Sequence record: NC_042307.1 | Reading direction: 5' to 3' (one strand) | Length of the DNA stretch: 64,000 nt | Source of the DNA: a phage | In this document: positions 1 through 64,000 of the stretch, in pieces | How positions within the stretch are numbered: position 1 is the stretch's first letter | How the letters are laid out: the number at the start of each line of letters is the position of its first letter | Position numbers and translations under genes: made by a program | Notes under the pieces: model-generated | Database searches by the model: none | Told to the model about the DNA's origin: nothing | What the model saw: only the letters and a program-made list of their open reading frames with translations

Positions 1-115
1 GGGTGCTATACAAAAGCGGGGGGCACGAGTCCACCCCGTTTTTCACCCCACTTCCGGGAGAATACCCCCCTCTCTTTTTTGATAATCCCCCCCCCACAAT
101 GATAAACGGCGTGAG
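1..115. repeat. G/C homopolymer-rich noncoding leader (G6, C7, C9 tracts)
   Basis: Tracts 'gcggggggcac', 'taccccccctctc', 'aatcccccccccac' read directly; no credible ORF. Confidence 0.4.
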
Positions 116-336
116 GAATGGGGATCTCAAGAGCGCTTTTAACGCCTAATATTTGGGCTTATTCCACTAACATAGGCAGATCTCTGATATTTATAACCGG
201 TTGGGATAAGGGTGTGGGGAAAGTCTTGTTAATAAAGGGTTCCAAAAGGGGTAAGGATTCTGTCCAAATCCAAATCGTGCGTTTAAATAAAGTCTGTGGG
301 AGAACCTTAATAACCAATGTTTGTTCACTTCCATTT

Positions 337-515
337 TTAAAACGAGGATCATTATCATTTGCATTCCACTTTCTAAATTATAATCATTCCCCTTTCTAAA
401 TGAGAATCATTTCACTTCTTGGATAATTATCATTCCCTTTTTTAAATGAGGATCATTATCATTTGCATTTCACTTTTTAAATGAGATTGATTTTTATTAT
501 CATTTGCATTCAGGC
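337..515. repeat. Imperfect direct repeats (iteron-like): 'ATCATTATCATTTGCATT' at 348, 452, 496 and 'TTTAAATGAG(A/G)ATCAT' x3
   Basis: Repeat units read directly; AT-rich, non-coding. Confidence 0.5.
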
Positions 516-517
516 GA

Positions 518-541
518 GCAGGGCAATTGCCCTGCGCTTTT
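518..541 (+). terminator. Perfect palindrome 'GCAGGGCAATTGCCCTGC' followed by T-run (terminator-like or protein-binding palindrome)
   Basis: Inverted repeat with 'gcttttgtg' downstream. Confidence 0.35.
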
Positions 542-627
542 GTGCAAATTCGACATTGCTCCACGGGTTTTACGTTCGGGCATGTATTTTCAAATTCGAC
601 CCATTTTTGGTAGTGTGCCAATTCGAC
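542..627. repeat. Three copies of 'CAAATTCGAC' motif spaced about 35-45 bp
   Basis: Copies at 544-554, 590-600, 617-627. Confidence 0.45.
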
Positions 628-629
628 CC

Positions 630-1109
630 TTAAATTTTATTCCTCCATTTTACTAGGAATTTTAGATTATTTGGACAGTTAGGGTGGGTACCATTACTAG
701 TAGGGACATAAGCCCGGTTATTATTACCCTTTGAGGTAGTTCTAGCAACACGAATATATTTTGGAAGATTGGTTGTTTTACTGTTGGTATTTTTGCGATT
801 TCTAGCATTTTTATAGTCAGGTATTTGTCTTAGATTCTCAGGAGAATTATTAGTGGGATCCTGATCTATATGATCTACCTGCAACTCGGGATCAATACTG
901 CCGTTATGTAGGCAGAAAACAATCCGAGAAACTGCTAGGGTTCCCACCCCAGATACAAAGACCACATAAGACTTCCTACCTTTTCCGTCGTCCCTTAAAG
1001 TGCCTGTATGTTTTCTTTTAGGTAATCTACTCAGTCCACTGGGACTTGATGGGTCAATAAAAAATAAGTCTTTCATTTGTGCATATTCGATAGGTATATA
1101 TCTTGACAT
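630..1109 (-). CDS. HNH homing endonuclease (HNH_3-like)
   Basis: Motif 'VDHIDQDPTNNSPENLR'; ATG at 1109 preceded by AGGAGG; track ORF 630..1163 trimmed to RBS-supported start. Confidence 0.6.
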   Translation of the reverse strand: MSRYIPIEYAQMKDLFFIDPSSPSGLSRLPKRKHTGTLRDDGKGRKSYVVFVSGVGTLAVSRIVFCLHNGSIDPELQVDHIDQDPTNNSPENLRQIPDYKNARNRKNTNSKTTNLPKYIRVARTTSKGNNNRAYVPTSNGTHPNCPNNLKFLVKWRNKI

Positions 1110-1183
1110 AATAAAATTCCTCCTATGAAGTAATATTATAACAAAATTTTCGAAAGTGTGCAAGTGAAATTTTTATATTTGAA

Positions 1184-1212
1184 AATAACCGCCCTCCCTA
1201 TAACCGCCCTAT
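1184..1212. repeat. 29-bp direct repeat copy 1 'AATAACCGCCCTCCCTATAACCGCCCTAT'
   Basis: Identical copy at 1698-1726. Confidence 0.6.
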
Positions 1213-1239
1213 TCGAATCCTGTGGAATTAGCTAGAGTA

Positions 1240-1656
1240 TGTGCAAATCCGACATGTGTTGAGATGTGCGAATCCGATGAAATTTTTATGACTTCGATGA
1301 GAGGGTGTGTGATTGTATGGGTTTGTGGAGAAGATGAGAGAGCGAGAGAAATTTTGGGACTAGAAGGAAGTGGGCGCAGGATTGGTGCGGAGCACCTGAT
1401 TTGCGGGGATTTTGGGGAATAGTTGAGATAATTTGGGGAGATTTGAGATAGGTGCAGAAAAAGTAAAATTTTATTAGCAAAATGGGGCAAAATAGCTTGA
1501 CAAGTGAAAATTCTTGTGGCCCTAAAAACTCAGGCAATCATGGGCCTTCGGCCCGAAATAATGCTGCTATTTTCAAGAGATTATATGTTCCTAAAAACTT
1601 AGGCGTTTGTGCAAATCCGACCATAAATTTCTAGAAACACAATGTGCAAATCCGAC
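1240..1656. repeat. Dispersed 13-mer 'GTGCAAATCCGAC' copies (1240, 1266 variant, 1609, 1644) in ORF-poor region
   Basis: Motif read directly; related 'CAAATTCGAC' copies at 544-627 and one more copy at 3660. Confidence 0.5.
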
Positions 1657-1697
1657 AGTAAAATCCAGAAATGTGTTTTCAAAAAATGTCTCCTAGA

Positions 1698-1726
1698 AAT
1701 AACCGCCCTCCCTATAACCGCCCTAT
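1698..1726. repeat. 29-bp direct repeat copy 2
   Basis: Identical to 1184-1212. Confidence 0.6.
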
Positions 1727-2190
1727 ATTAACCGCCTATTGCTAGAGTTTCTAGGAACATGAAAACCGCCTGAGTTGGCTAGAGAAACAGATTTAAAGTT
1801 TAATGTAAACTCTAGAGTTAGTGCTCAACTATTCCTAGAAACTTAGGAGTCTAGAAGAAAGTGTTGTGCCATCCTAGCAGATGAGCGGCAACAAGTGTAT
1901 CATCTTGAACACAGATATTGCCTTTAAATATTTATCAGTTATTTAAAAGTTAATATACCCCCATTTCATGAGAGTTAGCCCCTCTAGGCGCGTGCGATTT
2001 GATACATCCTCCTAAGTCTCGGTGTGGAAGAACAATTGACGAGAACCTGCAAACAGAACCGTCATCAAGTGTTTTCCTACGAGGAATGATGTAAATCTAC
2101 GGCCTAGAGGTAAAAACAAGTTGATGTTTTTAATCTATGAGATTATTATAACATGCATTTGGATATCTGTCAAGAATTTTTCGTTAACGT

Positions 2191-2916
2191 TTATACATCG
2201 TGATTGACTTTGAGTATGACTCCCTTCGATGCCATGAAAAGGAATGTTGCTAGGTAAGATGACTCGGAATTTAGCGCAGAATAATCTACACTTCCTCTAG
2301 GTCTCGTATCCTGCATCGTATCAAGAATTGTTGAGATGTCAAACTTAACAGACTTCGCAACTTTTCTAGCCTGTTCAGGATCACGTAAGATTTCGAAATG
2401 TGCAGCATCTAGAATAGGGTTAGATGTTGTTGAGTCGTCAACTATACTTAGATGAACCTGCGCAAGTATAGATACAATTCCTAGCTTTAATTCAGATAGA
2501 GAAGAATAAGGTGGTTCTACTTTCTTTGTAAGTCTAGGAAGATGATCATACTTACATTGCTTAGGTGGAATTATCAAAATCTTAGGATAACATTCTAAGG
2601 CTGTCTTTGCACTTCCTTCTTTAAAATGTGGGAGTTCTTTATCCGCAAAGACATGGAATGAATCTGCTGAAAATCCTTTAATAGTAGGGTCAACAGTTTG
2701 AATCAGACGACGTATACTAATATATGAAGGAGCTAATGTAACTTCTTCCGCATCCTTATTATATTTAGGCTGTCCACTAGCATTAATGTACGCAGGATAA
2801 AACTCTGCACAAAACGCTACTGCATGTGTCTCTAGTTCATTAAGTTGAGAAACACATTTTCCATTACAAGCTCTAGCTAATTTAATAATCTCTGCTAAAT
2901 TCTTTTTAATACTCAT
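2191..2916 (-). CDS. hypothetical protein (241 aa)
   Basis: Long ORF, 4-bp overlap with next gene (operon-like). Confidence 0.5.
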   Translation of the reverse strand: MSIKKNLAEIIKLARACNGKCVSQLNELETHAVAFCAEFYPAYINASGQPKYNKDAEEVTLAPSYISIRRLIQTVDPTIKGFSADSFHVFADKELPHFKEGSAKTALECYPKILIIPPKQCKYDHLPRLTKKVEPPYSSLSELKLGIVSILAQVHLSIVDDSTTSNPILDAAHFEILRDPEQARKVAKSVKFDISTILDTMQDTRPRGSVDYSALNSESSYLATFLFMASKGVILKVNHDV

Positions 2917-3401
2917 ATGTCATCCGCCTGTCCACTAGCTGTTGCTGCTAATCTTCTTTCACGTTTCAAGATATTATTAATAATATCTTTTGCATCAGAT
3001 TTATTTTTGGCTGTTTTCTTTATTAATTCAAATAAGAATCTTGGGTTAGGAACTTCAAACTCTTCCTCTCCTAAACATATAGTATACTCTTTTAAGTGTA
3101 GCTGAGTATATTTAGTAAGAGGGAAAGATTCTAGTATTCCCGTACTATCAACAGGAATATGTTCTTTCATAGGGATCACAGCGCATTTCTGTTCTTTCAA
3201 GAAATTCAGGAATCCAATAGTTTGGACATCTTCTGAATCATAGGAGACTTTTCTGATAGTCTCAATAAGCGTAATAGCCTCAAAGGTTAATACAGTTAAA
3301 TAACGTCGTACGGTAGAACCATCGGTTATTTGTAGAAAGTAAACCGACGAATCCTCTGTTGGTTCAAACAGTATATTAGCAAACTTAAATGCTTCTTTCA
3401 T
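2913..3401 (-). CDS. hypothetical protein (162 aa)
   Basis: ORF translationally coupled to neighbours. Confidence 0.5.
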   Translation of the reverse strand: MKEAFKFANILFEPTEDSSVYFLQITDGSTVRRYLTVLTFEAITLIETIRKVSYDSEDVQTIGFLNFLKEQKCAVIPMKEHIPVDSTGILESFPLTKYTQLHLKEYTICLGEEEFEVPNPRFLFELIKKTAKNKSDAKDIINNILKRERRLAATASGQADDI

Positions 3402-4015
3402 TAACTACCTCTCTTATCTTCGTTAAGAGCAGCTCCCAGTGTTTCCATAATTGCATCTTCTAGACTTCCATGCTTACTAGGATTGCTTAAGTGAGTAACG
3501 TAGATGGGATTCCTAGAAACTCCAGAGTCCACAGGCGCTACGCTTTTCATGTCAGATTCAAAAGCTTCTTGAGTATGTTTCAACTGTGCAGATGGTCCAT
3601 AATCTTCACCAACTCGATATGAGGAATTATTTTCTATGACGCCACCACACGGAACATTGTGCAAATCCGACGTTGTTTTAGGACTGTTCCACATTGTAAT
3701 TGGCCCTGACTGCCACGGATCCCGAATAGTTACTGGAGTACTAGGGCGGTTCACCTCAGTCTTCACGAGTTTATAACCAGCATCTATTAATGCATTAATA
3801 AGGTTATCAGCTGGAATGCGAGCCTTGCCAAAAATCTTACGAGCGTTGTTGAGCTTACCTTCAAAATCTTTACATGCTTTAATATTAGTGTGTGCAAAGG
3901 TTAGCTTCATAGATTTGAATTGTACAGTGGCAGTTAAATCTTTGAAGCTATAATCCCACGTATTCAGTTCATGATCTGGTACTACTTGAATAGATTGTTG
4001 TGCATATAAAGTCAT
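3401..4015 (-). CDS. hypothetical protein (204 aa)
   Basis: ORF; start overlaps stop of upstream gene. Confidence 0.5.
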   Translation of the reverse strand: MTLYAQQSIQVVPDHELNTWDYSFKDLTATVQFKSMKLTFAHTNIKACKDFEGKLNNARKIFGKARIPADNLINALIDAGYKLVKTEVNRPSTPVTIRDPWQSGPITMWNSPKTTSDLHNVPCGGVIENNSSYRVGEDYGPSAQLKHTQEAFESDMKSVAPVDSGVSRNPIYVTHLSNPSKHGSLEDAIMETLGAALNEDKRGS

Positions 4016-4200
4016 TATTTATTCTCCAGTTTGTCTAACAGCTTATGAGCTGCTAGATTATATTGTTTAAGTTCACGGTTAAGGATTTGGTTCTCACACT
4101 TTAACTCTAAATTCTTATTATTAAGAATATTACAGATTAGTAGAAGTGCTAGTATAACTAGCAGGGAACCTACAAGCATTAAAAGAAAAAGAGTTTCCAT
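4015..4200 (-). CDS. small membrane protein (TM helix + coiled coil)
   Basis: Hydrophobic 'LFLLMLVGSLLVILALLLI' then charged heptad-like tail. Confidence 0.4.
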   Translation of the reverse strand: METLFLLMLVGSLLVILALLLICNILNNKNLELKCENQILNRELKQYNLAAHKLLDKLENK

Positions 4201-4445
4201 TATTTAATTCCCATGTAACGTTTGAGATATGTGATGAAGTCTTCTGTTGTATGTTTTAGGCTACCCTGAACCACAAACAACTTTAAAGCCTCACGCTGTA
4301 ATTTAAGAGCAGCTAACTCACCACGTAATTTTGTTAAATCTTCCGCTAGTTCCCTAGCTCTGCGCATAATAGCAAATGATACAAATGTTACAATAAATAA
4401 CATAACTGCTAAAATAATTACTATGATCTCCATATTAACATCCAA
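4200..4445 (-). CDS. small membrane protein (TM + coiled coil)
   Basis: Hydrophobic N-terminus 'IIVIILAVMLFIVTFVSFAI'. Confidence 0.4.
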   Translation of the reverse strand: MDVNMEIIVIILAVMLFIVTFVSFAIMRRARELAEDLTKLRGELAALKLQREALKLFVVQGSLKHTTEDFITYLKRYMGIK

Positions 4446-4704
4446 CTCTTATTATATATTTGGGCATGTTCTACTAATTCATTTATTGATGTAGAATTAT
4501 CGTAGATACCCTCTAGTAAACGTTTTCTGTCAAATTTATCAACTAAATACTCTGCGCCATTTATTACTACCCTATACAGCTTCTGGAACTAAGGGGTGTT
4601 TGTTTGGTATTGGGCGACTGCTTAAGTTTATTTCGTTTTTACCCCATTCTGTTTTAAATAGTTTGTTACTAAGTGCTGCTAGTGGGTTTGACCATACAAT
4701 ATAG

Positions 4705-5151
4705 CTACTCACTATTTATCTCCATTCTTAGCTTTGAAAACTTATTATACCAAACTATATGATTATCGTCAATTACAAATTTATGGTAACATGCTGGTAC
4801 GGTATAAGTTCCATAATCAGTGACACGCTGCACAACCTTGTGTGCGCACAGTCGACATCCATGCCCTTCTAAATGAGATCTAGCAGTTTGCCAGTAATAA
4901 CCCTTATGGTCTGGACAATAGATCTCGACTTGCTGTTGCATTGTCTTATAATTTACACGCTCATATCCGAAGAAAGCTCCATGAGCTGCAATGGCTTTCT
5001 TGATAAATATAAGGTTTAGTGCTTCTTGTTGAAAGTCGGGGTGTAGCTGCTTAATCTTAGTTCTATTAATAGACCCATCCGATTTGATGAATCTATTTAT
5101 TGGAAAGTTATTAGCTTCCTCGATTAATAATTCATTTACTTTCTCTCTCAT
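4705..5151 (-). CDS. zinc-ribbon protein ('CPDHKGYYW...GHGCRLC')
   Basis: Start ATG 5151 chosen to abut stop of upstream ORF; Cys/His motif like the repeats of the T5orf172-type proteins. Confidence 0.4.
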   Translation of the reverse strand: MREKVNELLIEEANNFPINRFIKSDGSINRTKIKQLHPDFQQEALNLIFIKKAIAAHGAFFGYERVNYKTMQQQVEIYCPDHKGYYWQTARSHLEGHGCRLCAHKVVQRVTDYGTYTVPACYHKFVIDDNHIVWYNKFSKLRMEINSE

Positions 5152-5152
5152 A

Positions 5153-5356
5153 TTAGATACTCTCACAACTAAGGTGGAAACATTCGTAAGCATCTCCAGT
5201 AAACTCTTTATCTTGTAGTATACACTTAGCCTGATCTTCCGGTACTCCAGCATCTAATAATTGTTGTTTACTTGGCTTTTCAGCGAATACTTTTACAAAA
5301 TACTCACCATCCTGATTATACTCATTTATATCCCTAGTAAGGACATACACTTGCAT
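5153..5356 (-). CDS. hypothetical protein (67 aa)
   Basis: ORF in gene-dense minus block. Confidence 0.35.
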   Translation of the reverse strand: MQVYVLTRDINEYNQDGEYFVKVFAEKPSKQQLLDAGVPEDQAKCILQDKEFTGDAYECFHLSCESI

Positions 5357-5365
5357 TTAAAGTTC

Positions 5366-5404
5366 CTTGAAAACACAAAAGGCCAGAACAATTAAGTCCT
5401 GGCC
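5366..5404 (-). terminator. Rho-independent terminator (stem GGCCAG/CTGGCC + T-run on minus strand)
   Basis: Hairpin then 'ttttgtgtttt' in minus sense, downstream of gene ending 5412. Confidence 0.5.
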
Positions 5405-5411
5405 CCTAGAA

Positions 5412-5783
5412 TTAATGAAGTTGTTTACCACTTCTTAACATAGTGGCCGTTTCCATAAGACCTAGCGTAGCATCACGCTTATTGATCTGTTTACCAAGTT
5501 CATCAGTACGTTTACTGATGTAAGCATTAATAGCCATATTCATAGCTGTAGCGAGATCTTCTTTGGTTATCTCTTCATCGTCTAAAGCTAATTTAGCCAA
5601 AGAATCAAATGTGTTAGAGAGTCCTATAAGATCTGAGGTTTCTCCAGCCAAAATAGGATTAATATTATCTACTGTTACTTCTAGCATGGAGTTGACAATA
5701 TCTTCACCGTCTATTAGACCAGATTCAATATTACTCTCCCACTCCTTCATCTGCTCCAATAATGGATTTTTCTTTTCTGTCAT
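5412..5783 (-). CDS. hypothetical acidic protein; start uncertain (5783 or 5750)
   Basis: Track ORF 5412..5849 overlaps upstream gene; internal ATGs with weak RBS. Confidence 0.35.
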   Translation of the reverse strand: MTEKKNPLLEQMKEWESNIESGLIDGEDIVNSMLEVTVDNINPILAGETSDLIGLSNTFDSLAKLALDDEEITKEDLATAMNMAINAYISKRTDELGKQINKRDATLGLMETATMLRSGKQLH

Positions 5784-6192
5784 GGTAGAGGTTTCCTGTG
5801 TCAGTCGGTAAGAAGGATGATTGCGTTTTAGGTGGATGTTGCTTAGCAATCCAGTTAAGAATCAGCACGCGACTAGGAACAATATCGGTGTTATACCAAA
5901 AATCGTGAACCCATTGACGAGCATCTTCAAACTTACCAAATTTATATGCTTTCTTAAACAATTCAAATCCAAAACAATCTAGTGTAAAGTCTACTTCGCG
6001 ATATTGAATTACTTTAGAACCAGTTAGGTCTTGGATCGCTGCATTAATTTCTGTATGTGAGAATTTTGTTTCATGAAACTTATTAAAGAATCGGTAGTTG
6101 AAGCGTCCGTTCGTTTCGACAAATAACTGGATGAAGAGATCGTTAAATTGGTTATCAAACCAGTAATTCTGTAGTTGTTGTAGTGCTGTCAT
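5731..6192 (-). CDS. hypothetical protein (153 aa)
   Basis: ORF. Confidence 0.45.
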   Translation of the reverse strand: MTALQQLQNYWFDNQFNDLFIQLFVETNGRFNYRFFNKFHETKFSHTEINAAIQDLTGSKVIQYREVDFTLDCFGFELFKKAYKFGKFEDARQWVHDFWYNTDIVPSRVLILNWIAKQHPPKTQSSFLPTDTGNLYHDRKEKSIIGADEGVGE

Positions 6193-6389
6193 TTACGAAC
6201 CCCGTTAATTGCCATAATGATGCCTTCGTACATAAAAGGAAGTAGTTCAGAAGTGTAGAAGATATTTTCCGTTATTCCTAGATGTCGAAAAAATATATTA
6301 AATAATGCTGTTAGAAATACAATCTGAGGCAGTAATATAAAATACTCAGTTACAATCTTTGGTGCCTGATAAACAAGACGTTTTATCAT
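6189..6389 (-). CDS. small membrane protein (66 aa)
   Basis: Hydrophobic segment 'ILLPQIVFLTALFNIFF'. Confidence 0.35.
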   Translation of the reverse strand: MIKRLVYQAPKIVTEYFILLPQIVFLTALFNIFFRHLGITENIFYTSELLPFMYEGIIMAINGVRK

Positions 6390-6488
6390 TGTTTTTAAGT
6401 CTCCTTATTACTTTGGCCTGCTCCACAATAATGAAAACTGCGAGCACTAATAGTGCTATTAGCCCCGCAGTAATTGGTACTAAATCAA

Positions 6489-6866
6489 TCATGGGAGACG
6501 CCATACATAATTAGCAGTCTGTAGAACTTCGGAAACACCATCGTGTTGCATCACTACAGACGTTGGAGAGTAACTATTCGCCAGTTCTGTACGAACCATC
6601 TCACATTCTTCTCCAGTTTCAATATTTTTAACAATCACTTTCATATTAAGGGGTGTTAATATAGAAAGTGGTTTCCAAGAATCCTCAATTTCAACCCCTA
6701 CCTTTTTCTCGATTAACATGAGAACTTCTAGTGTATCATCTGGAATACTAATATTATTATTTACAAACTGTAACAGCTCATGCAAAGTATTTAATTCGTT
6801 AAAATTAAGTTTCATCTTTAAGAATATCCTCAACCATATCACAGGACTGTTGCAATTCGTCAGCAA
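6489..6866 (-). CDS. hypothetical protein (125 aa)
   Basis: ORF. Confidence 0.4.
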   Translation of the reverse strand: MLTNCNSPVIWLRIFLKMKLNFNELNTLHELLQFVNNNISIPDDTLEVLMLIEKKVGVEIEDSWKPLSILTPLNMKVIVKNIETGEECEMVRTELANSYSPTSVVMQHDGVSEVLQTANYVWRLP

Positions 6867-7050
6867 TGCGCTTAATATCGGTTTTCGTCACTTTACCGAT
6901 TAACATCACCAGTAACATAGAAAGTATAATAAGTGGAACTGGGATAACAAATAGTGCTACCTTAACTATATTCTTTGGTGCCCATGTATGGTACTTAGTA
7001 ACTAGAACCCCTACCACGATTATATAAAATGCTAGAATAAACATCATCAT
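6805..7050 (-). CDS. small membrane protein (2 TM)
   Basis: Two hydrophobic stretches. Confidence 0.35.
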   Translation of the reverse strand: MMMFILAFYIIVVGVLVTKYHTWAPKNIVKVALFVIPVPLIILSMLLVMLIGKVTKTDIKRIADELQQSCDMVEDILKDET

Positions 7051-7328
7051 TTTTTAATCTCCGTGATTATCTGTGTACGCATTACTTTAGCAGGTAATTT
7101 ATTATTCCCAACTATTGCTTCTATATTATTTAATTTTTCCTTAAGAATATCCGAGCGTCTTTGGGCTATTTCAATATCTTGCTCTTGCTCTAGCAAGCGG
7201 TGGTGTAGTCCATCATTAGTAATAAGCATACTTTCCATGTTTTTTCGTGCGTTTATAATCCCAATAACTCCACCAATCGCTACTAGTGTAGTAAGAACTA
7301 GTAACCCAATAAGAATTTCTGTAATCAT
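7047..7328 (-). CDS. membrane-anchored coiled-coil protein (93 aa)
   Basis: N-terminal TM 'ILIGLLVLTTLVAIGGVIGI' then charged helix. Confidence 0.4.
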   Translation of the reverse strand: MITEILIGLLVLTTLVAIGGVIGIINARKNMESMLITNDGLHHRLLEQEQDIEIAQRRSDILKEKLNNIEAIVGNNKLPAKVMRTQIITEIKK

Positions 7329-7861
7329 TTATTTAATTCCTCTAAAGTAGGTAAGGGTTTTGTATGATCAAAAGTTTCTATAACAGCGTTAGACCCATGT
7401 AGTTCTAAACGTAGTTCATTAGCTCTTTGAACCGCTAATTCTAGATCTAAGAAATCAAAATACCCACCATGTACTAACTTTTTGTATGAATCTACAACCC
7501 TTACTTCCCATTTTTGCTTTTGTTTATGCCAAAAGATTCCCAAATACCCTGATTTGCTCCTTGCTGTTCTATTTCTAGAATTTTCTTGGTTGTTAGACTC
7601 TCTAAGGTTAGCCCACCTATTATCACTCCGTATACGATTTACGTGGTCTATTACTTCGGGAATATAACCTTCCATATAGAGGAAGGCTAGTCGATGTGCT
7701 TTGTAACCTACTTTATCTACTCTTATTTCTATATACCCAGTCTTTCTTAGACAGCCAGCAATACTACCAGCTTTTTGATTACCTATACTTACTAATCTAA
7801 TAAACTCGCCCGTTTCCGGGCGGTATTCCAATAATTCTTTTAATCTTTCTTGTGTTATCAT
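7325..7861 (-). CDS. HNH homing endonuclease (MITQERLKEL family)
   Basis: Motifs 'EVIDHVNRIRSDNRWANLRESNNQEN'; paralog of ORFs at 14934, 31921, 56828. Confidence 0.7.
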   Translation of the reverse strand: MITQERLKELLEYRPETGEFIRLVSIGNQKAGSIAGCLRKTGYIEIRVDKVGYKAHRLAFLYMEGYIPEVIDHVNRIRSDNRWANLRESNNQENSRNRTARSKSGYLGIFWHKQKQKWEVRVVDSYKKLVHGGYFDFLDLELAVQRANELRLELHGSNAVIETFDHTKPLPTLEELNK

Positions 7862-8133
7862 TTTTTCTTTAATTGCTTAACTTCACGCTCAAAGCTAGCT
7901 GCTCGGCGTTCTGCCACTGCTTGATGCTCCTTAGCAAAGCGTGCCTCTTGTTTTGCTAAGTTAAAGGCCATAGCGTTCTTGTTAAGAGAATCGTACATCT
8001 TTTTCATTGCTGGGATGGACATTTTCATCAGTTGCCCCTCAAATCCTTGCATGTCGAGGAAAATTGCTAATACATTGGCCATTTCAGTCTTGGTAAGGTT
8101 AGAGGCGTCGAAGTCTTTAGTCATGTTTTCCAT
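7858..8133 (-). CDS. hypothetical protein
   Basis: ATG 8133 preceded by GAGAGAGGAAA RBS. Confidence 0.45.
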   Translation of the reverse strand: MENMTKDFDASNLTKTEMANVLAIFLDMQGFEGQLMKMSIPAMKKMYDSLNKNAMAFNLAKQEARFAKEHQAVAERRAASFEREVKQLKKK

Positions 8134-8165
8134 TATAATTTCCTCTCTCATTAATTTATGAACTT

Positions 8166-8194
8166 ATTATACAGAATTTTGAGGTTTAAAGCAA
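8166..8194 (-). promoter_or_regulatory. Sigma70-like early promoter (-35 TTGCTT, 17 bp, -10 TATAAT on minus strand)
   Basis: Plus-strand 'attata'(8166-8171) and 'aagcaa'(8189-8194). Confidence 0.5.
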
Positions 8195-8211
8195 CTGAAT
8201 TTTTTAATTAC

Positions 8212-8643
8212 TTACCAATCGTTAACAACACCAGAGAACTCAGAAGCAAAAACTTTCTCAAATTTTTCTGCAATTTCAGGATGATCTTTACAGATTAACT
8301 CAATACATGCTTCTGGAGCCATTCCTTCGTCTTCAGGATCACCATAATACTTGTCCCAAAGATCGTCAGGGATGATATGCTCTGCCAAATCTTGGAAAGA
8401 GATTAGCTGATAACGTTCTGCTTCATCGGGGATAAGGATTTCACAAAGATCTTTATCTATATCACTACGGTAATCAGCAATTAGTAGGGCATTGCAAGCA
8501 TGACACTCCCAAACCATCAAGCGTTCAGAAATAGGATTAGACTTATCCTGAACGTAAGACTGAAACAGGGTTCGGAAAGTAGCTTTAACTTGTTCAAACT
8601 TATCTGCTGCTGCGAAAACTAGAGCTTTATCTACTTTGTTCAT
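8212..8643 (-). CDS. hypothetical acidic protein (143 aa)
   Basis: ORF with GAGAAGGAAA RBS. Confidence 0.45.
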   Translation of the reverse strand: MNKVDKALVFAAADKFEQVKATFRTLFQSYVQDKSNPISERLMVWECHACNALLIADYRSDIDKDLCEILIPDEAERYQLISFQDLAEHIIPDDLWDKYYGDPEDEGMAPEACIELICKDHPEIAEKFEKVFASEFSGVVNDW

Positions 8644-8810
8644 TTTGTTTCCTTCTCATCAATTTATAAGATAATTATACAGAAACTTAGGCATTTTAGC
8701 AAATAAAACTTTTAATTAAAATGCCTAGTCCTGTACCAATAGCAATACAAATAATTATAAGTATTGCTATTGCTTGTATGACTCGTTTAATGATAGCCTC
8801 AGCTATATAC

Positions 8811-9332
8811 TTAGACATTTAACATCCAGCTAGTTTTATCATGAGAAGTGTACTTACCATTCATGATGTCTTCCAGGCGTACTGGTGATTTTGCATACTC
8901 TACACAAACGTTAATATAACGGGGATCTCCCATTAACTCAAAGTGAGTATGCCCATGTAAGTTCTTCTTGCCCCTTAACTCTTCTGGGTGTACTGGAGCA
9001 TGGGAAAGCCAAAAGTTTTTATATTTAACTAGTGATTGTACGTTATCTACAACTCCCACTAAGTCTTTGAAAGATAACCCTTCTCGTTCTAAGTCGTGGT
9101 TCCCCAAAACTAAGGTAGTTCTAGCATTACTAAAGAGTTTTTCGAATTTCTCCAAACCATTTCTAGATACAAATGCATCCCCTAAAATATAAAATACTGT
9201 ACGCTTATCTTTCATGGATGTAATAGTATCCATAATAAATTCATCATGCTCTTCCATAGTAGAAAAGATTGGTCTGAATTTAGTAATATTTGCATGTCCT
9301 AAATGGAGATCACTCCAAAAGCAAACTTTCAT
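8811..9332 (-). CDS. calcineurin-like metallophosphoesterase
   Basis: 'DLHLGH', 'GDAF..RN', 'GNHD' motifs. Confidence 0.6.
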   Translation of the reverse strand: MKVCFWSDLHLGHANITKFRPIFSTMEEHDEFIMDTITSMKDKRTVFYILGDAFVSRNGLEKFEKLFSNARTTLVLGNHDLEREGLSFKDLVGVVDNVQSLVKYKNFWLSHAPVHPEELRGKKNLHGHTHFELMGDPRYINVCVEYAKSPVRLEDIMNGKYTSHDKTSWMLNV

Positions 9333-10196
9333 TTAAAGAATCCTCTGTACACCACAGCTATTATTTTTGTCAGTGGTAAATGTTGTGATTTTGCCAGTTT
9401 CATCATTAACCTGCGCAACCGTCAACTGCCCGTTGAAAACACCGCCAGTATCAAGATAAACACGGTTTTTATAAAGAAGTGGGTAAGGTACTCCAGTATG
9501 TCCGTGAAACACGAAATCTACTCCTTTAACTTCTGGCACTTCTACCATATATTTTTCTTTAAACCCAGAATAACGCTGGAAATACGGGTGTTCCTCACCA
9601 TTTTTAGACAAGTGGAAACCTATTTCTTGGATTACATCTCGATCCCATAGATATGGTTCAACAAGGTATCCCGGGTGATCACGTGGATCTTCCTTAGCTG
9701 CTTCTACTTGTGCAATAAGGTTATCCCATACTGGGGTTTCTACCTCATTACCACATTCTTTATACGTGAATGGTACACCACCATGAACAACACCATACTT
9801 CTTACCACGATGCAGCACAGTCAGGAATACTGGAAGTTTTTCAGCCATGTCTTCGGCAATATTTTTAATGGTATCTGCATCTAGTTCATTCATAGCCCAC
9901 ATACCACCGTTATACATCCAGTTAGCCCAATCTCCTACAATCATAAACTGGTCATGATTTCCACGAACGCTACAGAAACGTGGATTATATAAGAATTTAG
10001 CTAGAACTTGTAGATTCTGCGTGCCTCGGTCAATTAAATCCCCTACACATACAACGCAATCTTTCTTGCCGTTATAGCCAGCTAATTGTAGTGCATCTTC
10101 TAGTAAATCGTTGCATCCATGAATATCACCAACAAAGAATAAGTTAACATCATCAGGTACTACTAGTGTTTTATGTACATTAAATTCTTTTTTCAT
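9333..10196 (-). CDS. Ser/Thr protein phosphatase (PPP family)
   Basis: 'GDIHG', 'GDLIDRG', 'GNHD' motifs; ATG at 10196. Confidence 0.7.
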   Translation of the reverse strand: MKKEFNVHKTLVVPDDVNLFFVGDIHGCNDLLEDALQLAGYNGKKDCVVCVGDLIDRGTQNLQVLAKFLYNPRFCSVRGNHDQFMIVGDWANWMYNGGMWAMNELDADTIKNIAEDMAEKLPVFLTVLHRGKKYGVVHGGVPFTYKECGNEVETPVWDNLIAQVEAAKEDPRDHPGYLVEPYLWDRDVIQEIGFHLSKNGEEHPYFQRYSGFKEKYMVEVPEVKGVDFVFHGHTGVPYPLLYKNRVYLDTGGVFNGQLTVAQVNDETGKITTFTTDKNNSCGVQRIL

Positions 10197-10198
10197 AA

Positions 10199-10444
10199 TT
10201 ATTCCCAAATAACATTTAAAATAGTTGTACCATAATTATTTGATAGTTTTAGAGTATAACCCTCTTTATAAATGGATTTTATAGCTTCATAGCTAATTTC
10301 GTCACGGTTAAACTGCACATAAGAACCCCCAGCCTCTACAGAAGCTATAATCCGTCTTTTAACATACCTATATGGTTTCTTTCTGCTCTTAAGGAGTGCA
10401 GCCCTATTAATTCTAGATAAACGTTTTGCTTGCTCCGCTAACAT
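10199..10444 (-). CDS. hypothetical protein (81 aa)
   Basis: ORF. Confidence 0.4.
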   Translation of the reverse strand: MLAEQAKRLSRINRAALLKSRKKPYRYVKRRIIASVEAGGSYVQFNRDEISYEAIKSIYKEGYTLKLSNNYGTTILNVIWE

Positions 10445-10500
10445 TTAATCCTCCTATCAATCTATATAATTATTATACCAAAATTTTTAGCAAAAAGCAA

Positions 10501-10534
10501 GTAAAATAAAAGCCTGATCCGCTAAGATCAGGCT
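10501..10534 (-). terminator. Rho-independent terminator
   Basis: Stem AGCCTGATC/GATCAGGCT, T-run in minus sense. Confidence 0.55.
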
Positions 10535-10541
10535 TGGTTTA

Positions 10542-10832
10542 TTAATCTTCTGGATTATCATCCAGGAAGTTTTTAATAGCTTCGTGCATAGTTTCCTTAC
10601 GAAGCTGACGTCCAATCAAAATATGATTAGCTTCTATTCGACCATTAGGTAAGCGATCTGCCAGAACTACTACAGGTACTTGACGTACACCAAATTTCTG
10701 CATTAATTCTGTATTATCAGTCTCTTTATGGATTTCCAAATTATAGTCATTGACTACTTTATCAAATACTGGCTCAAACATTTTGCAAGGATTGCAAGTA
10801 GAACCTTTCAATAGATATACTAATTTACTCAT
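10542..10832 (-). CDS. thioredoxin/glutaredoxin-like protein
   Basis: Redox 'CNPC' motif near N-terminus, about 96 aa. Confidence 0.5.
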   Translation of the reverse strand: MSKLVYLLKGSTCNPCKMFEPVFDKVVNDYNLEIHKETDNTELMQKFGVRQVPVVVLADRLPNGRIEANHILIGRQLRKETMHEAIKNFLDDNPED

Positions 10833-11355
10833 TATTTAAATCCTCAATACTTGGAATAACTCCATTAAATACCTCTAAAACAGCACGCTCTCCGTGTAGT
10901 TTTTGTCTTAAAGTATTGGCTGATTTAACTGCCAATTCTAAATCTTTATGTTCAAAGCGCCCGCCGGATATACTTTCTCCATTTGAGTTCACGACGTAGA
11001 CTTGCCACTTACCTCGATTCCATGAAACTCCTAAATAGCCGGATTTACTCCATGCTTTCCTATTTCTTAGATTTTCCTGTTTAGTAGCATTACGAATATT
11101 ACACCACCTATTATCATAGGTTATGCGATTTTCATGGTCCATCTCATGCTCTGGCCATTCTCCAGTCATGTATAGACATGCTAATTGCTGCGCATAATAA
11201 GGGCGTTTATTAACGGTTATTCTAATGTATCCATCTTTAGTGAGTGTTCCTGCTATATCCCCCCTCTTTTTCGGTCCTCTACTTACTTTCCATGTAAAGA
11301 TTCCCGTTTCAGGGTCGTAATTGAACATCTGTTTAAGAGTATCCTGTGTAATCAT
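10825..11355 (-). CDS. HNH homing endonuclease
   Basis: 'HEMDHENRITYDNRWCNIRNATKQEN' motif. Confidence 0.65.
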   Translation of the reverse strand: MITQDTLKQMFNYDPETGIFTWKVSRGPKKRGDIAGTLTKDGYIRITVNKRPYYAQQLACLYMTGEWPEHEMDHENRITYDNRWCNIRNATKQENLRNRKAWSKSGYLGVSWNRGKWQVYVVNSNGESISGGRFEHKDLELAVKSANTLRQKLHGERAVLEVFNGVIPSIEDLNNE

Positions 11356-11780
11356 AGTTTATTAATAGCTTCTAAGAAGTTTTTCATGCACTTAACAGTT
11401 GCGGTGCTCAGATCAAGATTTACACCCAAACACTCGGTTAATGCTTCCTGATAAGGAGCCTTTAATCTGCCTTCTGGGACTTCTACCTTCTTATATTCTT
11501 TATTTTGGACCTTTTTAATCATAGTCTCTAGTACAAGAAGTGGTAATTTAGCACCTTCAATATCAGTACCCAAAAGTTCAGCTAAAATTTTATTAAGATC
11601 AAGACGAGTTAACTTTTTGCCCTTAGACATAGATGCACCTACCTTTGTATCAATAGATTTTCCCGCTTTCTTTTCGAGCTTTTTGTACTCAGGAGAGTCA
11701 TGATCACGGAGTGCAATGTTTAGCTCGTAATGTGGTATACGAAAATGTTCCGCCATTTGAGTGTAGAAACGATCAGACAT
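11352..11780 (-). CDS. hypothetical protein (142 aa)
   Basis: ORF. Confidence 0.45.
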   Translation of the reverse strand: MSDRFYTQMAEHFRIPHYELNIALRDHDSPEYKKLEKKAGKSIDTKVGASMSKGKKLTRLDLNKILAELLGTDIEGAKLPLLVLETMIKKVQNKEYKKVEVPEGRLKAPYQEALTECLGVNLDLSTATVKCMKNFLEAINKL

Positions 11781-11855
11781 AATATATACCTCTCTTAACT
11801 AATTTATGTATATATTATATAATAACTAGGGCTAAAAGTCAACTACTTTTTTATC

Positions 11856-12272
11856 TTAATCTACTGCATGTATAAATCTTTTCCTAACTAGATACATAGT
11901 TATTGGGTAAATTGAGTACATAAGTATCGGGGAGAAAAGGGTGAAATACGCTGTAACTCCCCCAGCTAACATCAAAGGTATTAATGCTAGAGTAAGGGCC
12001 ATAAGAATCATACCGAATGAAACAGCCAAAGCTATGGATATAGGATTCTCTAGTTCCATCCATAACCAACAATATTTCGTATCTCTATGGCAATTGCATT
12101 TACAAACGCCGAATGAACCCATAATTATATACTCTAGTCCGTGAATAACCTTTATTAATAAGCTATTTCGGGTAGTTAATGCAATGATAGTAAAGACTAT
12201 CATTAAAACGAATACTACTAGACTTATTTTCCAGATACCTAGCAGCATCATAGTGAATAGTTCTGCAAACAT
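11856..12272 (-). CDS. multi-pass membrane protein (138 aa)
   Basis: Several hydrophobic segments; lies downstream of endolysin. Confidence 0.4.
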   Translation of the reverse strand: MFAELFTMMLLGIWKISLVVFVLMIVFTIIALTTRNSLLIKVIHGLEYIIMGSFGVCKCNCHRDTKYCWLWMELENPISIALAVSFGMILMALTLALIPLMLAGGVTAYFTLFSPILMYSIYPITMYLVRKRFIHAVD

Positions 12273-12349
12273 GGCTTTCTCCTATCTTCAAAAATTATTA
12301 AAGCCCCCTTTGCCTAAAAAGGCGGGAATATTCCCGCCTAAGTTATTAA

Positions 12350-12763
12350 TTAAACTAGTTCGACATGACCGCCATCATAGGTACCACGTTTTATTTCATC
12401 GTGATAGTCTCCCGAAGCATTCCAATCAGCACCAAAACGAAGTTTAATGCCTAGTTCTTTACCAGCTTGTTCAAAAGCCTTTTTAACTGCCCAAAATGCT
12501 TCTAAGTCATTCCAGTCAATTTTGCCATTAATATATGGAGCAAAATCGATAGCATCTCCAGTAATATGTTTGCTTTTACTAGGATCTTTTAGAAATGAAG
12601 TACCATTAGCAATATTTTGGGCACTTTGTGCTACTGTACGAATACCTTGCACGATTGTGAAATCGTACGGAGATAATTCTAAAGCCCTACGAGCTACTTT
12701 TTGTAGTTCGGGCTTAACGGTAGCTAATTGTTTTTCACTATTTTTACCAAATTTAAAACTCAT
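12350..12763 (-). CDS. lys: endolysin, L-alanyl-D-glutamate peptidase (T5 Lys-like, 137 aa)
   Basis: Size and sequence recall of T5 endolysin; follows holin gene. Confidence 0.7.
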   Translation of the reverse strand: MSFKFGKNSEKQLATVKPELQKVARRALELSPYDFTIVQGIRTVAQSAQNIANGTSFLKDPSKSKHITGDAIDFAPYINGKIDWNDLEAFWAVKKAFEQAGKELGIKLRFGADWNASGDYHDEIKRGTYDGGHVELV

Positions 12764-13443
12764 ATTGATCTACCTAAAGATCTCTGTTGTGGGGAACAGA
12801 GCTTTGCTAAATATTCCTTGAACTGTTCAGAATCAGCTGTATCTACCGGATTATCTTTCCAAGCAATACCAATGTACCCAGCATAGATATTTTTTAGATT
12901 GAAATATGGACAAGTGTATATGTAATTAAAAGTAACGTTTTTAAACGCAGGTATATTTAACCCCATATATTTATTTACTCTTACACTTAAATCCGATGCG
13001 TAGTTAAAGCCCTCTAAATGACGTCTGTATAATTCAGACGTTTTATTTACCGCTTTATCGGCCAAGTCAGCCCTATCTAATTGCGCATTACTTTCCCATG
13101 CAATAATATTGGAATAGTCATTGATAGCATCTGGTTTATACTTGACTACAAAAACAGCATCTGCACCCGTCTGAGAGAAGAGAACCATGCTCTTTTCCCT
13201 CGCCACATCAGGGAAGTTATCTATCCTCTGGGTTTGTAAATCCTGTAAAACTGCAGACGTGGAAAAAGTCTTTAAGAATGACATCACTTCACTAGTATTA
13301 CTAACAAATAAGAAAATAATGACAGCAACTAAGATAGTTAGCAGACGTTTAAGAAGCGATGCTGGGTCTTTCGCTTCTTGGAGCAGTACTGTTAATAATT
13401 GTAAGAACTTTTCCAATTTGTAACCTCCTCTAACCAGTACCAT
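12760..13443 (-). CDS. holin (T5-type); start uncertain
   Basis: TM 'LLTILVAVIIFLFV', 4-bp overlap with endolysin. Confidence 0.55.
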   Translation of the reverse strand: MVLVRGGYKLEKFLQLLTVLLQEAKDPASLLKRLLTILVAVIIFLFVSNTSEVMSFLKTFSTSAVLQDLQTQRIDNFPDVAREKSMVLFSQTGADAVFVVKYKPDAINDYSNIIAWESNAQLDRADLADKAVNKTSELYRRHLEGFNYASDLSVRVNKYMGLNIPAFKNVTFNYIYTCPYFNLKNIYAGYIGIAWKDNPVDTADSEQFKEYLAKLCSPQQRSLGRSI

Positions 13444-13572
13444 TATACTAATTTTGGAGGAAAATTTCAATGGGTTTTTAAATGTTACACTTGGAGCACA
13501 AAATTATGTCGTTGTCAAGAAGAATTTTAGATAAAAGAAAAGCCAGGGTACTTAAACCTGGCTTAAAATTAC

Positions 13573-14172
13573 TTACTCTTCGTTGTGCTCCTCGGATTGA
13601 GGTAACTGGGCTTTATTATATTGCTCAGATCGATATTTTGCCAAGATTTCAATACGCTTATGGATTTCCTTGCTATCTAGATAGATATTTTTGTTGTCTT
13701 TTACCATCTCGTCGATTTCATCTATTGAGAAGAACGGATAGTAGACATCTAGCATCATATCTTCTACGAACTTGTTGTAAGATTCATAGGCTTTCTTGAT
13801 TTCTTGACCTTTCTCACAGAACCCACCAGAGAACGTGTGTCCCATTAGCGTAGCATGTGGATGTACTACCCATCCATGACAAGATAGGAAAATTGTGCAG
13901 TAAGCAGAAGCACTAGGACCAATCAGGTGCCCTATAACTGTTCCACGGCAATTAGCAATTAAGTTAGATAACTGTGCAGCAGTATCAACATAACCACCGG
14001 GGCCATTAATCATCAGATTAATTTCGTCGTCCTCATTTGCCTGCATAAGTACCATTGATAAATCACGGTATTCATCCGGCGGACCGATTTCTTCATCAAA
14101 GAAAAAGGTATACTCGTTACATAGGCGAATGGAGTGGAACAGGTTAGTCTTTTCTTCTTTTCTATTAGTCAT
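13573..14172 (-). CDS. ClpP-like serine protease
   Basis: 'INGPGG', 'GPSASAY', 'VVHPH' resemble ClpP INSPGG/Ser/His motifs. Confidence 0.55.
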   Translation of the reverse strand: MTNRKEEKTNLFHSIRLCNEYTFFFDEEIGPPDEYRDLSMVLMQANEDDEINLMINGPGGYVDTAAQLSNLIANCRGTVIGHLIGPSASAYCTIFLSCHGWVVHPHATLMGHTFSGGFCEKGQEIKKAYESYNKFVEDMMLDVYYPFFSIDEIDEMVKDNKNIYLDSKEIHKRIEILAKYRSEQYNKAQLPQSEEHNEE

Positions 14173-14184
14173 AGCGATCCTTGA

Positions 14185-14937
14185 TTACCCCACTAGTGGT
14201 TCTAGCTCTGAGTCACAGAAGTTATACACTTCTAGTGTGAGGTTATAGATACCATCGGGTGTATTAGCTAATTCGTGAGTGATATATTTTGCAGGAATAC
14301 CACTTTCAGATGGATGATCTGATTTAATAGTGAACTTCTGCTCAGCGGGCACTACATTTACTAGTAAAGAATCCATATCTAAATGGTTCGTTTCTCTGAG
14401 TAACTCTCCTTCATTGGGGAATCTCACATCTGTTATTACGGCGACATCTGGGTCGTCTTTAGCGATGGATTGCTCCAGAATTATGAGCCAAATGCGTTCA
14501 TGTACCAGCTGCCTTCCTAGCTCTGTTCCTACGAGCTGTAACATTTTTCTTGGAGAAATAAATAAACTATAAAGTCCGTCTTCTTTATTCTCTGAGATAA
14601 GTTGTTGAGGATTAAGATATTTTTCCTCAAAAATCGGCCAAAGGTACGAGAAGTCTTCAAACTTATCGATACCGTATTTAAACCATACGTCTCTAGCTCG
14701 CTCCAACTGAGATTGTGTGACTGTAAACCATTGGTCAATCTCTTTCCCTCTGCGCTCTCCTAGAAACTCTGGAGTTACACCGAGGATTACGGATGCAAGT
14801 TCATAAACGGGCTTAGCAAAACTGTAACGACGGGATAAACACGTTGGATACGTGTCATTACACCAATCGATAATTAATTTTGCAACGGTATCTTTTCCTG
14901 CACCTGCCCCGCCATGTAAACCTACTAGTACGCTCAT
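14185..14937 (-). CDS. dnk: deoxynucleoside-5'-monophosphate kinase (T5 Dnk-like, 250 aa)
   Basis: P-loop 'GGAGAGKDT'; size matches T5 enzyme. Confidence 0.6.
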   Translation of the reverse strand: MSVLVGLHGGAGAGKDTVAKLIIDWCNDTYPTCLSRRYSFAKPVYELASVILGVTPEFLGERRGKEIDQWFTVTQSQLERARDVWFKYGIDKFEDFSYLWPIFEEKYLNPQQLISENKEDGLYSLFISPRKMLQLVGTELGRQLVHERIWLIILEQSIAKDDPDVAVITDVRFPNEGELLRETNHLDMDSLLVNVVPAEQKFTIKSDHPSESGIPAKYITHELANTPDGIYNLTLEVYNFCDSELEPLVG

Positions 14938-15470
14938 TTATTAAGTTCCTCTAAAGTTGGTAAAGATTTTGTAGAATCAAAAGTTTCTACAACAGCATTT
15001 TCACCATGCAACTGTAAACGAAGTTCATTGGCTCTTTTAACTGCCAACTCTAAATCTAGGTATCTAAAGGAGCCTCCATACATATTAGTACCTCTAAAAT
15101 TAGCAACATTTACTTCCCACTTCTGGTCACGTTTCCTCCAGCTAATTCCTAGATAACCAGATTTACTTCTAGTAGCTTTATTTCTCTGGTTTTCTTGATT
15201 ATTAGACTCTCTAAGATTTACCCAACGATTGTCGCTCCTTACGCGGTTTATGTGATCTACCATCTCAGGAGTATAGCCCTCCATATAAAGGAATGCTAGC
15301 TGATGTGCCAGGTAGGGTTTTCCATCTACCTTTATTTGTATATATCCATCTTTCCTAAGTGTACCTGCGATATTACCAGCTTTTTGATTACCAACAGCCA
15401 CTAACCTAATAAATAATCCAGTATCAGGGTTATATTCAAGTAATTCCTTTAATCTTTCTTGTATTACCAC
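14934..15470 (-). CDS. HNH homing endonuclease (MVIQERLKEL family)
   Basis: Paralog of 7325..7861. Confidence 0.7.
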   Translation of the reverse strand: MVIQERLKELLEYNPDTGLFIRLVAVGNQKAGNIAGTLRKDGYIQIKVDGKPYLAHQLAFLYMEGYTPEMVDHINRVRSDNRWVNLRESNNQENQRNKATRSKSGYLGISWRKRDQKWEVNVANFRGTNMYGGSFRYLDLELAVKRANELRLQLHGENAVVETFDSTKSLPTLEELNK

Positions 15471-15471
15471 A

Positions 15472-15825
15472 TTAATCTTTCCTATTGTTAATTGGTGGAT
15501 AATATACTAAACAACGTTTTTCTTGCAAATCTTGGCGGTAGAAGCAAACCATACTTGTCAGTCGTGAGATATATGAATATTCTGCCTCGCGGCATTTTGC
15601 CAACATATTCCAATCTTTATATGGTACGACTACTAGTACGCCATCCTCCCCATTTGTAGCTAATTTCTTTTCAAACTTAAAGTCAAAGCTACAAGGTTGA
15701 AGTCCTTTAGGCCAGTCCACATGAGCTGTTGGTAGTTCATGGGTAGGTTCTGGCTTTATTTCTTGTGCACAGCCTGTGATTGTGATTGCGGCTGCGAGCA
15801 GTATTCCAAGTTTTATTTTGTGCAT
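15472..15825 (-). CDS. lipoprotein (possible o-spanin or exclusion lipoprotein)
   Basis: Signal peptide with lipobox 'ITGC'. Confidence 0.5.
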   Translation of the reverse strand: MHKIKLGILLAAAITITGCAQEIKPEPTHELPTAHVDWPKGLQPCSFDFKFEKKLATNGEDGVLVVVPYKDWNMLAKCREAEYSYISRLTSMVCFYRQDLQEKRCLVYYPPINNRKD

Positions 15826-16511
15826 CTACGCACCTCATAATGTGTTTCTATGTATTGTTCCACTTCTACTGGAGAAACATTGAAAAACTCTGTACTTCCA
15901 CTAAACCCCCCATAACTGCATCTTTTATTTTTATAGACACTATGTAGGTCAGCTTCGATCTTAGCTGTTTCTTCCTTAGAACCCTTGCCACAAATATAGT
16001 AAGATGATACTCTCAGATCTTTAAAACCACTACAAGACTTAACTTCTAGAAGTCTTTTCTGCACACTCTTACTTATACCTATTTTTATGCCTTTATCTGA
16101 AACAAATATGTATAAAAATCCTTGTGTATCCCAAGCTGTTTTGGCACAATTTGGGCACCCACTATGGTGTAAAACGTGGTTAGTGGTTGTCTCCCACTGA
16201 TGGGAACATGTATTACATAAAAACTTTAGCTTAGAAGTAGAATTAGTATATTCACTTAGTAATACGATTTTTCTAGGACTGAGGAGTGAGTTAATCCTGT
16301 CTTTGGTTAACTTTTCATTGCCTGCACATTTTGGGCATCCTCTACCTTTATTTCTGACATTTGTAGGGGCTGTTAACCATGTATTAGAGCATATAAGACA
16401 CTTAAATTGTGTCTTTGTCTTATTATGTTCATATTCCCCTACTAATCTTACTGTCCTACCTTGAGCTTCTAAATCTTTATTAAAGATTTCTTTATTTATT
16501 TTTACGCTCAT
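15813..16511 (-). CDS. T5orf172/GIY-YIG-like endonuclease with tandem zinc-ribbon repeats
   Basis: Repeated 'C..C..W....GCP.C' units then 'GFLYIFVSDKGIKIG' core. Confidence 0.55.
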   Translation of the reverse strand: MSVKINKEIFNKDLEAQGRTVRLVGEYEHNKTKTQFKCLICSNTWLTAPTNVRNKGRGCPKCAGNEKLTKDRINSLLSPRKIVLLSEYTNSTSKLKFLCNTCSHQWETTTNHVLHHSGCPNCAKTAWDTQGFLYIFVSDKGIKIGISKSVQKRLLEVKSCSGFKDLRVSSYYICGKGSKEETAKIEADLHSVYKNKRCSYGGFSGSTEFFNVSPVEVEQYIETHYEVRRCTK

Positions 16512-16917
16512 CCCTACAGTACTCCAAGCTACCAGAAAGACATGCTAATCTTTCCTCGAATTCCTTACTCTGCTTTTTAGCAATTAATGTAACCAATCCA
16601 GGCTTTGCAGCTATAATATCTTGACGACTAAGTGCTTTATCAAGCTGATTAATTTTCTTGTCTAGATCTGCTTGCGAAACATTATTCATTGTGAAATACT
16701 GATTCATTCGAGTCTCACGAAGTTCACTCTCAGCCCTCACATTATTAAGGGAAGTTTCTAGAGCAGAGATCTTTTTAGTAGCTACTGCAAGATCACCTGC
16801 TAGAGTCTCAACCTTATTAACTAAGTGATAAGCACCGAATCCGATGCCTATCGCCAAACCAGCTCCCAGGATATACATCTTGTTATTCCAAACTAAGTCT
16901 ACAAACCATTTCCGCAT
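16492..16917 (-). CDS. N-terminal TM + coiled-coil protein (possible i-spanin)
   Basis: 'ILGAGLAIGIGFGAY' TM then heptad-rich region. Confidence 0.4.
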   Translation of the reverse strand: MRKWFVDLVWNNKMYILGAGLAIGIGFGAYHLVNKVETLAGDLAVATKKISALETSLNNVRAESELRETRMNQYFTMNNVSQADLDKKINQLDKALSRQDIIAAKPGLVTLIAKKQSKEFEERLACLSGSLEYCRDERKNK

Positions 16918-17414
16918 TAGCCTGTACTCGCAAACTCACCGTGGAGTTCTTTGAGTTTGGTATCCCGCCATTTTATAGCCTCTTCCAAACTCTTAAGTGT
17001 TTTCGAAACTTGCTTACCATGTTTGGTAATTCTTACTTGGTAAGTCCCATTTGTTTTTCTATGGATATTTTTAACGCCTAAATGGTTATCGCTTCTTACT
17101 TTTTGGTTACAAGCATTATCAGATCTTGTAGCAGGCCTTAGATTCTCAAATCTATCATTAGTTGAGTCTTTGTCCTTGTGATCAACTATTTCAGGCCATT
17201 CTCCAGTATGCCATGCATAGATTAATCTATGTGCCCCTATAGCTATGGAACCATTATATAGTTCAACTACTCTATGCCCTGTACTTTGTCTAGATCCTGC
17301 TACTGTTCCGGCGAATATCTTATTAAAATGTTCGTCCCCTTCCCTGGGTTTCCAGATAAGATTACCATCTTCTTGGTAATCGAAGATTCTTCTTAGCTCT
17401 TCCTTACTGATCAT
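16917..17414 (-). CDS. HNH homing endonuclease
   Basis: 'EIVDHKDKDSTNDRFENLR' motif. Confidence 0.65.
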   Translation of the reverse strand: MISKEELRRIFDYQEDGNLIWKPREGDEHFNKIFAGTVAGSRQSTGHRVVELYNGSIAIGAHRLIYAWHTGEWPEIVDHKDKDSTNDRFENLRPATRSDNACNQKVRSDNHLGVKNIHRKTNGTYQVRITKHGKQVSKTLKSLEEAIKWRDTKLKELHGEFASTG

Positions 17415-17638
17415 CTTTTCATATTCCTAAAAGAAGTAACAGTATCAAATCCATGTGCAGCTAAGCGATCCTTATCGGAAATCGTAATAGTATTTGGTTC
17501 ACCGGTTCCTAACACGCCCCAGATATATTGCTCGATCATCTGGTGTAAACGGTATAAGTTACTTTCAATTTCCTGCCACGGAATACCTGACTGATGGAAA
17601 CGAATGTTAGTCTGAATCACGAAGTTACGAATCATCAT
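17411..17638 (-). CDS. hypothetical protein (75 aa)
   Basis: ORF. Confidence 0.35.
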   Translation of the reverse strand: MMIRNFVIQTNIRFHQSGIPWQEIESNLYRLHQMIEQYIWGVLGTGEPNTITISDKDRLAAHGFDTVTSFRNMKR

Positions 17639-18111
17639 CGTTATCGTTCTTCTTGATACCTTTCACATACGCAATCGGTACACGCAGTTCGGACAAGATA
17701 CGTTCTGCTTTAGGTTTTGCTTCAACGAGCAAATCACGCATTGTTTCACGAACATCTCCACGACTCTTATCCATTAGGTAGGAGCGAGCATGCAATCCCA
17801 TCTCTTCCATTTTATCGAACATAGTGTCGAGGTCGAACGTTTTAAAGCTAAACGCTGGATGCCAGCAGTACAACTCGGTGTAACCAGTAAACTTCACCTG
17901 CAACAAACAGTGGGTTTACAAAGTATTCGAAGTCGCCACGGAAAGATAGTGAACCTTCACGAAATACTTGGCGAGTATGCACAATGTTCTTTTCTGCATC
18001 ATCAGTTACCTTAACCAGTAACTCTTCAGTTTTACGCTCCCAAACACGATCGGGGTCAAACAAACTGTTCTGCAAATCATACACATCTGCGAATTTAGAA
18101 ATGATCCTCAT
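17625..18111 (-). pseudogene. hypothetical gene split across two overlapping frames (possible frameshift or two genes)
   Basis: ORFs 17848..18111 and 17625..17906 overlap in different frames; second begins with TTG. Confidence 0.3.
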
Positions 18112-18180
18112 ATTTAATCCTCTTGCCTCAATCTATGAATATATTATACAAAAGTTTGGGCATCTATGCAACTAAAATTT

Positions 18181-18220
18181 TATTACAAAAATAGCCCAGT
18201 CGCAAAAGTGCAGGCTGGGC
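18181..18220 (-). terminator. Rho-independent terminator
   Basis: Stem GCCCAG/CTGGGC with T-run in minus sense. Confidence 0.5.
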
Positions 18221-18265
18221 TTTGTCATTATTTGCTTTTGCTAGTAAGTTGACTTAGTGTCAATC

Positions 18266-18646
18266 TTATGTAATATTAGTTTCTCTAGCTTTGCGTAGTA
18301 CCCCTGCATTTCTCCATAACTTAATATCGTCTACTGTTTCTTTATAAGGAGCTATGGTAAAACCTAGTGGGCCAGCACTAAATAACCCTAAGAATCCTAT
18401 TGCACGCATATAGAATAAACATTCTTCGCCTGTCATTTCTTCAACTGCTTTTCTTTGTTTTTCGTTTTCAAACTCGTGATCCTTGTTGTCTATACGAAGG
18501 TGTTTAATAAACCATTCAGCAGAATATTCATCTAAGTGTCTAAGTATGGCTACTGCATACCCAGCGCCAATTAAAAACCAAGTGGTAACAAGAATTAGTA
18601 CTATGGTCATATCATCTCCAGTTAAGGTCAGCGACCAACTCACCAC
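18266..18646 (-). CDS. membrane protein (126 aa)
   Basis: Hydrophobic segments. Confidence 0.4.
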   Translation of the reverse strand: MVSWSLTLTGDDMTIVLILVTTWFLIGAGYAVAILRHLDEYSAEWFIKHLRIDNKDHEFENEKQRKAVEEMTGEECLFYMRAIGFLGLFSAGPLGFTIAPYKETVDDIKLWRNAGVLRKARETNIT

Positions 18647-18720
18647 TTACCGCACTAAGGGGCACGACTCCCTTATCCGTAACAGTTGCAGGTGACGCAA
18701 CTCGGTCCTACGCGAGTTCT

Positions 18721-19005
18721 TTACTTGCTCTGCATTTCAGCACGGAACTTTTTCATCTTACGAGTTTTACGGAAGAAGAAATAAGTAGCTACTGGCCCGA
18801 ACAAGGTGTCCATAATAAGCATACCTGACATAACGAATTTGAACATCTTTTCATCGTCAAATACTGCTAATTCTGGCGGACGATATTTGTTTATAACATA
18901 AAGAATAACATCTTTATTTTTAGAGATATACAGATCATCAATCAGACTGTAAATCGCGACAACTGCACCAATAACAAACCACAAAGCAAATGGAGAGATA
19001 ATCAT
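18721..19005 (-). CDS. membrane protein (94 aa)
   Basis: Hydrophobic segments. Confidence 0.4.
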   Translation of the reverse strand: MIISPFALWFVIGAVVAIYSLIDDLYISKNKDVILYVINKYRPPELAVFDDEKMFKFVMSGMLIMDTLFGPVATYFFFRKTRKMKKFRAEMQSK

Positions 19006-19331
19006 TTCAGATCCTTTTCATTAATTAAAATATTTGTAAATAATGGGGTATTCCCCAAGCACATGGTAGGGCCAAATGTATTCATGGCTACCCATAACTG
19101 CATGGTTATCATACCGTCTTTAATCGCCGGATCTTTATACTCCTCGATACGTTTCTTGGCAAAAGCAACTATGTCTGGATTATTTTTATTTTCCTGAATA
19201 TAGTCATGCCAAAACTGGGTATTCTCACTACGTAGGAATGTTAAAATATCCTTAGTTGCTGGAATCTGCACTGTGCTGTTGATGTTTAGTCTTTTCACGT
19301 TCTTCTCTCTGTTATTCTTTAGGAAACCCAT
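19002..19331 (-). CDS. hypothetical protein (109 aa)
   Basis: ORF. Confidence 0.4.
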   Translation of the reverse strand: MGFLKNNREKNVKRLNINSTVQIPATKDILTFLRSENTQFWHDYIQENKNNPDIVAFAKKRIEEYKDPAIKDGMITMQLWVAMNTFGPTMCLGNTPLFTNILINEKDLK

Positions 19332-19821
19332 TAAACTCTTCGATGACTGCTAGAGTTCCGTGCAATTCTAATCGTAATCCATTAGCTTTGTATACTGCAG
19401 ATTCTAAGTCTTCATAATCGAATAGACCACCGTAAACTCTAATACCTTCGTTATTATTAGTATAAACTCTCCATTTCTGGAGATGAGTATCCCAAGATAC
19501 TCCTAAGTATCCCGAATTGCTAGTAGCAGTCCTATTTCTATTATTTTCCTGCCTAGAACTATCTCTGAGATTACTCCACCTATTATCATCCCTAATTCTA
19601 TTGATATGATCAACAAATTCAGGAATATACCCTTCCATAAACAAGAAGGCTAATCTATGCGCTAGTTCCCTGTGTCCATCTCCAACTCTAATCTGAATAT
19701 ACCCATAGTTATTAGGCTTATTATTTATAGGTTTTATTCTACCACTTTTTAGACGTCTAGAAAATAATCCTGTTTCTGGATCATATATCAGCAGTTCTTT
19801 TAACCTTTCTTGTGTAATCAT
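19312..19821 (-). CDS. HNH homing endonuclease
   Basis: 'EFVDHINRIRDDNRWSNLRDSSRQEN'. Confidence 0.7.
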   Translation of the reverse strand: MITQERLKELLIYDPETGLFSRRLKSGRIKPINNKPNNYGYIQIRVGDGHRELAHRLAFLFMEGYIPEFVDHINRIRDDNRWSNLRDSSRQENNRNRTATSNSGYLGVSWDTHLQKWRVYTNNNEGIRVYGGLFDYEDLESAVYKANGLRLELHGTLAVIEEFNGFPKE

Positions 19822-20114
19822 TCTTCCATCTCAATATCACAGTCGTAACGGCAAGTGAAGGAATCTGAATTGTTCGAACGCTGGGTAGTAATATTACCAT
19901 TACGGTGAATAGTTACTGCCGGTGTAGAGAAATTTTTGTTAGTGTATACCTCTACTTTGCCATTACGTTCCTTAACATCACGCACTTTACCATACTCAGT
20001 GATAATGCCGTTCTGTTGTATCCTAACACTACCATTTTTCATAAAAACTTTGGTAGATGCCAGAGAACCGAAACTAACTGCGGAGATCATCAGTGCAATA
20101 ATAAACTTATTCAT
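19818..20114 (-). CDS. secreted protein with signal peptide
   Basis: ATG 20114 with GGAGG RBS; 'MNKFIIALMISAVSFGSLAS'. Confidence 0.45.
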   Translation of the reverse strand: MNKFIIALMISAVSFGSLASTKVFMKNGSVRIQQNGIITEYGKVRDVKERNGKVEVYTNKNFSTPAVTIHRNGNITTQRSNNSDSFTCRYDCDIEMEE

Positions 20115-20388
20115 CTTCATCCTCCCCACTACAATCACGACATACATCATAATCGTTGAAAGAACGTTCGTGAGCTTCACGCCACCAAGAACAAGAATCG
20201 CAGAGAAACATTTCGGTTTTCTCTAGTGCTTGACCTAAAAGATCATCAGCTTCCTTAACAGTAATCTTCAATCCGCACACATCTGCCACACGTTCTTTAA
20301 TTAAGCGACCTGCTTCGTGGTAAGACATACAGGTTCCCGCAACATCATGTTCAAGAACATGAATAGCACAGTCTAGACGAGTTTTCAT
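20107..20388 (-). CDS. Cys-rich small protein (possible zinc binding)
   Basis: 'CDSCSWW...CRDCSG'. Confidence 0.4.
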   Translation of the reverse strand: MKTRLDCAIHVLEHDVAGTCMSYHEAGRLIKERVADVCGLKITVKEADDLLGQALEKTEMFLCDSCSWWREAHERSFNDYDVCRDCSGEDEDE

Positions 20389-20418
20389 TTCAAACCTCTC
20401 TCATCAATTTATAAATAT

Positions 20419-20447
20419 ATTATAACAAGAAAAGAGAGGTTTAGCAA
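20419..20447 (-). promoter_or_regulatory. Sigma70-like early promoter (-35 TTGCTA, -10 TATAAT)
   Basis: Plus 'attata' 20419-20424, 'tagcaa' 20442-20447, 17-bp spacer. Confidence 0.5.
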
Positions 20448-20464
20448 ATGAATTATTTCAGAAG

Positions 20465-20812
20465 TTAGTCATAGCACCACCATAACCCACGCTTACGCAT
20501 GTCATGATCGCGATTATAATCATAATTTTCTGGATCTTTCATCACGCGGTGGAGTTCTTGACGATTCCCTTGACGAACCATTTTATTAGAATGCCACTTA
20601 ACATTCTTACTAATAGAATTCCAGTTATAACCATCCTTTTTCTCATTACGAATGGTTGCTTCCTTCATTTCTTTTTTGATGTCGTCCCAAGATTTGGCAT
20701 AAGTAACACGAATGTAGTAGCCACTTGCTTTGAGGAAAGTATATCCCTGGGTGTAATTAGCTTTAGACTTCCACCACTGATCACCAGTTTGTCTACGATA
20801 AGTACGGCTCAT
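20465..20812 (-). CDS. hypothetical protein (115 aa)
   Basis: ORF. Confidence 0.4.
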   Translation of the reverse strand: MSRTYRRQTGDQWWKSKANYTQGYTFLKASGYYIRVTYAKSWDDIKKEMKEATIRNEKKDGYNWNSISKNVKWHSNKMVRQGNRQELHRVMKDPENYDYNRDHDMRKRGLWWCYD

Positions 20813-20885
20813 ATTACCTCCATTAAGTCTTTTGAATTAACCTAATGTGGATGAATTTTATTATACATAAATTATCTACCTGTAT

Positions 20886-20922
20886 ACAGAAAAACCCCAG
20901 ACTACTTATTCAATAGCTGGGG
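20886..20922 (-). terminator. Rho-independent terminator
   Basis: Stem CCCCAG/CTGGGG, 'tttttctgt' in minus sense. Confidence 0.55.
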
Positions 20923-20933
20923 TTTGTTGTTAA

Positions 20934-21248
20934 TCACAGATCGGGGAGTTCATATTCGAAACAGCCTGAGCTAGTTCCTTCTCCGAATCCTACGAAGCCA
21001 TCAAATTCATCATTTGAAATATCCGTAATCATTGCTTCCATTTTCCTAATCTCCGAGATTTTCATGCCTGCTTTACTATTCTTATAATACTTGCGAGGAT
21101 TCCCGCACATCCAACAAGAACAGATACAAGGAGTAGTAGTGATAATACCTAACCGTTTAGGGCTTTCTTCATGTGGGAAGACTGTCCAATACTTCTTGCG
21201 GTTGTTCTTTACACGTTGCCGGTGATGACGTCTTAATGCTCGATCCAC
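20934..21248 (-). CDS. hypothetical protein (104 aa)
   Basis: ORF. Confidence 0.4.
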   Translation of the reverse strand: MDRALRRHHRQRVKNNRKKYWTVFPHEESPKRLGIITTTPCICSCWMCGNPRKYYKNSKAGMKISEIRKMEAMITDISNDEFDGFVGFGEGTSSGCFEYELPDL

Positions 21249-21329
21249 ACATTTCTCCTAAAACTTGGGAGATAAATGGAGTTTGCTCGACTACCTTACG
21301 TAGTTCGTAGAAACCGTATCCAAGCCCCA

Positions 21330-21698
21330 TTACATCGCCTGAGTAAATGTACGACTAATAACGTCGTTCTGCTGTTCACGCGTCAGTGAGTTAAAACGTA
21401 CAGCATACCCTGAAACACGGATAGTTAATTGAGGGTATTTTTCAGGATGTTTCTGTGCATCCAAAAGCTGATCACGACTTAACACATTGACATTTAGGTG
21501 CTGACCTCCCTCGATTTGAGGAACTACTTCCACCTTGACTTCACGGAAGGATTCGGGGTCAAAATGTGGTGTGATACCTTCTAGATCCTCAACCAGAACT
21601 TTTTGTTTAAGTTCACCATCTTTAGAGTACAGTTGAATAATCTGATTATCATGAACAAGATTAATTACGCCAGACTTAAGATTTTGATATGCTTTCAT
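21330..21698 (-). CDS. GrcA/YfiD-like autonomous glycyl-radical cofactor protein
   Basis: C-terminal '[11 protein letters not shown]...[23 protein letters not shown]'; ATG 21698 with GGAGAG RBS. Confidence 0.65.
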
Positions 21699-21883
21699 TA
21701 GCTCTCCTGTTTGGTAGTTAGTAGTGGATTTGAACCACTGTAGTCGCTCCGTATGAAGGAGGTGCATAACCACTCTGCCAACTAACTATTATGTTTTACT
21801 AGACTAAGTAAGTATTCTTTGTACTCTTTAGACCAATTAGCTTTTTTAAACTTTCCTGGACGCATAGTCTTAATTCCTAAATT

Positions 21884-21960
21884 TGGTACTCCGGGAGGGA
21901 TTTAAACCCCCGATCTCTCGGTTATCAGCCGAGTGCTTTAGATCGCTAAGCTACCGAAGT
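21884..21960 (-). tRNA. tRNA-Ile (anticodon GAU)
   Basis: Hand-folded cloverleaf; CCA encoded. Confidence 0.6.
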
Positions 21961-21975
21961 ATTAAAATATTTACA

Positions 21976-22266
21976 TCACACACTTTCTAAGTAAGAAGTA
22001 TAATGGAATTTAGTTTCTCCAGTCTTATCTACTTCTACCTCAGTTCGTGGTACTTGACGAACTACACCATGAATCATCTTATAGCGAATGCCTTTAGCTG
22101 GTTCATGATCTTTTGGAAATACTTGTTTAACCGTTACTACTTTATATCCTTCACGCGGTGTTAACACTACTACTTGATCACCCTCTTTGATTTTCCAGGA
22201 GGGTGGAAATTCATAGGTATATCTTTGACCACCAGTTTGGAATACTACAGAAAGATAACGTTTCAT
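21976..22266 (-). CDS. hypothetical protein (96 aa)
   Basis: ORF with upstream promoter-like sequence. Confidence 0.4.
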   Translation of the reverse strand: MKRYLSVVFQTGGQRYTYEFPPSWKIKEGDQVVVLTPREGYKVVTVKQVFPKDHEPAKGIRYKMIHGVVRQVPRTEVEVDKTGETKFHYTSYLESV

Positions 22267-22340
22267 TTGGTTTCCCTCTCATTAATTTATATAATTATTA
22301 TAACAAGAAATAAGAGAGAATGCAAATGAATTTTTAAATT

Positions 22341-22415
22341 TGGTGCTCCCACCAGGAATCGAACCCGGTTCAGATGCTTACAAGGCAACTGCATCGCCAG
22401 CAATGCTTTAGGAGC
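22341..22415 (-). tRNA. tRNA-Thr (anticodon UGU), one mismatch in anticodon stem
   Basis: Hand-folded; CCA encoded. Confidence 0.5.
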
Positions 22416-22435
22416 GATGATCCCGTTATTTCAAC

Positions 22436-22600
22436 GGGATTTCTTTTTCAATAACAGGAGACTTATCAGTCATAACTGTCATAGCCAACTGCTGAAGAAA
22501 CTCGAAAGTTAGCTTTAAACGTTCTTCACCTAATTCAATCTCAACGTATTTCTTTTGCTTGTCAACCTTTAATTTTAGGTTATCAGCCATCTTCTGATTC
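22436..22600 (-). CDS. small hypothetical protein (54 aa, below track cutoff)
   Basis: ATG 22600 to TAA 22436; 'MADNLKLKVDKQKKYVEIEL...'. Confidence 0.3.
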
Positions 22601-22804
22601 TCGTTGCTCGGCTACTGCTAGCCAGTCTGGTAAAAGAAACTTAGTACGAAACTCTTCATAAGATTCTTCTGGATAAAAGCTAAAACCTCCTTTCTCATCA
22701 TTCAAGATAACAGAGCCGTCAGTTTGTTCATACGCTCGATATGTTTCTCCAATAATGATAACTCGCTTATCAGTACTTTTATTACGAAACTCAAAAACGT
22801 GCAT
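22583..22804 (-). CDS. hypothetical protein (73 aa)
   Basis: ORF. Confidence 0.35.
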   Translation of the reverse strand: MHVFEFRNKSTDKRVIIIGETYRAYEQTDGSVILNDEKGGFSFYPEESYEEFRTKFLLPDWLAVAEQRESEDG

Positions 22805-22818
22805 TGTGTTTCCTTATT

Positions 22819-22893
22819 TGGTGCGGGATACGAGAGTCGAACTCGTGTTTACTGGTTGGAAGCCAGTTATTCTAGCCACTGAACTAATCACGC
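22819..22893 (-). tRNA. tRNA-Gly (anticodon UCC)
   Basis: Hand-folded; CCA encoded. Confidence 0.6.
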
Positions 22894-22900
22894 ATTAATT

Positions 22901-22984
22901 TGGCTGGAGAAGGAGGATTCGAACCTACGTACCTTCCGGTTATGAGCCGGGTGCTCATACCATATGGGCTTGAGAACCAGAATT
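22901..22984 (-). tRNA. tRNA-like element, anticodon loop 'CUCAUAA' (CAU), acceptor stem noncanonical
   Basis: T-arm and CCA present; 5' acceptor does not pair. Confidence 0.3.
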
Positions 22985-23073
22985 TGGCGGAAGAAGTGGG
23001 AATCGAACCCACAAGGCTATATTTCAAACCGACAGATTAGCAATCTGCTGCAAAACCGTTCTGCTATTTTTCC
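22985..23073 (-). tRNA. tRNA-Ser (anticodon GCU), class II with long variable arm
   Basis: Hand-folded; CCA encoded. Confidence 0.55.
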
Positions 23074-23093
23074 GGATTTATAAATATATTATA

Positions 23094-23612
23094 TTAGAAA
23101 TTTAGCTTCATGGCAAGAAAATTTTTCAAGTTTTCGGTAGACATCTCATCCACATCTATAGGAGAAACAAACCCATTTAATTGTTTAGCAAACTTTTCGC
23201 CAGCAGGATCATTATCCCCAACAGCTACCAATTTAAAAGGTAGTAATTTCAATTGCTTTAATAGCGGTTTTCCTGGAGAAGAACCCAACATTGCTAGAGC
23301 AGGATACCCAGCATTATGTAATGCTACAGCCTTAAATACAGATTCAGCAATTAATACTACTTTTTCATCCCCATTGAGAGTTTCTAGTCCCCATACACAC
23401 TGTGTAGTAGAATAAGTAAAATATCTAGCTTCAAAGGGGCACTTACCATGACCTTTTGGAGCAGAAGGATTATAAGTCTGATAGCCTCTCAACATTCCAG
23501 AGAAGTCATACAATGGGACTGTTAGCCATCCTTCTGGGCTTAACCAGCAGTGATATTTATCTGTATCAAACCCTCTAGATAAGAGATGTTCTGTTAGTTC
23601 ATCAATAGTCAT
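23094..23612 (-). CDS. Toprim-like domain protein
   Basis: 'VVLIAESVFKAVA...VAVGDNDPAGEKFA'; ATG 23612 with GAGAGG RBS. Confidence 0.4.
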   Translation of the reverse strand: MTIDELTEHLLSRGFDTDKYHCWLSPEGWLTVPLYDFSGMLRGYQTYNPSAPKGHGKCPFEARYFTYSTTQCVWGLETLNGDEKVVLIAESVFKAVALHNAGYPALAMLGSSPGKPLLKQLKLLPFKLVAVGDNDPAGEKFAKQLNGFVSPIDVDEMSTENLKNFLAMKLNF

Positions 23613-23831
23613 ACTAGATTCCTCTCTCAAATTTATAAATATATTATGCAGAGAATTTAGCATTCAAGCAATTGAATTTTTTAACTTTTTAGAGGAAAAT
23701 CACAGGATGCTTAAGGGTAGCAGGTAAGTGGGTAGACCCCAAAATTGTTATCCCCACTTGATTTTCAATGTGATATAGTGTAAAGTATTTGTCATAGCTG
23801 AGTGACCAAAGAGACACACTTATCCTCTACC

Positions 23832-23873
23832 TTAAAACAGAAAAGCCCTGCGCTCTCCAGGGAACACAGGGCT
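23832..23873 (-). terminator. Rho-independent terminator
   Basis: Stem AGCCCTG/CAGGGCT, 'tttctgtttt' in minus sense. Confidence 0.55.
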
Positions 23874-23897
23874 TACTTCGAATATTACGTGTGGGAA

Positions 23898-24845
23898 TTA
23901 CTTGTTACGCATATCCATAATCATCTGGCCATCGTAACCAGTGCCAACTACTGTTTGAGGTACACCGCCTTGATATTTCTGAGCACGAATCATTTCAACT
24001 TCTAGTTGTTTCCAGCGAATCATCTCAGGAGTAATAGTACGTTGCAGAGCGGCGTTAGCTTCGGCTTCCTTCTTAGCTGCGTACAGTTTAGCATCTGCAT
24101 CACGTTCGTTTGCAATAGCTTGGTTGTTACGAGCTTCACGATCTGCTTCTGCTTGTTTAACCTTCTGCTGTGCTTCTTGTTCAACACGAGCCAACTCAGC
24201 TTTCGCAGCATTAACTTGTTCCTCACGAACTTTGGTATTCTGTACCTGTTCCATGATTACAGGCGGCAAAGTAATATCCTGAAGGAACACTTGCTTAACT
24301 GTGTAACCATAAGGGCGTGCATACTCTTCAACTTCCTGTTGAATTGCGGTTTGTAATTGAGCCTGGATTTTAGCATCAAACAAATCTTGTGCTTTAGGAA
24401 CAGACTTACCGAACTCACGAATAGTGGACAGTAATTTTTCAGTTACATATTTGTCTAATGCTTGATCCTGGGTACCTGCGTTAATACGGTTAATCGGTGC
24501 CTTAGAACCATCAAACTGCAACATAACAGTCAGGTCAACAGTGGATTTAAACTTATCCTGACTAGGAACCTGAAGTTTATCTAATTTTACAGCAATGTCT
24601 TTTGTACTAAAAGTATCGAAAGATGCAAATGGGTTTACAAGATGAAAACCAGGTAATACAGGATTAGGGTCTACTTTACCCAGAAATGTTTGGGTTTTAA
24701 CCGTACCATCAGAAACAATAGTATATGAATTAAAAGCTAGGATTAAACCTGCTAAACCAACTACAGCACCAATACCCCAACGTTTAATAGTGCGGATTAC
24801 TTTTTGCTCAGAAGTCAGTTCTTTCATATTTTTAGTATTAAACAT
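23898..24845 (-). CDS. SPFH/band-7 (prohibitin/HflC-like) membrane protein
   Basis: N-terminal TM, long Ala/Glu/Gln-rich coiled coil; AAGGA RBS. Confidence 0.55.
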   Translation of the reverse strand: MFNTKNMKELTSEQKVIRTIKRWGIGAVVGLAGLILAFNSYTIVSDGTVKTQTFLGKVDPNPVLPGFHLVNPFASFDTFSTKDIAVKLDKLQVPSQDKFKSTVDLTVMLQFDGSKAPINRINAGTQDQALDKYVTEKLLSTIREFGKSVPKAQDLFDAKIQAQLQTAIQQEVEEYARPYGYTVKQVFLQDITLPPVIMEQVQNTKVREEQVNAAKAELARVEQEAQQKVKQAEADREARNNQAIANERDADAKLYAAKKEAEANAALQRTITPEMIRWKQLEVEMIRAQKYQGGVPQTVVGTGYDGQMIMDMRNK

Positions 24846-24879
24846 ATATTTCCTTTGTTTTAGTTACAGTTAATAAAAT

Positions 24880-24954
24880 TGGCCGAGGTGACAGGATTCG
24901 AACCTGCATAAAGGAATTTAGAAGACTCCTGCCTCTCCCTTAGACTACACCCCG
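24880..24954 (-). tRNA. tRNA-Arg (anticodon UCU)
   Basis: Hand-folded; CCA encoded. Confidence 0.55.
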
Positions 24955-25608
24955 TTTAAGTATTTTTAAGAACTCTCGTAAAAACCCTTAAAAATACAGA
25001 CGATACCGGGAGAGTCATAAGTCTCACTCATTAAGTATTTCAAGACAAAATACAGTAACGTCTATTATTTTCCAGTTTAAGTCAAGGTGACTTAGTGGTT
25101 ATGTCCTGCGGTATACTGAGGACTCGGTTAAGTTAGGGTCATGACTCCCCACCTTTTTGCTGCTACTCAACAGGAGTTATCGCGAATTACCTGTGCTATT
25201 GTGCACCATTAGTGGCATCTCTCATGCCATCATTTCCCACTCTCATATTCACGCGGTCTGTTAGAATCGCACCTCCGATTTTCGATGCGAAGCTGGATGC
25301 CTAGTCTCAAGTTAAACGGGGTACACACTAGGCAGTGATCCCGAGTTCCGAGTTTGGTTGAGGCCGTCAGGTTTCCTCGTGGTTTAGCTGTTTCGATTCT
25401 AACCTAATACTGATCAGGCGGCGTACCTCCTGAACCGTCATAGTATGTACTCCAGCAGCGAATGCTTATCCGGTATAAGCCCCGAGTTATCTGATTCTTT
25501 CCGACCGCAGGATTCGAACCTGCATCTTCCACCAGTTACGGTTTGATATTACCGTTTATACTAGGACGGCAGTGTTATCACATAAGTCAGTTCGACACCC
25601 CACTATTA

Positions 25609-26091
25609 CTAACCAAAGTTAGTAAATTCTTTATGTAAGGATTCTCTTAATATCTTAGAGGCCTCGAAAGCCTCTTCCGCAGTTTTAAACCCTCTTTTAC
25701 TGTAATTTTTTCCTTCATGTCTTACTTGGTATCTCCAGGAAGAGCCTTCCCAACTTACTCCTTTGTACCCAGAAGTATTATTGCATTGTTGGTTTCTATT
25801 CGCATTATTTTGCGATCTAGAGGCGTCCCTTAGATTATTTTTCCTATTATTTCTAGGATTAGTATCCTTATGATCTACTTCTTCAGGCCTATATCCATAG
25901 TACATAATAAATAATAAGACATGCAGTTGATAGGTGTCGCCCTGAAATCCCACATCTGGATGTGATTTCTTATTATTGGCACAACACTCTTTCAAACCTT
26001 TCTTTGTTTTCCTATATAGTATCCCATTATCAGGATCAGCTACAAAATATTTTTCAAGTATTTCTTTAGTAGGGTATTCTTTCCTTTTCAT
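25609..26091 (-). CDS. HNH homing endonuclease (F-Tfl-like, adjacent to tRNA cluster)
   Basis: 'EEVDHKDTNPRNNRKNNLR'. Confidence 0.6.
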   Translation of the reverse strand: MKRKEYPTKEILEKYFVADPDNGILYRKTKKGLKECCANNKKSHPDVGFQGDTYQLHVLLFIMYYGYRPEEVDHKDTNPRNNRKNNLRDASRSQNNANRNQQCNNTSGYKGVSWEGSSWRYQVRHEGKNYSKRGFKTAEEAFEASKILRESLHKEFTNFG

Positions 26092-26097
26092 GAATAT

Positions 26098-26126
26098 ATT
26101 ATACAGAATTTTGAAGCGTTTAGCAA
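26098..26126 (-). promoter_or_regulatory. Sigma70-like early promoter (-35 TTGCTA, -10 TATAAT)
   Basis: Plus 'attata' 26098-26103, 'tagcaa' 26121-26126. Confidence 0.5.
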
Positions 26127-26134
26127 ATTAATTT

Positions 26135-26578
26135 TTAATTAAATTCGCCAGCAACCTGAGCAGCAATGCCACCGTCGTAACGACCAGGAAACTCTTCCTT
26201 AATCGCTTTCATCAGCATACCCTTTGTAATCCCAGGATTCAGCTTAACTAATTCTGCGAAGTATTTGCGAATCTCAGAATCAGATAGCTGAGGAGGCAAA
26301 TACTGCTGTAACCACTTATTTAGAATGTATTCATACTGAGCGGACTGCAAGCTATAACTATCAAGATCTTGACCATGAAGTTTAGCTTTCGTCTGGTTAA
26401 TGCTTTTTAGTTGAGCTTTGAGATAAGACACAAATTGTTCAGAAGTGATGAAATCTTTATCAATACGCTGAAGATCCCCGATTATGGTCTGATAGCTTTT
26501 AGCGACTTCTTTATCAGAACCATTAAACTTAGAATCCTGCAAAGCTCTACGCAAAACATCTAAAATATTCTCTTCCAT
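26135..26578 (-). CDS. hypothetical protein, possibly GatB/YqeY-like
   Basis: Weak recall of YqeY-type helical protein. Confidence 0.3.
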   Translation of the reverse strand: MEENILDVLRRALQDSKFNGSDKEVAKSYQTIIGDLQRIDKDFITSEQFVSYLKAQLKSINQTKAKLHGQDLDSYSLQSAQYEYILNKWLQQYLPPQLSDSEIRKYFAELVKLNPGITKGMLMKAIKEEFPGRYDGGIAAQVAGEFN

Positions 26579-26748
26579 TATTTCATTCCTAACGCTTGGT
26601 TGAAAGATTGTTCTGTCATAACTGCTGAGACTTTGGCGAAATCAAACTTTTTAGGGTTCGTAGTGATTTCAGCAACGTTGGAAGTTTTAACAGTTTTCGT
26701 AGTACGAATACCGCGAGTGTTAACACCAATGACGATCAAGTTTTTCAT
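26578..26748 (-). CDS. small protein (56 aa, below track cutoff), translationally coupled
   Basis: ATG 26748 after GAGGAAG; stop overlaps downstream ATG. Confidence 0.4.
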   Translation of the reverse strand: MKNLIVIGVNTRGIRTTKTVKTSNVAEITTNPKKFDFAKVSAVMTEQSFNQALGMK

Positions 26749-26816
26749 ATTTCGCTTCCTCTCATTAATTTATGAAAGTATTATACAGAAGTTTAAGTAT
26801 TTAAGCAAATAAATTT

Positions 26817-27266
26817 TTAAGTTTTAGTGACAACAGGCTTATAAAATGTATGTCCCTTAATCTTAGTTGTTTTCTTAAACTTCTTTGTCCAGTACGGTTT
26901 ATCTTTACCACTATGGAAGTATAAGGCTCCATGTGTAGGATCTTGTGGTAAATCAACGTAGTATATCACTCTAGCTAAATTCTTGGCGGTTTTCCAAGCC
27001 TCATCGGTTTTATCAACTTTTGGTCTCTTAGATACCCAAGAGAACTGGTTAGACTGATATACTACTTTACAGTAGGAATCTGGGAATTTACCGGAGTTTA
27101 CACGGTTTTTAGTAACATGTGCAATCGCCGTCATTCCCTTTATGCCCTCACCACGACTTTCGAAATAGAAAATTTTAGCAATGCAATCTATTTTTTTTGC
27201 ATCGTGCGATGCCTGACTACTAAAGCTGAAGGTAAGGGCAGCTACTAAAAGCAAAGCTGCCTTCAT
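26817..27266 (-). CDS. secreted cell-wall hydrolase (SleB/CwlJ-like)
   Basis: Signal peptide; 'IFYFESRGEG...AIAHVTKNRV'. Confidence 0.55.
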   Translation of the reverse strand: MKAALLLVAALTFSFSSQASHDAKKIDCIAKIFYFESRGEGIKGMTAIAHVTKNRVNSGKFPDSYCKVVYQSNQFSWVSKRPKVDKTDEAWKTAKNLARVIYYVDLPQDPTHGALYFHSGKDKPYWTKKFKKTTKIKGHTFYKPVVTKT

Positions 27267-27278
27267 TCTTTTTACTCC

Positions 27279-28100
27279 TTAAAATAGATCATATTCTAAT
27301 CTATTGGGATTTTCTCGGTATCCATAAGACGTAAGAGTACCCCTCATATACTCTGCGTCAACAGGATTAGATGTTACTAGAACCACTTTTAGTGGTCTTT
27401 GACCTAAAAATAGTATATGATCTAATAAGTCTTTTCCTTGTACCTCTGGATCTCCTAAATCTGAGTCCATAAATAAATAGGATCCTGTGAAACTAAATAT
27501 ATCTGATAGCTCCAGCGCACCTATAACTGTACGACAAATAATGGACATTTCAGGTAGATCTCTAACATCGTCTATTAGAATATTGGTCTGCTTCCCAATT
27601 TCTGCATTACATAAACCATTTACTAGTTTTTCTCTTTCCCCTTTAGCTTGTTCGAAAGTGGTGAAGCCAGGAGATACGAAAAACTTTCCACCTAATGTAA
27701 TGCTATACACAAAACCCTCGGGGAGGAGTTCTACACCTACGGTTTTATTAGTATTAATCCTATTTAACTTAAAATTTGTCTCTCTTAGATTAATAATTCT
27801 GTTATCCCACGGTATAGTATTTATATGGTCGATCATATAAGGCGGCTCTTCACCATAATGGAGCAACCACGCTATTCGGTGTCCATAAATAATTGTGGGT
27901 TTATTATCTAAGAGCAAACTAACTCTGATGTACCCATCAGAGTTCTTACTACATATTTCTCTCCCAGCATATAGGGTGTGCCAAGTTTTATTCTTGTATT
28001 TATTAGGCCTATAAAATAATTTACCGGTATAAGGATTATACTCTATAATTTCTCGAATATAATCTATATATGGTAGTATTTGTTTTTGTAATTTACCCAT
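27279..28100 (-). CDS. HNH-like N-terminal domain fused to unknown C-terminal domain
   Basis: 'GHRIAWLLHYGEEPPYMIDHINTIPWDNRIINLRE' then about 120 aa with 'ILIDDVRD...LFMDSDLG...VVLVTSNP'. Confidence 0.5.
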   Translation of the reverse strand: MGKLQKQILPYIDYIREIIEYNPYTGKLFYRPNKYKNKTWHTLYAGREICSKNSDGYIRVSLLLDNKPTIIYGHRIAWLLHYGEEPPYMIDHINTIPWDNRIINLRETNFKLNRINTNKTVGVELLPEGFVYSITLGGKFFVSPGFTTFEQAKGEREKLVNGLCNAEIGKQTNILIDDVRDLPEMSIICRTVIGALELSDIFSFTGSYLFMDSDLGDPEVQGKDLLDHILFLGQRPLKVVLVTSNPVDAEYMRGTLTSYGYRENPNRLEYDLF

Positions 28101-28542
28101 AATAGCCTCGTTTCATCAATTTAAAAATATATTATACAGATAACTTAATAAATTAGCAAATACATTTTTAAATTGTGAAACTAGTAAACCGATAAACAGC
28201 CTAGAGGCGCCACAGGCCATATCTTATGAGCCATGTACCTTTGATCTAGGGTTTGAATCATCAACGAATACTTTGCATCTTTTAGCTTTAGAAGTTTAGA
28301 AGTTTGAGTTCTTTAAACTTTTCAGCTTTCATACTTAAATGTTGATCTTTGAAGTTGTGTCGGTAATATCAACGACGCTTTGTTCTTACGTGTCAGCTTA
28401 AAAGGCTGGTGTAATAAACATAATCTCCAATAGATTATACTTTATAGTATGGTCAGCGGTCTTATTTAACCTCGTATTTCAACCGCTGCTGCGAGGTAAG
28501 ATGCTTGGGCTTTCGTCTACCGATTTACTAGCTTTTAAATTA

Positions 28543-29181
28543 TTACTCTACTTCAATGAAGGTAGAGGCGTTAGACTCGGACAGAACAAAGTCAACATTT
28601 GTTGCAAAGTCCTGGTATTGCTCGTCATGCTGTTTAATCAGCTTCTCCAGCTCCAGCGGATCAATCAAGAATGGAGTATTCTTGAGTTCCAACAGGTTGA
28701 GCTGCATTTTAACTTCATCTTCGGAAGTTTTCTTATCGCGGGTAGCCATGCTATCCTGCAAACGCTCATATTTAGCATCAAACTGTGCTTTCTGCGTATT
28801 AAACTTAACCGTAGCGGCATGGAACTGCTTACGCATATTAGCCAGCAATTGAGCTTTAAGCTCCATAGAACGCTTAGCTTCAATTGCTTCTGCAACAGTC
28901 ATTTTACGAGAACCAATCTCAACGATTGTTTCCGCATTGCTCTTAATCAGAGCAGCTTTGATACGATCACGCTGGGACATCATATCCAGCAGAGACTGGA
29001 AATCAGTCTTAATACGAGTAGACAGGGCATCTACTTCGATTGCAGCGCCAACTACAACCTGGTTTTTATCCTTACCTTCACCAACAGCGATCAGAAGCTG
29101 TTGTTCAGTAGCTTTACGGATTTTAGCTTCCAGAGATTTGATGGTTGCCAGAGCACGGGTTTTAGAAATACGAGTGGTCAT
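28543..29181 (-). CDS. hypothetical protein (212 aa), host-like codon usage
   Basis: Chosen over antisense ORF 28501..29199 on composition and strand context. Confidence 0.5.
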   Translation of the reverse strand: MTTRISKTRALATIKSLEAKIRKATEQQLLIAVGEGKDKNQVVVGAAIEVDALSTRIKTDFQSLLDMMSQRDRIKAALIKSNAETIVEIGSRKMTVAEAIEAKRSMELKAQLLANMRKQFHAATVKFNTQKAQFDAKYERLQDSMATRDKKTSEDEVKMQLNLLELKNTPFLIDPLELEKLIKQHDEQYQDFATNVDFVLSESNASTFIEVE

Positions 29182-29233
29182 TGTTTCTTCCTTATATGAA
29201 GTTTAAGATTTGAATTTGTTTAAAGTTGGTCTA

Positions 29234-29416
29234 TTACAGACCAATTGCCAGTAAGGTACGCAGAACAGTATCTTTACTGTTATCAATTTTAGGATTAGCA
29301 CGATTTAGCAAATCAAAGATTTTCTGGACACCTGATTGACGTTCAACCATACGACGGATACCCAGATTACGAGTAGCTTTCTTACCATTTTTACGAACAT
29401 TTTTAGATACTGGCAT
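29234..29416 (-). CDS. small basic protein (60 aa)
   Basis: AGGGAG RBS. Confidence 0.4.
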   Translation of the reverse strand: MPVSKNVRKNGKKATRNLGIRRMVERQSGVQKIFDLLNRANPKIDNSKDTVLRTLLAIGL

Positions 29417-29486
29417 ATTTGTCTCCCTTTGGTTGTTCCCTCAAATTTATGAATATATAATACAGAATTTGGAAGCTGGAAGCAAA

Positions 29487-30188
29487 TCAAATTTTGATTT
29501 TTTCGACCATAGCTGCAACACAATAGCTCTCAACTAAGGCATCGAATGCTGGGTCATGTTTAACTGGGTAGATTCCATAACGAATGGTGTCCATCTTCTC
29601 CATCTTAGCTTTTGCCCAGCTAGCACCTTCGGCTTCTAGATCTTTATAGCTATAACCAGCTTGCATCCACTGATTACGGAAAGATCGAACGTTACCTAAG
29701 TTCCAGAATTTCCACGGAACTATTTCTTCATGGGTTCCGGCATGGAACGTATTTGCAGAGTAGATTGTCATATCAAACTCTGGGCCATTGCCATAATACA
29801 AAGCATTCTCTCCTAGAGCCAACTCCATAATGTTTTGAGCCATAGAGTAAGCAGCATAATTAGAGCCGAGTTTATTAGTACAATGATGTTTACCGTTTTG
29901 GAATGCAATCAGTTTTGGATTACGTTCCTTCATAGCTTCCATTATGTGAATAGCAGAGGGGCTATTTTTAGCTTGATCCATCCAGAATGCTAGAGTAGAT
30001 GCTGTAACTTTGGCACCAGAATTAAGCTGATCCTGCACATCCAAAGTAACAAACACTAGATCAGGATCTTTATCAATTCCGTGCATAGCCACAAAAGCGA
30101 AAGAAGGCATTACGATATGAGTAGTACCACAATCTCCCGGAGTTCCTAGAGATTCAATATCTAACATACCAAATGGTTTTACTTTCAT
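29487..30188 (-). CDS. putative DnaQ/DEDD-like 3'-5' exonuclease
   Basis: N-terminal 'MLDIESLG'. Confidence 0.4.
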   Translation of the reverse strand: MKVKPFGMLDIESLGTPGDCGTTHIVMPSFAFVAMHGIDKDPDLVFVTLDVQDQLNSGAKVTASTLAFWMDQAKNSPSAIHIMEAMKERNPKLIAFQNGKHHCTNKLGSNYAAYSMAQNIMELALGENALYYGNGPEFDMTIYSANTFHAGTHEEIVPWKFWNLGNVRSFRNQWMQAGYSYKDLEAEGASWAKAKMEKMDTIRYGIYPVKHDPAFDALVESYCVAAMVEKIKI

Positions 30189-30216
30189 AACTTATCCTTT
30201 ATTGTGTAGAAAACTA

Positions 30217-30453
30217 TTAAAGAGCTGTCTCTTTAATAGACTCCCACTTCTTGGGGTCTTTAAAACCAGGAAGCATGTCTTCACTAACATCCCAGTTTTC
30301 TTCCATAGAGAAGTCGGGCCATTCATTCCAACTACCTTCCAGCTCTTCATAACAGGTATCCATTACCTCATGACTAGAAAGTCGTGTATAATCTCTAGCG
30401 GACTTATGAGTGCTAGCACGGTTAAAATCATTCTTTGCTACAAAATTACGCAT
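30217..30453 (-). CDS. small acidic protein (78 aa)
   Basis: ORF. Confidence 0.35.
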   Translation of the reverse strand: MRNFVAKNDFNRASTHKSARDYTRLSSHEVMDTCYEELEGSWNEWPDFSMEENWDVSEDMLPGFKDPKKWESIKETAL

Positions 30454-30494
30454 AGTTTCTCCAAAATATGAGGGGCGAAAGCCCCTCTTATCTA

Positions 30495-31010
30495 TTACTT
30501 CGCTTTACGCTTACGAGCTGGTTTAGCAGATTTACGAGCAGAATCACCCGTAAATTTAATACCCACACCGTAACACAGAGCACGAACATTATCTTTACTA
30601 TACTCTACGCCAAAGATATTTGGCTTAACAGAACCAAACTGTCCACGAGTATCACGCAATACATCTGCCGTTGGTTTGCGTTTCTGGTTAACTGCTTTCT
30701 CGTAATCTTTCATGGCCATGCCATTACGAGGGAACAATTCTGCTCCAGCATTGAAACTCAGTGCTACGGGAACAGATTTGTGACCATAACCCTGTACATA
30801 GGTCACAAGGCGGGCTACAGAACGAGTAGCATTCTTAGCCTTCGGCTTTTGACGAATCGGAGCCGGACGATTCAGTGCCTGTGCAGCTTGAGCATCAGTA
30901 GGGTGCTTGCGCAGGTGGCGTTCCAGACGAGCTTTGCGGTTAGCCTCAGTCTGCGGGAAAGTTTTTACTGTAGTAGCTGCTTGAGTTTTTGCGTTTTTCT
31001 GCTTAGCCAT
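30495..31010 (-). CDS. basic protein, possible DNA-binding
   Basis: ATG 31010 with AAAGGAAAA RBS; Lys/Arg/Ala-rich. Confidence 0.45.
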   Translation of the reverse strand: MAKQKNAKTQAATTVKTFPQTEANRKARLERHLRKHPTDAQAAQALNRPAPIRQKPKAKNATRSVARLVTYVQGYGHKSVPVALSFNAGAELFPRNGMAMKDYEKAVNQKRKPTADVLRDTRGQFGSVKPNIFGVEYSKDNVRALCYGVGIKFTGDSARKSAKPARKRKAK

Positions 31011-31092
31011 TATTTGTTTTCCTTTTTGTTTATTTTTTATGAAGTATATTATACGGTAATTTGAAGCGTTTAGCAACTGAATTTTTTAAAAA

Positions 31093-31371
31093 TTATCTAC
31101 CAACCATCTTGGCTTGTTCTGCATCGGAAACATATTGATACGCTCCTTTATTATACGCTGGAGCAGTACACATTTTCTTACGCTCAATCTCTTCTTGAGC
31201 TTTTCTTTCGCGTTCAGCTAATTCTTCATCCAGATAAACTAAACGTTGTTCTGGAGGAGGTGGAAGACGTGTTTCTGGCTCACCAATATTAGCCTTTCTT
31301 ATTTGACGAGGTGATTGTGCACGTTTTCTCAATGGTTTAAATCCTAATGAATTTGAGTTATAAATTCGCAT
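31093..31371 (-). CDS. hypothetical protein (92 aa)
   Basis: ORF. Confidence 0.4.
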   Translation of the reverse strand: MRIYNSNSLGFKPLRKRAQSPRQIRKANIGEPETRLPPPPEQRLVYLDEELAERERKAQEEIERKKMCTAPAYNKGAYQYVSDAEQAKMVGR

Positions 31372-31447
31372 AAAGCCCTCCTCACTTTCAATGCGAATAT
31401 TATACTAAATTAGAGGGCTTTAAGCAAGAAGATTTTTAATTTATTTA

Positions 31448-31924
31448 TCACATCTCAGCCATTTCAGCTTCAGTAATAACTGTGTTACACAATGCATCTA
31501 CAGCTTCATTACCACTAATACCAGAATGTCCTTTAACCTTAATAAAGGTAGGGTTAGTATTATGAAAGTTGATATACTGCTGTGTTAATTTAAATGCTTC
31601 CTGCCAAAGTTCTAGATTAAGAGGAACTTCACCATCTGCTTTCTTCCAGCCTTTCCTTTGCCAAGAAAACATCCAACTTTCCATACCATTTTTGCAATAA
31701 GCAGAATCAGTATAGATAACAATTGGCCTATTATCTTTTTTAACTGACCAACGTAGAGCCTCTACAATAGCCGTGAGTTCCATCTCATTATTTGTAGTTT
31801 TAGGACTATATCCAGATTTAGAACCTAAACGATCGTCGTTATCATCATAGACAATAAAACCCCAAGCACCGGGACCTGGGTTAGACTTACAAGCACCATC
31901 TGTGTAAATGTGGAATGTACTCAT
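31448..31924 (-). CDS. rnh: ribonuclease H (RNase HI-like)
   Basis: 'IYTDGAC..NPGPGAWG', 'YTDS'. Confidence 0.7.
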   Translation of the reverse strand: MSTFHIYTDGACKSNPGPGAWGFIVYDDNDDRLGSKSGYSPKTTNNEMELTAIVEALRWSVKKDNRPIVIYTDSAYCKNGMESWMFSWQRKGWKKADGEVPLNLELWQEAFKLTQQYINFHNTNPTFIKVKGHSGISGNEAVDALCNTVITEAEMAEM

Positions 31925-32466
31925 TTATTAAGATCCTCTAAGGTAGGATAATAGTTATTATAAAATGTTTCTTCTACAGCATCTTTACCATGTAACTCAT
32001 GTCGCAAGGTATTTGCTTTTAATACGGCGTTCTCTAAATCTAGATATTCGAATATTCCACCATAAATATTCTTACCCTCACTATTTATTATCTGTACTTG
32101 CCACTTTTGTAGCTGCTTATTCCAATGTACTCCTAAGTACCCTGATTTGCTAGAGGCAGTGCAGTTTCTATTATTAATTTGACTAGTAGATTCTCTTAAA
32201 TTTTTCCATCTATTATCTGACCGTATACGATTTATATGATCTACTAAGTCAGGAATACTTCCTGTCATATACAGAAATGCCAGTCTATGGGCTAGATAAT
32301 CTACCTTATCTATTTTTATAGTTATATAACCATCTTTTCTTAAATAGCCAGCAACTGCTCCGGCTTTACCTCCCCTACCTCTACTTATTTTATTAGTAAA
32401 TATTCCAGTATCGGGATCATAATTTAGAAGTTCTTTTAATCTCTCTAGTGTCGGTTGTTTACTCAT
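31921..32466 (-). CDS. HNH homing endonuclease
   Basis: 'DLVDHINRIRSDNRWKNLR'. Confidence 0.7.
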   Translation of the reverse strand: MSKQPTLERLKELLNYDPDTGIFTNKISRGRGGKAGAVAGYLRKDGYITIKIDKVDYLAHRLAFLYMTGSIPDLVDHINRIRSDNRWKNLRESTSQINNRNCTASSKSGYLGVHWNKQLQKWQVQIINSEGKNIYGGIFEYLDLENAVLKANTLRHELHGKDAVEETFYNNYYPTLEDLNK

Positions 32467-32842
32467 CCAACCACCCTAAATCCATACTAAGAAGCGCTTT
32501 TAATCCAGTTATTCCACTTCCATAAGTATCATAACGAATAGCTGTTCTACTTTTCACTTCTAGAATATCTTCATGTTCTGTGTTTTCTAGGATTTCGGTA
32601 GAAATCCCCAAGTACCCTACTTGGTCCTCCTCATCCCACCCCATATCCTCTAGAAGATTTAGAGATAGTTCTACTCTTTCATCTCCATTACCTACGGAGT
32701 AGTATTCCTCTAGTTTTTTAAACTTTAAAACTAGAGAATCTAGAATTAGTAGGATTTGTTCCTTAGTAATAGTTTCTTTATCACCCTGCAAGTAATTGGA
32801 GTAATTCAGAAGGGCTTGTTCTAATTCAATTTCTTTACTCAT
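32459..32842 (-). CDS. hypothetical acidic protein (127 aa)
   Basis: ORF. Confidence 0.4.
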   Translation of the reverse strand: MSKEIELEQALLNYSNYLQGDKETITKEQILLILDSLVLKFKKLEEYYSVGNGDERVELSLNLLEDMGWDEEDQVGYLGISTEILENTEHEDILEVKSRTAIRYDTYGSGITGLKALLSMDLGWLDE

Positions 32843-32943
32843 TTTATTATCCTTTTGTACTTATTGAGTATATTATATTTAAAATTATACCTAATAAGCA
32901 AGTACAATTTCAAATATAATAGCCCCCGAAAGGGCTATTTAAG

Positions 32944-33783
32944 TTAAGAGGACATTTTAGCTTTAAGAGCTGGATGAGGATCGTACCCCTCTAAATGGAA
33001 TGACCAAGCTGCTGTATTATTTTCTAATAAATCGTAAAGATCTATAAACTCTGGCATTACTAGAGTTGGCAGAGGGCGTGGCTTGCGTTTTACCTGTTCT
33101 TCTACCTGTTCCATGTGGTCATTATAGATATGAGTATCACCGCCACTAAAGATAAGGTAACGAGGTTTTAATCCTGTCAGTTTTGCTAATATATGCGTTA
33201 ATAAAGCATAACTAGCAATATTGAAAGGTAAACCGAGGAAACAATCCACAGAGCGTTGTGCCCATTTAAGATCTAGGTATCCATCGTTACTTACATAGCA
33301 CTGGAAGCCGTAGTGACAAGGTGGTAATGCCATTTTATCAAGTTCAGCTACGTTCCACGCAGAAACTAGATGTCTGCGGCCATGAGGATTATTCTTGAGT
33401 CCTTCAATAAGCTCTAGAATCTGATCTCGCCCACCAAAGTTACGCCACTGTTTACCATATACTGGTCCTAGATTACCCTTATCATACCCCATACTTATAG
33501 CTTGGTCTTCATAATTTGGAGTCCAGATGGTCCACTGTCCTTCGTCACGCCCAAATGTGAATACACGTAGATCATGAAGATTTGTGGAACCAGACAAGAA
33601 CCATAATAGTTCTCCTACTACGGATTTCCAAGCTAGACGTTTGGTAGTGACGGCAGGAAACCCATCACGTAGGTCGAACTTAGCATAGGAATCAAAAATT
33701 GAAACTGTGCCTGTTCCTGTACGGTCATTACGGGGTTCACCCAGTAAAATTACATCTGTCAAAATTTTTAAGTATTGTTGCAT
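32944..33783 (-). CDS. thyA: thymidylate synthase
   Basis: 'MQQYLKILTDVILLGEPRNDRTGTGT', 'LPPCHYGFQ'. Confidence 0.8.
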   Translation of the reverse strand: MQQYLKILTDVILLGEPRNDRTGTGTVSIFDSYAKFDLRDGFPAVTTKRLAWKSVVGELLWFLSGSTNLHDLRVFTFGRDEGQWTIWTPNYEDQAISMGYDKGNLGPVYGKQWRNFGGRDQILELIEGLKNNPHGRRHLVSAWNVAELDKMALPPCHYGFQCYVSNDGYLDLKWAQRSVDCFLGLPFNIASYALLTHILAKLTGLKPRYLIFSGGDTHIYNDHMEQVEEQVKRKPRPLPTLVMPEFIDLYDLLENNTAAWSFHLEGYDPHPALKAKMSS

Positions 33784-34316
33784 TAATAAGTAACCAATTC
33801 CTGTACAAATCGCAGGCTGTTATCACTGTTTGCGCCAACTGCATAGACTAATCGAGTGGATTCATAGTTATAATCCAGTATCATACTATCTAGGTGTATA
33901 TCTGCCTCTAGCTTCTGTTCACTAAAGATTGTAGATACAAAAGCACTTTCAATATGCCCATGTTGATACATTTCTAGAAGAAGATTAGCTCCACCTAGAA
34001 CTACTGTTTGCTGATCTTTTAGAAAAGTAGGTAATGTATCACCTATCATTGATATGGGAGTGTAAATATCATGTGTAATATCGTCTGGCAGTGGACGATC
34101 AGCACGAATAAATAGGTCAGAAGCTCCAATCATACGTTCCCTAACGGCATATGGAAGAGCTAAATAAGTACCTGCCCCAATAATAATATTATCAGGATTT
34201 AGTACATCTAATTGTGAATAAAAAGCATCTAGTTCTTCTTTAAAAGAACCCCAGGGGAGCTTACCTCGGAGGCCGAACTCCCCATTCGGCCCAACTGCAT
34301 ACATTGCTGTAATCAT
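33783..34316 (-). CDS. frd: dihydrofolate reductase
   Basis: 'MITAMYAVGPNGEFGLRGKLPW'; position next to thyA. Confidence 0.7.
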   Translation of the reverse strand: MITAMYAVGPNGEFGLRGKLPWGSFKEELDAFYSQLDVLNPDNIIIGAGTYLALPYAVRERMIGASDLFIRADRPLPDDITHDIYTPISMIGDTLPTFLKDQQTVVLGGANLLLEMYQHGHIESAFVSTIFSEQKLEADIHLDSMILDYNYESTRLVYAVGANSDNSLRFVQELVTY

Positions 34317-35459
34317 AGGAAGTCTCCAAATTCATTACCCAAATCTTTCAAGGTATCAGTAGAGGTCTCAGTTACCTGACCTACACGGTAGGCTGCACCA
34401 ATCTGGATTTCTTGTGGGGCAGGCTGTAGAGAAGTAGTATCCAACCAGTTCATGATCCACGGAATAGGGTTTTTAGTGATTACTGGTAAGTGACTAGGCC
34501 ATTCTACACCAATGTGCATAAATGCGTTACGCCCCACAAAGTACAAGTATTCTTCTAGAAGTTCTGCATTCAAACCAATCAGACTACGACCTTTGAAGAT
34601 GAAATGACCCCATTCAATTTCAGTTTTAAGAGTTTTCAGGAGTTGTGCTGGTGCTTTAGCCACTGCTTCATCTACCAGATCTTTGTCAAACTGCTGGAAC
34701 ATAATCTGGATGATTGTTTTAGACATCTGAGTATGTAGGGCTTCATCTTTAGCAATCAATTGCAGATTTTTAGCAATACCTTGCAGAATATCGTTCTCTG
34801 CTAACGCAAAGGTACATGCAAAGGATGCGTAGAACTGCATTGCTTCCAGACCGTAGATTGCAAAATAAGCATCTAACAGTTTAGCCTGAGTTTCACGCTT
34901 AACCTCAGGGAACTCAGTTTCTGGATATGTATTGTCACCACGATGATCACGTACTGCGATGAAATACTGACCTAACTGGTACAGTTCATCGAACAGCTCA
35001 ACAGAATCAGCGATACGTGCGAATGCTTCTTGGTTTTTGGTTACAGAATCAATAAATTCTGCCGGATCAGTCAGCACATTACGAATAATATTACTATAAG
35101 CACGACTATGCAGGTCTTCAAAGTAGCTCCACTGCTTGAGCATACCTTCTAGTTCTGGACGACTTACAAGCGGCATAATAGCTGCTTCAGGCGCTCGACT
35201 GATAAAGGAATCAGTTTGGGTCTGCCATGCTAAGTTCAGGAGTGTGATTTCCTGAATTTCACGTGGGAGATTGGGCCATTGTTTCTTATCTGCTTCCAGA
35301 CTGATTTCAGTTTCAGTCCAAAATTGAGAGCGTTGCAGAAGTGCCAGACGTTCTAGTTCTGGATGTGCTACACGTACATAATCTGCGATACCTAGAGAAT
35401 CGCCCCAGGAAAAGATCAGCGTTAGTATGATCCCAATTCAGGTTTAGTAAAGTAGTCAT
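34313..35459 (-). CDS. nrdB: ribonucleotide reductase small subunit NrdB, interrupted by apparent +1 frameshift near 35401-35404
   Basis: Track ORF 34313..35176 carries 'FYASFACTFALAE', 'DEALH'; N-terminal homology continues upstream in same frame to 35437, but RBS+ATG at 35459 is in another frame. Confidence 0.6.
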
Positions 35460-35594
35460 TGATTTTCCTCTTTCTCACTATTTCAGGAATATTATAGCAA
35501 ATCAGGTAGCGATTAGCAGGTAAAATTATAAACTATCAAGCTCCAATAGTTTCATATCGCGCCACTCTATAGCATCCTCAAGTTCTTGGAATGT

Positions 35595-36017
35595 TTAAGT
35601 ATATTTTACACCTTTACGGGCTATCTGTACCTGGTAAGATCCGCTAGCTTTTGGATGAATATTTTTAATACCTAACTTATTATCTTTATGCGCCCCGACA
35701 TTCTTTCCGTTACTGAATCTATCAGAAGCTACTAGGTTAATAGCTCTATTATCATGTCGTATTCTATTGTCGTGGTCTACTTCAGGTGGCAGATACCCAT
35801 GAATTTTAGCAAAGATTACCCTATGTGCTAAGTAGGGGTATCCTTTAATATTTAATACTATATATCCTGTAGATTTATCTAAGGAGCCTGCTGGTTTTCC
35901 GGCATATTTGGTATTAAATGTTTTATTATCTCTAGGTCTATGAGTTAATATTCCAGTATATGGATCATAATCAAATAATTTAGCTACCTCTAGATGATCT
36001 TCTAATGTTTTTGACAT
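35595..36017 (-). CDS. HNH homing endonuclease inserted between nrdA and nrdB
   Basis: 'PEVDHDNRIRHDNRAINL'; ATG 36017. Confidence 0.6.
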   Translation of the reverse strand: MSKTLEDHLEVAKLFDYDPYTGILTHRPRDNKTFNTKYAGKPAGSLDKSTGYIVLNIKGYPYLAHRVIFAKIHGYLPPEVDHDNRIRHDNRAINLVASDRFSNGKNVGAHKDNKLGIKNIHPKASGSYQVQIARKGVKYT

Positions 36018-36082
36018 AATTATAATTTCCAACCAATTAGTATAAAAAATAAGAGGGTTATAATTAACCCTCTTTACTAGTT

Positions 36083-38410
36083 TTATAAGGTACAGCCACC
36101 TGAAGAACATCCTGTAGTTTCTCCAGCTCCTCCACCATTCGCAGTGTTAAAGTTAGCATAATACCAGGTTTTTATACCATACTTAACCGCAGTCATAAAG
36201 TCACGAACTACTACTGGGCCAGGGATGATTTCATTCTCGAATTTAGAGTAATCATAATACATCTGGAAACTTGATGACTGACTCAAGAATTTTTGGTAAA
36301 CGGCGTTCCATTTGATCCACTCAGTGCGATCAATATCATAAGCTAGTTTATAGCTCATTAACGTTTCCCAGTCGGTTGCACCTGGAGCAATTGCAATTAC
36401 TTTATTTACTGCACTACCTTTGATAGATACAATCTTACGAGGTGGTTCGATAGAGTTAGTAACACCTAACAGAACAGAAGAACTTTCTCCCGGCATCTGA
36501 GCAGTCAGAACAGAGTTACGCATACCATATTTCAGAATATCTGCACGCAGAGACTCCCAATCCATTTCTAGACCTACGGATACCAGTTCATCAACAGTTT
36601 TCTTGTACGTGTCGATTACCAGAGTTCCTTTAGATGGTTTAGTACGATCGAACCATTCACATGCACCTTGCTCTTTGGCTAGACGTACAGAGGCTTTATG
36701 CAGGAAGTAGGACAATTTTTCAGCTTCACGATGAATCCAGTTACGAGCCTCAATACCTTCATAAGCCAGACCTTCTGCTGCCATTGCACCTGCTGCGTTC
36801 ATCAGACCAATACCAACGTTACGACGTTTCTTAGCCGTATATTCCATAGTTGGGAACGGGTAATCCTGAATTTCAATGATGGTATCAACAAATTTCAGAA
36901 GAATATAGCAAGTCTTTTCCCACTCAGCCAGAGATTCCATGCGTCCTAATACAACACCACCTAAGTTACACAGAGATACTTCCCCAATATCCTCCGGCTT
37001 CATTTGATCGAGTTGTTCTTTTGTTTTATACAGTTCCGTGATATGATGGAACGGGCGTGTAGGCTGAGTAATTTCAACACAAAGGTTGGTCATACGAATC
37101 GGGTCAAGGAAGTTACCATGACGGTTAGATTCACCAATGTGATGAGCATACATACGCCCTGTTTCCATACGGATACGTAACCAAGTATCTAGGATTTCTT
37201 TTGCAGAGATTCTAGGAGCTGCTGGAATTGTTTTTCCTTCGTGGTCGGTCTTTGTAAGAGATGCCACACGTTTCTCCGCTGCCACGTAGATTTCTTCAAA
37301 CTTAGCCTCATCTTCACCATAAAACGCTTCATGAACTTCTGGTGCGTAGAAGTAGGACATTAGCGTAATATCTTCGTTTTTCAGGTAACGTTTTAACAGA
37401 AGGTTGTTAAAGCTCAGAGAATAATCCATCTTATCGATTTTATTCTCGTCTGTAGCACGTTGCTGCTTAACCTGCATCAACTGAATGATTTCAGGATCGA
37501 AGTATGGATAAGACACAGTAGCAGAACCGCCACGGGTTTGCTGAGTGTTAGCTTTTACTGAACGGTCAATGTGTCGATAATATGGCAGTTTTCCGGAATG
37601 CGGGAATGCCCCATTTCGCACCGGATCAGCAATTGATCGGCTTTCAAGATGATACCCGATTCCCGCTCTGGCTGCGACCATTTTGAAGACGATGTGCTCG
37701 GCTGTGTCGATTGAATCCAACGTGTCAGTGGAATCCACGAGGCAGCAACTAGCAAATCCACGGTCACTAGAACGCAAACCAACCAGTGGCGGCGTAGGAA
37801 CGTTGATTTTGTGGAGCGACATTGCATTGTAGAGATCGATTGCATCTAGAATTGTCCAGTTGGGTTGAGATAACATCGCCATTGCCATGCCCATATAGGC
37901 AAATTGCGGGGTTTCGTAAATTTCACCAGTGGCTATATTACGACGGGAATATTTATCAAAGAACTGTTTCAGTCCACCACTAGTAAAAAGACGGTCACGA
38001 TCGTGGTCTATAACCTGATTCAGAGCTTCAAATTGCTCATCGGTAATCCATGCACTCATGTCTTCCCATGCACCTACACTAACCATATGATCGTGGAAGA
38101 AGCGTAGAGAAGGTGGTTCGAAGGAATCATAAAGGCGTTTACGCATCTGCGCAAGACGTAATTCCTTTGCTGGCACGTCGTATGCTGGATTATCTTTAAT
38201 AAGACTTTCGGCAGCTTTAATTAACGCATCCATCAGAGTATCGGAATCTACAACCCCTTTAGGCAGAGTTTTTTGAGCAGCCATAGTAATGGCAGACCAA
38301 CTTACATCAACTGTTTTGCAACCATACTCTGCCCAACCATTGAGTTTTTCAGGAGCAAAGTCTTCTACAGTACCGTCACGTTTAATTACTTTTTCAATGC
38401 GATGGCTCAT
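36083..38410 (-). CDS. nrdA: ribonucleotide reductase large subunit NrdA
   Basis: ATP-cone N-terminus, 'CNLG', C-terminal Cys pair; ATG 38410 with AAGGA RBS. Confidence 0.8.
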   Translation of the reverse strand: MSHRIEKVIKRDGTVEDFAPEKLNGWAEYGCKTVDVSWSAITMAAQKTLPKGVVDSDTLMDALIKAAESLIKDNPAYDVPAKELRLAQMRKRLYDSFEPPSLRFFHDHMVSVGAWEDMSAWITDEQFEALNQVIDHDRDRLFTSGGLKQFFDKYSRRNIATGEIYETPQFAYMGMAMAMLSQPNWTILDAIDLYNAMSLHKINVPTPPLVGLRSSDRGFASCCLVDSTDTLDSIDTAEHIVFKMVAARAGIGYHLESRSIADPVRNGAFPHSGKLPYYRHIDRSVKANTQQTRGGSATVSYPYFDPEIIQLMQVKQQRATDENKIDKMDYSLSFNNLLLKRYLKNEDITLMSYFYAPEVHEAFYGEDEAKFEEIYVAAEKRVASLTKTDHEGKTIPAAPRISAKEILDTWLRIRMETGRMYAHHIGESNRHGNFLDPIRMTNLCVEITQPTRPFHHITELYKTKEQLDQMKPEDIGEVSLCNLGGVVLGRMESLAEWEKTCYILLKFVDTIIEIQDYPFPTMEYTAKKRRNVGIGLMNAAGAMAAEGLAYEGIEARNWIHREAEKLSYFLHKASVRLAKEQGACEWFDRTKPSKGTLVIDTYKKTVDELVSVGLEMDWESLRADILKYGMRNSVLTAQMPGESSSVLLGVTNSIEPPRKIVSIKGSAVNKVIAIAPGATDWETLMSYKLAYDIDRTEWIKWNAVYQKFLSQSSSFQMYYDYSKFENEIIPGPVVVRDFMTAVKYGIKTWYYANFNTANGGGAGETTGCSSGGCTL

Positions 38411-38554
38411 TTGGTTTTCCTTTTTATAGTTATCAGGATTTAGGAAATAGTTTACTTTATTCTCAGTCATTTGGCAAATAAAATTTTCTGATAGAAAAGG
38501 CCCGAGTATTTTCATACCCAGGCCTCCTGTGTTGTCAGTCTAGTTTTTGGCCAC

Positions 38555-38752
38555 TTAAGTTCTCAGCAGAATATCTATTGAGGTACTTAGTTCATTATAA
38601 TTGAAGGGCCGATTTGGATTTGAGGTTACAATTGTCCACGCTAGGGTAGTCTTAGGACTTTCTTCCCCTTCCTTACGTGTAATCATATTAGCAGCACTCA
38701 GTGAAGTACGATGTATTTTAGTTTGTCGGTGTAAATGTACAACGTCTCCCAT
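38555..38752 (-). CDS. small hypothetical protein (65 aa)
   Basis: ATG 38752 immediately after phoH stop. Confidence 0.3.
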   Translation of the reverse strand: MGDVVHLHRQTKIHRTSLSAANMITRKEGEESPKTTLAWTIVTSNPNRPFNYNELSTSIDILLRT

Positions 38753-38753
38753 A

Positions 38754-39515
38754 TTACACCTTCCCCATGTCTTTAAAAATATCGTAGAATGCTTTAGACT
38801 CAGCAGAACGAACGTTATCAATCAATTCGATCATTGAGAATGGAGCATTTTCATATTTCTCATAAACTTCCATAAGAAGTGCTAGACCTGAGTCACCTTT
38901 AATGTCTTTCTGAGCTATATCTCCGCAGATAATTAAACGGCAGTCTTGTCCTACACGAGTTAGGAGACAAACCATTGCCTCAACGGAAATATTCTGAGCT
39001 TCATCGACAATTACATAGGAGTTGTTGAAAGTTCTGCCACGAGCATGTTCTATAGCCAAAAATTTAATTTTCTGACGTTCGACATATCCCTTATAGGCAT
39101 GATCACCGATGGCCCATTTCATACCATCAGCTATTGGCTCCAACCAAGGCTCTAGCTTTTCTGCTAGATCACCAGGAAGCATACCAAGAGACTTACCTAG
39201 AGGTTCATTAGGACGTACGAGGATCACTTGCTCAATATCTGAGTGAATGTCTACGAGTTCCTGAGCTGCAAGAACAGACGGGATAAAGGTTTTACCTGTA
39301 CCTGGCTCACCGATACCCACAGTCACTGTGTTGTTCTTGATCATATTAATATATGATTTTTGCTCTCGGTTTTTACCTACTAGGGATTTAGCAACTGGGT
39401 TAGCGTAATCATTAGAAAAATCAGCCTGAATTACGTTATTCTCATATTTGTTGCCACGCTTTCTTGAACCATTGCGGTTCTCTCTTTTTTGACGTGCTTT
39501 TCCCATAAATAACAC
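38754..39515 (-). CDS. phoH: PhoH-like ATPase
   Basis: Walker A 'GEPGTGKTF'. Confidence 0.7.
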   Translation of the reverse strand: MLFMGKARQKRENRNGSRKRGNKYENNVIQADFSNDYANPVAKSLVGKNREQKSYINMIKNNTVTVGIGEPGTGKTFIPSVLAAQELVDIHSDIEQVILVRPNEPLGKSLGMLPGDLAEKLEPWLEPIADGMKWAIGDHAYKGYVERQKIKFLAIEHARGRTFNNSYVIVDEAQNISVEAMVCLLTRVGQDCRLIICGDIAQKDIKGDSGLALLMEVYEKYENAPFSMIELIDNVRSAESKAFYDIFKDMGKV

Positions 39516-39748
39516 TCCTATAGTGTACTTCGCTTCTAACAGAGGATCAACAAAGAGATCTTGTTTATCAACTTACAAATATATTATAACAAGGTTTACA
39601 GCAAAAAGCAAGTATAATTTTAAATAAACCTATGATATTGCTTTTAAATAAAAAATTTACTTGCTTATAAAGGTAGAAATATGATACTAGATAATCATTT
39701 ATTTATATGCGAAATATTACAGTATTAGATGGCGAAAGAAAATTTTAA

Positions 39749-39777
39749 TTGACATAGTGGATAATGTTTAGTATAAT
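39749..39777 (+). promoter_or_regulatory. Sigma70-like promoter (-35 TTGACA, 17 bp, -10 TATAAT)
   Basis: Read directly upstream of first plus-strand gene. Confidence 0.55.
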
Positions 39778-39800
39778 AGGTGTAAAAATTCTGTGGAGAA

Positions 39801-40670
39801 GTGGAATGCCCGAAAAAATTAACTCAAGAAGAAGTAGATAAATGCCTAGCCGAGCGTGGTTTTACTATGGTGGATAAGCCATATCAAAATTCTAGGTATA
39901 GGCATACGTATCAGTGTGAATACGGTCACCAATGGACAGCTAAATTTGACGCTATTAGGAATGGAAAGACCAATTGTCCTACTTGCTCTATTAGTAGCCG
40001 TAAACTAGATATTGATAAAATTAATACTATATTACAGGACAGAGGTATTACATTGTTGAACGGCTATAAAAATAGTGCCGATATAAATACTAAATTTAGG
40101 TGTGTTTGTGGTCATGAGTGGGCTACTACACTTAATAGTATAATTAATAGAGGTAGTGGCTGCCCATCTTGTGCTGCTAATAAACAGAAACTTAGTGTTA
40201 ATACTATAAATGATCGTCTTGCTGCCAGAAATATCAGAATAGTGGGTGAGTATAGTAATGCGAATACTAAGACCGCCTTTCTTTGTGGTGCAGGGCATAG
40301 GTGGGAAGCTACTCCAGGGTCTGTATTAAGGGGGAACGGTTGTCCTTACTGTAGTTATAGAGATTTAGAAAGTACTAGGATATATGTTATGTATAGCCCC
40401 TCACATGGGGTTAAAATAGGTAGGTCTAACAATCCAGAGCGTAGACTTCTACATATTAGATCTAGTAGCCACCTTATTGATTTGGAAATAATTAAAGTAT
40501 TTGAAATTGGGGAATATAGTAGTGCAGTTCGAATAGAAAAATTAGCCCATAACTACTTTAAAGAGCAGAATTGCCAGTACAAAGATTTTGACGGCGCTAC
40601 GGAATTCTTCAATATTGAACCAAAAGTAGCTATAAAGTTTATCGAGGAAATAATCAATGACAGAGAATGA
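39801..40670 (+). CDS. T5orf172/GIY-YIG-like endonuclease with four zinc-ribbon repeats (GTG start)
   Basis: Repeated 'C.C.H.W....GCP.C'; 'RIYVMYSPSHGVKIGRS'. Confidence 0.55.
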   Translation: MECPKKLTQEEVDKCLAERGFTMVDKPYQNSRYRHTYQCEYGHQWTAKFDAIRNGKTNCPTCSISSRKLDIDKINTILQDRGITLLNGYKNSADINTKFRCVCGHEWATTLNSIINRGSGCPSCAANKQKLSVNTINDRLAARNIRIVGEYSNANTKTAFLCGAGHRWEATPGSVLRGNGCPYCSYRDLESTRIYVMYSPSHGVKIGRSNNPERRLLHIRSSSHLIDLEIIKVFEIGEYSSAVRIEKLAHNYFKEQNCQYKDFDGATEFFNIEPKVAIKFIEEIINDRE

Positions 40671-42483
40671 ATTAATTGAGAATTGCAAAGGTCTGCTCAC
40701 TCTAACTGCGGATAAGGACTTACAGCATAATAATGCTAATAAGCCTAGTGAGATGTTCCATACTCAAAGAGACTTATTGGCCGGAGAAATCAACAAATAT
40801 TTAGTATCGCAGGAATTACCCAAACATCTATTAGACGCCCATAATCTAGGTAAGATACACATTCATGATATGGATTACAGGGCGCAGGGGTACACTAACT
40901 GTTGCTTAGTAGACCTTGGTGGCATGCTGAAGAATGGTACTAAAATTGGTAATGCAAATATTGAAACTCCTAAATCCATAACTACTGCATGTGCAATCAC
41001 TGCTCAGATTATTGCCCAAGTATCTGGTGCTCAGTATGGTGGCACCTCTATTGATCGTATCGACGAGGTTCTAGCCCCGTATGTCAGAAAGTCTTACAAT
41101 AAACATCTGGGTCGTGGGCTACGTTGGCTCAAGGATGAAAGAAAAGCTGCTGTGTATGCTACTGAGCTTACTGAAAAAGAGTGTTATGATGCATTCCAAG
41201 CTCTAGAGTATGAAACTAATTCATTATTTAACTCTAATGGGCAGACCCCTTTTGTTACGCTTGGCTTTGGATTAGGTCAGGAGTGGGAGGAAAGGATGAT
41301 TCAGAAAGCCATCCTCCAAAATCGTATTAAAGGTTTAGGTGCTGCTGAGTCAACCCCTATCTTCCCTAAACTAGTATTCTCAGTTAAAGAAGGGTTAAAT
41401 AAAAATCCAGGCGATCCTAACTACGATATAAAACAGCTAGCACTTGAGTGTTCTGCTACCCGTATGTACCCAGACTATTTAAGCTATGAGAAAGTTGTAG
41501 CTGTTACTGGTGATTTTAAAGCCCCTATGGGTTGTCGTAGCTTTTTATCTGCTATCCCCTCCGGAGAAATTGCAGGGCGCAATAATTTAGGTGTAGTGTC
41601 TATTAATCTACCTATGGTTGCTGCTGAGGCAGATGGGGTTTTTGAAGATTTCTGGGATATTCTGGACAAATATGTGGATGAGGCTTTTGAAGCTCATGAT
41701 TTTTTCTTGGATAGACTTAAGAAAGTGAAGGCTAAACAAGCCCCTATTCTTTATATGCACGGTGGTTTTGGTGTGCGTTTAGATGGGGAAGAGTATGTAT
41801 GGCCTATTTTTGAGGGTAGATCTTCTGTATCTCTTGGATACATTGGGGTCTATGAGATGTGCCAAATAATGTTTAGTCTACCACAAACCCATAGGGATTG
41901 TATTGAATTTACAGAAGAAGTTCTTACTCACCTAAAAAATCGTTGCGAAGTTAAAGCTAATGAGACTAATCTTGGATTTAGCTTATACGCTACCCCTAGT
42001 GAGTCTCTATGTAATCGTTTTAATAAATTACTAGAACGTAGATTCCCAGAGTATTCTTGGTTAACAGACAAAGGCTATCTTACTAATAGTCACCATTTGG
42101 ACGTAAGAGAGAAGGTAGCCCCAGATACTAAATTTGAGTACGAAGCTCATTTTACCAAAATAGCTAATGGTGGTAATATATCGTTTGTGGAATTACCACA
42201 AATGAAAAAATTCCATAAAGCTCTTGAATACGTAGTAGATAAGGGACTAGAGTGTAGCCATTATATCGGTGTTAATATACCGATTGACGAGTGTTTCAAC
42301 TGTGGATATATGGGTGAATCTATTGCCTCTGAGCGTGGGTTTGTATGTCCAAGTTGTGGGTCTGAAGAAATAGAGGTTACACGTAGGGTTTGCGGGTACC
42401 TGGGATCCCCGGGCAGTAGGCCTTTCAATTCTGGGAAACAAAAAGAAGTGCTTGGTAGAGTAAAACACTTAAATCTTAAGTAA
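40657..42483 (+). CDS. nrdD: anaerobic ribonucleoside-triphosphate reductase NrdD
   Basis: Glycyl radical 'RRVCGYLG', zinc site 'CFNCG...CPSCG'. Confidence 0.8.
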   Translation: MTENELIENCKGLLTLTADKDLQHNNANKPSEMFHTQRDLLAGEINKYLVSQELPKHLLDAHNLGKIHIHDMDYRAQGYTNCCLVDLGGMLKNGTKIGNANIETPKSITTACAITAQIIAQVSGAQYGGTSIDRIDEVLAPYVRKSYNKHLGRGLRWLKDERKAAVYATELTEKECYDAFQALEYETNSLFNSNGQTPFVTLGFGLGQEWEERMIQKAILQNRIKGLGAAESTPIFPKLVFSVKEGLNKNPGDPNYDIKQLALECSATRMYPDYLSYEKVVAVTGDFKAPMGCRSFLSAIPSGEIAGRNNLGVVSINLPMVAAEADGVFEDFWDILDKYVDEAFEAHDFFLDRLKKVKAKQAPILYMHGGFGVRLDGEEYVWPIFEGRSSVSLGYIGVYEMCQIMFSLPQTHRDCIEFTEEVLTHLKNRCEVKANETNLGFSLYATPSESLCNRFNKLLERRFPEYSWLTDKGYLTNSHHLDVREKVAPDTKFEYEAHFTKIANGGNISFVELPQMKKFHKALEYVVDKGLECSHYIGVNIPIDECFNCGYMGESIASERGFVCPSCGSEEIEVTRRVCGYLGSPGSRPFNSGKQKEVLGRVKHLNLK

Positions 42484-42490
42484 GCTAATC

Positions 42491-42525
42491 AGCCAGGTTG
42501 CTAGTCGACCTGGCTTTTATTTTAT
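42491..42525 (+). terminator. Rho-independent terminator after nrdD
   Basis: Stem AGCCAGGT/ACCTGGCT + 'TTTATTTTAT'. Confidence 0.6.
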
Positions 42526-42554
42526 TTGCTTTCAGCTAAAAATTTATGTATAAT
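42526..42554 (+). promoter_or_regulatory. Sigma70-like promoter (-35 TTGCTT, -10 TATAAT)
   Basis: 17-bp spacer; 'ataaatttgagagg' leader. Confidence 0.5.
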
Positions 42555-42582
42555 AGATTTATAAATTTGAGAGGAAAAGACT

Positions 42583-42960
42583 ATGAAAGTAAAACCCTAT
42601 ATCATTGTTTCAACCTGTGGGAGCTACCAATTAGCGGTAGAAACCATAGAAGAAGCTATTTTTGCTGCTACTGGTGATTATTCTCATCTTGAGGGGGTTG
42701 GTTATCCTACCATTATTGGTAATTGGGTGGAAACTAATTTAGATGTTAATCCATATAATTCTGATTATGAAGATGAAGAAGAGGTACAGGATAACATTGA
42801 ATTTGTATATAAAAGAATCTTAAGTATCTATGAGCATCAGGGCAGCCCTATTGAGTATGTGGATATTACTGAAGTAGCTAAGAAGCGCCTTAAATACGTT
42901 TATGCCAATTTTTCAAATGAAGACCTGGAAACAGTTGCAGTGGAGTTTAATAATGACTAA
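42583..42960 (+). CDS. hypothetical acidic protein (125 aa)
   Basis: ORF with GAGAGG RBS. Confidence 0.5.
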   Translation: MKVKPYIIVSTCGSYQLAVETIEEAIFAATGDYSHLEGVGYPTIIGNWVETNLDVNPYNSDYEDEEEVQDNIEFVYKRILSIYEHQGSPIEYVDITEVAKKRLKYVYANFSNEDLETVAVEFNND

Positions 42961-43159
42961 GAATGTAAAACACCTTAAATATCGCTTAATTTACAACGGA
43001 CGTATGGAAACAGAAGACCTAGCTCAATTAGCTATTAATTCTAATGAGGTCACGGTACGTGCGTTAGCTATTGAAAAGTTGCGGGCTTCTTATGAAAGTC
43101 GTATTATGGAACTAGAGGAGAAACTTTATGGCATTCTCGAAGCCGATGCTACCCGATAA
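42953..43159 (+). CDS. hypothetical protein (68 aa)
   Basis: ATG 42953 overlapping upstream stop. Confidence 0.35.
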   Translation: MTKNVKHLKYRLIYNGRMETEDLAQLAINSNEVTVRALAIEKLRASYESRIMELEEKLYGILEADATR

Positions 43160-43349
43160 TGGCTTAAATGCTGCGCTGGAAAATGCATTGATGCAGCAGT
43201 GGGAGGCTGGATATAAGGATGGGGTTGAATCTTGTGCAAAAATAATGGATATTATGGCTAATTCTGTAGTTGGGAAAGCCCATCCAGAAGTATCTGATAT
43301 ACTCCATAACCTTAGTAAAAACTTCAGAGAGCAGGTGAAAAATGCGTAG
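43128..43349 (+). CDS. hypothetical protein (73 aa)
   Basis: ORF. Confidence 0.35.
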   Translation: MAFSKPMLPDNGLNAALENALMQQWEAGYKDGVESCAKIMDIMANSVVGKAHPEVSDILHNLSKNFREQVKNA

Positions 43350-44166
43350 ATTAATTATTATTAGTGGTGCAGGTTTGAGCGTTGAAAGTGGTGTACGAGC
43401 CTTCCGTACTGATACTGCTAGTGGTAAAGCATTGTGGGATGATTATGACTTAGAAGAGGTATGTAATATTCATGCCTTTCGTGGTAGCTTTTACCACAAA
43501 ACTCACGAGTTCTACAACAAACGTCGTGAAGAGTTAGAAACTGTTGAACCCAATCTTGCACACTTGCGTATTGGTGAGTGGTATAAACAATACCCAGGTC
43601 AAGTAGTAAACTTGACTACCAACGTTGATGACCTTATTGAGCGTGCTGGTGTTCCGCATAGTGACATTCTACATATTCATGGGTATTTAAAAGAGGTTGT
43701 TGTAGCTGACAGCTACAATAGCAGTAATAAACGAGTTATTGATGTTGGGTATAGCTCTATTGACCCGGATGATTATAAATGGGTTAAACCTAATGTAATC
43801 TTCTTTGGGGAGCATGCTCCAGCGTACGCAGAAATGTACAATATTTTTGATGGTATTACTAGTCAAGATATGATAGTTGTAGTTGGTTGCTCTAACCAAG
43901 TAATTAATTTCTACTGGGAATTATTTCCTATTCTTAACCGTACTGCTGCGAAACTTATGGTAGTTAACTACTATGATAGTGCCCTAGCGGCAGAACCAGG
44001 CTATCAAGGTATGACTCGTAGTGATATGTACCAACTGGAAGATCGTGGTATTCCTTACTGGAGTAAAGGTGCGGTAGATGCTTTCAGTGACCCTGGTTTT
44101 ATCGCTCGTGTAGAAGCTCATCTAGAGGGTAGACCTTATATGCCGGGGAAACAGACATGTCCATAG
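43342..44166 (+). CDS. Sir2-like NAD-dependent deacylase/ADP-ribosyltransferase family protein
   Basis: 'IIISGAGLSVESGVRAFR' NAD-binding motif. Confidence 0.6.
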   Translation: MRRLIIISGAGLSVESGVRAFRTDTASGKALWDDYDLEEVCNIHAFRGSFYHKTHEFYNKRREELETVEPNLAHLRIGEWYKQYPGQVVNLTTNVDDLIERAGVPHSDILHIHGYLKEVVVADSYNSSNKRVIDVGYSSIDPDDYKWVKPNVIFFGEHAPAYAEMYNIFDGITSQDMIVVVGCSNQVINFYWELFPILNRTAAKLMVVNYYDSALAAEPGYQGMTRSDMYQLEDRGIPYWSKGAVDAFSDPGFIARVEAHLEGRPYMPGKQTCP

Positions 44167-44339
44167 TTAAATCTGTGTATACACATCCTGATGATATATT
44201 TGTATGGGCGGATGGTAGTTGGTGTTATCGATGTGAGCTATGGGAAATGGACTATAAATCTGATGACTATGGTGTCATATATGTTGATACGGTTGAGTAT
44301 GATACGTTCTTAGCAAGGGACAAAAATGGAAATAAGTAA
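44157..44339 (+). CDS. hypothetical protein (60 aa)
   Basis: ORF overlapping neighbours. Confidence 0.35.
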   Translation: MSIVKSVYTHPDDIFVWADGSWCYRCELWEMDYKSDDYGVIYVDTVEYDTFLARDKNGNK

Positions 44340-44832
44340 TACTCCAATTATTTTTCTAGATATTGATGGGGTGCTCAACTCGAGCATCTCTCATCACCAT
44401 GCACCTAATGATGAAAAGATTTTCTTTGGAAGTGACTGGGTTTTTAAACCGCTTCTCAAGGCTTTTCAGGACTTTATTCGTCCTTCTCCAATAATGATTG
44501 TTGGGGTATCTTCATGGTTCTCTGTCAGGAATGAGATGGAGAACGTTCAGATTATGACCGGATTAGATCTTATCGATCGTTTTCTTGGTACAACGGATTT
44601 TACTGGTGGTGGGCTATCTAGGGGTAATTCTGTTCTTCGCTTCGTTGAAAAGTATAAGCTCAAACATTGGTGTGTGCTGGATGACGCTGGTGCTATGATG
44701 TATCAGTATCCAACGGTTATAGTCAATGGTAGAACTGGAATAAATCTTCAAGATTTAAGAGCTGTTAGCTATATGTTAGAATTTAGTCCAGATCTTGAAA
44801 TGTGTAAAGCCCTACAACAATTTAAGGTGTAA
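44326..44832 (+). CDS. HAD-superfamily phosphatase-like protein
   Basis: Motif I 'FLDIDGVLN'. Confidence 0.5.
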   Translation: MEISNTPIIFLDIDGVLNSSISHHHAPNDEKIFFGSDWVFKPLLKAFQDFIRPSPIMIVGVSSWFSVRNEMENVQIMTGLDLIDRFLGTTDFTGGGLSRGNSVLRFVEKYKLKHWCVLDDAGAMMYQYPTVIVNGRTGINLQDLRAVSYMLEFSPDLEMCKALQQFKV

Positions 44833-44834
44833 AT

Positions 44835-45263
44835 ATGTTTAATAATGTATTCTCTAAAGAAGCTAACCCAATATTGGTTAATTTTTGGCGTACTCTTCCA
44901 GACAACCTGTACAATGAGGCTATTAATGCCCTGAAAATATGGTGTGATAATAATGAAATCTCCTTTGCTTTTAGAGGTGAGGTTGAAGAATCTCCCTGTA
45001 TTGGTTTAATTGTGCAGGTAGAGGATGGTTTTGAAGAGATTGTCGGCTGGAAAGAGTTAGATGAAATGGGCTTGGTTTTTGCATTAAACTATAAGCTATT
45101 TATGCCCAATAAACACCGTATTGTTGTTAACTATAAAACCGGTGAATCTCCTGGTTTTCAAGTTAACGAACATTACGGTTGGTCTTACTCACCGGAAGAG
45201 GTAAATGATGGTATCCAGAAACTTCGTCGTTTTGGTTATCAAATTCCGGGTTTAACTGCCTAA
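44835..45263 (+). CDS. hypothetical protein, paralog A
   Basis: Shares 'SF.F...PC.G', 'GL..ALN..LF', 'PGL' with next ORF. Confidence 0.5.
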   Translation: MFNNVFSKEANPILVNFWRTLPDNLYNEAINALKIWCDNNEISFAFRGEVEESPCIGLIVQVEDGFEEIVGWKELDEMGLVFALNYKLFMPNKHRIVVNYKTGESPGFQVNEHYGWSYSPEEVNDGIQKLRRFGYQIPGLTA

Positions 45264-45272
45264 GGAGGCACA

Positions 45273-45665
45273 ATGGAACAAGTATACTGGCGTCAGATAG
45301 ACCCTAGTTTGGTGAAGCGTGCGGAGAAGCTGCTACAACGTTGGTTGGGGGTAAGACAAGCCTCCTTCACTTTTCCGGAGCAGCAAATAGACGATCCCTG
45401 TGTTGGTGTTTTTCTATCAGGCTACGCTGGGGAATGGGAATTGGATTGGAATGAATTGTCTGCTATAGGTCTAATTGTTGCCCTAAATTTCTCTTTGTTC
45501 CATCCACGTGGTTTGGCCATATGTCGTGTGCCTGAGGACGGTTGTTCGCCCCATCTTTTACAGGTGGAAGATGATATTTGGGAGTACACTCCAGATATTC
45601 TCAAAGAAGCCAAAGAACAATTAAACCGTGTTGGGATTTATGTTCCAGGCCTGAATGATGAATGA
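45273..45665 (+). CDS. hypothetical protein, paralog B
   Basis: Tandem paralog of 44835..45263. Confidence 0.5.
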   Translation: MEQVYWRQIDPSLVKRAEKLLQRWLGVRQASFTFPEQQIDDPCVGVFLSGYAGEWELDWNELSAIGLIVALNFSLFHPRGLAICRVPEDGCSPHLLQVEDDIWEYTPDILKEAKEQLNRVGIYVPGLNDE

Positions 45666-45804
45666 TTTTTATTAGCTGAACTTTGTAATCCGGGCTATTA
45701 GTGCTCGGATTATTACATAATCTTTTCAGTCGATTGATAGTCAAAATAAATTGTCGTTGACAATTTGGATGGATTATGTAATAATATATGTATTGGAGGT
45801 GAGG

Positions 45805-46257
45805 ATGTCATTCACACAGCAAGAACTTTTAGATAACTTCCGGTATGAAGAGGGTAAGTTATTTAGAACTACAGGAAGAAATGCAGGGAAAGAATGTTGT
45901 GTTTCTACGGGTAACGGATATTATCGTATATCTCTAGGGAATAGGACTATGCTTCGGCATAGAGCAATATTTTTAATGCATCATGGATACTTACCTGATT
46001 TAGTAGACCATGTGAATACTATAAAAGGTGATGATCGTATTGAAAATCTTAGAGAGCAGACAGTATCCGGTAATCTAAGAAATATCAAATATAAGAAAGG
46101 AATGCATGTTTACCCTTCTGGTAGTAAGAACTGGCAAGTGGTATTTACTATTAACCGTAAACGTATAGTTAAAGGAACATATGACAACTATGAGGTTGCA
46201 TGTTCTATGGCCAAGATGTTTAGAGGTCAATTATACGGTAGGGAATCAATCCAGTAA
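45805..46257 (+). CDS. HNH homing endonuclease
   Basis: 'HRAIFLMHHGYLPDLVDHVNTIKGDDRIENLR'; ATG 45805 with GGAGGTGAGG RBS. Confidence 0.6.
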   Translation: MSFTQQELLDNFRYEEGKLFRTTGRNAGKECCVSTGNGYYRISLGNRTMLRHRAIFLMHHGYLPDLVDHVNTIKGDDRIENLREQTVSGNLRNIKYKKGMHVYPSGSKNWQVVFTINRKRIVKGTYDNYEVACSMAKMFRGQLYGRESIQ

Positions 46258-46790
46258 AATTTCATTTGCAAGGGAGTATTATTTTATAGTATAATATTCC
46301 CATAAATGAGAGACATTAGTAAAAATTGATTTTGCTAATTTTTCTTGTTTACAATCCGCGATACGGAACAGTTAGGCTGCCCCATTAAGGGTTGTTTTAA
46401 CTATTACTAGTGTTTATATTGCATTAGTTAATCTTCAATTAAGTGATCTGTGTACCCTGAATTCGGAAAGGTAAATCCAAACCGTGCATATTTAGCTCGT
46501 TATATAGGCAGAGTTTTATATGGGGGTGCGAACGAAAAGAGCAGCGAATGGCGGCACGTACAGTAGTCACCTACCAATAGGATAGTGAGGACAAATAGAA
46601 TCGGCTTAGCGGCCAATGACCTAGGTTCTATTCTGTATATGAGCGAAGAGAGCACAGCACTGAGATATGATAACTTATTCATATTGTTTGATGATAATTG
46701 ATGTTTACGTAAATAGTAGTAATAGTTGTTCTATTCTTTCTGAATAGTCCTAAAGAAAAGATTTCGATTAACCAACACAGGAGTATTGTT

Positions 46791-49580
46791 GTGTTTTCTA
46801 TCCTCCAAGGTCACGCCGGATTTTCTCGTGATTTAGCAACAGGTATTTGGCGAGAAATCAAAGCGGAAGATTATACCTTTGCCAAGCGATTCTCGAAAGA
46901 GCATCCAGAAGGTAAACCAGCTTCTATGCCCTTCAAATTTGATGTAATAGAAGAGCACGACCCACAAAGCCTTGCCGAAATGTTACCCCTTATGAGACGT
47001 TTAACGTCTGATCCTCATATCGTTGCGGTACGAGGTCGATGTCTTGCACCAAAAAATAATGTGCGACGTAAGAAAGGTAACTTTAATGTATCTAATCCTA
47101 GTAATATTATTGCTATGGACGTGGATGGTATCCTAGATACCGGTGGGTACGACAAATTTAATCTTGTTGGTATGGCCCGCCACATTATTAAGATGTTGAA
47201 TAGTATTAGTGAGGATATGTTTCCTCTTGATGCAGGCTTTATAGCTCATGCATCGTCTTCGGCTGGGCTAAAACCAGGTATCCGAATGCACTTAATGCTA
47301 GAATCTAACGTCAAGGTAACTCAGGGTCAGCTAAAGTTCTTATTTACATCTATCAACGATAGCAGTAAGCAAAAATTTGGTTTTGATATTGCCGACCTAG
47401 CTTATTATTCATCTGTCCAGCTCCACTATTTTGCCGACCCCTTATTTAGCGATGGTATTGTTGATCCGTTTAAAGCGGAGAGTAAGCCACGTCTGGTGTA
47501 TGTTAAAGGTTCGAAAGTAAATTTGCCCAATAATCTGGTTGACTATGAAACAACTAGAGGGGAGTTTAAGGAAGAGTTTTATTCCTTACTTGATCAAATT
47601 AAAGGCAAAAAGATTGCTTCTGATAAAGTAGAAGAAACCATCAGCGAGTTAGAAGAGGCTGATGATGGAGTGTATTTGCGTATTATCCCCAAACTATATC
47701 ATAGAGCATTAGAGGATGGGGTTGATTTTGCATGGCTAGAACGTGAGATTAAACCAGCTTTATCTGAATATATTGCAACTAAAGATAACAGTCGTAATAT
47801 TCAAGATTACTTTAATAACGGTCGTAAGCAGGCTCTCAAAGCGTTTGTGAATAACTCCAAACGTGAGATTCCATTAAATCTGAAAGGTGTTCCACTTAAG
47901 AAATTAGAAGTGGATTCTCCACCAGAAGTTCCATACCTGAAGATTAACATTGTGCCCCCAAAAGGCCATATAACATTTGTTAAGGCAAGTCTTGGTACTG
48001 GTAAAACTACGGCAGTAACTAAATGGCTGGACGCAGGTGTTCTTCCTGGCAACTTTTTAGCAGTTACAAATACTAGAGCACTAGTGTCTTCAAATGCTAA
48101 GAAATTTAGTGCAGGACAATATGATAAGTCTGTAGATATGCTTAATTTCAAGCGTGGTGCTATTGACCGTATGTCCACAACTATTCACTCTTTGCACAAG
48201 TTTAAGAGTTTTATTGGTCAAATTGATGCAATCTTTATCGATGAATGTGATGCAGTAATGAATGACTTATTATTCGCCCCCGTTGTTAAACAACGTCGTG
48301 AATGTATTCAGGTTCTTCGGGATATTCTTGCAACTGCAAAAATAATTATATTATCTGATGGTGATATTAGTGCAGAAACAATTGAAGCCTATGGTTCTTT
48401 GATTGATTTTGATAAACCAGTAGCATTTTATAATCATCATCGTAAGATGCTGTCAAAAGCTCACGCTTATGAGTTTCCTGATGAATCCAGTATTTGGGTT
48501 GCACTTCAGACTTCTCTAGAAATGGGTGAGAAGTCCATTCTAGTATCTGATTGTGGGCCTGATGAGCTGAATGAGAAGGGTATGGCACTACGTCGTAATA
48601 CTGGTGCGTTAGTTAAGGAAATCCATTCAAACTCTACCTCAGATGTGGATATTCGACGTATTCTGGATTATACAACTAATGAGCTAATTGATCAACAAAT
48701 TGATTGCTTATTATGTAGTCCATCCGTAACGAGTGGCGTTGACTTCAACTATTTCGATAATGTATTTGTTATTACTAGAACCAGTAATCAGGCGCCGAAC
48801 ATGCGTTTCCAAGCAATCAGGCGCGACCGTGGTGCTCAGAACATCTATTATTTTATTGATAAATCCACTAGTGGGTTCTCCGCAGGTTCTGAACAATATA
48901 ATATTGATGAAGGTTGGCTGGAGTTAGCACAGCAATTATACGCACGTCGTAGAGAGCTGGAATCTAGAAACTATACTAGTACCTTACGTTATTATTTGCT
49001 TGATCAGGGCGCAACTATTGATATTTTCAGCGAAAGCTGGGGAACTATTGAAGGTGCTGGTAAAGAATATACAGAAGAGCGAATCAAAGCTATTCTGCAT
49101 TCAACTCCAGATTATTGTGCCCCACGTCATGCAGATGCATATGAAGCTAAACTACTTCTTGTTCGCTATTATCATCTTGAGTCTATTAAAGATGTAACAG
49201 TTGAGCATGTTGAACAATATATCAAAGATAAACCGAATGATCGAGCTGCATTCTTCCATAAGATGCACGAGATGTTCTGGGAAGATATTAAGAAGTGTTC
49301 AAATGTAACCATTAAACCATTCATAGAAGCTCTGAAAGGTAAGAAGAAAGACTTCTTCCTTAAAACAGGTCAGAGTGCTAACCCAAAATATGCTAGAATG
49401 TATCTTGGTATGATGGGTATTGGTAAGGATATGAACACTGAAAATATCGTAGACTGGTACAGAACCTATTGTAAAATCGAGTGTATGCCGATTCCTTTCA
49501 AATTCATGACTGACGAGGAAAAACATATGCATGATGAAGCAATGTCAGAGCTAGGTGCTAGAAATGACAGTGAAGAATAA
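46791..49580 (+). CDS. P-loop NTPase, putative replication origin-binding/helicase-like protein (929 aa, GTG start)
   Basis: Walker A 'SLGTGKTTAV', 'FIDECD' Walker B-like. Confidence 0.5.
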   Translation: MFSILQGHAGFSRDLATGIWREIKAEDYTFAKRFSKEHPEGKPASMPFKFDVIEEHDPQSLAEMLPLMRRLTSDPHIVAVRGRCLAPKNNVRRKKGNFNVSNPSNIIAMDVDGILDTGGYDKFNLVGMARHIIKMLNSISEDMFPLDAGFIAHASSSAGLKPGIRMHLMLESNVKVTQGQLKFLFTSINDSSKQKFGFDIADLAYYSSVQLHYFADPLFSDGIVDPFKAESKPRLVYVKGSKVNLPNNLVDYETTRGEFKEEFYSLLDQIKGKKIASDKVEETISELEEADDGVYLRIIPKLYHRALEDGVDFAWLEREIKPALSEYIATKDNSRNIQDYFNNGRKQALKAFVNNSKREIPLNLKGVPLKKLEVDSPPEVPYLKINIVPPKGHITFVKASLGTGKTTAVTKWLDAGVLPGNFLAVTNTRALVSSNAKKFSAGQYDKSVDMLNFKRGAIDRMSTTIHSLHKFKSFIGQIDAIFIDECDAVMNDLLFAPVVKQRRECIQVLRDILATAKIIILSDGDISAETIEAYGSLIDFDKPVAFYNHHRKMLSKAHAYEFPDESSIWVALQTSLEMGEKSILVSDCGPDELNEKGMALRRNTGALVKEIHSNSTSDVDIRRILDYTTNELIDQQIDCLLCSPSVTSGVDFNYFDNVFVITRTSNQAPNMRFQAIRRDRGAQNIYYFIDKSTSGFSAGSEQYNIDEGWLELAQQLYARRRELESRNYTSTLRYYLLDQGATIDIFSESWGTIEGAGKEYTEERIKAILHSTPDYCAPRHADAYEAKLLLVRYYHLESIKDVTVEHVEQYIKDKPNDRAAFFHKMHEMFWEDIKKCSNVTIKPFIEALKGKKKDFFLKTGQSANPKYARMYLGMMGIGKDMNTENIVDWYRTYCKIECMPIPFKFMTDEEKHMHDEAMSELGARNDSEE

Positions 49581-49792
49581 AAAATGGGAAACAAGGAAGT
49601 TTCCAGTAAAAGAACGTAAAGTTCCTGTTTATGATACTTCGGAGAAGCTATGTAGGGTGGTTCCTGCTAGACTAGCATCCATAAATGGCATAGGCGCATG
49701 GTTGCTAAAGCAGAGAAAGCAAAGCATATCATTACGTATATCTTTTGAGTTAGACCAAATCTATAGAGAATTGGGAGAATTGATTAAAGAAA

Positions 49793-50251
49793 ATGATAAC
49801 ACAGGAAGAGGTTAGAGAGGCTTTTGAGTATGATCCTGAAACAGGCCATCTTAAATGGAAGAAAACAAGACAGAAGAGTCTAGTAGGTAAGTTTGCCGGT
49901 GGTAAACATAAAGGGTATATAAGAATAGGGTTTAAGCGTAGGCACTGGGGAGAACATCAGCTGGTATTCTTATATCATAAGGGGTACATACCAGAAGAGA
50001 TAGACCACAAAAACAGGATTAAAGATTGCAACTTTATAGAGAATTTAGAAGACTCCAATAGATCTAAGCAAATGCACAATATTAATGTACGTAAAGACAA
50101 TAAGTTGGGTGAGCCTAATATCTACATGAGGGGCGATAAATATTGTGTGCTAATGCAGAAAGGATCTATTCGTAAGTACCAGCAGTGCAATACTATAGAA
50201 GAGGCTAAAAAAGTTAGGGCTAATTTTAAGTCCGAACTCTATCCAAATTAA
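49793..50251 (+). CDS. HNH homing endonuclease
   Basis: 'EEIDHKNRIKDCNFIENL'. Confidence 0.55.
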   Translation: MITQEEVREAFEYDPETGHLKWKKTRQKSLVGKFAGGKHKGYIRIGFKRRHWGEHQLVFLYHKGYIPEEIDHKNRIKDCNFIENLEDSNRSKQMHNINVRKDNKLGEPNIYMRGDKYCVLMQKGSIRKYQQCNTIEEAKKVRANFKSELYPN

Positions 50252-50259
50252 AAATTTAT

Positions 50260-50288
50260 TTGCTTTCAGGAAAAATTTTCTGTATAAT
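50260..50288 (+). promoter_or_regulatory. Sigma70-like promoter (-35 TTGCTT, -10 TATAAT)
   Basis: 17-bp spacer. Confidence 0.5.
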
Positions 50289-50319
50289 AGATTCATAAAT
50301 TTGAGAGAGGAGTTTAAAT

Positions 50320-51024
50320 ATGGCTGGTTCTCGCAGAAAGAAACATATCCATGAAATCCCGGATGAAGTCTTTAAAAAAGTTATAGAGCATCTGGAAAAC
50401 GGTGGTACTAAGAAAGCAGCATGCGAAATGCTCGGCGTATCATCCAACCCAACTATGGAAAGGATGATAGAAGAGTGGCAAGACCGTCAGATCCAAGTTG
50501 CCGAGATGAAGAAAAAGAAACGTGGTACACTCATTGAAGGTATTGAGTTGGCCAACGTTATTGAACAGTATCTATCTGGTGATTCTTTTGAAGAGATTGC
50601 CGATCGTAATTACCGCTCCGTAGCAATGGTTAAATCTGTTCTGGAACGCTATGGTGCTCTGCTTCGTTTGAATGATATTGTAGATCCATTGAATCCACCA
50701 ATTATTCCTGATGATGCTGTGGCAGAAGAATTTGAGGTTGGAGAACTAGTTTGGGTTCCTGGATACCAGTGTATCGGTGAAATCAAAAAAGCAATGGATA
50801 ATCCTGTTGGTTGTTACCGTGTCTGGCTTCTATCAGAAGGCAAACAACAGAACGTTCATTATATGAATTACGAGCTGGCTTCTGTTAAACATCTGGAAAA
50901 GTTAGGGGTTGACGTAAAATCCCTGGGGTACAAGTGGACTCGTGAAGAAGTTATTACGTTGATTAACGAAGCTGTTAAGGCTGCCTTGAAACTTGATAAA
51001 GAAAAAGGAAAACGCCGTGAGTAG
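50320..51024 (+). CDS. putative DNA-binding protein with HTH-like segments
   Basis: 'TKKAACEMLGVSSNPTMERM'. Confidence 0.4.
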   Translation: MAGSRRKKHIHEIPDEVFKKVIEHLENGGTKKAACEMLGVSSNPTMERMIEEWQDRQIQVAEMKKKKRGTLIEGIELANVIEQYLSGDSFEEIADRNYRSVAMVKSVLERYGALLRLNDIVDPLNPPIIPDDAVAEEFEVGELVWVPGYQCIGEIKKAMDNPVGCYRVWLLSEGKQQNVHYMNYELASVKHLEKLGVDVKSLGYKWTREEVITLINEAVKAALKLDKEKGKRRE

Positions 51025-51268
51025 ACTAACTGATTTACTTAAAGATGGGGAAGTAAAAACACTATATCGTAGAAGCTGGGATAACGATAATAACGGCTTA
51101 GTGTTACTAACTTTAGATGCTGACTCGGATGTAGCTACTCAGCATACCTGGGTAGCCGGTAACTATCCATATAGCGAGGTTGTTTCATTAACAGTATGCG
51201 AAGCTATTGCAGATGATTGGGAGGTTGCCAGCATCGAGGATATGCTCGCTGTTGGCCTGGTGGAGTAA
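51017..51268 (+). CDS. hypothetical protein (GTG start)
   Basis: AAGGAAAA RBS before GTG 51017. Confidence 0.35.
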   Translation: MSRLTDLLKDGEVKTLYRRSWDNDNNGLVLLTLDADSDVATQHTWVAGNYPYSEVVSLTVCEAIADDWEVASIEDMLAVGLVE

Positions 51269-51371
51269 CTACTTAAAAATTTCAGTTGCTTAATCCTACA
51301 ATTCTTGATATAATATTCTCATAGTTTGAAAGAACTATTCTGTTTAATTCTTAATTAAGGAAATATAAAAT

Positions 51372-51782
51372 ATGACTACTCCAACTCAGTGGACTGATGA
51401 ACTGTTCGAAAAAATGTCTTCCGAATACGTTGCTCGTATGGAGCAATTCCCAGAGGATGAACGTCCGGGTGTTAGCATGGAAATTGTTAGCGAAATTGCC
51501 CAGGAAAATGGTGTAACTCCGAACGGTTTTCGTATGAAGCTGACTAAAGCAGGTTTGTATATTAAGAAAGCTGCTGGTTCTACTTCTAAATCTAGCGCAT
51601 CTACTGGAGAAAAAGCTTCCGGTGGTTCTCGTACCTCCAAAGCTCAAGCCCATGCCGACCTTCGCGCAGCATTCTCTGACGCTGGCTTAGCACCAGATTT
51701 TATGGATGATGCAATTATCGACAAACTGACTGGTAAAGCGGCCGCTCATCTGGCAGAAGCAATTCGAGCTATCACTAAGTAA
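51372..51782 (+). CDS. hypothetical protein (136 aa)
   Basis: ORF with AAGGAAAT RBS. Confidence 0.5.
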   Translation: MTTPTQWTDELFEKMSSEYVARMEQFPEDERPGVSMEIVSEIAQENGVTPNGFRMKLTKAGLYIKKAAGSTSKSSASTGEKASGGSRTSKAQAHADLRAAFSDAGLAPDFMDDAIIDKLTGKAAAHLAEAIRAITK

Positions 51783-51818
51783 TTTTAGATAAATCCACCA
51801 ACAAAAGGAACTACAGTT

Positions 51819-52116
51819 ATGACCAAAGCTGAAATTATCGCACAATGTGAAAAATTTGGTGAGTTTTATCTTCATTACGAGAAACTTCGTCAGAAAGGAA
51901 CCACGTACCTTCAGGGTACGATGGAATTTGATCCAGCTCAGGATAAATACCTGGCTGAGCGTATTAAACAGTGAACGTATTCGTAAAGCGAAAGATGATG
52001 AAATCCTTGTCTTCTCTCGTACTAATGATAGCTTCCGTTTTATTCCTGTCGAGAAAGTTCGTCGTGTGACTAGCCTCCAATCAGAGTTAGATCGTGCTTC
52101 TCCAGTAGGCCGATAA
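51819..52116 (+). pseudogene. small gene apparently split by frameshift near 51960-51975
   Basis: ATG 51819 ORF (51 aa) ends at TGA; protein-like sequence continues in +1 frame to 52116. Confidence 0.3.
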
Positions 52117-52126
52117 GAAAACAATT

Positions 52127-52150
52127 AGCCCCTATATGGGGCTTTTTGTG
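52127..52150 (+). terminator. Rho-independent terminator
   Basis: Stem AGCCCC/GGGGCT + TTTTGT. Confidence 0.6.
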
Positions 52151-52166
52151 TATTTGGGATGTGTAA

Positions 52167-52475
52167 ATGAGCGAACAGGTAAATCAAAACTATGAAGGAC
52201 ACGTTGATGACCAGTCCATCATACTTTGGGAGAAGGAGGGGGAACAAGTAAGATTAACAGTATCTGAATTTCGTGGGAATCTATACATGGGTATTCGTTA
52301 CTGGCTTCTTGATATTAATGATGAATGGTTTCCAACGAAATCTGGCTTCTCTTTTCCTTACACCCTAGAAACAACATCACAGCTTTTCTATGCGTTTACA
52401 CAGATTCTTAGCGAATCTGAGGTTTTACATGAAGTACAGAAACGAGCTGAAGAACTAAAAGCCAAGAATGCCTAG
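52167..52475 (+). CDS. hypothetical protein, possibly PC4/YdbC-like ssDNA-binding
   Basis: Weak motif recall only. Confidence 0.4.
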   Translation: MSEQVNQNYEGHVDDQSIILWEKEGEQVRLTVSEFRGNLYMGIRYWLLDINDEWFPTKSGFSFPYTLETTSQLFYAFTQILSESEVLHEVQKRAEELKAKNA

Positions 52476-52492
52476 TTCTTGGCTTTTTCTTT
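52461..52492 (+). terminator. Rho-independent terminator
   Basis: Stem GCCAAGAA/TTCTTGGC + TTTTTCTTT. Confidence 0.55.
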
Positions 52493-52502
52493 ATAAATGT
52501 AT

Positions 52503-52531
52503 TTGCTTTCAACTCAGTTTTGTTATATAAT
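52503..52531 (+). promoter_or_regulatory. Sigma70-like promoter (-35 TTGCTT, -10 TATAAT)
   Basis: 17-bp spacer. Confidence 0.5.
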
Positions 52532-52562
52532 ATTTATATAAATTAATGAGAGATATAAATAA

Positions 52563-53534
52563 ATGACTAATGTAAAAGAATTTATTAAACGCTGTCAAGA
52601 AGCATATTATCAAGGCATGTCTTTAATCTCAGATGAAGAATATGATCGCCTGGTAAAACGCTTCCCGTTAGAGGAAGAGATCGGGCCTAAGGGTGATATT
52701 CCACATCTATATCGTATGTATTCTTTACAGAAAGTTTACTATAACCGCGGTGATAAACCACCATTCAATCCGTTAGGTCAAGTAGAAACTGATAAGTTAG
52801 ATGGTTGTGCAATTTCTCTGCTATATATTAATGGCGAATTTGTTCAAGCACTAACTCGTGGTAATGGTATTCTGGGGAATGATGTCACAAGCAACGTAAG
52901 ATTGCTGAACATTCCTAAAAAGATTTCCCAAAAAGTACCTACTCAAATCACTGGTGAAGTTCTAATTACAAAAGAAGTAGAAAATAAACGTAACTTTGCC
53001 TCTGGTGCTATTAACCTCAAAGATAGCGATGATTTCGTACAACGTATCGGGGAAGGTGGTTTAATCTTCGTTGCATATGGTATCCAGTGTTCTGCTGAAT
53101 CTGTAGGTATTACAGAAGCATATTTAAAAGATATGCTTTGGCTAGAGAATGAGAACTTCTTAACAGTTGTTAATGTGCGTTCCTTCTTTAAATGGATTCC
53201 GACGGACGGTAAAGTTGTTCGTATTAATGACAACAACAAATTCTTCCGCGAAGGCTGGACTAATAAATTTCCTCGTGGAGCATTCGCTGTTAAAGAGGAT
53301 GAAGAAGGCGAGATTACAACTCTTACTAAAGTTGAATGGCAGGTAGGGGCTTCTGGTAAAGTAACTCCAGTTGGTTATTTCGAACCGGTAATTATTGATG
53401 ATGCTACAATTGTTAAGGCGACTCTTAATAACGTTGATTATATTAACTCTCTCGATCTAGAGATCGGTTGCCAGATTCGAGTGATTCGTGCTGGTGGTGT
53501 AATCCCATGCATAGTAGAGCGAGTATACGATTAA
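52563..53534 (+). CDS. lig: NAD-dependent DNA ligase, N-terminal adenylation part
   Basis: 'KLDGCA' KxDG motif. Confidence 0.65.
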   Translation: MTNVKEFIKRCQEAYYQGMSLISDEEYDRLVKRFPLEEEIGPKGDIPHLYRMYSLQKVYYNRGDKPPFNPLGQVETDKLDGCAISLLYINGEFVQALTRGNGILGNDVTSNVRLLNIPKKISQKVPTQITGEVLITKEVENKRNFASGAINLKDSDDFVQRIGEGGLIFVAYGIQCSAESVGITEAYLKDMLWLENENFLTVVNVRSFFKWIPTDGKVVRINDNNKFFREGWTNKFPRGAFAVKEDEEGEITTLTKVEWQVGASGKVTPVGYFEPVIIDDATIVKATLNNVDYINSLDLEIGCQIRVIRAGGVIPCIVERVYD

Positions 53535-53677
53535 TACATAACCCTTTGCTACCCATCTACCATATCGGAATTATAAAGTGGTTATTGACATTTTCGCCGC
53601 TTAGGTATATACTATTATCATTCAGTTGAGGGATAGAAAGTTATGGCGAGGGTAAGCAAAGTTAGTTAAAATTGTAG

Positions 53678-53706
53678 TTGCTAAATGCTTAAATACTTGC
53701 TATAAT
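53678..53706 (+). promoter_or_regulatory. Sigma70-like promoter between the two ligase ORFs
   Basis: -35 TTGCTA, 17 bp, -10 TATAAT. Confidence 0.45.
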
Positions 53707-53733
53707 ATTTATATAAATTGATAAGGAAGAAAT

Positions 53734-54516
53734 TTGATGAAAATCGAAATTCCAACACAATGTCCCTCTTGTGGTTCTAAGCTAGATCTTGTCAACGGAC
53801 AATTATTCTGTCGTAATAAGTCCAACTGTCCAGCGCAATCAAGTAAGTTAATTGAGAACTTCTGTACAAAAATGAAGTTAAAGGGCTTTGGCCCAAAAAC
53901 TATTGAGAAGCTGGAGCTGACGAAGATTTCAGAACTATTTTACCTAACCGAAGAAGATTTGGTTAGAGCCGTGGGTAGCAAGGTTGCCGCTAAGTTAATT
54001 AGCGAATTAAATACTAAAGTTCGCGGAGACATTGACTTTGGTTCAGTTCTCGGTTCTTTAGGAATCACTCTAATTGGAGAGGTTGCAGCAAAGAAATTAT
54101 CCCAAAATTGCACTAGCTTCCATGATGTGAAGGCTGACGGCAAGGCTGGAGAAAATTACAAAGCCTGGCTAAATTCCCCACAAGGCAAGGATGTTATTGA
54201 ACTACCGTGGAAATTTTCAACTGGTATTAAGGGCACTAAAGCTGACGTCATCATTACAGATGAATTAGTTGCCCAGCCAAATGGAATCGCGGTATGTATT
54301 ACCGGATCTTTGCAAGATTTTGCAAATAGAACGGATGCAACAAACTATTTAGAAAGTCTAGGGTATACGGTTAAGAAATCCGTTACCAAAGACGTCAAAT
54401 ACCTAATCTGTGAGGATGAATCGAAGCGTTCCTCCTCATCTTATAAGAAAGCCGAAACGAATGGGATAGAAATCCTGTCGATTAAAGAACTATTGGAGAA
54501 AAATAATAATGTCTAA
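53734..54516 (+). CDS. lig: NAD-dependent DNA ligase, C-terminal part (Zn finger, HhH, BRCT-like)
   Basis: 'CPSCGSKL...C..KSNC'. Confidence 0.6.
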   Translation: MMKIEIPTQCPSCGSKLDLVNGQLFCRNKSNCPAQSSKLIENFCTKMKLKGFGPKTIEKLELTKISELFYLTEEDLVRAVGSKVAAKLISELNTKVRGDIDFGSVLGSLGITLIGEVAAKKLSQNCTSFHDVKADGKAGENYKAWLNSPQGKDVIELPWKFSTGIKGTKADVIITDELVAQPNGIAVCITGSLQDFANRTDATNYLESLGYTVKKSVTKDVKYLICEDESKRSSSSYKKAETNGIEILSIKELLEKNNNV

Positions 54517-55276
54517 ACTGAACTGGAACGTAGAAGGTGTAACCGAGTCTCTGAAAGCAAAAGCCACTGCTCTGGGTGTTGCTGTAATCTCTCAAGAACA
54601 AGTAGCTGCTATCGCTGCTGAACTGGCTGCTGAAACTGGCAAAGATGTTACTGCTCGCTCTGTTGGCTCTAAGCTGCGTAAAGAAGGTTTTGAAGTACAA
54701 AAAGCTAACGAAGTACAGAAATCCCCGTGGACTCCTGAGCAGGAAGCTGAACTGGTTGATTTCCTGAACGCTCATGCTGGTCAGTATACCTATGCTGAAA
54801 TCGCTGCTGCTGTAGCTGGTGGTCAGTTCGGTGCTAAACAGGTACAGGGTAAGATCCTGAGTCTGGAAATGACCGCTTCTGTTAAACCAACTGAAAAAGC
54901 TGCTGCTGTTCGTTCCTTCACTCCGGATGAAGAAACTGATTTTGTTAATCAGGTTGTTGCTGGAGCTACTATTGAAGCTATCGCTGCTCACTTCGGTCGC
55001 AATATTAAGCAGATCCGTGGTAAAGCTCTGAGCCTGCTTCGTGAAGGTCGTATCGCCGCTATGCCGGTACAGGAAACTTCAAGTGCTAAAACTCGTGAAG
55101 ATCTGTTAGAAGGTCTGGATCTGGCTAACATGACTGTTGCTGAGATCGCTGAGAAAACTGGTAAGTCTGAGCGCGGTGTTAAATCTATGCTGTCTCGTCG
55201 TGGTCTGGTTGCTAAGGACTATGATGGTGCCGCTAAGCGTGCTAAACTGGATGCAAAAGCTGCGGCTGCTGAATAA
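54509..55276 (+). CDS. protein with three internal about 70-aa repeats, host-like codon usage
   Basis: Repeats starting 'TPEQEAELVDF', 'TPDEETDFVNQ', 'TREDLLEGLDL'. Confidence 0.5.
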   Translation: MSKLNWNVEGVTESLKAKATALGVAVISQEQVAAIAAELAAETGKDVTARSVGSKLRKEGFEVQKANEVQKSPWTPEQEAELVDFLNAHAGQYTYAEIAAAVAGGQFGAKQVQGKILSLEMTASVKPTEKAAAVRSFTPDEETDFVNQVVAGATIEAIAAHFGRNIKQIRGKALSLLREGRIAAMPVQETSSAKTREDLLEGLDLANMTVAEIAEKTGKSERGVKSMLSRRGLVAKDYDGAAKRAKLDAKAAAAE

Positions 55277-55292
55277 TCTGGTAAATTAAACC

Positions 55293-55326
55293 TAAGGGGA
55301 GGGGGCTATGCTCCTTCCCCTTTTTG
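55293..55326 (+). terminator. Rho-independent terminator (imperfect G/C stem + T5)
   Basis: 'AAGGGGAGGGGGC...GCTCCTTCCCCTTTTT'. Confidence 0.5.
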
Positions 55327-55358
55327 CATTTAGAAGGCACGAAAGCGTGCAAAGGAGA

Positions 55359-56831
55359 ATGACCTTGTTTAACGTGCAAGCTGTAGTGTTGAAGATGCTT
55401 CTAGCTTCCGAACAGAAGCAAATAGCATTGGAAACATTCTCAAAACTGCATAAAGATCATTTTAATGACGCTTTCTCCTCAATTTACCAAGCCGTCCAGA
55501 ATTATTATAAAAAATATAACACAATGCCGTCCATTGACGCACTGATGCTTGAGGCTAATAGGAACGCCCGCCTTTCTCAAGCTCTAGTCGTTTTAGCTAA
55601 CACTCAAATTCCAGAAGTTAGCATGGAACAGGCACTTGAAGTCCTAGAGGCCGAGTATACGCAGGATTTATTCCTGAAGCTTCTAGAAACAGACGTGCTT
55701 CAAGATTTAACAATGCTGGATCAGGGAGAAATTCTTAACCGAGTTGCCTCCCTTCACTTAAAATTAGAAGAGAAAGTAACGAATACTGGAAAAGTATTCA
55801 ACGCAGATAACATGCGTATTTTCCAGAGAGAAGAAGATACCAAACTGAACTTAATCGCTCTTGGTATTTGTAATGAGTTCGACGCTCAAATTGGTTTAGC
55901 TCGCACAGAAACGTTACTGCTTGGTGGTTGGCGTGGTACTGGTAAATCCATTATCTGTTCAAACATACAGGTTCAGCAATATTTGAATGGAGATATTGCT
56001 CCATACTTCTCAATTGAGATGAAAGAACATGAAGTATTTAGACGTAATCTAGCCATGTTAGCTGGTGTATCAGCACTAGCAATGCGTAATAATACTCTAG
56101 AAGGTGCAGCTCTGTTGAGATTAGCCAGAACTAGAGCTAGAATGTTTAACGGTGGTGAAGAGCTTTTCGATAACTTCGTTAAACAATACACAATGGCTAA
56201 GATGAGTGATTTCTACGATATGGAAAGTAAGCTAATAGAAGGATATGAGCTACATACTCCTATGATTATTGTTTATGATCCTGAGCTGTCTATTACAACA
56301 GTTGACGTAGAATTAAATAAATTAGTTGCTAGATATGGGGATAAAGTTACAGTAGCTTTACTTGACTATATTAACCAAACCCGACTTCCAGATTCTAAAA
56401 CCATTGATATGTATGACTGGAAAGAACAGATGGTTGTTAGCTCGTCTTTCAAATCCCTCTGCCAGAAACATAACGTGGCTGGTGTAGCTCCTTACCAGAT
56501 TGATCAAGATGGTAGAACACGTATGTCAAAAGGGATTCTTGATTCCGCAGACATGGCTGCTAATCTTAATGCTGCAAAAGCTGATAATGGTCAAGGTGCT
56601 ATTATGTTTGACTTCGTTAAGACCCGTTCTTCTGATAGCGTGAAGTTTATGCCTAAAATGAACTGGGAAACCCTGCGGATGGATAACACTACCAACCTAG
56701 CAATGGAAGATATATCTCAAATGGAAGCTGAGTTCGTTATCCCTATTGAGAAGGATAAGCCAGCTCAATCTAAACGTGCTAAGAAAGACAAAGCTGAAAA
56801 TTCAACAGGTGAACAGGCCAGCGATATATGA
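55359..56831 (+). CDS. DnaB-like replicative helicase
   Basis: Walker A 'GGWRGTGKS'; ATG 55359 with AAGGAGA RBS. Confidence 0.6.
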   Translation: MTLFNVQAVVLKMLLASEQKQIALETFSKLHKDHFNDAFSSIYQAVQNYYKKYNTMPSIDALMLEANRNARLSQALVVLANTQIPEVSMEQALEVLEAEYTQDLFLKLLETDVLQDLTMLDQGEILNRVASLHLKLEEKVTNTGKVFNADNMRIFQREEDTKLNLIALGICNEFDAQIGLARTETLLLGGWRGTGKSIICSNIQVQQYLNGDIAPYFSIEMKEHEVFRRNLAMLAGVSALAMRNNTLEGAALLRLARTRARMFNGGEELFDNFVKQYTMAKMSDFYDMESKLIEGYELHTPMIIVYDPELSITTVDVELNKLVARYGDKVTVALLDYINQTRLPDSKTIDMYDWKEQMVVSSSFKSLCQKHNVAGVAPYQIDQDGRTRMSKGILDSADMAANLNAAKADNGQGAIMFDFVKTRSSDSVKFMPKMNWETLRMDNTTNLAMEDISQMEAEFVIPIEKDKPAQSKRAKKDKAENSTGEQASDI

Positions 56832-57361
56832 TAACACAGGAACGACTAAAAGAACTGTTTGACTACTCCCCAGAGACTGGGGAGTTTATTAGAAAAGTAT
56901 CTAGAGGCAACCAGAAAGCCGGGAGTATAGTAACTAGAAAGGATTCAAACGGTTATATAATTATCGGTATAGATGGTAGGGATTATAAAGCCCATCGTAT
57001 GGCCTTCCTATTTATGGAAAACACGTTACCTGAAAAAGTAGACCATATAAACCGTATACGAAGTGATAATCGATGGTGTAATCTAAGAGACGCCACAGCC
57101 CAGGAAAATAGTAGAAATAAAACCGCATGTAGTAAGTCTGGATATTTGGGAGTTGCTTGGGATATAGAAAAACAAAGATGGAGAGTTCAAGTAAGAGACT
57201 CTAATAGCACTCTTAAAAATGGTGGCAGATTTAAGTATGAAGAGCTAGAGCTAGCTGTAAATTCAGCAAATATATTAAGGACTAAGTTACATGGAGAACG
57301 TGCTGTTATAGAATTTTTTGATACATCTAATTATCCTTCACTGGAGGAGTTAAATTCATGA
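56828..57361 (+). CDS. HNH homing endonuclease (MITQERLKEL family)
   Basis: 'EKVDHINRIRSDNRWCNLRDATAQEN'. Confidence 0.7.
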   Translation: MITQERLKELFDYSPETGEFIRKVSRGNQKAGSIVTRKDSNGYIIIGIDGRDYKAHRMAFLFMENTLPEKVDHINRIRSDNRWCNLRDATAQENSRNKTACSKSGYLGVAWDIEKQRWRVQVRDSNSTLKNGGRFKYEELELAVNSANILRTKLHGERAVIEFFDTSNYPSLEELNS

Positions 57362-58248
57362 GTAGAATAACAGAGTTACTTGATCTAAAAGGAATTGAGT
57401 ACAAGGATACAGGCGGGGATATTCTTATATGCTGCCTGAATCCTGAACACGAGGATAAACACCCAAGTTTGCGTATTGATCCTGAAACCGGGATTATGCA
57501 CTGCTTGAGTTGCGGTTTTGGCAAAGGTATACCTAGTATTTATCATTATTTTAATGAGACTCAATATAGACAATCTCCAAGACTATCCCAAGTACGTAAA
57601 AAAATTTCTGAGATTAGAAATGGATCTACGAATCTTGCAATCCCAGAATCTGCTTTTCTTTTTGAAGGTGATTTCCGAGGTATCAGTTCTAAGACCTTAA
57701 AGAAATATTTTGCTTTCCAACACCAAGAGGACTGGGAAGGCAGAATTGTATTCCCAATCACAGATGCTGTTGGACGCAATATCCTATTTTTGGGTCGTTC
57801 TATAAACAGTTCTGCCCCTCCTAAATACTTAGTAAAACCAAAACAAGTTTCACCGCCAATTTTTCCTGTACGATATAATACTCCAGTTCTTATTCTAGTT
57901 GAAGGCATCTTTGATATGCTGAACCTAGAGGATAATGGTATAGACTATGCTTCTTGCTGCTTTGGTACACATCAGTTTACATCTGATAACATTGCTGATA
58001 AGTTCAGTCCTTACATTATTGCTGGAGTAAGAGTAGTTGTTATCTTGCTAGATAATGATGCCTCTGGTAATAAAGCTGCTCAAGCACTAGCGAAGCTAAT
58101 TCGTACAAAAACACGTTTAACACCTGTAGTTGGTAACTTCCTTCTTCCAGAAGGTAAAGACCCAGGTGATTTAAATAAAGAAGAGATCGATATGTTGGCT
58201 CAACGTATTGAAATTTTAGTTGCCGAATCGCTCAAAGATTTGGTATAA
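57358..58248 (+). CDS. DNA primase (DnaG-like zinc-binding + Toprim)
   Basis: 'CCLNPEHEDKHPS...CLSCG'; 'LVEGIFD', 'LLDNDASG'. Confidence 0.65.
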   Translation: MSRITELLDLKGIEYKDTGGDILICCLNPEHEDKHPSLRIDPETGIMHCLSCGFGKGIPSIYHYFNETQYRQSPRLSQVRKKISEIRNGSTNLAIPESAFLFEGDFRGISSKTLKKYFAFQHQEDWEGRIVFPITDAVGRNILFLGRSINSSAPPKYLVKPKQVSPPIFPVRYNTPVLILVEGIFDMLNLEDNGIDYASCCFGTHQFTSDNIADKFSPYIIAGVRVVVILLDNDASGNKAAQALAKLIRTKTRLTPVVGNFLLPEGKDPGDLNKEEIDMLAQRIEILVAESLKDLV

Positions 58249-58310
58249 TATATTGGTAAGTTAGAGAAGAAACACTGAAGTTATACTTACTTACCAAAAG
58301 GAGACTAAAT

Positions 58311-60878
58311 TTGAAAATTGCAGTAGTTGATAAAGCTCTAAATAACACTCGTTATGATAAACACTTCCAGCTTTATGGTGAGGAAGTTGATGTATTCCAT
58401 ATGTGTAACGAGAAGTTATCTGGTCGTTTGCTGAAAAAGCATATTACAATCGGAACTCCAGATAACCCGTTCGATCCGAACGATTACGATTTTGTTGTGC
58501 TAGTCGGTGCTGAACCTTTCCTGTATTTCGCAGGTAAGAAAGGTATCGGTGATTATACTGGTAAACGTGTAGAGCATGGTGGCTATGCCAACTGGATTGC
58601 AAGTATTAGTCCAGCTCAGCTACACTTTAAACCTGAAATGAAACCAGTTTTCGATGCTACTGTTGAAAGTATTCACGACATTATTAATGGTCGTGAGAAG
58701 ATTGCAAAAGCTGGTGATTATCGTCCTATTACTGATCCAGACGAAGCTGAAGAATACATCAAGATGGTGTATAACATGGTTATCGGACCTATCGCATTCG
58801 ACTCCGAAACCTCAGCTCTGTATGCTCGTGATGGTTATCTTCTTGGTGTTTCTATGTCTCACCAAGAGTATCAGGGTGTCTATATTGACTCTGACAGCAT
58901 CACCGAAGTAGCTGTACATTATCTCCAGAAAATTCTGGATAGTGAAAACCACACTATTGTTTTTCACAACTTGAAGTTTGATATGCACTTTTATAAGTAC
59001 CATCTGGGACTTTCCTTTGAGAAAGCGCATAAAGAGCGTAGACTTCACGATACCATGTTACAACACTATGTTCTCGATGAACGTCGTGGTACTCACGGCT
59101 TGAAATCTCTAGCAATGAAGTATACCGATATGGGTGACTATGACTTCGAACTAGATAAGTTCAAGGATGATTATTGCAAGGCACATAAGATCAAAAAAGA
59201 GGATTTCAGCTATGATCTGATTCCTTTTGATATTATGTGGCCATATGCTGCAAAAGATACCGATGCTACTCTGCGTCTGCATAACTTCTTCTTACCAAAA
59301 ATTGAGAAGAACGAAAAGCTTTGCAGTCTATACTACGAAGTTCTGATGCCTGGTTGTGTATTCCTGCAACGTGTTGAAGATCGTGGTGTACCGATTTCCG
59401 TTGATCGCTTGAAAGAAGCTCAGTATCAGTTGACTCATAATTTGAATAAAGCCCGGGAGAAACTGTACACTTATCCAGAAGTCGTTCAGCTGGAGAAGGA
59501 TCAGAACGAAGCGTTTAACCCGAACTCTGTTAAGCAACTCCGTGTTCTTCTGTTTGATTATGTTGGTTTGACTCCAACTGGTAAACTGACGGATACAGGT
59601 GCAGATTCTACAAATGCAGAAGCTCTGAATGAACTGGCTACTCAGCACCCGATTGCTAAAACTCTGCTAGAGATTCGTAAGCTGACTAAGCTGATTTCTA
59701 CTTATGTTGAGAAGATTCTTCTGAGCATCGATGCAGATGGTTGCATTCGTACAGGTTTCCACGAACACATGACTACTTCTGGTCGTCTGAGTTCTTCTGG
59801 TAAGCTGAACCTGCAACAGTTACCACGTGATGAATCTATTATCAAGGGTTGTGTAGTAGCTCCTCCTGGATATCGTGTAATCGCATGGGACTTAACAACT
59901 GCGGAAGTTTACTATGCTGCTGTTCTATCTGGTGACAGAAATATGCAACAAGTATTTATCAACATGAAGAATGAGCCTGATAAATACCCTGACTTCCACT
60001 CAAACATCGCACACATGGTATTTAAACTGACTTGTGAACCACGTGATGTTAAGAAGCTGTTCCCAGCTCTGCGTCAGGCTGCTAAGGCAATTACCTTCGG
60101 TATTCTGTATGGTTCTGGCCCAGCGAAAGTAGCTCATTCTGTTAACGAAGCTCTTCTGGAACAGGCTGCTAAGACAGGCGAACCGTTTGTTGAATGTACC
60201 GTTGCAGATGCGAAGGACTATATCGAAACTTACTTCGGTCAGTTCCCTCAGCTTAAGCGTTGGATTGATAAGTGCCACGATCAGATCAAGAATCATGGAT
60301 TTATCTATAGTCACTTTGGTCGTAAACGTCGTCTGCATAATATCCATTCCGAAGACCGTGGCGTTCAGGGTGAAGAAATTCGTTCTGGATTTAATGCAAT
60401 CATTCAGTCTGCTTCTTCTGATAGTCTCCTTTTAGGTGCTGTAGATGCAGATAATGAGATCATTTCTCTTGGCTTAGAACAAGAGATGAAGATTGTTATG
60501 TTGGTTCATGACTCCGTAGTTGCTATTGTTCGTGAAGACTTGATTGATCAATACAATGAAATTCTGATTCGTAATATTCAGAAAGACCGTGGTATCAGTA
60601 TTCCTGGCTGTCCGATTGGTATTGATTCAGATTCTGAAGCTGGAGGTTCTCGTGACTATTCTTGTGGTAAGATGAAGAAACAGCACCCATCAATCGCTTG
60701 TATTGATGATGATGAATATACTCGTTACGTTAAAGAAATGTTACTTGACGCAGATTTCGAGTATAAGAAATTAGCTGCAATGGATAAAGAGCATCCAGAC
60801 CACAGCAAGTACAAGGATGATAAGTTTATTGCTGTATGTAAAGATTTGGATAATGTAAGAAGGATTCTCGGTGCTTAA
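58311..60878 (+). CDS. DNA polymerase, family A with 3'-5' exonuclease (TTG start)
   Basis: 'FDSETSALY', 'RQAAKAITFGILYGSG', 'VHDS'; 855 aa. Confidence 0.8.
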   Translation: MKIAVVDKALNNTRYDKHFQLYGEEVDVFHMCNEKLSGRLLKKHITIGTPDNPFDPNDYDFVVLVGAEPFLYFAGKKGIGDYTGKRVEHGGYANWIASISPAQLHFKPEMKPVFDATVESIHDIINGREKIAKAGDYRPITDPDEAEEYIKMVYNMVIGPIAFDSETSALYARDGYLLGVSMSHQEYQGVYIDSDSITEVAVHYLQKILDSENHTIVFHNLKFDMHFYKYHLGLSFEKAHKERRLHDTMLQHYVLDERRGTHGLKSLAMKYTDMGDYDFELDKFKDDYCKAHKIKKEDFSYDLIPFDIMWPYAAKDTDATLRLHNFFLPKIEKNEKLCSLYYEVLMPGCVFLQRVEDRGVPISVDRLKEAQYQLTHNLNKAREKLYTYPEVVQLEKDQNEAFNPNSVKQLRVLLFDYVGLTPTGKLTDTGADSTNAEALNELATQHPIAKTLLEIRKLTKLISTYVEKILLSIDADGCIRTGFHEHMTTSGRLSSSGKLNLQQLPRDESIIKGCVVAPPGYRVIAWDLTTAEVYYAAVLSGDRNMQQVFINMKNEPDKYPDFHSNIAHMVFKLTCEPRDVKKLFPALRQAAKAITFGILYGSGPAKVAHSVNEALLEQAAKTGEPFVECTVADAKDYIETYFGQFPQLKRWIDKCHDQIKNHGFIYSHFGRKRRLHNIHSEDRGVQGEEIRSGFNAIIQSASSDSLLLGAVDADNEIISLGLEQEMKIVMLVHDSVVAIVREDLIDQYNEILIRNIQKDRGISIPGCPIGIDSDSEAGGSRDYSCGKMKKQHPSIACIDDDEYTRYVKEMLLDADFEYKKLAAMDKEHPDHSKYKDDKFIAVCKDLDNVRRILGA

Positions 60879-61368
60879 TTTCAAATTGCCCGTCTATGCG
60901 TTACGGGCGTTTGTATCAATTGAGCAGGAAGGTGATTATTCCATAATTACAACAAGATATAATAAATATGTGTTAGATAACAGGGAGTTGCCTGGCACAT
61001 TCTCTCAACGTAGGTTAGCCTTATTTGAGAAGCGGAAAGAATTACCGTACAAGCTCTATCCTATTAGAGGTAGAATATCAATGTTGTCTCAATTAGTTGG
61101 GTCAAAGCGTAGCCAATTTATAGATTCTGATGGAAATCTTATTAACTGGAAGAAAACTACGTTCTATGATGTTGTCACCGCTAAAGTTTTGCATTCAGCT
61201 AGAATTTATAACGGAAAATACCAATGCTATGTAGCTAAAGTTCCATATCCATTTGTATTATCCTATGTTCCAGCTTATATAAGCTATATTCTGGTAAATA
61301 ATAGCCCTGTTATTTATCAAGTCCATCAAGAGGAGCCTGAAATTCCTAGACTTAGAATAAAATTATGA
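60871..61368 (+). CDS. hypothetical protein (165 aa)
   Basis: ORF. Confidence 0.45.
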   Translation: MLNFKLPVYALRAFVSIEQEGDYSIITTRYNKYVLDNRELPGTFSQRRLALFEKRKELPYKLYPIRGRISMLSQLVGSKRSQFIDSDGNLINWKKTTFYDVVTAKVLHSARIYNGKYQCYVAKVPYPFVLSYVPAYISYILVNNSPVIYQVHQEEPEIPRLRIKL

Positions 61369-62711
61369 AGGTTGTTATATCTAATAAAGCCTATTTCAAG
61401 CCCGATGATGAACTTTGGGATTATTGTAGTAAGCAAACCACTTATCACATAGAGACAATGACTAGTAAATACCCTATTATGTATAAGAATAGTGGTGTTG
61501 TTGCCAAAGAGATTAAGTGGATTCCTATTACGCGTCTGGACTTATTAGATGCTAAAGGAATAAAATACGAATTAGTCGATAAACGCACATTAGCTCCGGT
61601 AGATATACCAGAACCGTCGTTTAAACTGCGTGAAGAAGATCAGCTTCCAATATACGAAGAATGCGATGATACCTGTATTATTAATGGTAAGCCTGGGTTT
61701 GGTAAAACTATCCTAGCACTTGCACTTGCGTATAAATTTGGCCAGAAAACTTTGGTAATCTGTACGAATACATCCATTCGTGAAATGTGGGCGGCAGAAG
61801 TTCGTAAATGGTTTGGGTTTGAACCAGGCATCATAGGTTCTGGAAAGTACAATATTGATCCACCCATTGTGGTCAGTAATATTCAAACAGTGAATAAACA
61901 TGCGAATAATCTTTCTAAAGTATTCGGTACTGTTATAGTTGATGAAGTTCACCATTGTGTGGCTACAACTTTCACTAACTTCCTAGAAATATCATGTGCT
62001 CGCTATAAAATTGGACTATCCGGTACACTAAAACGAAAAGATGGTCTACAAGTTATGTTCAAAGATTTCTTTGGATATAAGATATTTAGCCCACCGGTTA
62101 ATAATACTGTTGCACCTACAATCCATAGGTACTCCGTGCCTGTTGAGCTATCAGGAAACCAAAACGTACCGTGGGCATTACGTGCTAACGATGTGTATAA
62201 CCATCCTGAATACCGAGAGACTATTATAAACCTAGCACATCTATATGTGAATATGGGGCATAAAGTACTCATTCTAAGTGATAGAACAGAGTTAATCCAA
62301 ACAGTACTAGAAGCTCTTGCACAGCGTGGTGTTACAACCTATGAGATTATAGGTGCAACCCACTTAGATGACAGATTAAAAATTCAGGAAGATATAGCAA
62401 AAGGTGGGCCGTGTGTGCTTGCAGCAGCTCAAAGCATCTTCTCCGAAGGTATTTCACTTAACGAGCTGTCTTGTTTAATAATGGGGAGCCTCATTAATAA
62501 TGAATCTCTCATTGAACAGCTTGCAGGCCGTGTTCAACGTATTGTCGAGGGTAAACTCGACCCAATCGTTGTAGATCTAATTATGAAAGGTGGCACTGGG
62601 TTAAGGCAGGCTTCTGGACGTATGGCCGTGTATCGCAATAACGCGTGGAAAGTAATCACAATGACCCCTGAGAAAGCTGTGAGATTAGCACAAGAAATAT
62701 TTAAAACTTGA
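61365..62711 (+). CDS. SF2 DNA/RNA helicase (DEAH-type)
   Basis: Walker A 'GKPGFGKT', 'VDEVHH'. Confidence 0.65.
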   Translation: MKVVISNKAYFKPDDELWDYCSKQTTYHIETMTSKYPIMYKNSGVVAKEIKWIPITRLDLLDAKGIKYELVDKRTLAPVDIPEPSFKLREEDQLPIYEECDDTCIINGKPGFGKTILALALAYKFGQKTLVICTNTSIREMWAAEVRKWFGFEPGIIGSGKYNIDPPIVVSNIQTVNKHANNLSKVFGTVIVDEVHHCVATTFTNFLEISCARYKIGLSGTLKRKDGLQVMFKDFFGYKIFSPPVNNTVAPTIHRYSVPVELSGNQNVPWALRANDVYNHPEYRETIINLAHLYVNMGHKVLILSDRTELIQTVLEALAQRGVTTYEIIGATHLDDRLKIQEDIAKGGPCVLAAAQSIFSEGISLNELSCLIMGSLINNESLIEQLAGRVQRIVEGKLDPIVVDLIMKGGTGLRQASGRMAVYRNNAWKVITMTPEKAVRLAQEIFKT

Positions 62712-62712
62712 C

Positions 62713-63246
62713 ATGATAACTCAACAAAGATTAAAAGAATTACTAATATATGATCCAGATTCTGGCCACTTTATTAACAAGGTGTCCAGGGGCAGAGGAG
62801 GTAAAATTGGGGCTATTGCTGGAAGTCCTGATAAAGATGGATATATAATCATAGGTATAGATAGGAAATCTTATAAAGCCCATCGCTTAGCCTTCTTGTA
62901 CATGGAAGGCTATATGCCTACTGAAGTAGACCACGATAATAGAATACCTTATGATAATAAATGGAGTAACTTAAAAGATTCTTCTCATTCGGAAAATATG
63001 AAAAACCGTAACCCTTATAGTAAATCTGGTTATAAAGGAGTTACGTGGAATAAGGTTAAGAAGAAATGGCAAGTACAAGTGTGTAGGTCAGATGGTTCTA
63101 CAGTTTATGGTGGGTTATTCCCTTATGAAGAATTAGAGTTAGCTATAAATAAAGCTAATGAACTTAGAGTACAGCATCTAGGTATGGATTCCAGGCAAGA
63201 ACTATTTAAAGGATATATTTGCCGACGTGAGGACTTAGATAAGTAA
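62713..63246 (+). CDS. HNH homing endonuclease
   Basis: 'TEVDHDNRIPYDNKWSNLKDSSHSEN'. Confidence 0.7.
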   Translation: MITQQRLKELLIYDPDSGHFINKVSRGRGGKIGAIAGSPDKDGYIIIGIDRKSYKAHRLAFLYMEGYMPTEVDHDNRIPYDNKWSNLKDSSHSENMKNRNPYSKSGYKGVTWNKVKKKWQVQVCRSDGSTVYGGLFPYEELELAINKANELRVQHLGMDSRQELFKGYICRREDLDK

Positions 63247-63254
63247 AATTGCAT

Positions 63255-63283
63255 TTGGCAACTGCTCATAATTATTGTATAAT
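63255..63283 (+). promoter_or_regulatory. Sigma70-like promoter (-35 TTGGCA, -10 TATAAT)
   Basis: 17-bp spacer. Confidence 0.45.
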
Positions 63284-63354
63284 ATACACATAAATTTGAG
63301 AGAGAAAGTTTCGGATTGATAAGAAAGTCCGAAGCAGAAAAATAAAAATTGTAC

Positions 63355-63384
63355 TTGTCAAATCCTCCCGATTTAATGTATAAT
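63355..63384 (+). promoter_or_regulatory. Sigma70-like promoter (-35 TTGTCA, -10 TATAAT)
   Basis: 18-bp spacer. Confidence 0.45.
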
Positions 63385-63411
63385 ATATACATAAATTGAT
63401 GAGAGACAAAA

Positions 63412-63774
63412 ATGAAATTCTTTGATTACGAGAGAATTTACCTCTTAGCTAGAGGAAACTCCGACCTGATTGTCAAGCTATTTAATAGAATGCTTGCAGA
63501 GCCTGATGCTCACCAACTACTGGTCGGTTATTCATTCATCTTGAATGAATCAACTATTGTTGATAACCCTTACAAATTGTCTAATAGACAACTGGCAGAA
63601 TATCTAGGAATTCTAAGTCTACGAAATTATGCCGAATATAAGTTTACAAACGATCCGAGTTTGGACATGCAATATGTTCCCATATGGATACCACGTTCTG
63701 TAATCGACACTAACCCACTAATTGCAATCAATAAATCGAAGATAATCTTTAAAGAGGAAATAAAATATGGCTAA
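63412..63774 (+). CDS. hypothetical protein (120 aa)
   Basis: ORF with GAGAGA RBS. Confidence 0.5.
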   Translation: MKFFDYERIYLLARGNSDLIVKLFNRMLAEPDAHQLLVGYSFILNESTIVDNPYKLSNRQLAEYLGILSLRNYAEYKFTNDPSLDMQYVPIWIPRSVIDTNPLIAINKSKIIFKEEIKYG

Positions 63775-64000
63775 GTCTTGGGGCGAAACTACTGGCGGTT
63801 CTAACGATAAAATCGACTTCCTGAAATTCAACAACGGTGTAACTCGCGTTCGTATCGTTTCTGGTGTTCTTCCACGTTATGTCTACTGGCTGACTAACAA
63901 AGATGGTAATGCAGCTCCATTTGAGTGCCTGCGTTTCAACCGTACTAAAGAGAGCTTCGTTCGCGGTAAAGCTGACCCGATTCACGAAATGGGCTTCTTC
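63767..64000 (+). CDS. hypothetical protein, 3'-truncated by window end; host-like codon usage
   Basis: ATG 63767 after GAGGAAATAAAAT; 'MAKSWGETTGGSNDKIDFLKF...'. Confidence 0.45.
   Translation, partial: MAKSWGETTGGSNDKIDFLKFNNGVTRVRIVSGVLPRYVYWLTNKDGNAAPFECLRFNRTKESFVRGKADPIHEMGFF

Follow-up and report, generated by a model that had tools for sequence, protein, structure and literature searches.

The left end of a Tequintavirus genome window as a probable orthologue of the T5 injection-stop region, carrying an HNH homing-endonuclease cassette

Introduction

Transfer of phage T5 DNA into the host cell comes to a halt when ~8% of the genome has entered and resumes only when the proteins A1 and A2 have been made. 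How this transfer stops and restarts has been a standing question since the 1960s. The terminal repeats of T5 are ~10 kb long, compared with 160 bp in T7 and T3. In the concatemer junctions of T7 and T3, in pac regions and in lambda cosB, arrays of short repeats and of sites for protein binding surround the place where terminase forms the DNA ends. The T5 injection stop signal (iss) region has been treated in several studies (Heusterspreute 1987; Wang 2005; Davison 2015/2020; as cited in 10.1101/866236), and the same architecture has been described for 25 T5-like phages (Davison, bioRxiv 10.1101/866236). Papers of 2023 and 2026 still call the injection stop signal undefined, and neither they nor Davison (10.1101/866236) report a mutational test of a stopping sub-element in T5.

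Here we describe the left end of a 64,000-nt stretch of phage DNA (NC_042307.1, hereafter the window). An initial annotation, made from the sequence, had compared its first 2.1 kb to an origin, a partition site or a protein-binding array, and had pointed to the position of the T5 injection-stop signal.

Results

By sequence, the window belongs to Tequintavirus, the T5-like phages. Over 20 kb, Tequintavirus genomes are 92-94% identical to it. When we looked for a near-identical genome against which to compare the left end, the best match was 94-95% identical. The 1-2100 region matches 468 phage records, nearly all of T5-like phages of Salmonella and Escherichia, and is therefore, as a whole, not an assembly artefact. 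Alignment to T5 (NC_005859) matched 215-638 to T5 9437-9848 with 82% identity and 1212-1909 to T5 9908-10608 with 91% identity. The two matches are colinear and flank an HNH insert on both sides. They lie inside and just beyond the annotated T5 iss (9140-10149 in NC_005859) and also span the end of the T5 left terminal repeat (10219). T5 annotations in the aligned stretch include the iss, nick 1, palindromes C-J, direct repeats DRA-DRD and the left-repeat end. The suggestion that the region occupies the T5 injection-stop position was thus right.

Gene order with the pre-early and early genes is kept relative to T5 and Shivani. As in T5, Shivani and SIA3lw, the region lies at the long terminal repeat's distal end, where the rightward pre-early operon and the leftward early genes converge; A1 and A2 are encoded upstream of the window. 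We found all of the DRC/DRE repeats, palindrome J with the nick motif CCCTGCGC, and the DRD copies arrayed on one strand. We conclude that 1-2100 very probably comprises the non-coding DNA with which the long terminal repeat ends distally and the initial ~600 bp of the unique early region. It is orthologous to T5 'Repeat Region 3' with its annotated iss, and is a composite of cis-acting elements, not a gene (Table 1). This kind of region is already known, and the window adds no new element type to it.

Table 1. Coordinates of features at the left end of the window (distal DRD copy included)
Feature	Position	Strand	Basis or remark
Window-private stretch of substitutions and 1-nt insertions, denser towards base 1	1-725		Comparison with relatives
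Terminator-like hairpin and T-run, homologue of T5 palindrome C	17-45	+	Pairwise alignment to AY587007 9194-9213
IRD'-spacer-IRC' homologue with two DnaA-type box pairs split by GTC (~213-235, ~280-304)	180-327		Degenerate in window
AT-rich direct repeats, 23-nt period: T5 DRC copies 1-4 and two 60-66-nt DRE units	329-511	+	Repeat search, T5 alignment
Perfect 18-bp palindrome (T5 palindrome J) and T-run, terminator-like hairpin	518-541	+	Overlaps nick motif
DRD copies 1-3	541-554, 587-600, 614-627	+	T5 alignment, motif search
HNH homing-endonuclease gene, 159 aa (predicted)	630-1109	-	PF13392, E = 9.8e-13
Optional HNH cassette, in place of ~64 bp including DRD copy 4	~639-1211		Presence/absence among relatives
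Left copy of 30-bp repeat (2 x TAACCGCC), right edge of HNH cassette	1183-1212	+	Repeat search
DRD copies 5 and 6	1240-1253, 1265-1278	+	T5 alignment, motif search
T5 direct repeat A copies 2 and 3 (TTTGGGGA..TTGAGATA)	1409-1447	+	Repeat search, T5 alignment
Most conserved block of region, terminal-repeat end inside	1461-1580		24 relatives
CCTAAAAACTYAGG x3, first starting at repeat end	1521-1534, 1590-1603, 1834-1847	+	Repeat search
GC hairpin GGGCCTTCGGCCC, 20 nt outside repeat end	1542-1554		Occurs once in T5 genome
DRD copies 7 and 8, outside terminal repeat	1608-1621, 1643-1656	+	T5 alignment, motif search
Right copy of 30-bp repeat and third TAACCGCC	1697-1736	+	95-98% identity among relatives
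Conserved non-coding block	1837-1909		24 relatives
Leftward sigma-70 promoter TTGACA-17-TATAAT, extended -10	2145-2173	-	12/12 consensus positions
Distal exact DRD copy (T5 'direct repeat D copy 10'), within T5.019 homologue	3658-3671	+	Motif search

Two sites on the + strand have the form of a rho-independent terminator, 17-45 followed by TTTTT and 518-535 followed by GCTTTTGTG. The former, degraded in the window, has a fold energy of -16.5 kcal/mol (z = -2.9); its T5 counterpart, palindrome C, is the putative rho-independent terminator that closes the rightward pre-early operon. In the IRD'-spacer-IRC' homologue, the box pairs in 24/24 relatives approximate TGTGGATAA-GTC-TGTTAATAA and TGTTGATAA-GTC-TGTGGATAA, and the window has TGTGGGGAAAGTCTTGTTAATAA and GTTTAAATAAAGTCTGTGGGAGAA at the same places. 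BLAST gave no match between the T5 IRD'-IRC' element and 180-327, and no TTWTNCACA consensus box is present in 1-2100; the whole window holds 7 DnaA consensus boxes against 8.0 expected. Since the loss coincides with an error gradient described below and is probably due to sequence decay, the missing box is evidence neither way. No inverted copy corresponding to the partner element, IRC-spacer-IRD, was found in the 64 kb; the window begins downstream of its expected site, 2-4 kb upstream in the repeat. The short direct repeats noted earlier at 348-510 are confirmed as T5 DRC/DRE: a 23-nt-period array at 339-476, 60-nt units at 329 and 433, and the 16-mer ATTATCATTTGCATTC at 351, 455 and 496. 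DRC/DRE copy number differs among relatives. The T5 FST shear point at ~9618 (Davison, 10.1101/866236) maps to ~486 in the window.

The perfect 18-bp palindrome reported at 518-535 (GCAGGGCAATTGCCCTGC) is indeed there, with an estimated chance expectation of ~0.008 in 2.1 kb, and the T-run follows directly. At 530-537, CCCTGCGC is homologous to T5 major nick site 1, and T5 has this motif at its nick sites 1-3. Identity among 24 relatives is 99% at 521-560. The repeat CAAATTCGAC, listed in the initial annotation as a triplicate, has two exact copies (545 and 591) and a third with 1 mismatch (618). These do not form a family of their own but are copies 1-3 of DRD, whose sequence in relatives is CAAATCCGAC. 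In the window they read ..AATTCGAC in place of the family's ..AATCCGAC, and relatives have CCGAC. The "CAAATTCGAC" and "GTGCAAATCCGAC" families are therefore one family, DRD. Exact copies of TGTGCAAATCCGAC were found at 1240, 1608 and 1643 (given before as 1240, 1609 and 1644), with a fourth at 3658. Allowing up to 3 mismatches gives 14 matches in 64 kb, compared with 3.8 +/- 2.0 in shuffles, and nine of them, all on the + strand, fall at 261-1656. In 24 relatives the DRD copies occupy one strand and fixed positions relative to the GC hairpin: -487, -441, -415, -384, -303, -278, +66, +101, (+238) and ~+1900. DRD clusters in IMG/VR occur in T5-like contigs only. Since every DRD copy is situated to the right of the T5 shear point, DRD may be unrelated to the stop. 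TTCGAATCC and DRD resemble tRNA T-arms, but the complementary stem is absent, and a tRNA scan found none in the region.

The terminal-repeat end maps to 1522/1523 (..TTGTGGCCC/TAAAAACTCAGG..): the T5 left-repeat end (AY587007 10139 = NC_005859 10219), the SIA3lw repeat boundary and the end in Shivani (11123) each fall there to within 1 nt. Identity at 1461-1620 is 93-100% in the 24 relatives, and conservation is highest at palindrome J/nick site/DRD1 and around the repeat end. The GC hairpin exists as previously noted, although at 1542-1554 and not at 1530-1550, and bases 1541-1560 are identical in 24/24 relatives. Neither strand of this hairpin fits the definition of an intrinsic terminator: the leftward T-run is 13 nt away and z = -0.6. 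The perfect direct repeat given as 29 bp at 1184/1698 is also present, with a corrected length of 30 bp, at 1183-1212 and 1697-1726. On the unique side, the hexamers of the leftward promoter are kept and its spacer is variable in 24 relatives; it faces the repeat end from the end of the early genes. We found no convincing ORF downstream of it and no conserved small ORFs in 1200-2200. Two candidates were rejected: the ATG at 1881 is AAG in three relatives, and AGGAGG at 2007-2012 adjoins its ATG. Rfam in E-value mode over 1-2400 gave two chance-level matches only (E = 0.5 and 1.0), and CTAG palindromes of the TTCTAGAA type are frequent across the whole genome and were set aside as a feature of the region.

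The left end is ORF-poor, as the initial annotation had it, but not ORF-free, because it contains the predicted 159-aa HNH gene on the minus strand. Its domain, a promoter at 1135-1162 (minus strand), and presence or absence at a fixed site with conserved flanks identify 639-1211 as an HNH homing-endonuclease cassette. A partial DRD is also part of the cassette, as is the left copy of the 30-bp repeat, which arrived with it; the right copy is ancestral. The cassette is present in 2/24 IMG/VR loci and in Shivani, FGS017 and S.Inf 5-2. Salmonella phages Shivani, vB_Si_CECAV_FGS017 (FGS017) and NR01 and Shigella phage SHSML-45 carry it at the identical site together with the extra 30-bp repeat, and FGS017 is ~99% identical to the window over 740-1225. 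These four differ from the window in having an intact 179-aa HNH protein, and canonical boxes and CAAATCCGAC in the left part. As a natural HNH insertion has replaced DRD copy 4, this copy and the DRD 3-DRD 5 spacing are dispensable.

The left ~725 nt of the window differ from the relatives in a graded manner. Relative to FGS017, differences per column rise leftwards from 0.00-0.04 at 701-1225 through 0.15-0.16 at 501-700 and 0.23-0.33 at 101-500 to 0.43 at 1-100. No such gradient is seen between FGS017 and S.Inf 5-2, the control pair. One could argue that this stretch is real, a naturally diverged or decaying iss copy with genuine homopolymers and lost DnaA boxes. Phage genomes are mosaic and abrupt identity shifts are possible, and the damaged ORF might be a selfish HNH gene on its way to becoming a pseudogene. 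We consider this improbable. The divergence is a smooth gradient down to base 1, and it hits positions invariant in 24 relatives: 121-360 has 48 substitutions at ~141 otherwise invariant columns and 31 private inserted bases, compared with no private change in the ~1000 nt at 1212-2240. Of 69 substitutions, 48 introduce the same base as a neighbour has (29.9 +/- 3.7 expected). Bases 1-400 have 47 extra bases relative to FGS017, mostly single nucleotides, whereas the relatives align with each other nearly gap-free in the same stretch. In the HNH gene, whose 3' part is corrupted with a premature stop (159 aa compared with 179 aa in relatives), the first 384 nt have 4 nt differences from FGS017 and the last 156 nt have 25; the last 52 codons have 18 nonsynonymous and 6 synonymous changes plus the stop codon. 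The variant is found in no database sequence: an odd 24-mer of the left end is absent from IMG/VR, and no record either agrees with the odd left-end sequence or speaks against it.

The G and C homopolymers noted at 1-115 (G6 at 18, C6 at 65 and C9 at 87) are present in the sequence, but they fall in the worst part of this gradient and are probably not biological. G/C runs of at least 6 number three in bases 1-95, two in the remaining 63.7 kb and none in the homologous stretch of 24 relatives. Since the private errors increase towards base 1 and copy neighbouring bases, the homopolymers most likely reflect base-calling decay at a read or contig end. The same decay most likely turned CAAATCCGAC into CAAATTCGAC, shortened the HNH ORF and blurred the DnaA boxes. 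The homopolymers, the variant 10-mer, the missing DnaA boxes and the short HNH ORF should be given no biological reading before 1-725 is resequenced.

Discussion

All functional reading of the region follows from its homology to T5. By this homology, the injection stop most likely works as follows. The terminator would end the rightward pre-early operon. The paired boxes of IRD'-spacer-IRC' and the AT-rich DRC/DRE repeats bracket the point at which first-step transfer halts in T5. After entry of the left end, factors would attach to the repeated boxes of the IRD'/IRC'-DRE part, keeping the DNA at the envelope, and transfer would restart upon synthesis of the pre-early proteins A1 and A2. The published candidate binder is the host DnaA, whose binding at the T5 boxes is a proposal only (Davison, 10.1101/866236). 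The earlier description as a 'protein-binding array' thus fits the published view, with binders that are putative (Davison, 10.1101/866236). T5 puts its whole DNA into FhuA proteoliposomes in vitro (Davison, 10.1101/866236), which means that the stop requires something cellular. The same-strand DRD 14-mers straddle the repeat end, itself placed within a near-invariant block, and the unique side holds repeats and the promoter that reads leftward. The copy of this sequence at the virion DNA's right end, together with the invariant junction block, most likely has a further role in terminus formation. Constraint on the sub-elements is far higher at palindrome J/nick site/DRD1 and the repeat-end block than in the AT-rich repeats, and this ranking in 24 relatives indicates which elements to mutate first.

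The conserved core could instead be mainly a packaging or terminus signal. Terminase would recognize the junction block 1461-1580, perhaps with the flanking DRD, CCTAAAAACTYAGG and TAACCGCC motifs, and cut concatemers at the repeat's right end; the stop would be a secondary function or a separate one of the left part. This is possible, though we do not favor it, and it is compatible with the main explanation. Exact long terminal repeats require a cut here, and three annotated repeat ends coincide in the best-conserved block. DRD copies flank the cut on both sides at fixed distances, but they are also found within genes far from the ends (T5 12073 and 79019-79048). TAACCGCC occurs at only 4 unique sites in T5, three of which (35, 10317 and 10332) are within 200 nt of a repeat boundary, on its right-hand side; the 64-kb window has five copies, every one of them in this region, and the motif beside the left terminus is kept in 13 contigs. 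However, the left and right boundaries do not align locally any better than shuffles do (score 16 compared with a mean of 17.8), the bases at the cut site vary (CCC, CTC, ATC), and the terminal GTGGA similarity of the two T5 ends is lost in Shivani. We found no experimental data on T5 terminase sites. A further version is a dual-purpose iss region, in which the invariant repeat-end block with DRD, CCTAAAAACTYAGG and TAACCGCC, the last recurring 35 nt inside the T5 left terminus, would be the signal for terminus formation or for packaging initiation. The left copy's injection stop would in that case come as a by-product, or be another use, of this protein-DNA architecture, and the conserved leftward promoter (2173-2145) would feed transcription into the junction, as at the T7 concatemer junction. 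We regard this version as rather unlikely.

A purely transcriptional boundary, with terminators, a promoter and repeats that play no role in DNA transfer, has little probability. It would account for the two terminator-like hairpins on the + strand (17-45 and 518-541), which have annotated counterparts in Shivani and T5, for the conserved leftward promoter (2173-2145) and for the convergence of gene orientation at the region. Yet terminators and promoter cover less than 100 nt of ~1.5 kb of conserved non-coding DNA, and the number of terminator-like sites, 2, is close to the 1.7 in shuffles. Such a boundary also leaves unexplained the nine or ten fixed same-strand 14-mers, the paired boxes and a block 100% identical in 24 phages with different flanking genes. 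A replication origin or plasmid-like iteron/partition locus, as had been proposed initially, is very improbable. The layout superficially resembles oriC and iteron origins, with DnaA-type 9-mer pairs in relatives, adjoining AT-rich 23-nt repeats and direct 14-mers, and a resemblance to oriC has been noted before (Davison, 10.1101/866236). However, the cumulative GC-skew minimum is near 40 kb and the left end is a local maximum at a convergent gene junction. The DRD spacing is irregular (46, 26, 31, 81, 25, 344, 35). Among the four adjacent ORFs in the first 4 kb, Pfam recognized only HNH, with no initiator and no ParA/ParB, and the genome is that of a lytic phage with linear virion DNA. T5 origins were placed near the genome centre by electron microscopy (as cited by Davison, 10.1101/866236). 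The oriC likeness is thus a resemblance only, not membership.

The layout of the region can be compared with other phage termini. It is similar to the T7/T3 junctions, pac regions and lambda cosB in its short repeats around the repeat end, and its promoter faces the junction; no sequence similarity between them and this region is known. The closest counterpart is T5 Repeat Region 3, which is orthologous both by sequence (82-91%) and by position. The window differs from T5 in having the HNH cassette in place of DRD copy 4 and a second 30-bp repeat, in lacking DRD copy 9, and in its palindrome J, a perfect 18-mer compared with a 17-mer in T5. Its left 725 nt are degraded, which makes the DnaA-type boxes unreadable. 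The order of elements is common to both: palindrome C, IRD'-spacer-IRC', DRC/DRE, palindrome J with nick site 1, the DRD array, DRA, the repeat end and DRD copies 7 and 8.

Identity of the region and its mapping onto T5

Bases 1-2200 of the window match 468 phage records, nearly all of them T5-like phages of Salmonella and Escherichia. Over its first 20 kb the window shares 92-94% identity with Tequintavirus genomes, among them IrisVonRoten, vB_Sen_I1 and T5, and no record nearer than ~95% identity was found in the database comparison. Judged by these matches, the region at 1-2100 is genuine and widely conserved among T5-like phages; taken as a whole it is no assembly artefact, a case the initial annotation had raised. 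BLAST and pairwise alignment with T5 (NC_005859 and AY587007) matched window 215-638 (82% identity) and 1212-1909 (91%) in conserved order, placing the region at the injection-stop position, as had been proposed. In NC_005859, the aligned stretch contains the annotated 'injection stop signal (iss)' (9140-10149), the 'major DNA single-chain interruption' (9748/9749) and the point where the left terminal repeat ends (10219). The individual repeats annotated in AY587007 were projected to the window through the pairwise alignment (Table). The annotated repeat ends of Shivani and vB_SalS-SIA3lw, two related phages, map within 1 nt of the T5 end, and the first leftward early gene ends at 2191. The coinciding repeat ends indicate that ~1.5 kb of the region is the terminal repeat's final part and a further ~0.6 kb is unique DNA before the leftward early genes. 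The element is the already described T5-type iss, or Repeat Region 3, and is therefore known.

Table. Features of the left end placed on the window by homology to T5
Feature	Window position	Source
Palindrome C / terminator homologue	17-45	T5 annotation via alignment
IRD'-spacer-IRC' homologue (inverted repeats)	about 180-327	T5 annotation via alignment
DRC copies 1-4 and two DRE units (direct repeats)	329-511	T5 annotation via alignment
Estimated first-step-transfer shear point (T5 9618; Davison, 10.1101/866236)	about 486	projected via alignment
Palindrome J	518-535	T5 annotation via alignment
Nick-1 motif CCCTGCGC	530-537	T5 annotation via alignment
DRD copies 1-3 (direct repeats)	start 541, 587, 614	T5 annotation via alignment
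DRD copies 5-6	start 1240, 1265	T5 annotation via alignment
DRA copies 2-3 (direct repeats)	1409-1447	T5 annotation via alignment
Left terminal repeat end	1522/1523	T5 annotation via alignment
DRD copies 7-8	start 1608, 1643	T5 annotation via alignment

Repeats and their conservation

The 18-bp perfect palindrome and the direct repeats reported earlier are present in the window. So are the GC hairpin, at 1542-1554 rather than about 1530-1550, and the perfect direct repeat, which is 30 bp (1183-1212 and 1697-1726) rather than 29 bp; 'CAAATTCGAC', listed as a separate family, is DRD copies 1-3. The observation is largely real, with part of the apparent oddity most likely due to sequence error. 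The 14-mer TGTGCAAATCCGAC has 14 matches in the window at up to three mismatches, compared with 3.8 ± 2.0 in shuffles; nine lie within 261-1656, all on the plus strand, and four copies are exact. Relative to the hairpin, DRD positions are fixed in all loci of the relatives at -487, -441, -415, -384, -303, -278, +66 and +101, often with a further copy at +238 and a distal one near +1900. The distal copy lies inside the T5.019 homologue (window 3658-3671, on the array's strand) and recurs in nearly all of 24 IMG/VR relatives, which were fetched through this neighbouring gene; the T5 annotation already names it 'copy 10' (T5 12073). Two further copies are annotated in T5 exo2 (79019-79048), also on the strand of the array; exact or near-exact DRD 14-mers occur within these protein-coding genes. 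Clusters of the exact 14-mer in IMG/VR were confined to T5-like contigs of 95-122 kb, and single matches elsewhere were at the chance-expected level.

Identity of the 24 relatives to the window peaks at 521-560 (palindrome J, nick motif and DRD1; 91-99%) and again at 1461-1620 (93-100%), with bases 1541-1560 the same in 24/24. High values also occur at 1641-1720 and 1841-1900, low ones at 1741-1840 and from about 1921 to 2120.

The region had been described as ORF-poor; it is not ORF-free, since a 159-aa HNH endonuclease gene (PF13392) occupies 630-1109 on the minus strand, with a predicted promoter at 1162-1135. DNA homologous to window ~639-1211 was found in only two of the 24 relatives, SHSML-45 and NR01, and the cassette is also present in Shivani, FGS017 and S.Inf 5-2. 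In cassette-free phages the same site is filled by ~64 bp including DRD copy 4. Because its left copy is carried by the cassette, the perfect 30-bp repeat is the product of a mobile insertion, outside the ancestral array. Elsewhere, relatives L013, L015 and L020 carry an insertion of ~770 bp just after the first early gene, between positions homologous to window 2153 and 2193, and GIY-YIG or other HNH nucleases are annotated near this site in GenBank relatives. Mobile nuclease genes appear to have a hot spot of insertion at this junction.

Sequence quality at the left end

The IRD'-spacer-IRC' segment is near-identical among the 24 relatives, whereas in the window it carries many substitutions and inserted single bases. 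Counting private changes, that is, window differences at columns where every other sequence agrees, gave none at 1212-2240, fewer at 441-640 than at 121-360, and in the latter 48 substitutions among about 141 such columns, with 31 bases inserted as well. Differences per column relative to FGS017 were 0.00-0.04 (701-1225), 0.15-0.16 (501-700), 0.23-0.33 (101-500) and 0.43 (1-100), and extra bases, going leftwards, numbered 0, 3, 4, 13, 19 and 11; the control pair FGS017 and S.Inf 5-2 had no gradient. In 48/69 substitutions the new base matches one of its neighbours (29.9 ± 3.7 expected). Three G/C runs of at least 6 fall in bases 1-95, against two in the other 63.7 kb of the window and none in the homologous stretch of relatives. 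The HNH gene differs from FGS017 at 4 positions in its first 384 nt and at 25 in its last 156 nt, the latter stretch having a premature stop besides 18 nonsynonymous and 6 synonymous codons. Shivani and FGS017 are similar to each other there. The smooth gradient to base 1, neighbour-copying, homopolymer growth and disregard of coding constraint make it very probable that the left end reflects decay of base calling where a read or contig ends. Consensus DnaA boxes are absent from the region in the window as given. Neither this absence nor the G/C homopolymers, the ATTCGAC spelling of DRD 1-3 and the short HNH ORF should be taken as biology.

Functional interpretation

In T5, DNA entry begins with the left ~8% and then pauses in this repeat region until A1 and A2, two pre-early proteins, have been synthesized; no mutational test in the cited literature pins down the responsible sequence (literature including Davison, 10.1101/866236). 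It was proposed that membrane-bound DnaA binds paired boxes (Davison, 10.1101/866236). By homology, window 180-511 would be the counterpart of the stop region, the terminator-like hairpins at 17-45 and 518-541 would end rightward pre-early transcription, and the near-invariant block around the repeat end must hold whatever sets the right end of the DNA. Several overlapping cis-elements, and not a single device, describe the region best.

Other functions were considered. An origin at the left end, suggested initially, is not supported: the GC-skew minimum lies near 40 kb, genes converge at the junction and the four neighbouring ORFs scanned against Pfam include no initiator gene. A partition site is likewise unsupported. 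Cumulative GC skew of the window has its minimum and sign change at ~38000-42000, where a replication origin should be sought instead. A packaging signal, compatible with a stop function, draws on TAACCGCC and CCTAAAAACTYAGG. All five window copies of TAACCGCC lie within 1186-1736; three of its four unique T5 sites (35, 10317, 10332) lie <200 nt to the right of a repeat boundary, and the copy by the left terminus is kept in 13 contigs. CCTAAAAACTYAGG starts exactly at the repeat end and has two further copies. These positions suggest motifs shared near the termini, but the left and right boundaries align no better than shuffled sequence and the cut-site bases vary between phages, and we consider a packaging signal rather unlikely.

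At the left repeat boundary, 13 T5-like contigs (L111/L161-L169) and T5 1-45 have a variable first 15-20 nt followed by invariant GAAAATACTTAGTCTGCTAACCGCCACCCCC, and a nick-site-like GCGC-N27/28-ATTAC lies upstream of the cut. The four annotated T5 major nick sites (AY587007 9661, 22250, 39660, 78651) share CCC(T)GCGC and, ~30 nt downstream, (A)TTACG; both are kept in the nick-1 homologue (window 530-575). The 14-mer CCTAGAAACTCTGG, a relative of the motif that begins at the terminal-repeat end, occurs at window 14759-14772 and is a candidate counterpart of a T5 site, where the 14-mer lies 3 nt after the CCCTGCGC belonging to annotated major nick site 2.

A perfect predicted sigma-70 promoter (TTGACA-17-TATAAT with TG; 2145-2173, minus strand) sits just beyond the last leftward early gene and points across ~600 non-coding nt to the repeat end, with no credible ORF downstream. 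Its hexamers are conserved in the 24 relatives while the spacer sequence is free, and it is absent from the T5 annotation.

Further along the window, ARAGORN found only six tRNA genes (Met, Ile, Thr, Gly, Ser and Arg) at 21712-24954, whereas more than 20 are annotated in the homologous stretch of T5 (27.9-41.3 kb). The window seems to lack about 8 kb between tRNA-Gly and tRNA-Ser(AGC), an apparent loss that resembles the st-type deletions of T5.

Follow-up and report, generated by a model that had tools for sequence, protein, structure and literature searches.

Sixteen candidate homing endonuclease genes in the early region of a T5-like phage genome

The stretch of DNA analysed here (64,000 nucleotides, hereafter the window) comes from a T5-like phage (Tequintavirus), covers its early/replication region and is collinear with positions 9437-76233 of T5 (~9.4-76 kb). 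It holds 14 ORFs of the HNH_3 type and two T5orf172 genes. These 16 genes together occupy ~8.9 kb, or 14% of the window, and are very probably (probability roughly 0.9) free-standing homing endonuclease genes (HEGs), selfish, non-essential and mobile, that have accumulated in this region. Variable HEGs are a published, well-documented trait of T5-like phages, and the count in this genome is higher than in the relatives compared with it. Differences between T5-like genomes stem mainly from HEGs such as the F-Tfl HNH enzymes (PMC10644984), nine HNH nucleases are encoded by T5 (bioRxiv 10.64898/2026.04.02.716235), HNH joined to AP2 is a recognised HEG family (PMC10448857), and T5-like phages abound in T5orf172 HEGs with CapR fingers (PMC10448857).

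The sequence-only reading had noted a very high density of HNH genes, and the comparison with relatives bore this out. All 14 HNH_3 ORFs that it listed by low coordinate were present and exceeded the Pfam HNH_3 gathering threshold, and the two T5orf172-type genes, which it had left without coordinates, were located at 15813-16511 (-) and 39801-40670 (+). When the six-frame translation of the window was scanned with an HMM built from the 14 ORFs, the same 14 were recovered and nothing else. Applied to the corresponding region of 27 T5-like genomes, this HMM detected 1 to 12 HNH_3 genes per genome with a median of 2, compared to 14 in the window (SHSML-45, 12; NR01, 10; T5, 5-6). The HNH_3 load of the window tops that of all 27 compared genomes, and the difference is one of degree. 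For three HNH_3 genes (630-1109, 35595-36017 and 45805-46257), the real start is internal to the mechanically called ORF. The 16 genes (HNH_3 type, H1 to H14; T5orf172 type, G1 and G2) are as follows.

630-1109, minus strand: H1, HNH_3 (Pfam HNH_3 E=1e-12), in a non-coding region matching the left terminal repeat/injection-stop region of T5 (T5 9848/9908)
7325-7861, minus strand: H2, HNH-AP2 of the 'MITQERLKELL' subfamily (HNH_3 E=9.5e-15), in place of the small gene T5.031
10825-11355, minus strand: H3, HNH-AP2, between homologs of thioredoxin (T5.037) and T5.038
14934-15470, minus strand: H4, HNH-AP2, exactly between the T5.044 homolog and dnk
15813-16511, minus strand: G1, T5orf172/GIY-YIG type with CapR/treble-clef zinc fingers
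16917-17414, minus strand: H5, HNH_3, ortholog of T5 hegF (F-TflVI), 99% nt, same slot
19312-19821, minus strand: H6, HNH-AP2, in the slot of T5 hegE (F-TflV), 72% nt to T5 hegE
25609-26091, minus strand: H7, HNH_3, an insertion in the region homologous to T5 'rnaX'
27279-28100, minus strand: H8, HNH_3 + cREC_REC fusion of 273 aa (Pfam HNH_3 at residues 73-107, cREC_REC at 173-257)
31921-32466, minus strand: H9, HNH-AP2, between rnh and thy, with a 127-aa ORF (32459-32842) alongside
35595-36017, minus strand: H10, truncated HNH_3, in the nrdA/nrdB slot, which in T5 is occupied by the unrelated hegH
39801-40670, plus strand: G2, T5orf172/GIY-YIG type with three zinc-finger repeats, directly upstream of nrdD and overlapping it
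45805-46257, plus strand: H11, HNH_3, between the T5.107 homolog and the replication-origin-binding gene
49793-50251, plus strand: H12, HNH_3, downstream of the T5.110 homolog
56828-57361, plus strand: H13, HNH-AP2, between the replicative helicase (D6) and primase genes, ortholog of T5 hegJ
62713-63246, plus strand: H14, HNH-AP2, an insertion at the 3' end of the gene for the D10 helicase

Each slot was compared in ~28 related T5-like genomes (17-30 informative per slot), and wider frequencies were taken from the phage-collection records matching each locus (226-542 records per locus). Insertion polymorphism was found at every slot. Rather than being conserved at identical positions in every relative, 15 of the 16 genes had slots that were empty in most T5-like genomes, and the H6 slot mostly held a different 359-bp segment. 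The same HEG occupied the same slot in only 0-7 of the compared genomes, and T5 lacked 10 of the 14 HNH_3 genes and both T5orf172 genes at the window's slots. For every gene, a few other phages had a copy with 91-100% nucleotide identity at the matching slot, and the frequencies of six HEGs in the wider collection ranged from ~1% to 15%.

Among the minus-strand genes, the H1 slot was empty in 23 of 25 genomes, with T5 lacking the gene and SHSML-45 and NR01 carrying it at 97% and 85% identity. At the H2 slot, 3 genomes had the same gene, 7 had a homolog (72-75% nt) and 15 had no HEG; the H2 protein was 100% identical at the same slot in T5_ev219 and at least 95% identical in only ~6 phages. The slot was empty in 21 of 28 genomes for H3 (the same gene, at 95%, in SP01 only, and a different insert in 6), in 27 of 28 for H4 (carried by 6/449 matching records), in 26 of 28 for G1 (missing in T5, 98-100% identical in SHSML-45 and NR01) and in 22 of 28 for H5, which was present in the remaining 6. 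The unrelated 359-bp segment took the place of H6 in 21 of 27 genomes; H6 was carried by 12/409 records and was ~96% identical to IrisVonRoten, vB_Sen_I1 and vB_Sen_SG_WM_RUS_R2 and 93.6% identical to a Gostya9 gene annotated 'HNH nicking homing endonuclease F-TflVIII'. H7 was missing in all 17 informative genomes and found in 61/422 records, and its locus has 474 bp of window-specific DNA compared to 23 bp in T5. The H9 locus has 953 bp compared to 67 bp in T5; H9 was carried by 35/226 records, with 93-94% nt identity to KS_S14, DaisyDussoix and BF23 (annotated hegE), and a Pfam search with the adjacent 127-aa ORF gave no match. H10, carried by 47/438 records, was 94% identical (nt) to a 163-aa gene of phC17, relative to which a TAA at Lys141 removes the last 22 residues.

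Among the plus-strand genes, the G2 slot was empty in 19 of 25 genomes and held the same gene in 3; T5 lacked it, and a diverged nrdD allele adjoins it in the window. The H11 slot was empty in 24 of 28 genomes, T5 again without the gene and 3 with it at 98-99%, and the H12 slot was empty in 25 of 30, the gene being 96-99% identical where present. The same gene as H13 was found in 7 of 30 genomes, a homolog in 2 and an empty slot in 21; H13 was 92% (nt) identical to T5 and 100% to SHSML-45. The H14 slot was empty in 27 of 28 genomes, and the SHSML-45 copy was 99% identical.

The insertions were precise, ORF-sized cassettes with start/stop overlaps and short duplications of the overlap. The H4 insertion measured 537 bp, the exact length of the ORF; H3 was inserted cleanly with a 7-bp duplicated start/stop overlap; an imperfect 15-bp duplication flanked G1; and H13 overlapped each neighbour by 4 bp. 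The H14 insertion, of 554 bp, falls at one T5 position (75475/75476); it newly supplied the final codons of D10 and left the old D10 3' end as a relic downstream. Fifteen of the 16 HEGs were separate ORFs lying between their neighbours or overlapping the neighbours' ends, the exception being H8. Domains, ORF-sized insertions and polymorphism supported the earlier description of free-standing homing-type endonuclease genes between conserved genes. Its term 'intergenic slots' suits most copies, but not H8, which is fused in frame, H14, which replaces the last D10 codons, or H2, which replaces T5.031.

The closest known counterparts are the heg genes of T5 (F-TflV/hegE, F-TflVI/hegF, P-TflX/hegJ, P-TflVIII/hegH and hegI) and the equivalent genes of other Tequintavirus genomes, which match the window genes in protein family, orientation with the host operon and start/stop overlaps. 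Besides the orthologs of hegF (H5) and hegJ (H13), the window has different genes in the hegE (H6) and hegH (H10) slots. T5 differs in having 5-6 such genes in the region and in ten empty slots that are occupied in the window, whereas hegI, located one gene upstream of the H12 site, and hegA, hegC and hegD of the tRNA region are missing in the window.

The 14 HNH_3 genes are predicted to encode an I-HmuI-like His-Me-finger nuclease followed by a small AP2-type DNA-binding domain, the latter identified mainly by structural modelling. D72, H73, N85 and N97 were invariant in an alignment of the 14 proteins, and N94 (N96 of I-HmuI) was present in 13, with Gln in H12 at this presumed metal-ligand position. 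I-HmuI of Bacillus phage SPO1 (PDB 1U3E) was the best solved relative of the HNH_3 profile (E=3.7e-9) and the best sequence and fold match to the nuclease core, and the columns aligned with its Asp74-His75, Asn87 and Asn96 are invariant or nearly so. An AlphaFold model of H2, the one member modelled, had a pLDDT of 91 and matched 1U3E with a probability of 1.00 and the plant AP2/ERF domains 7ET5, 1GCC, 5WX9 and 7WQ5 with probabilities of 0.82-0.98 (E-values 0.005-0.5). By sequence, AP2 matches were sub-threshold (17-20 bits compared to the Pfam cut-off of 33.3) in 3 of 10 C-terminal halves tested, and two other C-terminal halves gave weak Arm-DNA-binding matches. The I-HmuI gene lies within a group I intron and its product has NUMOD/helix-turn-helix DNA-binding modules, whereas the window genes are free-standing with a predicted single AP2-type domain; identity was ~27% over 85 aligned columns only, and nicking by the window proteins is putative. 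Not all 14 need be active, given the Gln in H12, the truncation of H10 and an aberrant C-terminus in H1.

The predicted arrangement, N-terminal HNH and C-terminal AP2-like domain, is that of the IPA-HNH HEGs of ICP1-like phages (Magnani 2004, Barth 2023, PMC10448857), which, like those of the window, are free-standing, variably present and located beside replication/nucleotide-metabolism genes. They differ from the window genes in that the AP2 match of the latter was only sub-threshold by sequence, and the 2023 survey (PMC10448857) reported T5-like phages to be rich in T5orf172 genes and other lineages to be rich in IPA-HNH.

By their domain matches, the predicted products of G1 and G2 have tandem zinc fingers of the CapR type ahead of a T5orf172 nuclease (GIY-YIG superfamily). 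All Pfam matches were above the cut-offs: CapR (2 stretches), DUF4379 (2), MUG113 (E=1.5e-10) and T5orf172 (E=2.5e-8) in G1, and DUF4379 (3 stretches), CapR (2), MUG113 (E=3e-11) and T5orf172 (E=5.5e-11) in G2. The T5orf172/CapR HEGs of the ICP1 gp174 type share with them the 2-3 CapR/DUF4379 fingers followed by T5orf172/MUG113 with the conserved 'TEFF' glutamate, as well as variable presence; G2 adjoins a ribonucleotide reductase gene. P-TflXVII of T5_ev219 (T5 P-TflXVII type) consists of the nuclease domain only (118 aa, 34-36% identical) and lies at another site, which is empty in the window.

From the comparative genomics we infer homing itself, and with it a presumed cleavage specificity, a nick or double-strand cut, and a putative super-Mendelian inheritance. 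The phage would co-infect a cell with a related phage lacking a given HEG, and the nuclease would nick or cut the HEG-less allele near the empty site. Recombinational repair off the HEG-carrying genome would then copy in the HEG with some flanking DNA. Each HEG could spread in this way, slot by slot, through the T5-like population, and a genome with many past mixed infections would collect many HEGs. Mobility irrespective of the genomic background was indicated by H12, 99% identical in a genome whose flanks were 83-87% identical, and by H1, 97% identical compared to 82-89% for its flanks. At 13 of 13 comparable slots, the flanks were closer to the window in HEG-positive than in empty-site genomes (for example 97% vs 82% at G2 and 96% vs 87% at H2), a result confounded by overall relatedness, as SHSML-45 has 7 of the 16 HEGs in common with the window and is the closest genome over much of its right half. 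Decay was also seen, in the nonsense codon of H10. The mobE and other seg/mob HEGs of T4 have the same lifestyle, with co-conversion of flanking markers, and mobE of T-even phages uses the nrdA-nrdB intergenic slot, which is the HEG slot of H10 here. The T4 mob genes (Pfam HNH) and seg genes (GIY-YIG) belong to other nuclease subfamilies and another phage lineage, with no sequence relationship to the window HEGs beyond the superfamily.

In H8, an N-terminal HNH_3 module is joined in frame to the whole of a cREC_REC domain protein resembling T5.084; the alignment to the 105-aa T5.084 pairs H8 residues 173-271 with T5.084 residues 4-102 at 51%. At least 80% of H8 was covered by 36/542 records. 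Two BASEL phage records annotate orthologs of H8 as inteins. This was rejected: the inserted part has no terminal His-Asn, the +1 residue at the junction (...GKQTN|ILIDDV) is Ile and not Cys, Ser or Thr, and H8 starts with MGKLQ..., with no host-protein sequence before the HNH part. Such a stable in-frame fusion, which many phages keep at 96-100% identity, is not obviously expected of a purely selfish gene.

Some copies may have been co-opted for the benefit of the phage, a reading that is compatible with homing and that we consider rather unlikely. They could exclude competing T5-like phages in mixed infection or amplify or exchange neighbouring genes, and H8 could have a role tied to its cREC_REC protein. 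The intact 273-aa H8 ORF recurs at 96-100% identity in ~28 phage records, G2 lies at the boundary of the divergent nrdD allele (cf. 'nuclease genes at boundaries of genetic exchange', PMC10448857), and in T-even phages HEGs are known to drive both marker exclusion and the amplification of anti-defence loci (PMC2330249, PMC13096335), all of which would fit co-option. However, the genes are sporadically distributed, one copy is truncated and none is conserved, as fits non-essential selfish elements, and the fusion could simply be how the H8 HEG gets translated.

I-HmuI is a strand-specific nicking homing endonuclease. With I-HmuI as the closest solved structure and orthologs labelled 'HNH nicking homing endonuclease' in GenBank records, the HNH_3 family plausibly nicks DNA. 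The further suggestion of the sequence-only reading, that some of these enzymes make the strand-specific nicks of T5-type virion DNA, is very unlikely to be correct. Two minus-strand copies of the T5 nick consensus RGCGCRGG, at 531-538 and 23847-23854, are retained at the positions homologous to the major T5 nicks 9748 and 39746, and H1 starts 92 bp from the first of these; a literature search found no paper naming the T5 nicking enzyme, which was counted in favour of the suggestion. However, each of the 14 genes is absent from most relatives, including 10 from T5, where the nicks were defined, and the consensus occurs four times in the window, not above chance (12 of 100 shuffles reach 4). 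The nicks arise late in infection, before packaging, whereas the window genes lie in early operons. Two loci, sciA and sciB, are known to influence nicking in T5, and both have been mapped to the late region (PMC3517423), outside the window; none of the 14 genes was conserved across the relatives.

The copies had also been called recent paralogs on the basis of a shared N-terminus and core. 'MITQERLKELL..PETG' and 'DH.NRIR.DNRW.NLR' are real for a subfamily of seven (7325, 10825, 14934, 19312, 31921, 56828 and 62713; 49-71% aa identity), and ORF 49793 (H12) shares the N-terminal motif, but the HNH_3 members outside the subfamily were at best 23-47% identical to any other copy. Duplication and transposition inside this genome would account for the seven related copies, but we regard it as highly improbable: the highest pairwise identity among the 14 was 71% aa, and in-genome relatives were 66-75% identical at the nucleotide level compared to 91-100% for same-slot counterparts in other phages. 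The comparison therefore indicates that the copies are distinct slot-specific lineages acquired from other phages, and that the subfamily is old and common to the phage population.

There is equally little likelihood that the high count is an artefact, with HEG-occupied alleles from several genomes stitched into the consensus of a mixed T5-like population: the window is a mosaic whose HEGs have their best matches in different phages (T5_ev219, SHSML-45, SP3, S124, phC17 and IrisVonRoten), no phage-collection record covers it fully (best, 89-93%), and a frameshift in nrdB lies <200 bp from the H10 nonsense codon, but mosaicism is normal for T5-like genomes, two isolate genomes hold 12 and 10 copies in the same region, and the junctions are all clean, with the neighbouring genes intact except for nrdB.

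A megablast search of 50,697 phage records placed the window in the early/replication region of a T5-like phage (Demerecviridae, Tequintavirus). Hundreds of T5-like phages from Salmonella and Escherichia matched at 90-97%, and in each third of the window the coverage by any single record stayed at or below about 93%. Local BLAST against T5 (NC_005859) showed that window positions 215-64000 are collinear with T5 9437-76233, a span bounded by the inner end of the left terminal repeat and a point just beyond the D10 helicase. Gene orientation switched from the minus to the plus strand at ~39.5 kb.

The sequence-only reading had reported 14 HNH genes, two T5orf172 genes without coordinates, and a very high density of such genes. 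An ORF was present at each of the 14 positions, and all 14 scored above the Pfam HNH_3 gathering threshold. An HMM built from these proteins recovered precisely the same 14 from a six-frame translation of the window, with no 15th HNH gene. Both T5orf172 genes were also located. The genes, referred to below as homing endonuclease genes (HEGs), are as follows.

HNH and T5orf172 genes of the window
H1 to H14, at 630, 7325, 10825, 14934, 16917, 19312, 25609, 27279, 31921, 35595, 45805, 49793, 56828 and 62713, HNH_3-type genes
G1, 15813-16511, minus strand, CapR / treble-clef zinc fingers plus T5orf172/MUG113 domain, all above threshold
G2, 39801-40670, plus strand, CapR / treble-clef zinc fingers plus T5orf172/MUG113 domain, all above threshold

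The 16 genes together account for ~8.9 kb (14%) of the window sequence. When the same HMM was applied to the equivalent region of 27 comparison genomes, 1-12 HNH_3 copies were found (median 2), including 5-6 in T5, 10 in NR01 and 12 in SHSML-45; the 14 in the window exceeded all of them, which bears out the claim of high density. The whole T5 genome carries nine HNH genes when all types are counted (bioRxiv 10.64898/2026.04.02.716235). The count in the window is the extreme of an already known distribution. T5-like genomes have been described as differing mainly by homing endonucleases (BF23 genome paper, PMC10644984), with similar statements elsewhere (PMC3326045, PMC12639943), and each of the 16 genes had a counterpart of at least 91% nucleotide identity in public phage genomes. 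The phenomenon is a known one, and the window falls near the top of its range. Published work already describes mosaicism driven by HEGs in T5-like phages and no new question is opened; the relevance lies mostly in housekeeping and annotation, with selfish HEG DNA making up about 14% of the region.

The best solved relative of the 14-protein profile was I-HmuI (1U3E, E=3.7e-9), and its C-terminal part gave weak AP2/ERF matches, the AP2 domain falling below the Pfam cut-off by sequence alone. An Asp-His pair and two Asn residues were invariant in the alignment. The Asn aligned with the I-HmuI metal ligand N96 was kept in 13 of the 14 proteins and was Gln in H12 (49793-50251, plus strand), a gene that is nevertheless 96-99% conserved in two other phages. 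The AlphaFold model of H2 (pLDDT 91.3) matched I-HmuI with a probability of 1.00 and the AP2 domains of TEM1, AtERF1, AtERF96 and WRI1 with probabilities of 0.82-0.98. Based on the profile match and the H2 model, the predicted architecture is an I-HmuI-like HNH nuclease joined to an AP2-type DNA-binding domain, a combination recognised as a homing endonuclease family (PMC5714182, PMC10448857). In its C-terminal third, H1 departs from the AP2-like tail that the other copies have. G1 and G2 share with the ICP1 HEGs a zinc-finger plus T5orf172 architecture, which has been reported as abundant in T5-like phages (PMC10448857). The T5_ev219 gene 'P-TflXVII' had no ortholog at the corresponding site, and its only matches in the window were G1 and G2.

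The synteny comparison proposed in the sequence-only reading revealed presence/absence polymorphism both against T5 and among its relatives. Three HNH genes had T5 orthologs: H5 corresponds to hegF (99% nucleotide identity), H13 to hegJ (92%), and H6 occupies the hegE slot (72%). The hegH slot holds H10, a different gene from hegH. T5 lacked the remaining ten HNH genes as well as the two T5orf172 genes. Conversely, hegI had no counterpart in the window, nor did hegD, hegC and hegA, which lie within a block of ~8 kb of the T5 tRNA region (T5 29184-37098) that is missing here. T5 37942-39712 (T5.077-079) is also missing, and only 6 tRNA genes were found (window 21712-24954, 22826/22913 junction) compared to about 24 in T5. 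Of the indels above 300 bp that distinguish the window from T5, almost all were HEGs, and HEGs account for nearly all insertion/deletion differences between the two phages.

Slots, the genomic sites at which HEGs are inserted, were then scored by flank-anchored BLAST on the corresponding regions of T5_ev219 and of 27 further T5-like genomes taken from IMG/VR. At 15 of the 16 slots most genomes were empty, whereas the H6 slot contained a different 359-bp segment in 21 of 27 informative genomes and was empty in only 5. For each slot, 0-7 genomes had the same gene there (at least 85% nucleotide identity), and some slots were occupied in some genomes by another HEG or other DNA. H1, G1, H8, G2, H11, H13 and H14 were common to SHSML-45 at 97-100%.

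Genomes with an empty site at individual slots
H4, 27/28
H14, 27/28
G1, 26/28
H12, 25/30
H13, 21/30

Genes without a close copy in the 28-genome set were searched for in the full phage collection, and frequency was expressed as the records covering at least 80% of the gene-plus-flanks query among all matching records. The H2 protein was 100% identical in T5_ev219 and reached at least 95% identity in only about six phages.

Carriage among matching records in the full phage collection
H4, 6/449
H6, 12/409
H7, 61/422
H8 (fused ORF), 36/542
H9, 35/226
H10, 47/438

With 16 natural occupied/empty site pairs, these loci lend themselves to studies, within the T5 system, of how HNH-AP2 and T5orf172 enzymes home, which targets they recognise and whether they nick or cut.

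Junctions read by BLAST-anchored mapping of the window against T5 showed precise, ORF-sized cassettes. The H4 insertion measured 537 bp, equal to its ORF length, and separated the upstream gene's stop codon from the dnk start codon. Duplications of the original start/stop overlap bounded H3 (7 bp) and G1 (15 bp), and the small gene T5.031 was replaced by H2. H14 entered at a single T5 position within the last codons of D10, providing D10 with a new C-terminus (QEIFKT*); the former 3' end persists downstream as a non-coding remnant. All 16 genes were co-oriented with the host operons in which they are embedded, many of them overlapping their neighbours by 1-20 bp.

Several comparisons pointed to movement of the genes and not to vertical descent. 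In one genome H12 had 99% identity with flanks at only 83-87%, and H1 was 97% identical against flanks of 82-89%. At all 13 slots having both classes, flanks were closer to the window in HEG-carrying than in empty-site genomes, for example 97% versus 82% at G2 and 96% versus 87% at H2. On these identities, the flank pattern would fit co-conversion, with overall relatedness contributing. G2 borders an nrdD allele that has diverged strongly (window 39700-43341; 67-73% nucleotide identity to T5 versus about 95% elsewhere), a position that agrees with the published view that nuclease genes mark the boundaries of exchanged modules.

The sequence-only reading stood as an observation and largely as a classification, and failed on recent paralogy and on a link to virion nicks. 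The seven 'MITQERLKELL' genes were 49-71% identical to one another and the others 23-47% to any copy, while same-slot copies in other phages were 91-100% identical; these values speak against recent paralogs. The 14 genes are unlikely to play a role in virion nicks, because every copy is sporadic and ten are absent from T5, because the loci that have been implicated in T5 nicking, sciA and sciB, were mapped outside the window, in the late region (PMC3517423), and because the nick consensus R/GCGCRGG was not enriched (4 sites in the window, a number reached by 12 of 100 shuffles). In a literature search, no gene for the T5 nicking enzyme was identified, the sciA/sciB map position being the sole information. 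Exact consensus matches on the minus strand at 531-538 and 23847-23854 were homologous to the T5 major nicks 9748 and 39746. T5-type nicks are probably present in this phage, with a source other than these genes. H1 begins 92 bp from the 531-538 site, a closeness that we did not count as evidence. The stretch holding H1 (630-1163) corresponds to T5 sequence that forms part of the left terminal repeat and injection-stop signal; should this phage share the T5 repeat boundary, each virion genome would contain two copies of H1. I-HmuI acts as a nickase in its homing reaction, and by analogy the enzymes described here may well nick in their own homing reactions, a matter separate from virion nicks.

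H8 (27279-28100, minus strand) is a 273-aa ORF with an HNH_3 module in frame with a full-length T5.084-like cREC_REC (cyclic-phosphate-processing receiver) protein, and about 28 phage records contained this architecture intact, with 96-100% identity. In two BASEL GenBank records it is labelled 'intein-containing'; an intein was rejected on the junction residues, which are not intein-like. We regard as very improbable the combined proposal that H8 is a domesticated homing endonuclease acting with the conserved receiver-domain protein, not a mere translational hitch-hiker, and that the exceptional HEG load of this lineage favours it over competing T5-like phages via exclusion or gene conversion.

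A 127-aa acidic ORF without a Pfam domain (32459-32842, minus strand) lies within the same insertion as H9. In T5_ev219, the HNH gene occupying this slot is likewise paired with it, and the BF23, DaisyDussoix and KS_S14 annotations also place an additional ORF next to their HNH gene at this site; the 127-aa ORF is possibly HEG cargo. H10, the truncated gene in the nrdA/nrdB slot, has a TAA at the position of Lys141 of its 163-aa phC17 ortholog and appears to be a decaying copy. About 200 bp from this nonsense codon, nrdB (34313-35459, minus strand) has a 1-bp insertion near 35402 relative to phC17 and T5, which puts the first ~19 codons out of frame with the remaining 360 and represents either a sequencing error or a genuine inactivation of the aerobic RNR small subunit.

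Follow-up and report, generated by a model that had tools for sequence, protein, structure and literature searches.

The window, as the whole 64-kb stretch of DNA analysed here is called, has a G+C content of about 38%. It carries, on its minus strand, two genes for small membrane proteins that are separated by an endonuclease gene. The genes of this locus and of its surroundings are given below in minus-strand order (coordinates, strand, identity, basis of identification).

16917..17414, minus strand: HNH endonuclease gene, orthologue of T5 hegF (F-TflVI) (HNH_3, 6.5e-13; match to T5 hegF).
16492..16917, minus strand: predicted i-spanin gene, 141 aa, orthologue of T5 T5.045 (phrog_739, transmembrane domain (TMD), alignment).
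15813..16511, minus strand: free-standing homing-endonuclease-type gene (HEG), 232 aa (Pfam, phrog_681).
15472..15825, minus strand: predicted o-spanin gene, 117 aa, orthologue of T5 T5.044 (phrog_812, lipobox, Cys, alignment).
14934..15470, minus strand: second HNH endonuclease gene, between the o-spanin gene and dnk (HNH_3, 3.7e-13).
12760..13470, minus strand: T-type holin gene (Phage_holin_T, Pfam 7.7e-112; T5 layout).
12350..12763, minus strand: putative endolysin gene, 137 aa (ORF placed like T5 lys (T5.040), directly downstream of the holin gene).

The window is 90-99% identical in DNA to hundreds of genomes of Demerecviridae (T5-like phages). It is identified by these matches as DNA of a Tequintavirus-type phage, because the best long ones, obtained with a 24-kb query, are to IrisVonRoten, vB_Sen_I1 and T5 (about 94% identity across 81-86%); none of the records in the phage collection is identical to it. 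A 2.5-kb query covering the spanin locus matches 449 records of T5-like phages; identity to T5 is 97.7% over the shared parts of this query, T5.044 and T5.045 included. The complete minus-strand order (T5.047 homologue, hegF, i-spanin, o-spanin, dnk, Clp-like protease, T-type holin, endolysin) matches T5, and the succession T5.047, spanins, dnk, Clp-like protease, holin and endolysin is also the context found in Shivani and phiR201. The holin gene is separated from the spanin genes by dnk and the Clp-like protease gene, as in T5. The endolysin is assigned from its position; the corresponding gene is so annotated in T5, Shivani and R2. The preliminary description had considered that a different spanin pair might lie next to the holin or endolysin gene; no such candidate was found beside either gene in the window. 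A six-frame lipobox scan of the whole 64-kb window, done with a crude pattern, revealed no other lipoprotein ORF. Promoter-like and terminator-like sites searched by a consensus scan of the region are not in excess over shuffled sequence, and the scan gave no indication of a promoter or terminator belonging to the endonuclease gene. The three ORFs of the preliminary description (i-spanin, endonuclease, o-spanin) are found at precisely the coordinates given there, all on the minus strand. They are not chance ORFs: both membrane proteins match lysis PHROGs and the locus is common to the T5-like records mentioned above.

The product of 16492..16917 matches phrog_739 ('Rz-like spanin', E 3.7e-37). 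It has a single hydrophobic segment, YILGAGLAIGIGFGAYHLV (residues 15-33; Kyte-Doolittle mean over 19 residues, 1.55), which is preceded by an N-terminal cytoplasmic tail and followed by a helical periplasmic domain of 108 residues. A single-sequence AlphaFold model is nearly all helix (H2-77, H82-97); its mean pLDDT of 65 makes it indicative only. Two Cys, Cys126 and Cys134, are located near the C-terminus in the motif ACLSGSLEYC. The general form of this motif, [AS]-C-x-[TS]-G-[NS]-x-x-x-C (C-x7-C), is conserved family-wide at the C-terminus of the i-spanin, whereas the tail past the second Cys is variable in the alignment and almost absent in AAS21. Compared with T5, the protein differs by one substitution (S52A) and by a recoded C-terminal end from residue 128 (...LACLTGNLEYCSQPQSQSQAVHKK in T5, ...LACLSGSLEYCRDERKNK in the window) and is otherwise identical.

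The product of 15472..15825 matches phrog_812 ('Rz-like spanin', E 3.2e-29). Its N-terminus, MHKIKLGILLAAAITITG|C, ends in the lipobox ITGC, with Cys19 as lipidation residue and Ala at +2; the lipobox is conserved in 10 of the 10 family members aligned. In enterobacteria, Ala at +2 corresponds to sorting to the outer membrane. The mature protein (99 aa) contains four further Cys (45, 78, 94, 105), eight Pro and the C-terminal motif CFYRQDLQEKRC. All six Cys considered (126 and 134 of the i-spanin; 45, 78, 94 and 105 of the o-spanin) are conserved across Demerecviridae. Residues 2-4 and one Val/Leu change distinguish the protein from its T5 counterpart, the rest being identical (96.6%, tblastn); its start reads MHKI in the window versus MFNW in T5. 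Taken together, both spanin proteins show 96-99% identity to T5.045 and T5.044. The single-sequence AlphaFold model of the o-spanin (disordered linker, beta-hairpin, helix, beta-hairpin) is of low confidence (pLDDT 50).

Neither protein has a meaningful match in Pfam, NCBIfam or PADLOC; the single match obtained, for the i-spanin, is FtsL-like, concerns the region of the TMD plus helix and is sub-threshold (22.5 bits for a cut-off of 50). A PDB sequence search with the three proteins gave no significant match, the endonuclease having just a weak DUF4379 zinc-ribbon match, and no solved relative of the spanins was found by sequence.

The lipoprotein was also proposed in the preliminary description to be, alternatively, a superinfection-exclusion factor, that is, a receptor-blocking protein like T5 Llp/Cor instead of an o-spanin. 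T5 does make such a protein, and the candidate is itself a small lipoprotein with early-region expression. The lipoprotein of the window, however, has no detectable similarity to T5 Llp in a direct comparison, and T5 llp is located elsewhere, at 110429..110662, where it adjoins oad, the gene of the receptor-binding protein. The gene is paired with that of the TMD/helical protein throughout Demerecviridae, its product shares PHROG 812 with the o-spanin of the T4-like phage Merlin, and, in the HEG-free relatives compared (three distant outgroups among them), the sequence of its start also codes for the C-terminus of the i-spanin. The superinfection-exclusion function, given this position, the obligatory pairing with the i-spanin and the failure to align with Llp or Cor, is rejected as almost certainly wrong.

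Two-component spanins are defined by Kongari et al. 2018 (PMC6139136; BMC Bioinformatics 19:326) as an i-spanin with a single N-terminal TMD (type II) and a mostly helical periplasmic domain, and an o-spanin with a signal peptidase II lipobox devoid of Asp at +2; the genes are embedded, overlapped or adjacent, with the i-spanin gene first and both on the same strand, at least one periplasmic Cys is present, and the subunits, joined by their C-termini, are needed to disrupt the outer membrane. The window has the TMD/helical i-spanin, the lipobox of an outer-membrane-sorted protein and the periplasmic Cys. Its i-spanin gene precedes its o-spanin gene on the same (minus) strand, with the 699-nt endonuclease ORF between them overlapping both. 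The two proteins belong to the same family as the T5 spanins (T5.045/T5.044; Shivani gp047/gp045; phiR201 g039/g037). T5.045 and T5.044 are named Rz-like spanins in RefSeq, and i-spanin and o-spanin are annotated in Shivani, NR01, LmqsSP1 and IrisVonRoten. A literature search yielded no paper on T5.044 or T5.045 by name and no experiment on any member of the T5 spanin family. On the basis of homology and topology, 16492..16917 and 15472..15825 are considered, with a probability of about 0.9, to encode both components of the spanin complex in a T5-like phage, with the HEG inserted in the ancestral overlap of the two genes. The preliminary description thus holds in its main assignments: an i-spanin-like protein (single N-terminal TM and helical periplasmic domain, PHROG 739), an o-spanin-like lipoprotein with lipobox ITGC (PHROG 812, Ala at +2) and, between their genes, a T5orf172-type endonuclease gene (Pfam T5orf172, 2.5e-8). 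The Cys/Pro character of a spanin, whose presence in the lipoprotein it had left to be verified, is found in the form of four conserved periplasmic Cys.

The pair of the window shares with lambda Rz/Rz1 its functional class and its topology (type II inner-membrane protein, outer-membrane lipoprotein, periplasmic Cys). The lambda genes are embedded and those of the window are not. No Pfam Rz or Rz1 signature was found on either window spanin, and the two fall outside the lambda Rz/Rz1 family. Lambda Rz1 is short, proline-rich and unstructured, whereas the mature o-spanin of the window (99 aa, 8% Pro) is predicted to be folded.

A relationship with spanins of the T4 PseT.3/PseT.2 type is possible; T5 is placed in a spanin family of its own by Kongari et al. 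2018 (PMC6139136). The pseT-adjacent spanins of the T4-like phage Merlin also match PHROGs 739 and 812. The o-spanin of the window is 29% identical to that of Merlin (E 2e-11, pairwise), both C-terminal Cys (C-x10-C) included, and the two proteins have in common the C-terminal motif C-[FY]-Y-R-x-D-L-x-E-x-R-C. In T4 PseT.2, Cys87 and Cys98 are essential (Kongari et al. 2018, PMC6139136); their 11-residue spacing is that of C-x10-C in the window o-spanin. The i-spanins of the window and of Merlin give no pairwise BLAST alignment and are linked by common PHROG membership only. The T4 pair is described as a beta-alpha-beta o-spanin and a two-helix i-spanin (PMC6139136), with which the window models agree at low confidence, and both pairs are located away from holin and endolysin. 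The pairs differ in their Cys (i-spanin: two periplasmic Cys in the window, none in T4; o-spanin: four in the window, two in T4) and in their architecture, which is separated in T4 and was, ancestrally, overlapped in the lineage of the window.

The product of 15813..16511 has four Pfam matches above the curated cut-offs (CapR, 8.9e-13; DUF4379, 6.3e-11; MUG113, 1.5e-10; T5orf172, at the value given above) and matches phrog_681 ('endonuclease', E 4e-54). It comprises two treble-clef zinc fingers (CapR/DUF4379) and a C-terminal T5orf172/MUG113 domain. T5orf172 and MUG113 are families of the GIY-YIG clan. The protein is, by its domains, a putative homing endonuclease of the GIY-YIG superfamily, and its Shivani orthologue is called GIY-YIG by Kongari et al. 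(PMC6139136). Its ORF has 20 nt in common with the i-spanin gene, at the stop of the latter, and 13 nt with the o-spanin gene, at the start.

The endonuclease DNA is found in 19 records, corresponding to about 13 phages of the genera Tequintavirus and Epseptimavirus; the o-spanin protein is found in 555 records, and the HEG is thus present in about 3% of records. Its distribution is sporadic among close relatives, and its site is the same in all of the records inspected (5/5). Distant homologues of the endonuclease are found in 831 phage records from many hosts, and a diverged paralogue (34% identity) is encoded in the window itself at 39801..40670. The gene resembles the free-standing HEGs of T-even and T5-like phages (e.g., T4 Seg proteins): these also are small, sporadic intergenic ORFs that lie exactly at a gene junction without destruction of the neighbours and have diverged paralogues in the genome. 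It differs from the T4 Seg-type HEGs in its site, where two genes overlap and the same nucleotides code for both; part of the target therefore had to be duplicated and recoded.

In T5, the spanin genes overlap by 70 nt and no endonuclease gene lies between them. When the window is aligned with T5 and Shivani, a clean insertion relative to T5, about 690 nt long, is seen. The following features mark the junctions.

16529..16543, minus strand: apparent vestige of the ancestral o-spanin start in the i-spanin tail, ATGTCTTTCTGGTAG, closed by TAG after four codons.
16516..16530, minus strand: upstream copy of an imperfect 15-nt direct repeat, AGCTTGGAGTACTGT, encoding SLEYC of the i-spanin.
15798..15812, minus strand: downstream copy of the imperfect 15-nt direct repeat, AACTTGGAATACTGC, encoding KLGILL of the o-spanin signal peptide.

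The two repeat copies are identical at 12 of their 15 nt. The old Shine-Dalgarno-like sequence, GAGGAAAG, is still found upstream of the vestigial o-spanin start, the sequence of which is identical in the four HEG+ alleles compared. The start used now is supplied by the 3' end of the endonuclease ORF, which contains GAGGTG (Shine-Dalgarno), the ATG and the first four o-spanin codons (MHKI). This junction architecture is the same in the window, Shivani, IrisVonRoten and phiR201 (4/4 HEG+ alleles compared), which points, as far as sequence comparison goes, to a single origin of the HEG insertion.

The arrangement is already known. The T5 spanin family of Kongari et al. 2018 (PMC6139136, Fig. 6d-f) has nine members, seven of which are overlapped; the pairs of Shivani and phiR201 are separated, unlike that of T5, by a GIY-YIG HEG of about 700 bp. 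The insert of these two phages has the position and junctions seen in the window. Publications and GenBank annotations thus already contain both the T5-family spanins and this exact HEG insert. The direction of the change (insertion or deletion) was left open in that publication (PMC6139136).

Relatives in which the pair is found without endonuclease gene, the search for which had been proposed in the preliminary description, do exist: T5, GEC_vB_N3, Slocum, K7_rec13 and AAS21 have overlapped genes and no insert. Three of them are outgroups with 36-44% o-spanin identity (Serratia phage Slocum, Klebsiella phage K7_rec13, Pantoea phage AAS21). In the HEG-free relatives, the o-spanin start lies inside the A-C codons of the i-spanin and the overlap measures 40-88 nt. 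Outgroups and T5-type phages have coupled codons in common, o-spanin x-N/F-W-K being read against i-spanin T/S-G-N. Since the distant Demerecviridae are all overlapped and devoid of insert, the overlap is, judging from these alignments, ancestral and the HEG insertion is the derived state.

The reverse history, in which the HEG-separated state is ancestral and the T5 overlap results from a precise deletion of the HEG via the 15-nt repeats, is quite unlikely. It would account for the imperfect direct repeats that border the insert, Kongari et al. 2018 (PMC6139136) allowed for either direction, and the divergence of the HEG parallels that of its flanks in IrisVonRoten and phiR201 (the window HEG is 87% and 86% identical to theirs, respectively, about as much as the flanks). 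It does not explain why the distant outgroups are all overlapped with the same coupled codons, nor why the insert is found in just about 3% of records. Recombination between the repeats would, moreover, leave in place the TAG by which the old o-spanin frame is ended; the T5 sequence would thus not be recreated by that recombination alone. As the HEG has diverged about as much as its flanks, old vertical inheritance with losses and homing with co-conversion are not separated by these data.

Under the insertion scenario, the HEG would have entered the dual-coding overlap, and a pair of the 'overlapped' type would thereby have become 'separated'. Some 15 nt of overlap sequence would have been duplicated in the process. 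The upstream repeat copy still codes for the C-x7-C of the i-spanin; the short tail that comes after it, RDERKNK, is new and runs into the start of the endonuclease gene. The o-spanin receives its Shine-Dalgarno sequence, ATG and MHKI codons from the 3' part of the endonuclease ORF. The endonuclease gene would be a selfish passenger, presumably co-transcribed with the spanin genes. Both spanins should still be made, since the three genes are tightly packed in one transcription unit. The i-spanin would be held in the inner membrane by its one N-terminal helix and would cross the periplasm as a helical rod, and the o-spanin, with its Ala at +2, would be sorted as a lipoprotein to the outer membrane. 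On the model of lambda Rz/Rz1 and T4 PseT.3/PseT.2, the C-termini of i-spanin and o-spanin would bind each other and the complex would be stabilised by disulfides (2 + 4 Cys). Once the murein is removed by holin and endolysin, the complex would, by the same analogy, destroy the outer membrane, probably by membrane fusion.

The insertion might instead have crippled the pair, the genes being in decay and lysis proceeding without spanins. What was altered is the extreme C-terminus of the i-spanin and the first four residues of the o-spanin, and in lambda it is through their C-terminal ends that Rz and Rz1 bind. The tail past the second Cys is, however, the naturally variable part of the i-spanin, nearly missing in AAS21. 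GAGGTG is a good Shine-Dalgarno sequence for the new start of the o-spanin, and the lipobox and signal peptide are unchanged. In the HEG+ phages (the window, Shivani, R2, IrisVonRoten and phiR201, which represent two genera), neither spanin ORF is interrupted, and all Cys as well as the C-x7-C are retained, despite divergence to 82-86% DNA identity. Loss of spanin function is highly improbable, because the ORFs are intact and conserved in these five diverged phages.

A single entry of the HEG into the ancestral spanin overlap and its spread over two genera are considered likely; it is part of this reading that the i-spanin past C-x7-C and the translational coupling of the o-spanin are dispensable, and that constrained lysis-gene junctions are preferred homing sites. 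The main value of the locus is a correct annotation, and its importance beyond that is small. The added value is evolutionary: a selfish endonuclease gene would have changed the pair from overlapped to separated with neither gene killed, about 15 nt of dual-coding sequence being duplicated and recoded and a new start codon being donated. The locus also marks which C-terminal parts of the i-spanin are constrained (C-x7-C) and which are free, a distinction useful for work on the interaction of T5-type and T4-type spanins. If the single-event insertion is true, it settles the direction left open by Kongari et al. 2018 (PMC6139136) and constitutes a natural experiment on the dispensability of the two features named above. 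The presence of endonuclease genes at all three junctions of the pair also suggests that overlaps or junctions of lysis genes under strong constraint are favoured homing sites.

The degree of relatedness to Shivani changes along the locus. In DNA, the endonuclease gene does not differ from that of Shivani (100% identity), and the body of the i-spanin gene is 99.7% identical. Identity falls to 94-97% in the o-spanin, dnk and protease genes, a hint of a recent tract shared with Shivani on the upstream side.

The two HNH genes occupy the outer junctions of the pair, so that all three spanin-pair junctions in the window carry endonuclease genes. The second HNH gene (14934..15470) distinguishes the window from T5, Shivani and R2, which lack it; it appears as an alignment gap in T5 and Shivani, and is found in about 20 records. 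For the 2.5-kb query, coverage by any one record of the phage collection searched is at most 81%, and the combination of three endonuclease genes is thus not in that collection. The hegF-type HNH gene lies directly upstream of the i-spanin gene in the window, T5 and R2, and not in Shivani. It directly adjoins the start of the i-spanin gene (TAATG), and the alleles that carry it have a different i-spanin N-terminus (MRKWFVDLVWNNKM versus MIKNFISSLWQGKW).

The N-terminal stretch of the i-spanin is found in two versions among the relatives compared:

16870..16917 (-), i-spanin N-terminal stretch, two versions among relatives.

The two versions, which cover residues 1 to ~14, track the HNH endonuclease gene of the hegF type located immediately upstream (16917..17414 (-)). 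This gene is present in T5, R2 and the window and absent from Shivani and IrisVonRoten. Since the version of the N-terminus follows the presence or absence of the hegF-type gene, the latter too rewrote the end of its neighbour: the end of the i-spanin gene is likewise rewritten by the adjoining endonuclease gene.

Further HNH or HNH-like genes are found in the window:

10825..11355 (-), HNH endonuclease-like ORF, 176 aa; its sequence pattern resembles that of the other HNH genes.
14934..15470 (-), HNH gene inserted between the o-spanin gene and dnk, the gene downstream of it.
19312..19821 (-), HNH endonuclease-like ORF, 169 aa, positioned as T5 hegE.

The HNH gene inserted next to the o-spanin gene starts with GTG, which overlaps the former TAATG junction, and copies ~91% identical are found in a few phages only (slur09, T5_ev219, BB1, S.Inf 5-2). 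The ORF at 10825..11355 is flanked by a thioredoxin-like gene (10542..10832) and the T5.038-like gene (11352..11780). The corresponding junction of T5 carries no gene. Endonuclease genes are unusually frequent in the early region of the window phage (at least five in 10 kb).

A paralogue of the T5orf172-type endonuclease is encoded further along:

39801..40670 (+), T5orf172-type endonuclease paralogue, 289 aa.

Its product is longer than the endonuclease encoded between the spanin genes (34% identity between the two). The 3′ end of the paralogue gene overlaps by 14 nt the following ORF (40657..42483), whose product resembles an anaerobic ribonucleotide reductase. The GC skew of the window changes from negative to positive at ~40000, in agreement with the coding-strand switch in the ORF lists.

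21712..24954 (-), six tRNA genes (Met, Ile, Thr, Gly, Ser, Arg).

These correspond to a portion of the usual T5 tRNA cluster.

Follow-up and report, generated by a model that had tools for sequence, protein, structure and literature searches.

The window, a stretch of 64,000 nucleotides from phage record NC_042307.1, carries on its minus strand an intact open reading frame at 21330..21698 (ATG at 21698, TAA at 21332..21330) whose 122-residue product is supported by its sequence as a GrcA/YfiD-like autonomous glycyl-radical module. The gene is an already annotated, well-conserved member of a characterised family. We consider it likely that this grcA-like gene is expressed early and that its product, dependent on host PflA, keeps host pyruvate formate-lyase (PFL) working as a spare part.

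A stand-alone PFL-type glycyl-radical domain

The Pfam Gly_radical model matched the product with E=4.7e-18 and 66.1 bits (gathering cut-off 22.2), far beyond chance, which bears out the initial annotation of a 122-aa glycyl-radical open reading frame at 21330..21698. The PFL-type glycyl-radical domain occupies the last 62 residues (~61-122) and has its radical glycine, Gly97, within RVSGYAV; residues 1-60 make up a phage-type N-terminal half. The domain is homologous to residues ~693-759 of PFL (81% identity to PflB over 62 aa), and the 19-residue stretch that holds Gly97 is identical in PflB and GrcA. The product is a small stand-alone protein of the ~14 kDa class without a catalytic barrel; a tRNA-Met gene lies upstream of its gene and a separate open reading frame downstream. 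phrog_1209 matched the protein over its full length (6e-48). A PDB search returned 34 hits, headed by E. coli YfiD/GrcA (6OWR, 1e-30) and including E. coli PFL (2e-27); the further hits were other PFL-like glycyl radical enzymes.

E. coli YfiD and T4 Y06I are presented as the two validated spare-part proteins by Andorfer et al. (JBC 2021, PMC8683613, citing Wagner et al. 2001). According to this paper, the PFL activating enzyme provides both with a glycyl radical, and they revive PFL that oxygen has cleaved at Gly734. The N-terminal half of the spare part helps binding to cleaved PFL (PMC8683613). Y06I is the product of T4 vs.6, which carries the RefSeq name 'autonomous glycyl radical cofactor GrcA'. 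T4 Vs.6 has 120 residues against 122 for the window protein, both begin MKAYQ, and the two are 53% identical over their full length, with 40% identity in the N-terminal half and 80% in the C-terminal 60 residues. They share the PFL-type C-terminal domain with RVSGYAV and the family phrog_1209, and vs.6 is likewise an early-region gene of a phage that also carries nrdAB and nrdD.

E. coli GrcA (YfiD, 6OWR) is also a small autonomous protein, with an identical radical-glycine loop and a C-terminal domain ~80% identical to that of the window protein. The N-terminal ~60 residues of the latter can be aligned with small gaps to both T4 Vs.6 and E. coli GrcA. The glycyl-radical domain at the C-terminus of host PflB and TdcE (PflB ~698-759) is 81% identical over 62 residues and is expected to have the same fold; these enzymes differ in having a ~700-residue catalytic barrel, which the phage protein lacks. 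The initial annotation had described the C-terminus as near-identical to that of E. coli GrcA. The resemblance is real, at 79-82% over the last 60-62 residues (82% to GrcA over the C-terminal 60), but 'near-identical' overstates it. Nor is it particular to GrcA, as PflB and TdcE are equally close over the same residues and identity to GrcA falls to 26% in the N-terminal 60 residues. The two genes also differ in their control: E. coli grcA is under host stress regulation, whereas the window gene is phage-encoded and co-transcribed with tRNAs.

The NCBIfam GrcA model TIGR04365 matched the window protein with E=1.3e-35 and 122.4 bits, which misses the equivalog cut-off of 170 bits; E. coli GrcA scores 234. 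Because the experimentally validated T4 Vs.6 also falls under the cut-off, at 151.1 bits, this threshold therefore marks off bacterial GrcA from its phage relatives, and not functional from non-functional members.

An old phage gene under strong constraint

Relative to T5.056, its ortholog in T5, the grcA-like gene shows 19 synonymous and 4 non-synonymous differences, giving a dN/dS of 0.049. Over the last 60 codons, the T5-type gene has 71-73% nucleotide identity to E. coli grcA, pflB, and tdcE. Because third positions are only ~42% identical to these host genes, near saturation, while the protein stays ~80% identical, the gene is, on these sequence comparisons, an old phage lineage under strong constraint and not a recently captured host fragment.

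T4 vs.6 has a different history. Over its last 180 nt it matches E. coli grcA at 97.8% of positions (96.7% of third positions), as against 71% and saturated third positions in the T5-type gene. This near-identity marks T4 vs.6 as a mosaic and points to recent gene conversion with host grcA in its 3' half. The idea of a recently captured host fragment, which nucleotide and third-position identity both led us to reject for the T5 lineage, thus holds true for the 3' half of T4 vs.6. The N-terminal halves of T4 vs.6 (23558..23920 of the T4 locus) and E. coli grcA (3067..3450 of the E. coli locus) are only ~30% identical in protein.

The transcription unit and its neighbours

The grcA-like gene belongs to a minus-strand unit that runs, in order, promoter, 96-aa open reading frame, tRNA-Ile, tRNA-Met, grcA-like gene, 104-aa open reading frame, and hairpin terminator. 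The candidate promoter (22297..22326, minus strand; sigma-70-like, TTTGCA-18-TATAAT with an extended -10 TG) is predicted from its match to the consensus and from its position, which is that of the T5 early promoter P11. The first gene of the unit, at 21976..22266 (minus strand), encodes the 96-aa ortholog of T5.058 (phrog_4760). It is followed on the same strand by tRNA-Ile(GAU) at 21884..21960 and tRNA-Met(CAU) at 21712..21787, the latter 13 nt 5' of the grcA-like gene, in the order found in T5 (tRNA-Met, then T5.056). A Shine-Dalgarno-like AGGAGA (21703..21708, minus strand), read from ccaaacAGGAGAgctaATG, is placed 4-5 nt 5' of the grcA-like ATG. Co-transcribed 3' of the grcA-like gene is the 104-aa open reading frame (20934..21248, minus strand), the ortholog of T5.055 (phrog_4499). 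The unit closes with a Rho-independent terminator hairpin, AAACCCCAG...CTGGGGTTTTT, at 20886..20925 (minus strand), near-identical to the terminator annotated 3' of T5.055 in T5.

The 104-aa product, with its four-cysteine motif PCICSCWMCGNPRK, is probably a small metal-binding protein. Its homologs occur in T5-like phages, in jumbo phages of Erwinia and Serratia, and in phages of Achromobacter, Rhizobium, Acinetobacter, and Psychrobacter; as a comparison of genus lists only, Erwinia, Serratia, Achromobacter, and Psychrobacter are absent from the ten commonest host genera of the GrcA search. A further open reading frame of 53 aa (21169..21330, minus strand) has its start at the grcA-like stop codon and shares 80 nt, in a different frame, with the 104-aa open reading frame. 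It has a match to phrog_31464 (3.9e-42) and is listed as a gene in PQ002169.1 though not in T5; of the two overlapping calls, one may be an artefact of annotation.

This phage has a far smaller tRNA island than T5. ARAGORN found only six tRNA genes in the window (21712..24954; Met, Ile, Thr, Gly, Ser, and Arg), as compared with about 24 tRNAs and several stable RNAs in the corresponding region of T5.

Absence of a phage-encoded activase

Searches for an NrdG or PflA activase by tblastn, phmmer, and a profile HMM found none in the window, in the complete genome of its relative PQ002169.1, or in the complete genome of T5. The HMM was built from T4 NrdG, E. coli NrdG, and E. coli PflA, and its positive control, T4 NrdG, scored 8e-85; the best E-values from the activase searches were 0.13 in the window, 0.005 in PQ002169.1, and 0.75 in T5. 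Among the 25 best families listed from Pfam and NCBIfam for the 37 window open reading frames with at least three cysteines, no radical-SAM or activase family was present, and the local activase HMM with its positive control covers weak matches beyond these 25. The proposal that no activase is encoded is thus upheld by negative radical-SAM, NrdG, and PflA searches in the window, PQ002169.1, and T5.

The accompanying statement, that no open reading frame has a CxxxCxxC motif, is literally wrong. A six-frame scan of frames of at least 40 codons gave a single match in the window, 'CICSCWMC' in the 104-aa open reading frame at 20934..21248. We rejected this protein as a minimal activase: it is too small, belongs to phrog_4499, and shows no match to a Pfam family and no radical-SAM signal.

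The counts of phage records agree with the absence of an activase. Among phage records, 2,910 have an NrdD and 2,280 an NrdG; the difference of 630 is near the ~535 T5-like records with NrdD. Many phages contain only nrdD together with nrdAB, and T5, SPC35, and EPS7 are named for a phoH-containing layout (Dwivedi et al. 2013, PMC3653736). The window shares with these phages the layout nrdA-phoH-nrdD without nrdG, and nothing substantive sets it apart from them; its NrdD allele shares only ~60% identity with the one common among T5-type phages. Lack of nrdG in T5-like phages is on record, and the arrangement is not unusual. The initial annotation had regarded it as unconventional, a view at odds with the existing domain annotation of T5.056 and with the description of nrdD-only phages in 2013 (PMC3653736).

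A link that had been suggested between the spare part and the missing nrdG also fails. T4, unlike the T5-type phages, encodes its own NrdG, and it carries vs.6 as well. In Aeromonas phage PX29, the cluster nrdD-nrdG-vs.6-nrdC-nrdH (1359..4947 of the PX29 locus) holds both, with vs.6 overlapping the end of nrdG by 23 nt. Because T4 and PX29 have vs.6 plus nrdG, the spare part is not a substitute for an activase.

No activase is encoded by the phage, and therefore any activation must come from host enzymes. The GrcA-like protein would then depend on host PflA and NrdD on host NrdG; reliance on host activases in general had been anticipated from the sequence. A literature search for activation of phage NrdD by host NrdG returned nothing usable. 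Work by Young and co-workers from 1994 is said to have found that T4 NrdD depends on the NrdG of T4 itself, and in that case a host NrdG could not be presumed to activate a phage NrdD.

The phage NrdD

The window also encodes the catalytic subunit of a class III ribonucleotide reductase (nrdD, 40657..42483, plus strand; 608 aa), which has no ATP-cone and is not followed by nrdG. The gene, recognised earlier by its 'RVCGYLG' motif, proved to be intact. The product matches Pfam NRDD over its full length (1.6e-157) and is 52.7% identical to E. coli NrdD. It carries RRVCGYLGS with the radical site Gly580, the zinc-site cysteines Cys546/549/564/567, and both catalytic cysteines, as Cys82 and Cys293 align with E. 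coli Cys175 and Cys384. Over the 32 residues around the radical glycine, counted by eye on the alignment, the window protein is 81% identical to E. coli NrdD, and the protein of T4, a phage with an NrdG, 56%. Such an E. coli-like glycyl loop is in line with reliance on host NrdG, and is suggestive only.

This nrdD allele is rare, with only ~50 phage records at 95% identity or more. Some ~485 T5-like records, T5 included, have an NrdD allele of only 60-80% identity, although their genomes elsewhere reach 90-95% identity. Directly before nrdD, and overlapping its start by 14 nt, lies a gene for a 289-aa endonuclease-like protein (39801..40670, plus strand) with a T5orf172/MUG113 nuclease domain and treble-clef zinc fingers, where T5 has a promoter instead. 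These observations suggest an nrdD allele replacement driven by a homing endonuclease. NrdA has 810 aa in the window (36083..38515, minus strand) as compared with 1,100 aa in PQ002169.1 (6138..9440 of the PQ002169.1 locus), which suggests an intein or other insertion in the nrdA gene of PQ002169.1.

Proposed repair of host PFL and competing explanations

A replacement module for oxygen-damaged host PFL, one of the roles put forward in the initial annotation, is likely because the homologous T4 Y06I experimentally rescues oxygen-cleaved PFL, as related in a later paper (Wagner et al. 2001 via PMC8683613). The grcA-like gene would be transcribed early along with the phage tRNAs. Host PflA would recognise the RVSGYAV loop, which is identical here to the loop of host PflB, and place a radical on Gly97 by hydrogen abstraction; as has been suggested for YfiD, binding to damaged PflB would probably come first. 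Once activated, the C-terminal domain of 62 residues would dock into a PflB molecule whose own domain oxygen has cut off at Gly734, with the N-terminal half aiding binding to the damaged enzyme, and would restore the conversion of pyruvate to acetyl-CoA and formate. With the phage copy, PflB already present in the cell would stay active under microaerobic gut conditions.

In infections by T5-type phages, host DNA is broken down and host expression ceases, in agreement with the A1 annotation of the T5 record. The infected cell would then be unable to make new PflB or GrcA, which offers a simple reason for a phage-carried copy. Against PFL repair stand the TIGR04365 score below the cut-off, a shortfall that T4 Vs.6 shares, and the low identity of the N-terminal half to E. 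coli GrcA (26%) and T4 Vs.6 (40%), because of which binding could differ.

The partner could be host TdcE (2-ketobutyrate formate-lyase), instead of or besides PflB. The last 62 residues are 81% identical to TdcE and 81% to PflB, and T5.056 is marginally nearer to TdcE (82%, versus 79% to PflB). These differences are within noise; PflB is far more abundant than TdcE and is the validated partner of GrcA, and we judge TdcE an improbable partner. We give very little credence to a decoy or modulator that soaks up host PflA, or binds PflB or TdcE in intact or damaged form, and so alters the course of host fermentation, say through a reduced flux of formate or acetyl-CoA or an end to futile PFL re-activation. 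An N-terminal half that differs from that of host GrcA (26% identity) would suit such a protein, and the perfectly conserved loop recognised by PflA is what a competitive substrate would also need. Yet constraint extends to the whole 62-residue domain, not the loop alone, with ~80% identity to PflB despite saturated synonymous sites. A decoy is the less fitting because constraint of this extent fits a part that works inside the PflB barrel. The T4 homolog, moreover, restores PFL activity and does not inhibit it (PMC8683613).

The initial annotation had also allowed that the module could replace the damaged domain of the phage's own NrdD. As a spare part for NrdD, the protein would replace a cleaved domain or relay a radical, compensating for the missing NrdG. 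The window does have nrdD and no nrdG, and the PX29 homolog adjoins both genes. We rejected this role on a direct BLASTP comparison and the PDB search, and hold it to be extremely improbable. The domain is of PFL type (RVSGYAV) and shows no detectable similarity to the window NrdD (BLASTP E=16), and no NrdD chain is among the 34 PDB hits; T4 NrdD structures exist in the PDB. The C-terminus of NrdD has a different loop, RRVCGYLG, and a zinc ribbon with a four-cysteine site that the grcA-like protein lacks, and the spare part and NrdG, both held by T4 and PX29, are not alternatives. We know of no radical transfer between proteins described for glycyl radical enzymes. It is no more credible that the gene is a non-functional remnant, the captured 3' end of a host pflB, tdcE, or grcA in the tRNA region. 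That region is highly mosaic in T5-like phages, and some GenBank records label the gene 'pyruvate formate-lyase' or '2-ketobutyrate formate-lyase'. A remnant is refuted by the pattern of conservation: by the dN/dS of 0.049, by the intact 122-aa open reading frame with a ribosome-binding site in more than 400 T5-like genomes, by the nucleotide identity to host genes of only 71-73%, and by full-length homology to T4 Vs.6 that includes the N-terminal half, which is missing from PflB.

Repair of host PFL would probably bring a further benefit in a continued supply of formate, the reductant of the E. coli/T4-type class III ribonucleotide reductase; phage NrdD would in turn need activation by host NrdG. 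Formate is given as the reductant of most class III ribonucleotide reductases characterized to date, that of E. coli included, in PMC4493059, which cites Mulliez 1995. The benefit to NrdD is suggested because formate is the class III reductant and because of the PX29 cluster, which is the only neighbourhood evidence found that ties the spare part to anaerobic ribonucleotide reduction. The formate link draws on a single gene neighbourhood and on the joint occurrence of the genes in two families of phages. A simple scheme in which PFL repair feeds NrdD is weakened because oxygen that damages PFL would also damage NrdD. That anaerobic dNTP supply in T5-type phages is split between phage and host, with phage GrcA sustaining PFL-derived formate for phage NrdD, is in our view possible but doubtful. 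If it were true, the phage would bring the GrcA-type protein and NrdD and depend on pre-existing host PflA and NrdG, and the spare part would belong functionally to a nucleotide-reduction module and would not be a general helper of energy metabolism.

Distribution and naming

The window comes from a T5-like siphovirus (Demerecviridae). By megablast it is a mosaic with 90-95% identity to many Escherichia and Salmonella T5-like phages, and Salmonella phage vB_Sen_SG_WM_RUS_R2 (PQ002169.1) encodes a GrcA-like protein and an NrdD with 100% identity to those of the window. A tblastn search with the GrcA-like protein found homologs in 1,585 phage records. About 440 of these, at 80% identity or more, are T5-like phages; some 1,000 others, with 50-60% identity over the full length, are T4-like phages of Escherichia, Klebsiella, Shigella, Salmonella, and Aeromonas.

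The T5 ortholog, T5.056 (NC_005859), has 122 aa with four amino-acid differences and lies directly after tRNA-Met in the early tRNA region. Its record labels it a 'putative acetyltransferase-related protein' and notes a match to InterPro domain IPR001150, which we take to be the glycine-radical domain. Besides the two formate-lyase names, other records use 'hypothetical protein' or, for hundreds of relatives, names such as 'glycyl radical cofactor' and 'autonomous glycyl radical cofactor'. Both 'pyruvate formate-lyase' and 'acetyltransferase-related protein' misname the protein, which, having no ~700-residue catalytic barrel, could not act alone as a formate-lyase. Many T5-like records thus mislabel the gene, for which GrcA/Y06I-like autonomous glycyl radical cofactor is the proper name.

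As phage GrcA-type proteins have been known since the 2001 work on T4 Y06I, the gene carries little weight as a discovery. Literature searches for work on it in the T5 family found nothing in open-access papers. The T5 lineage is an old, independently evolving member of the family, known here by its sequence. It would be well suited to studies of why lytic phages that infect facultative anaerobes would repair a host fermentation enzyme, and of whether such repair ties to formate-dependent anaerobic ribonucleotide reduction.

Within the Demerecviridae, Providencia phage PR1 has a 'radical cofactor' gene (1698..2189 of the PR1 locus) annotated as 163 aa. Its product shares the C-terminal glycyl-radical domain, here nearer to E. 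coli GrcA (87%), and has an unrelated N-terminal region. Unless the annotated start of the PR1 gene is wrong, a second N-terminal architecture therefore exists within T5-like phages.
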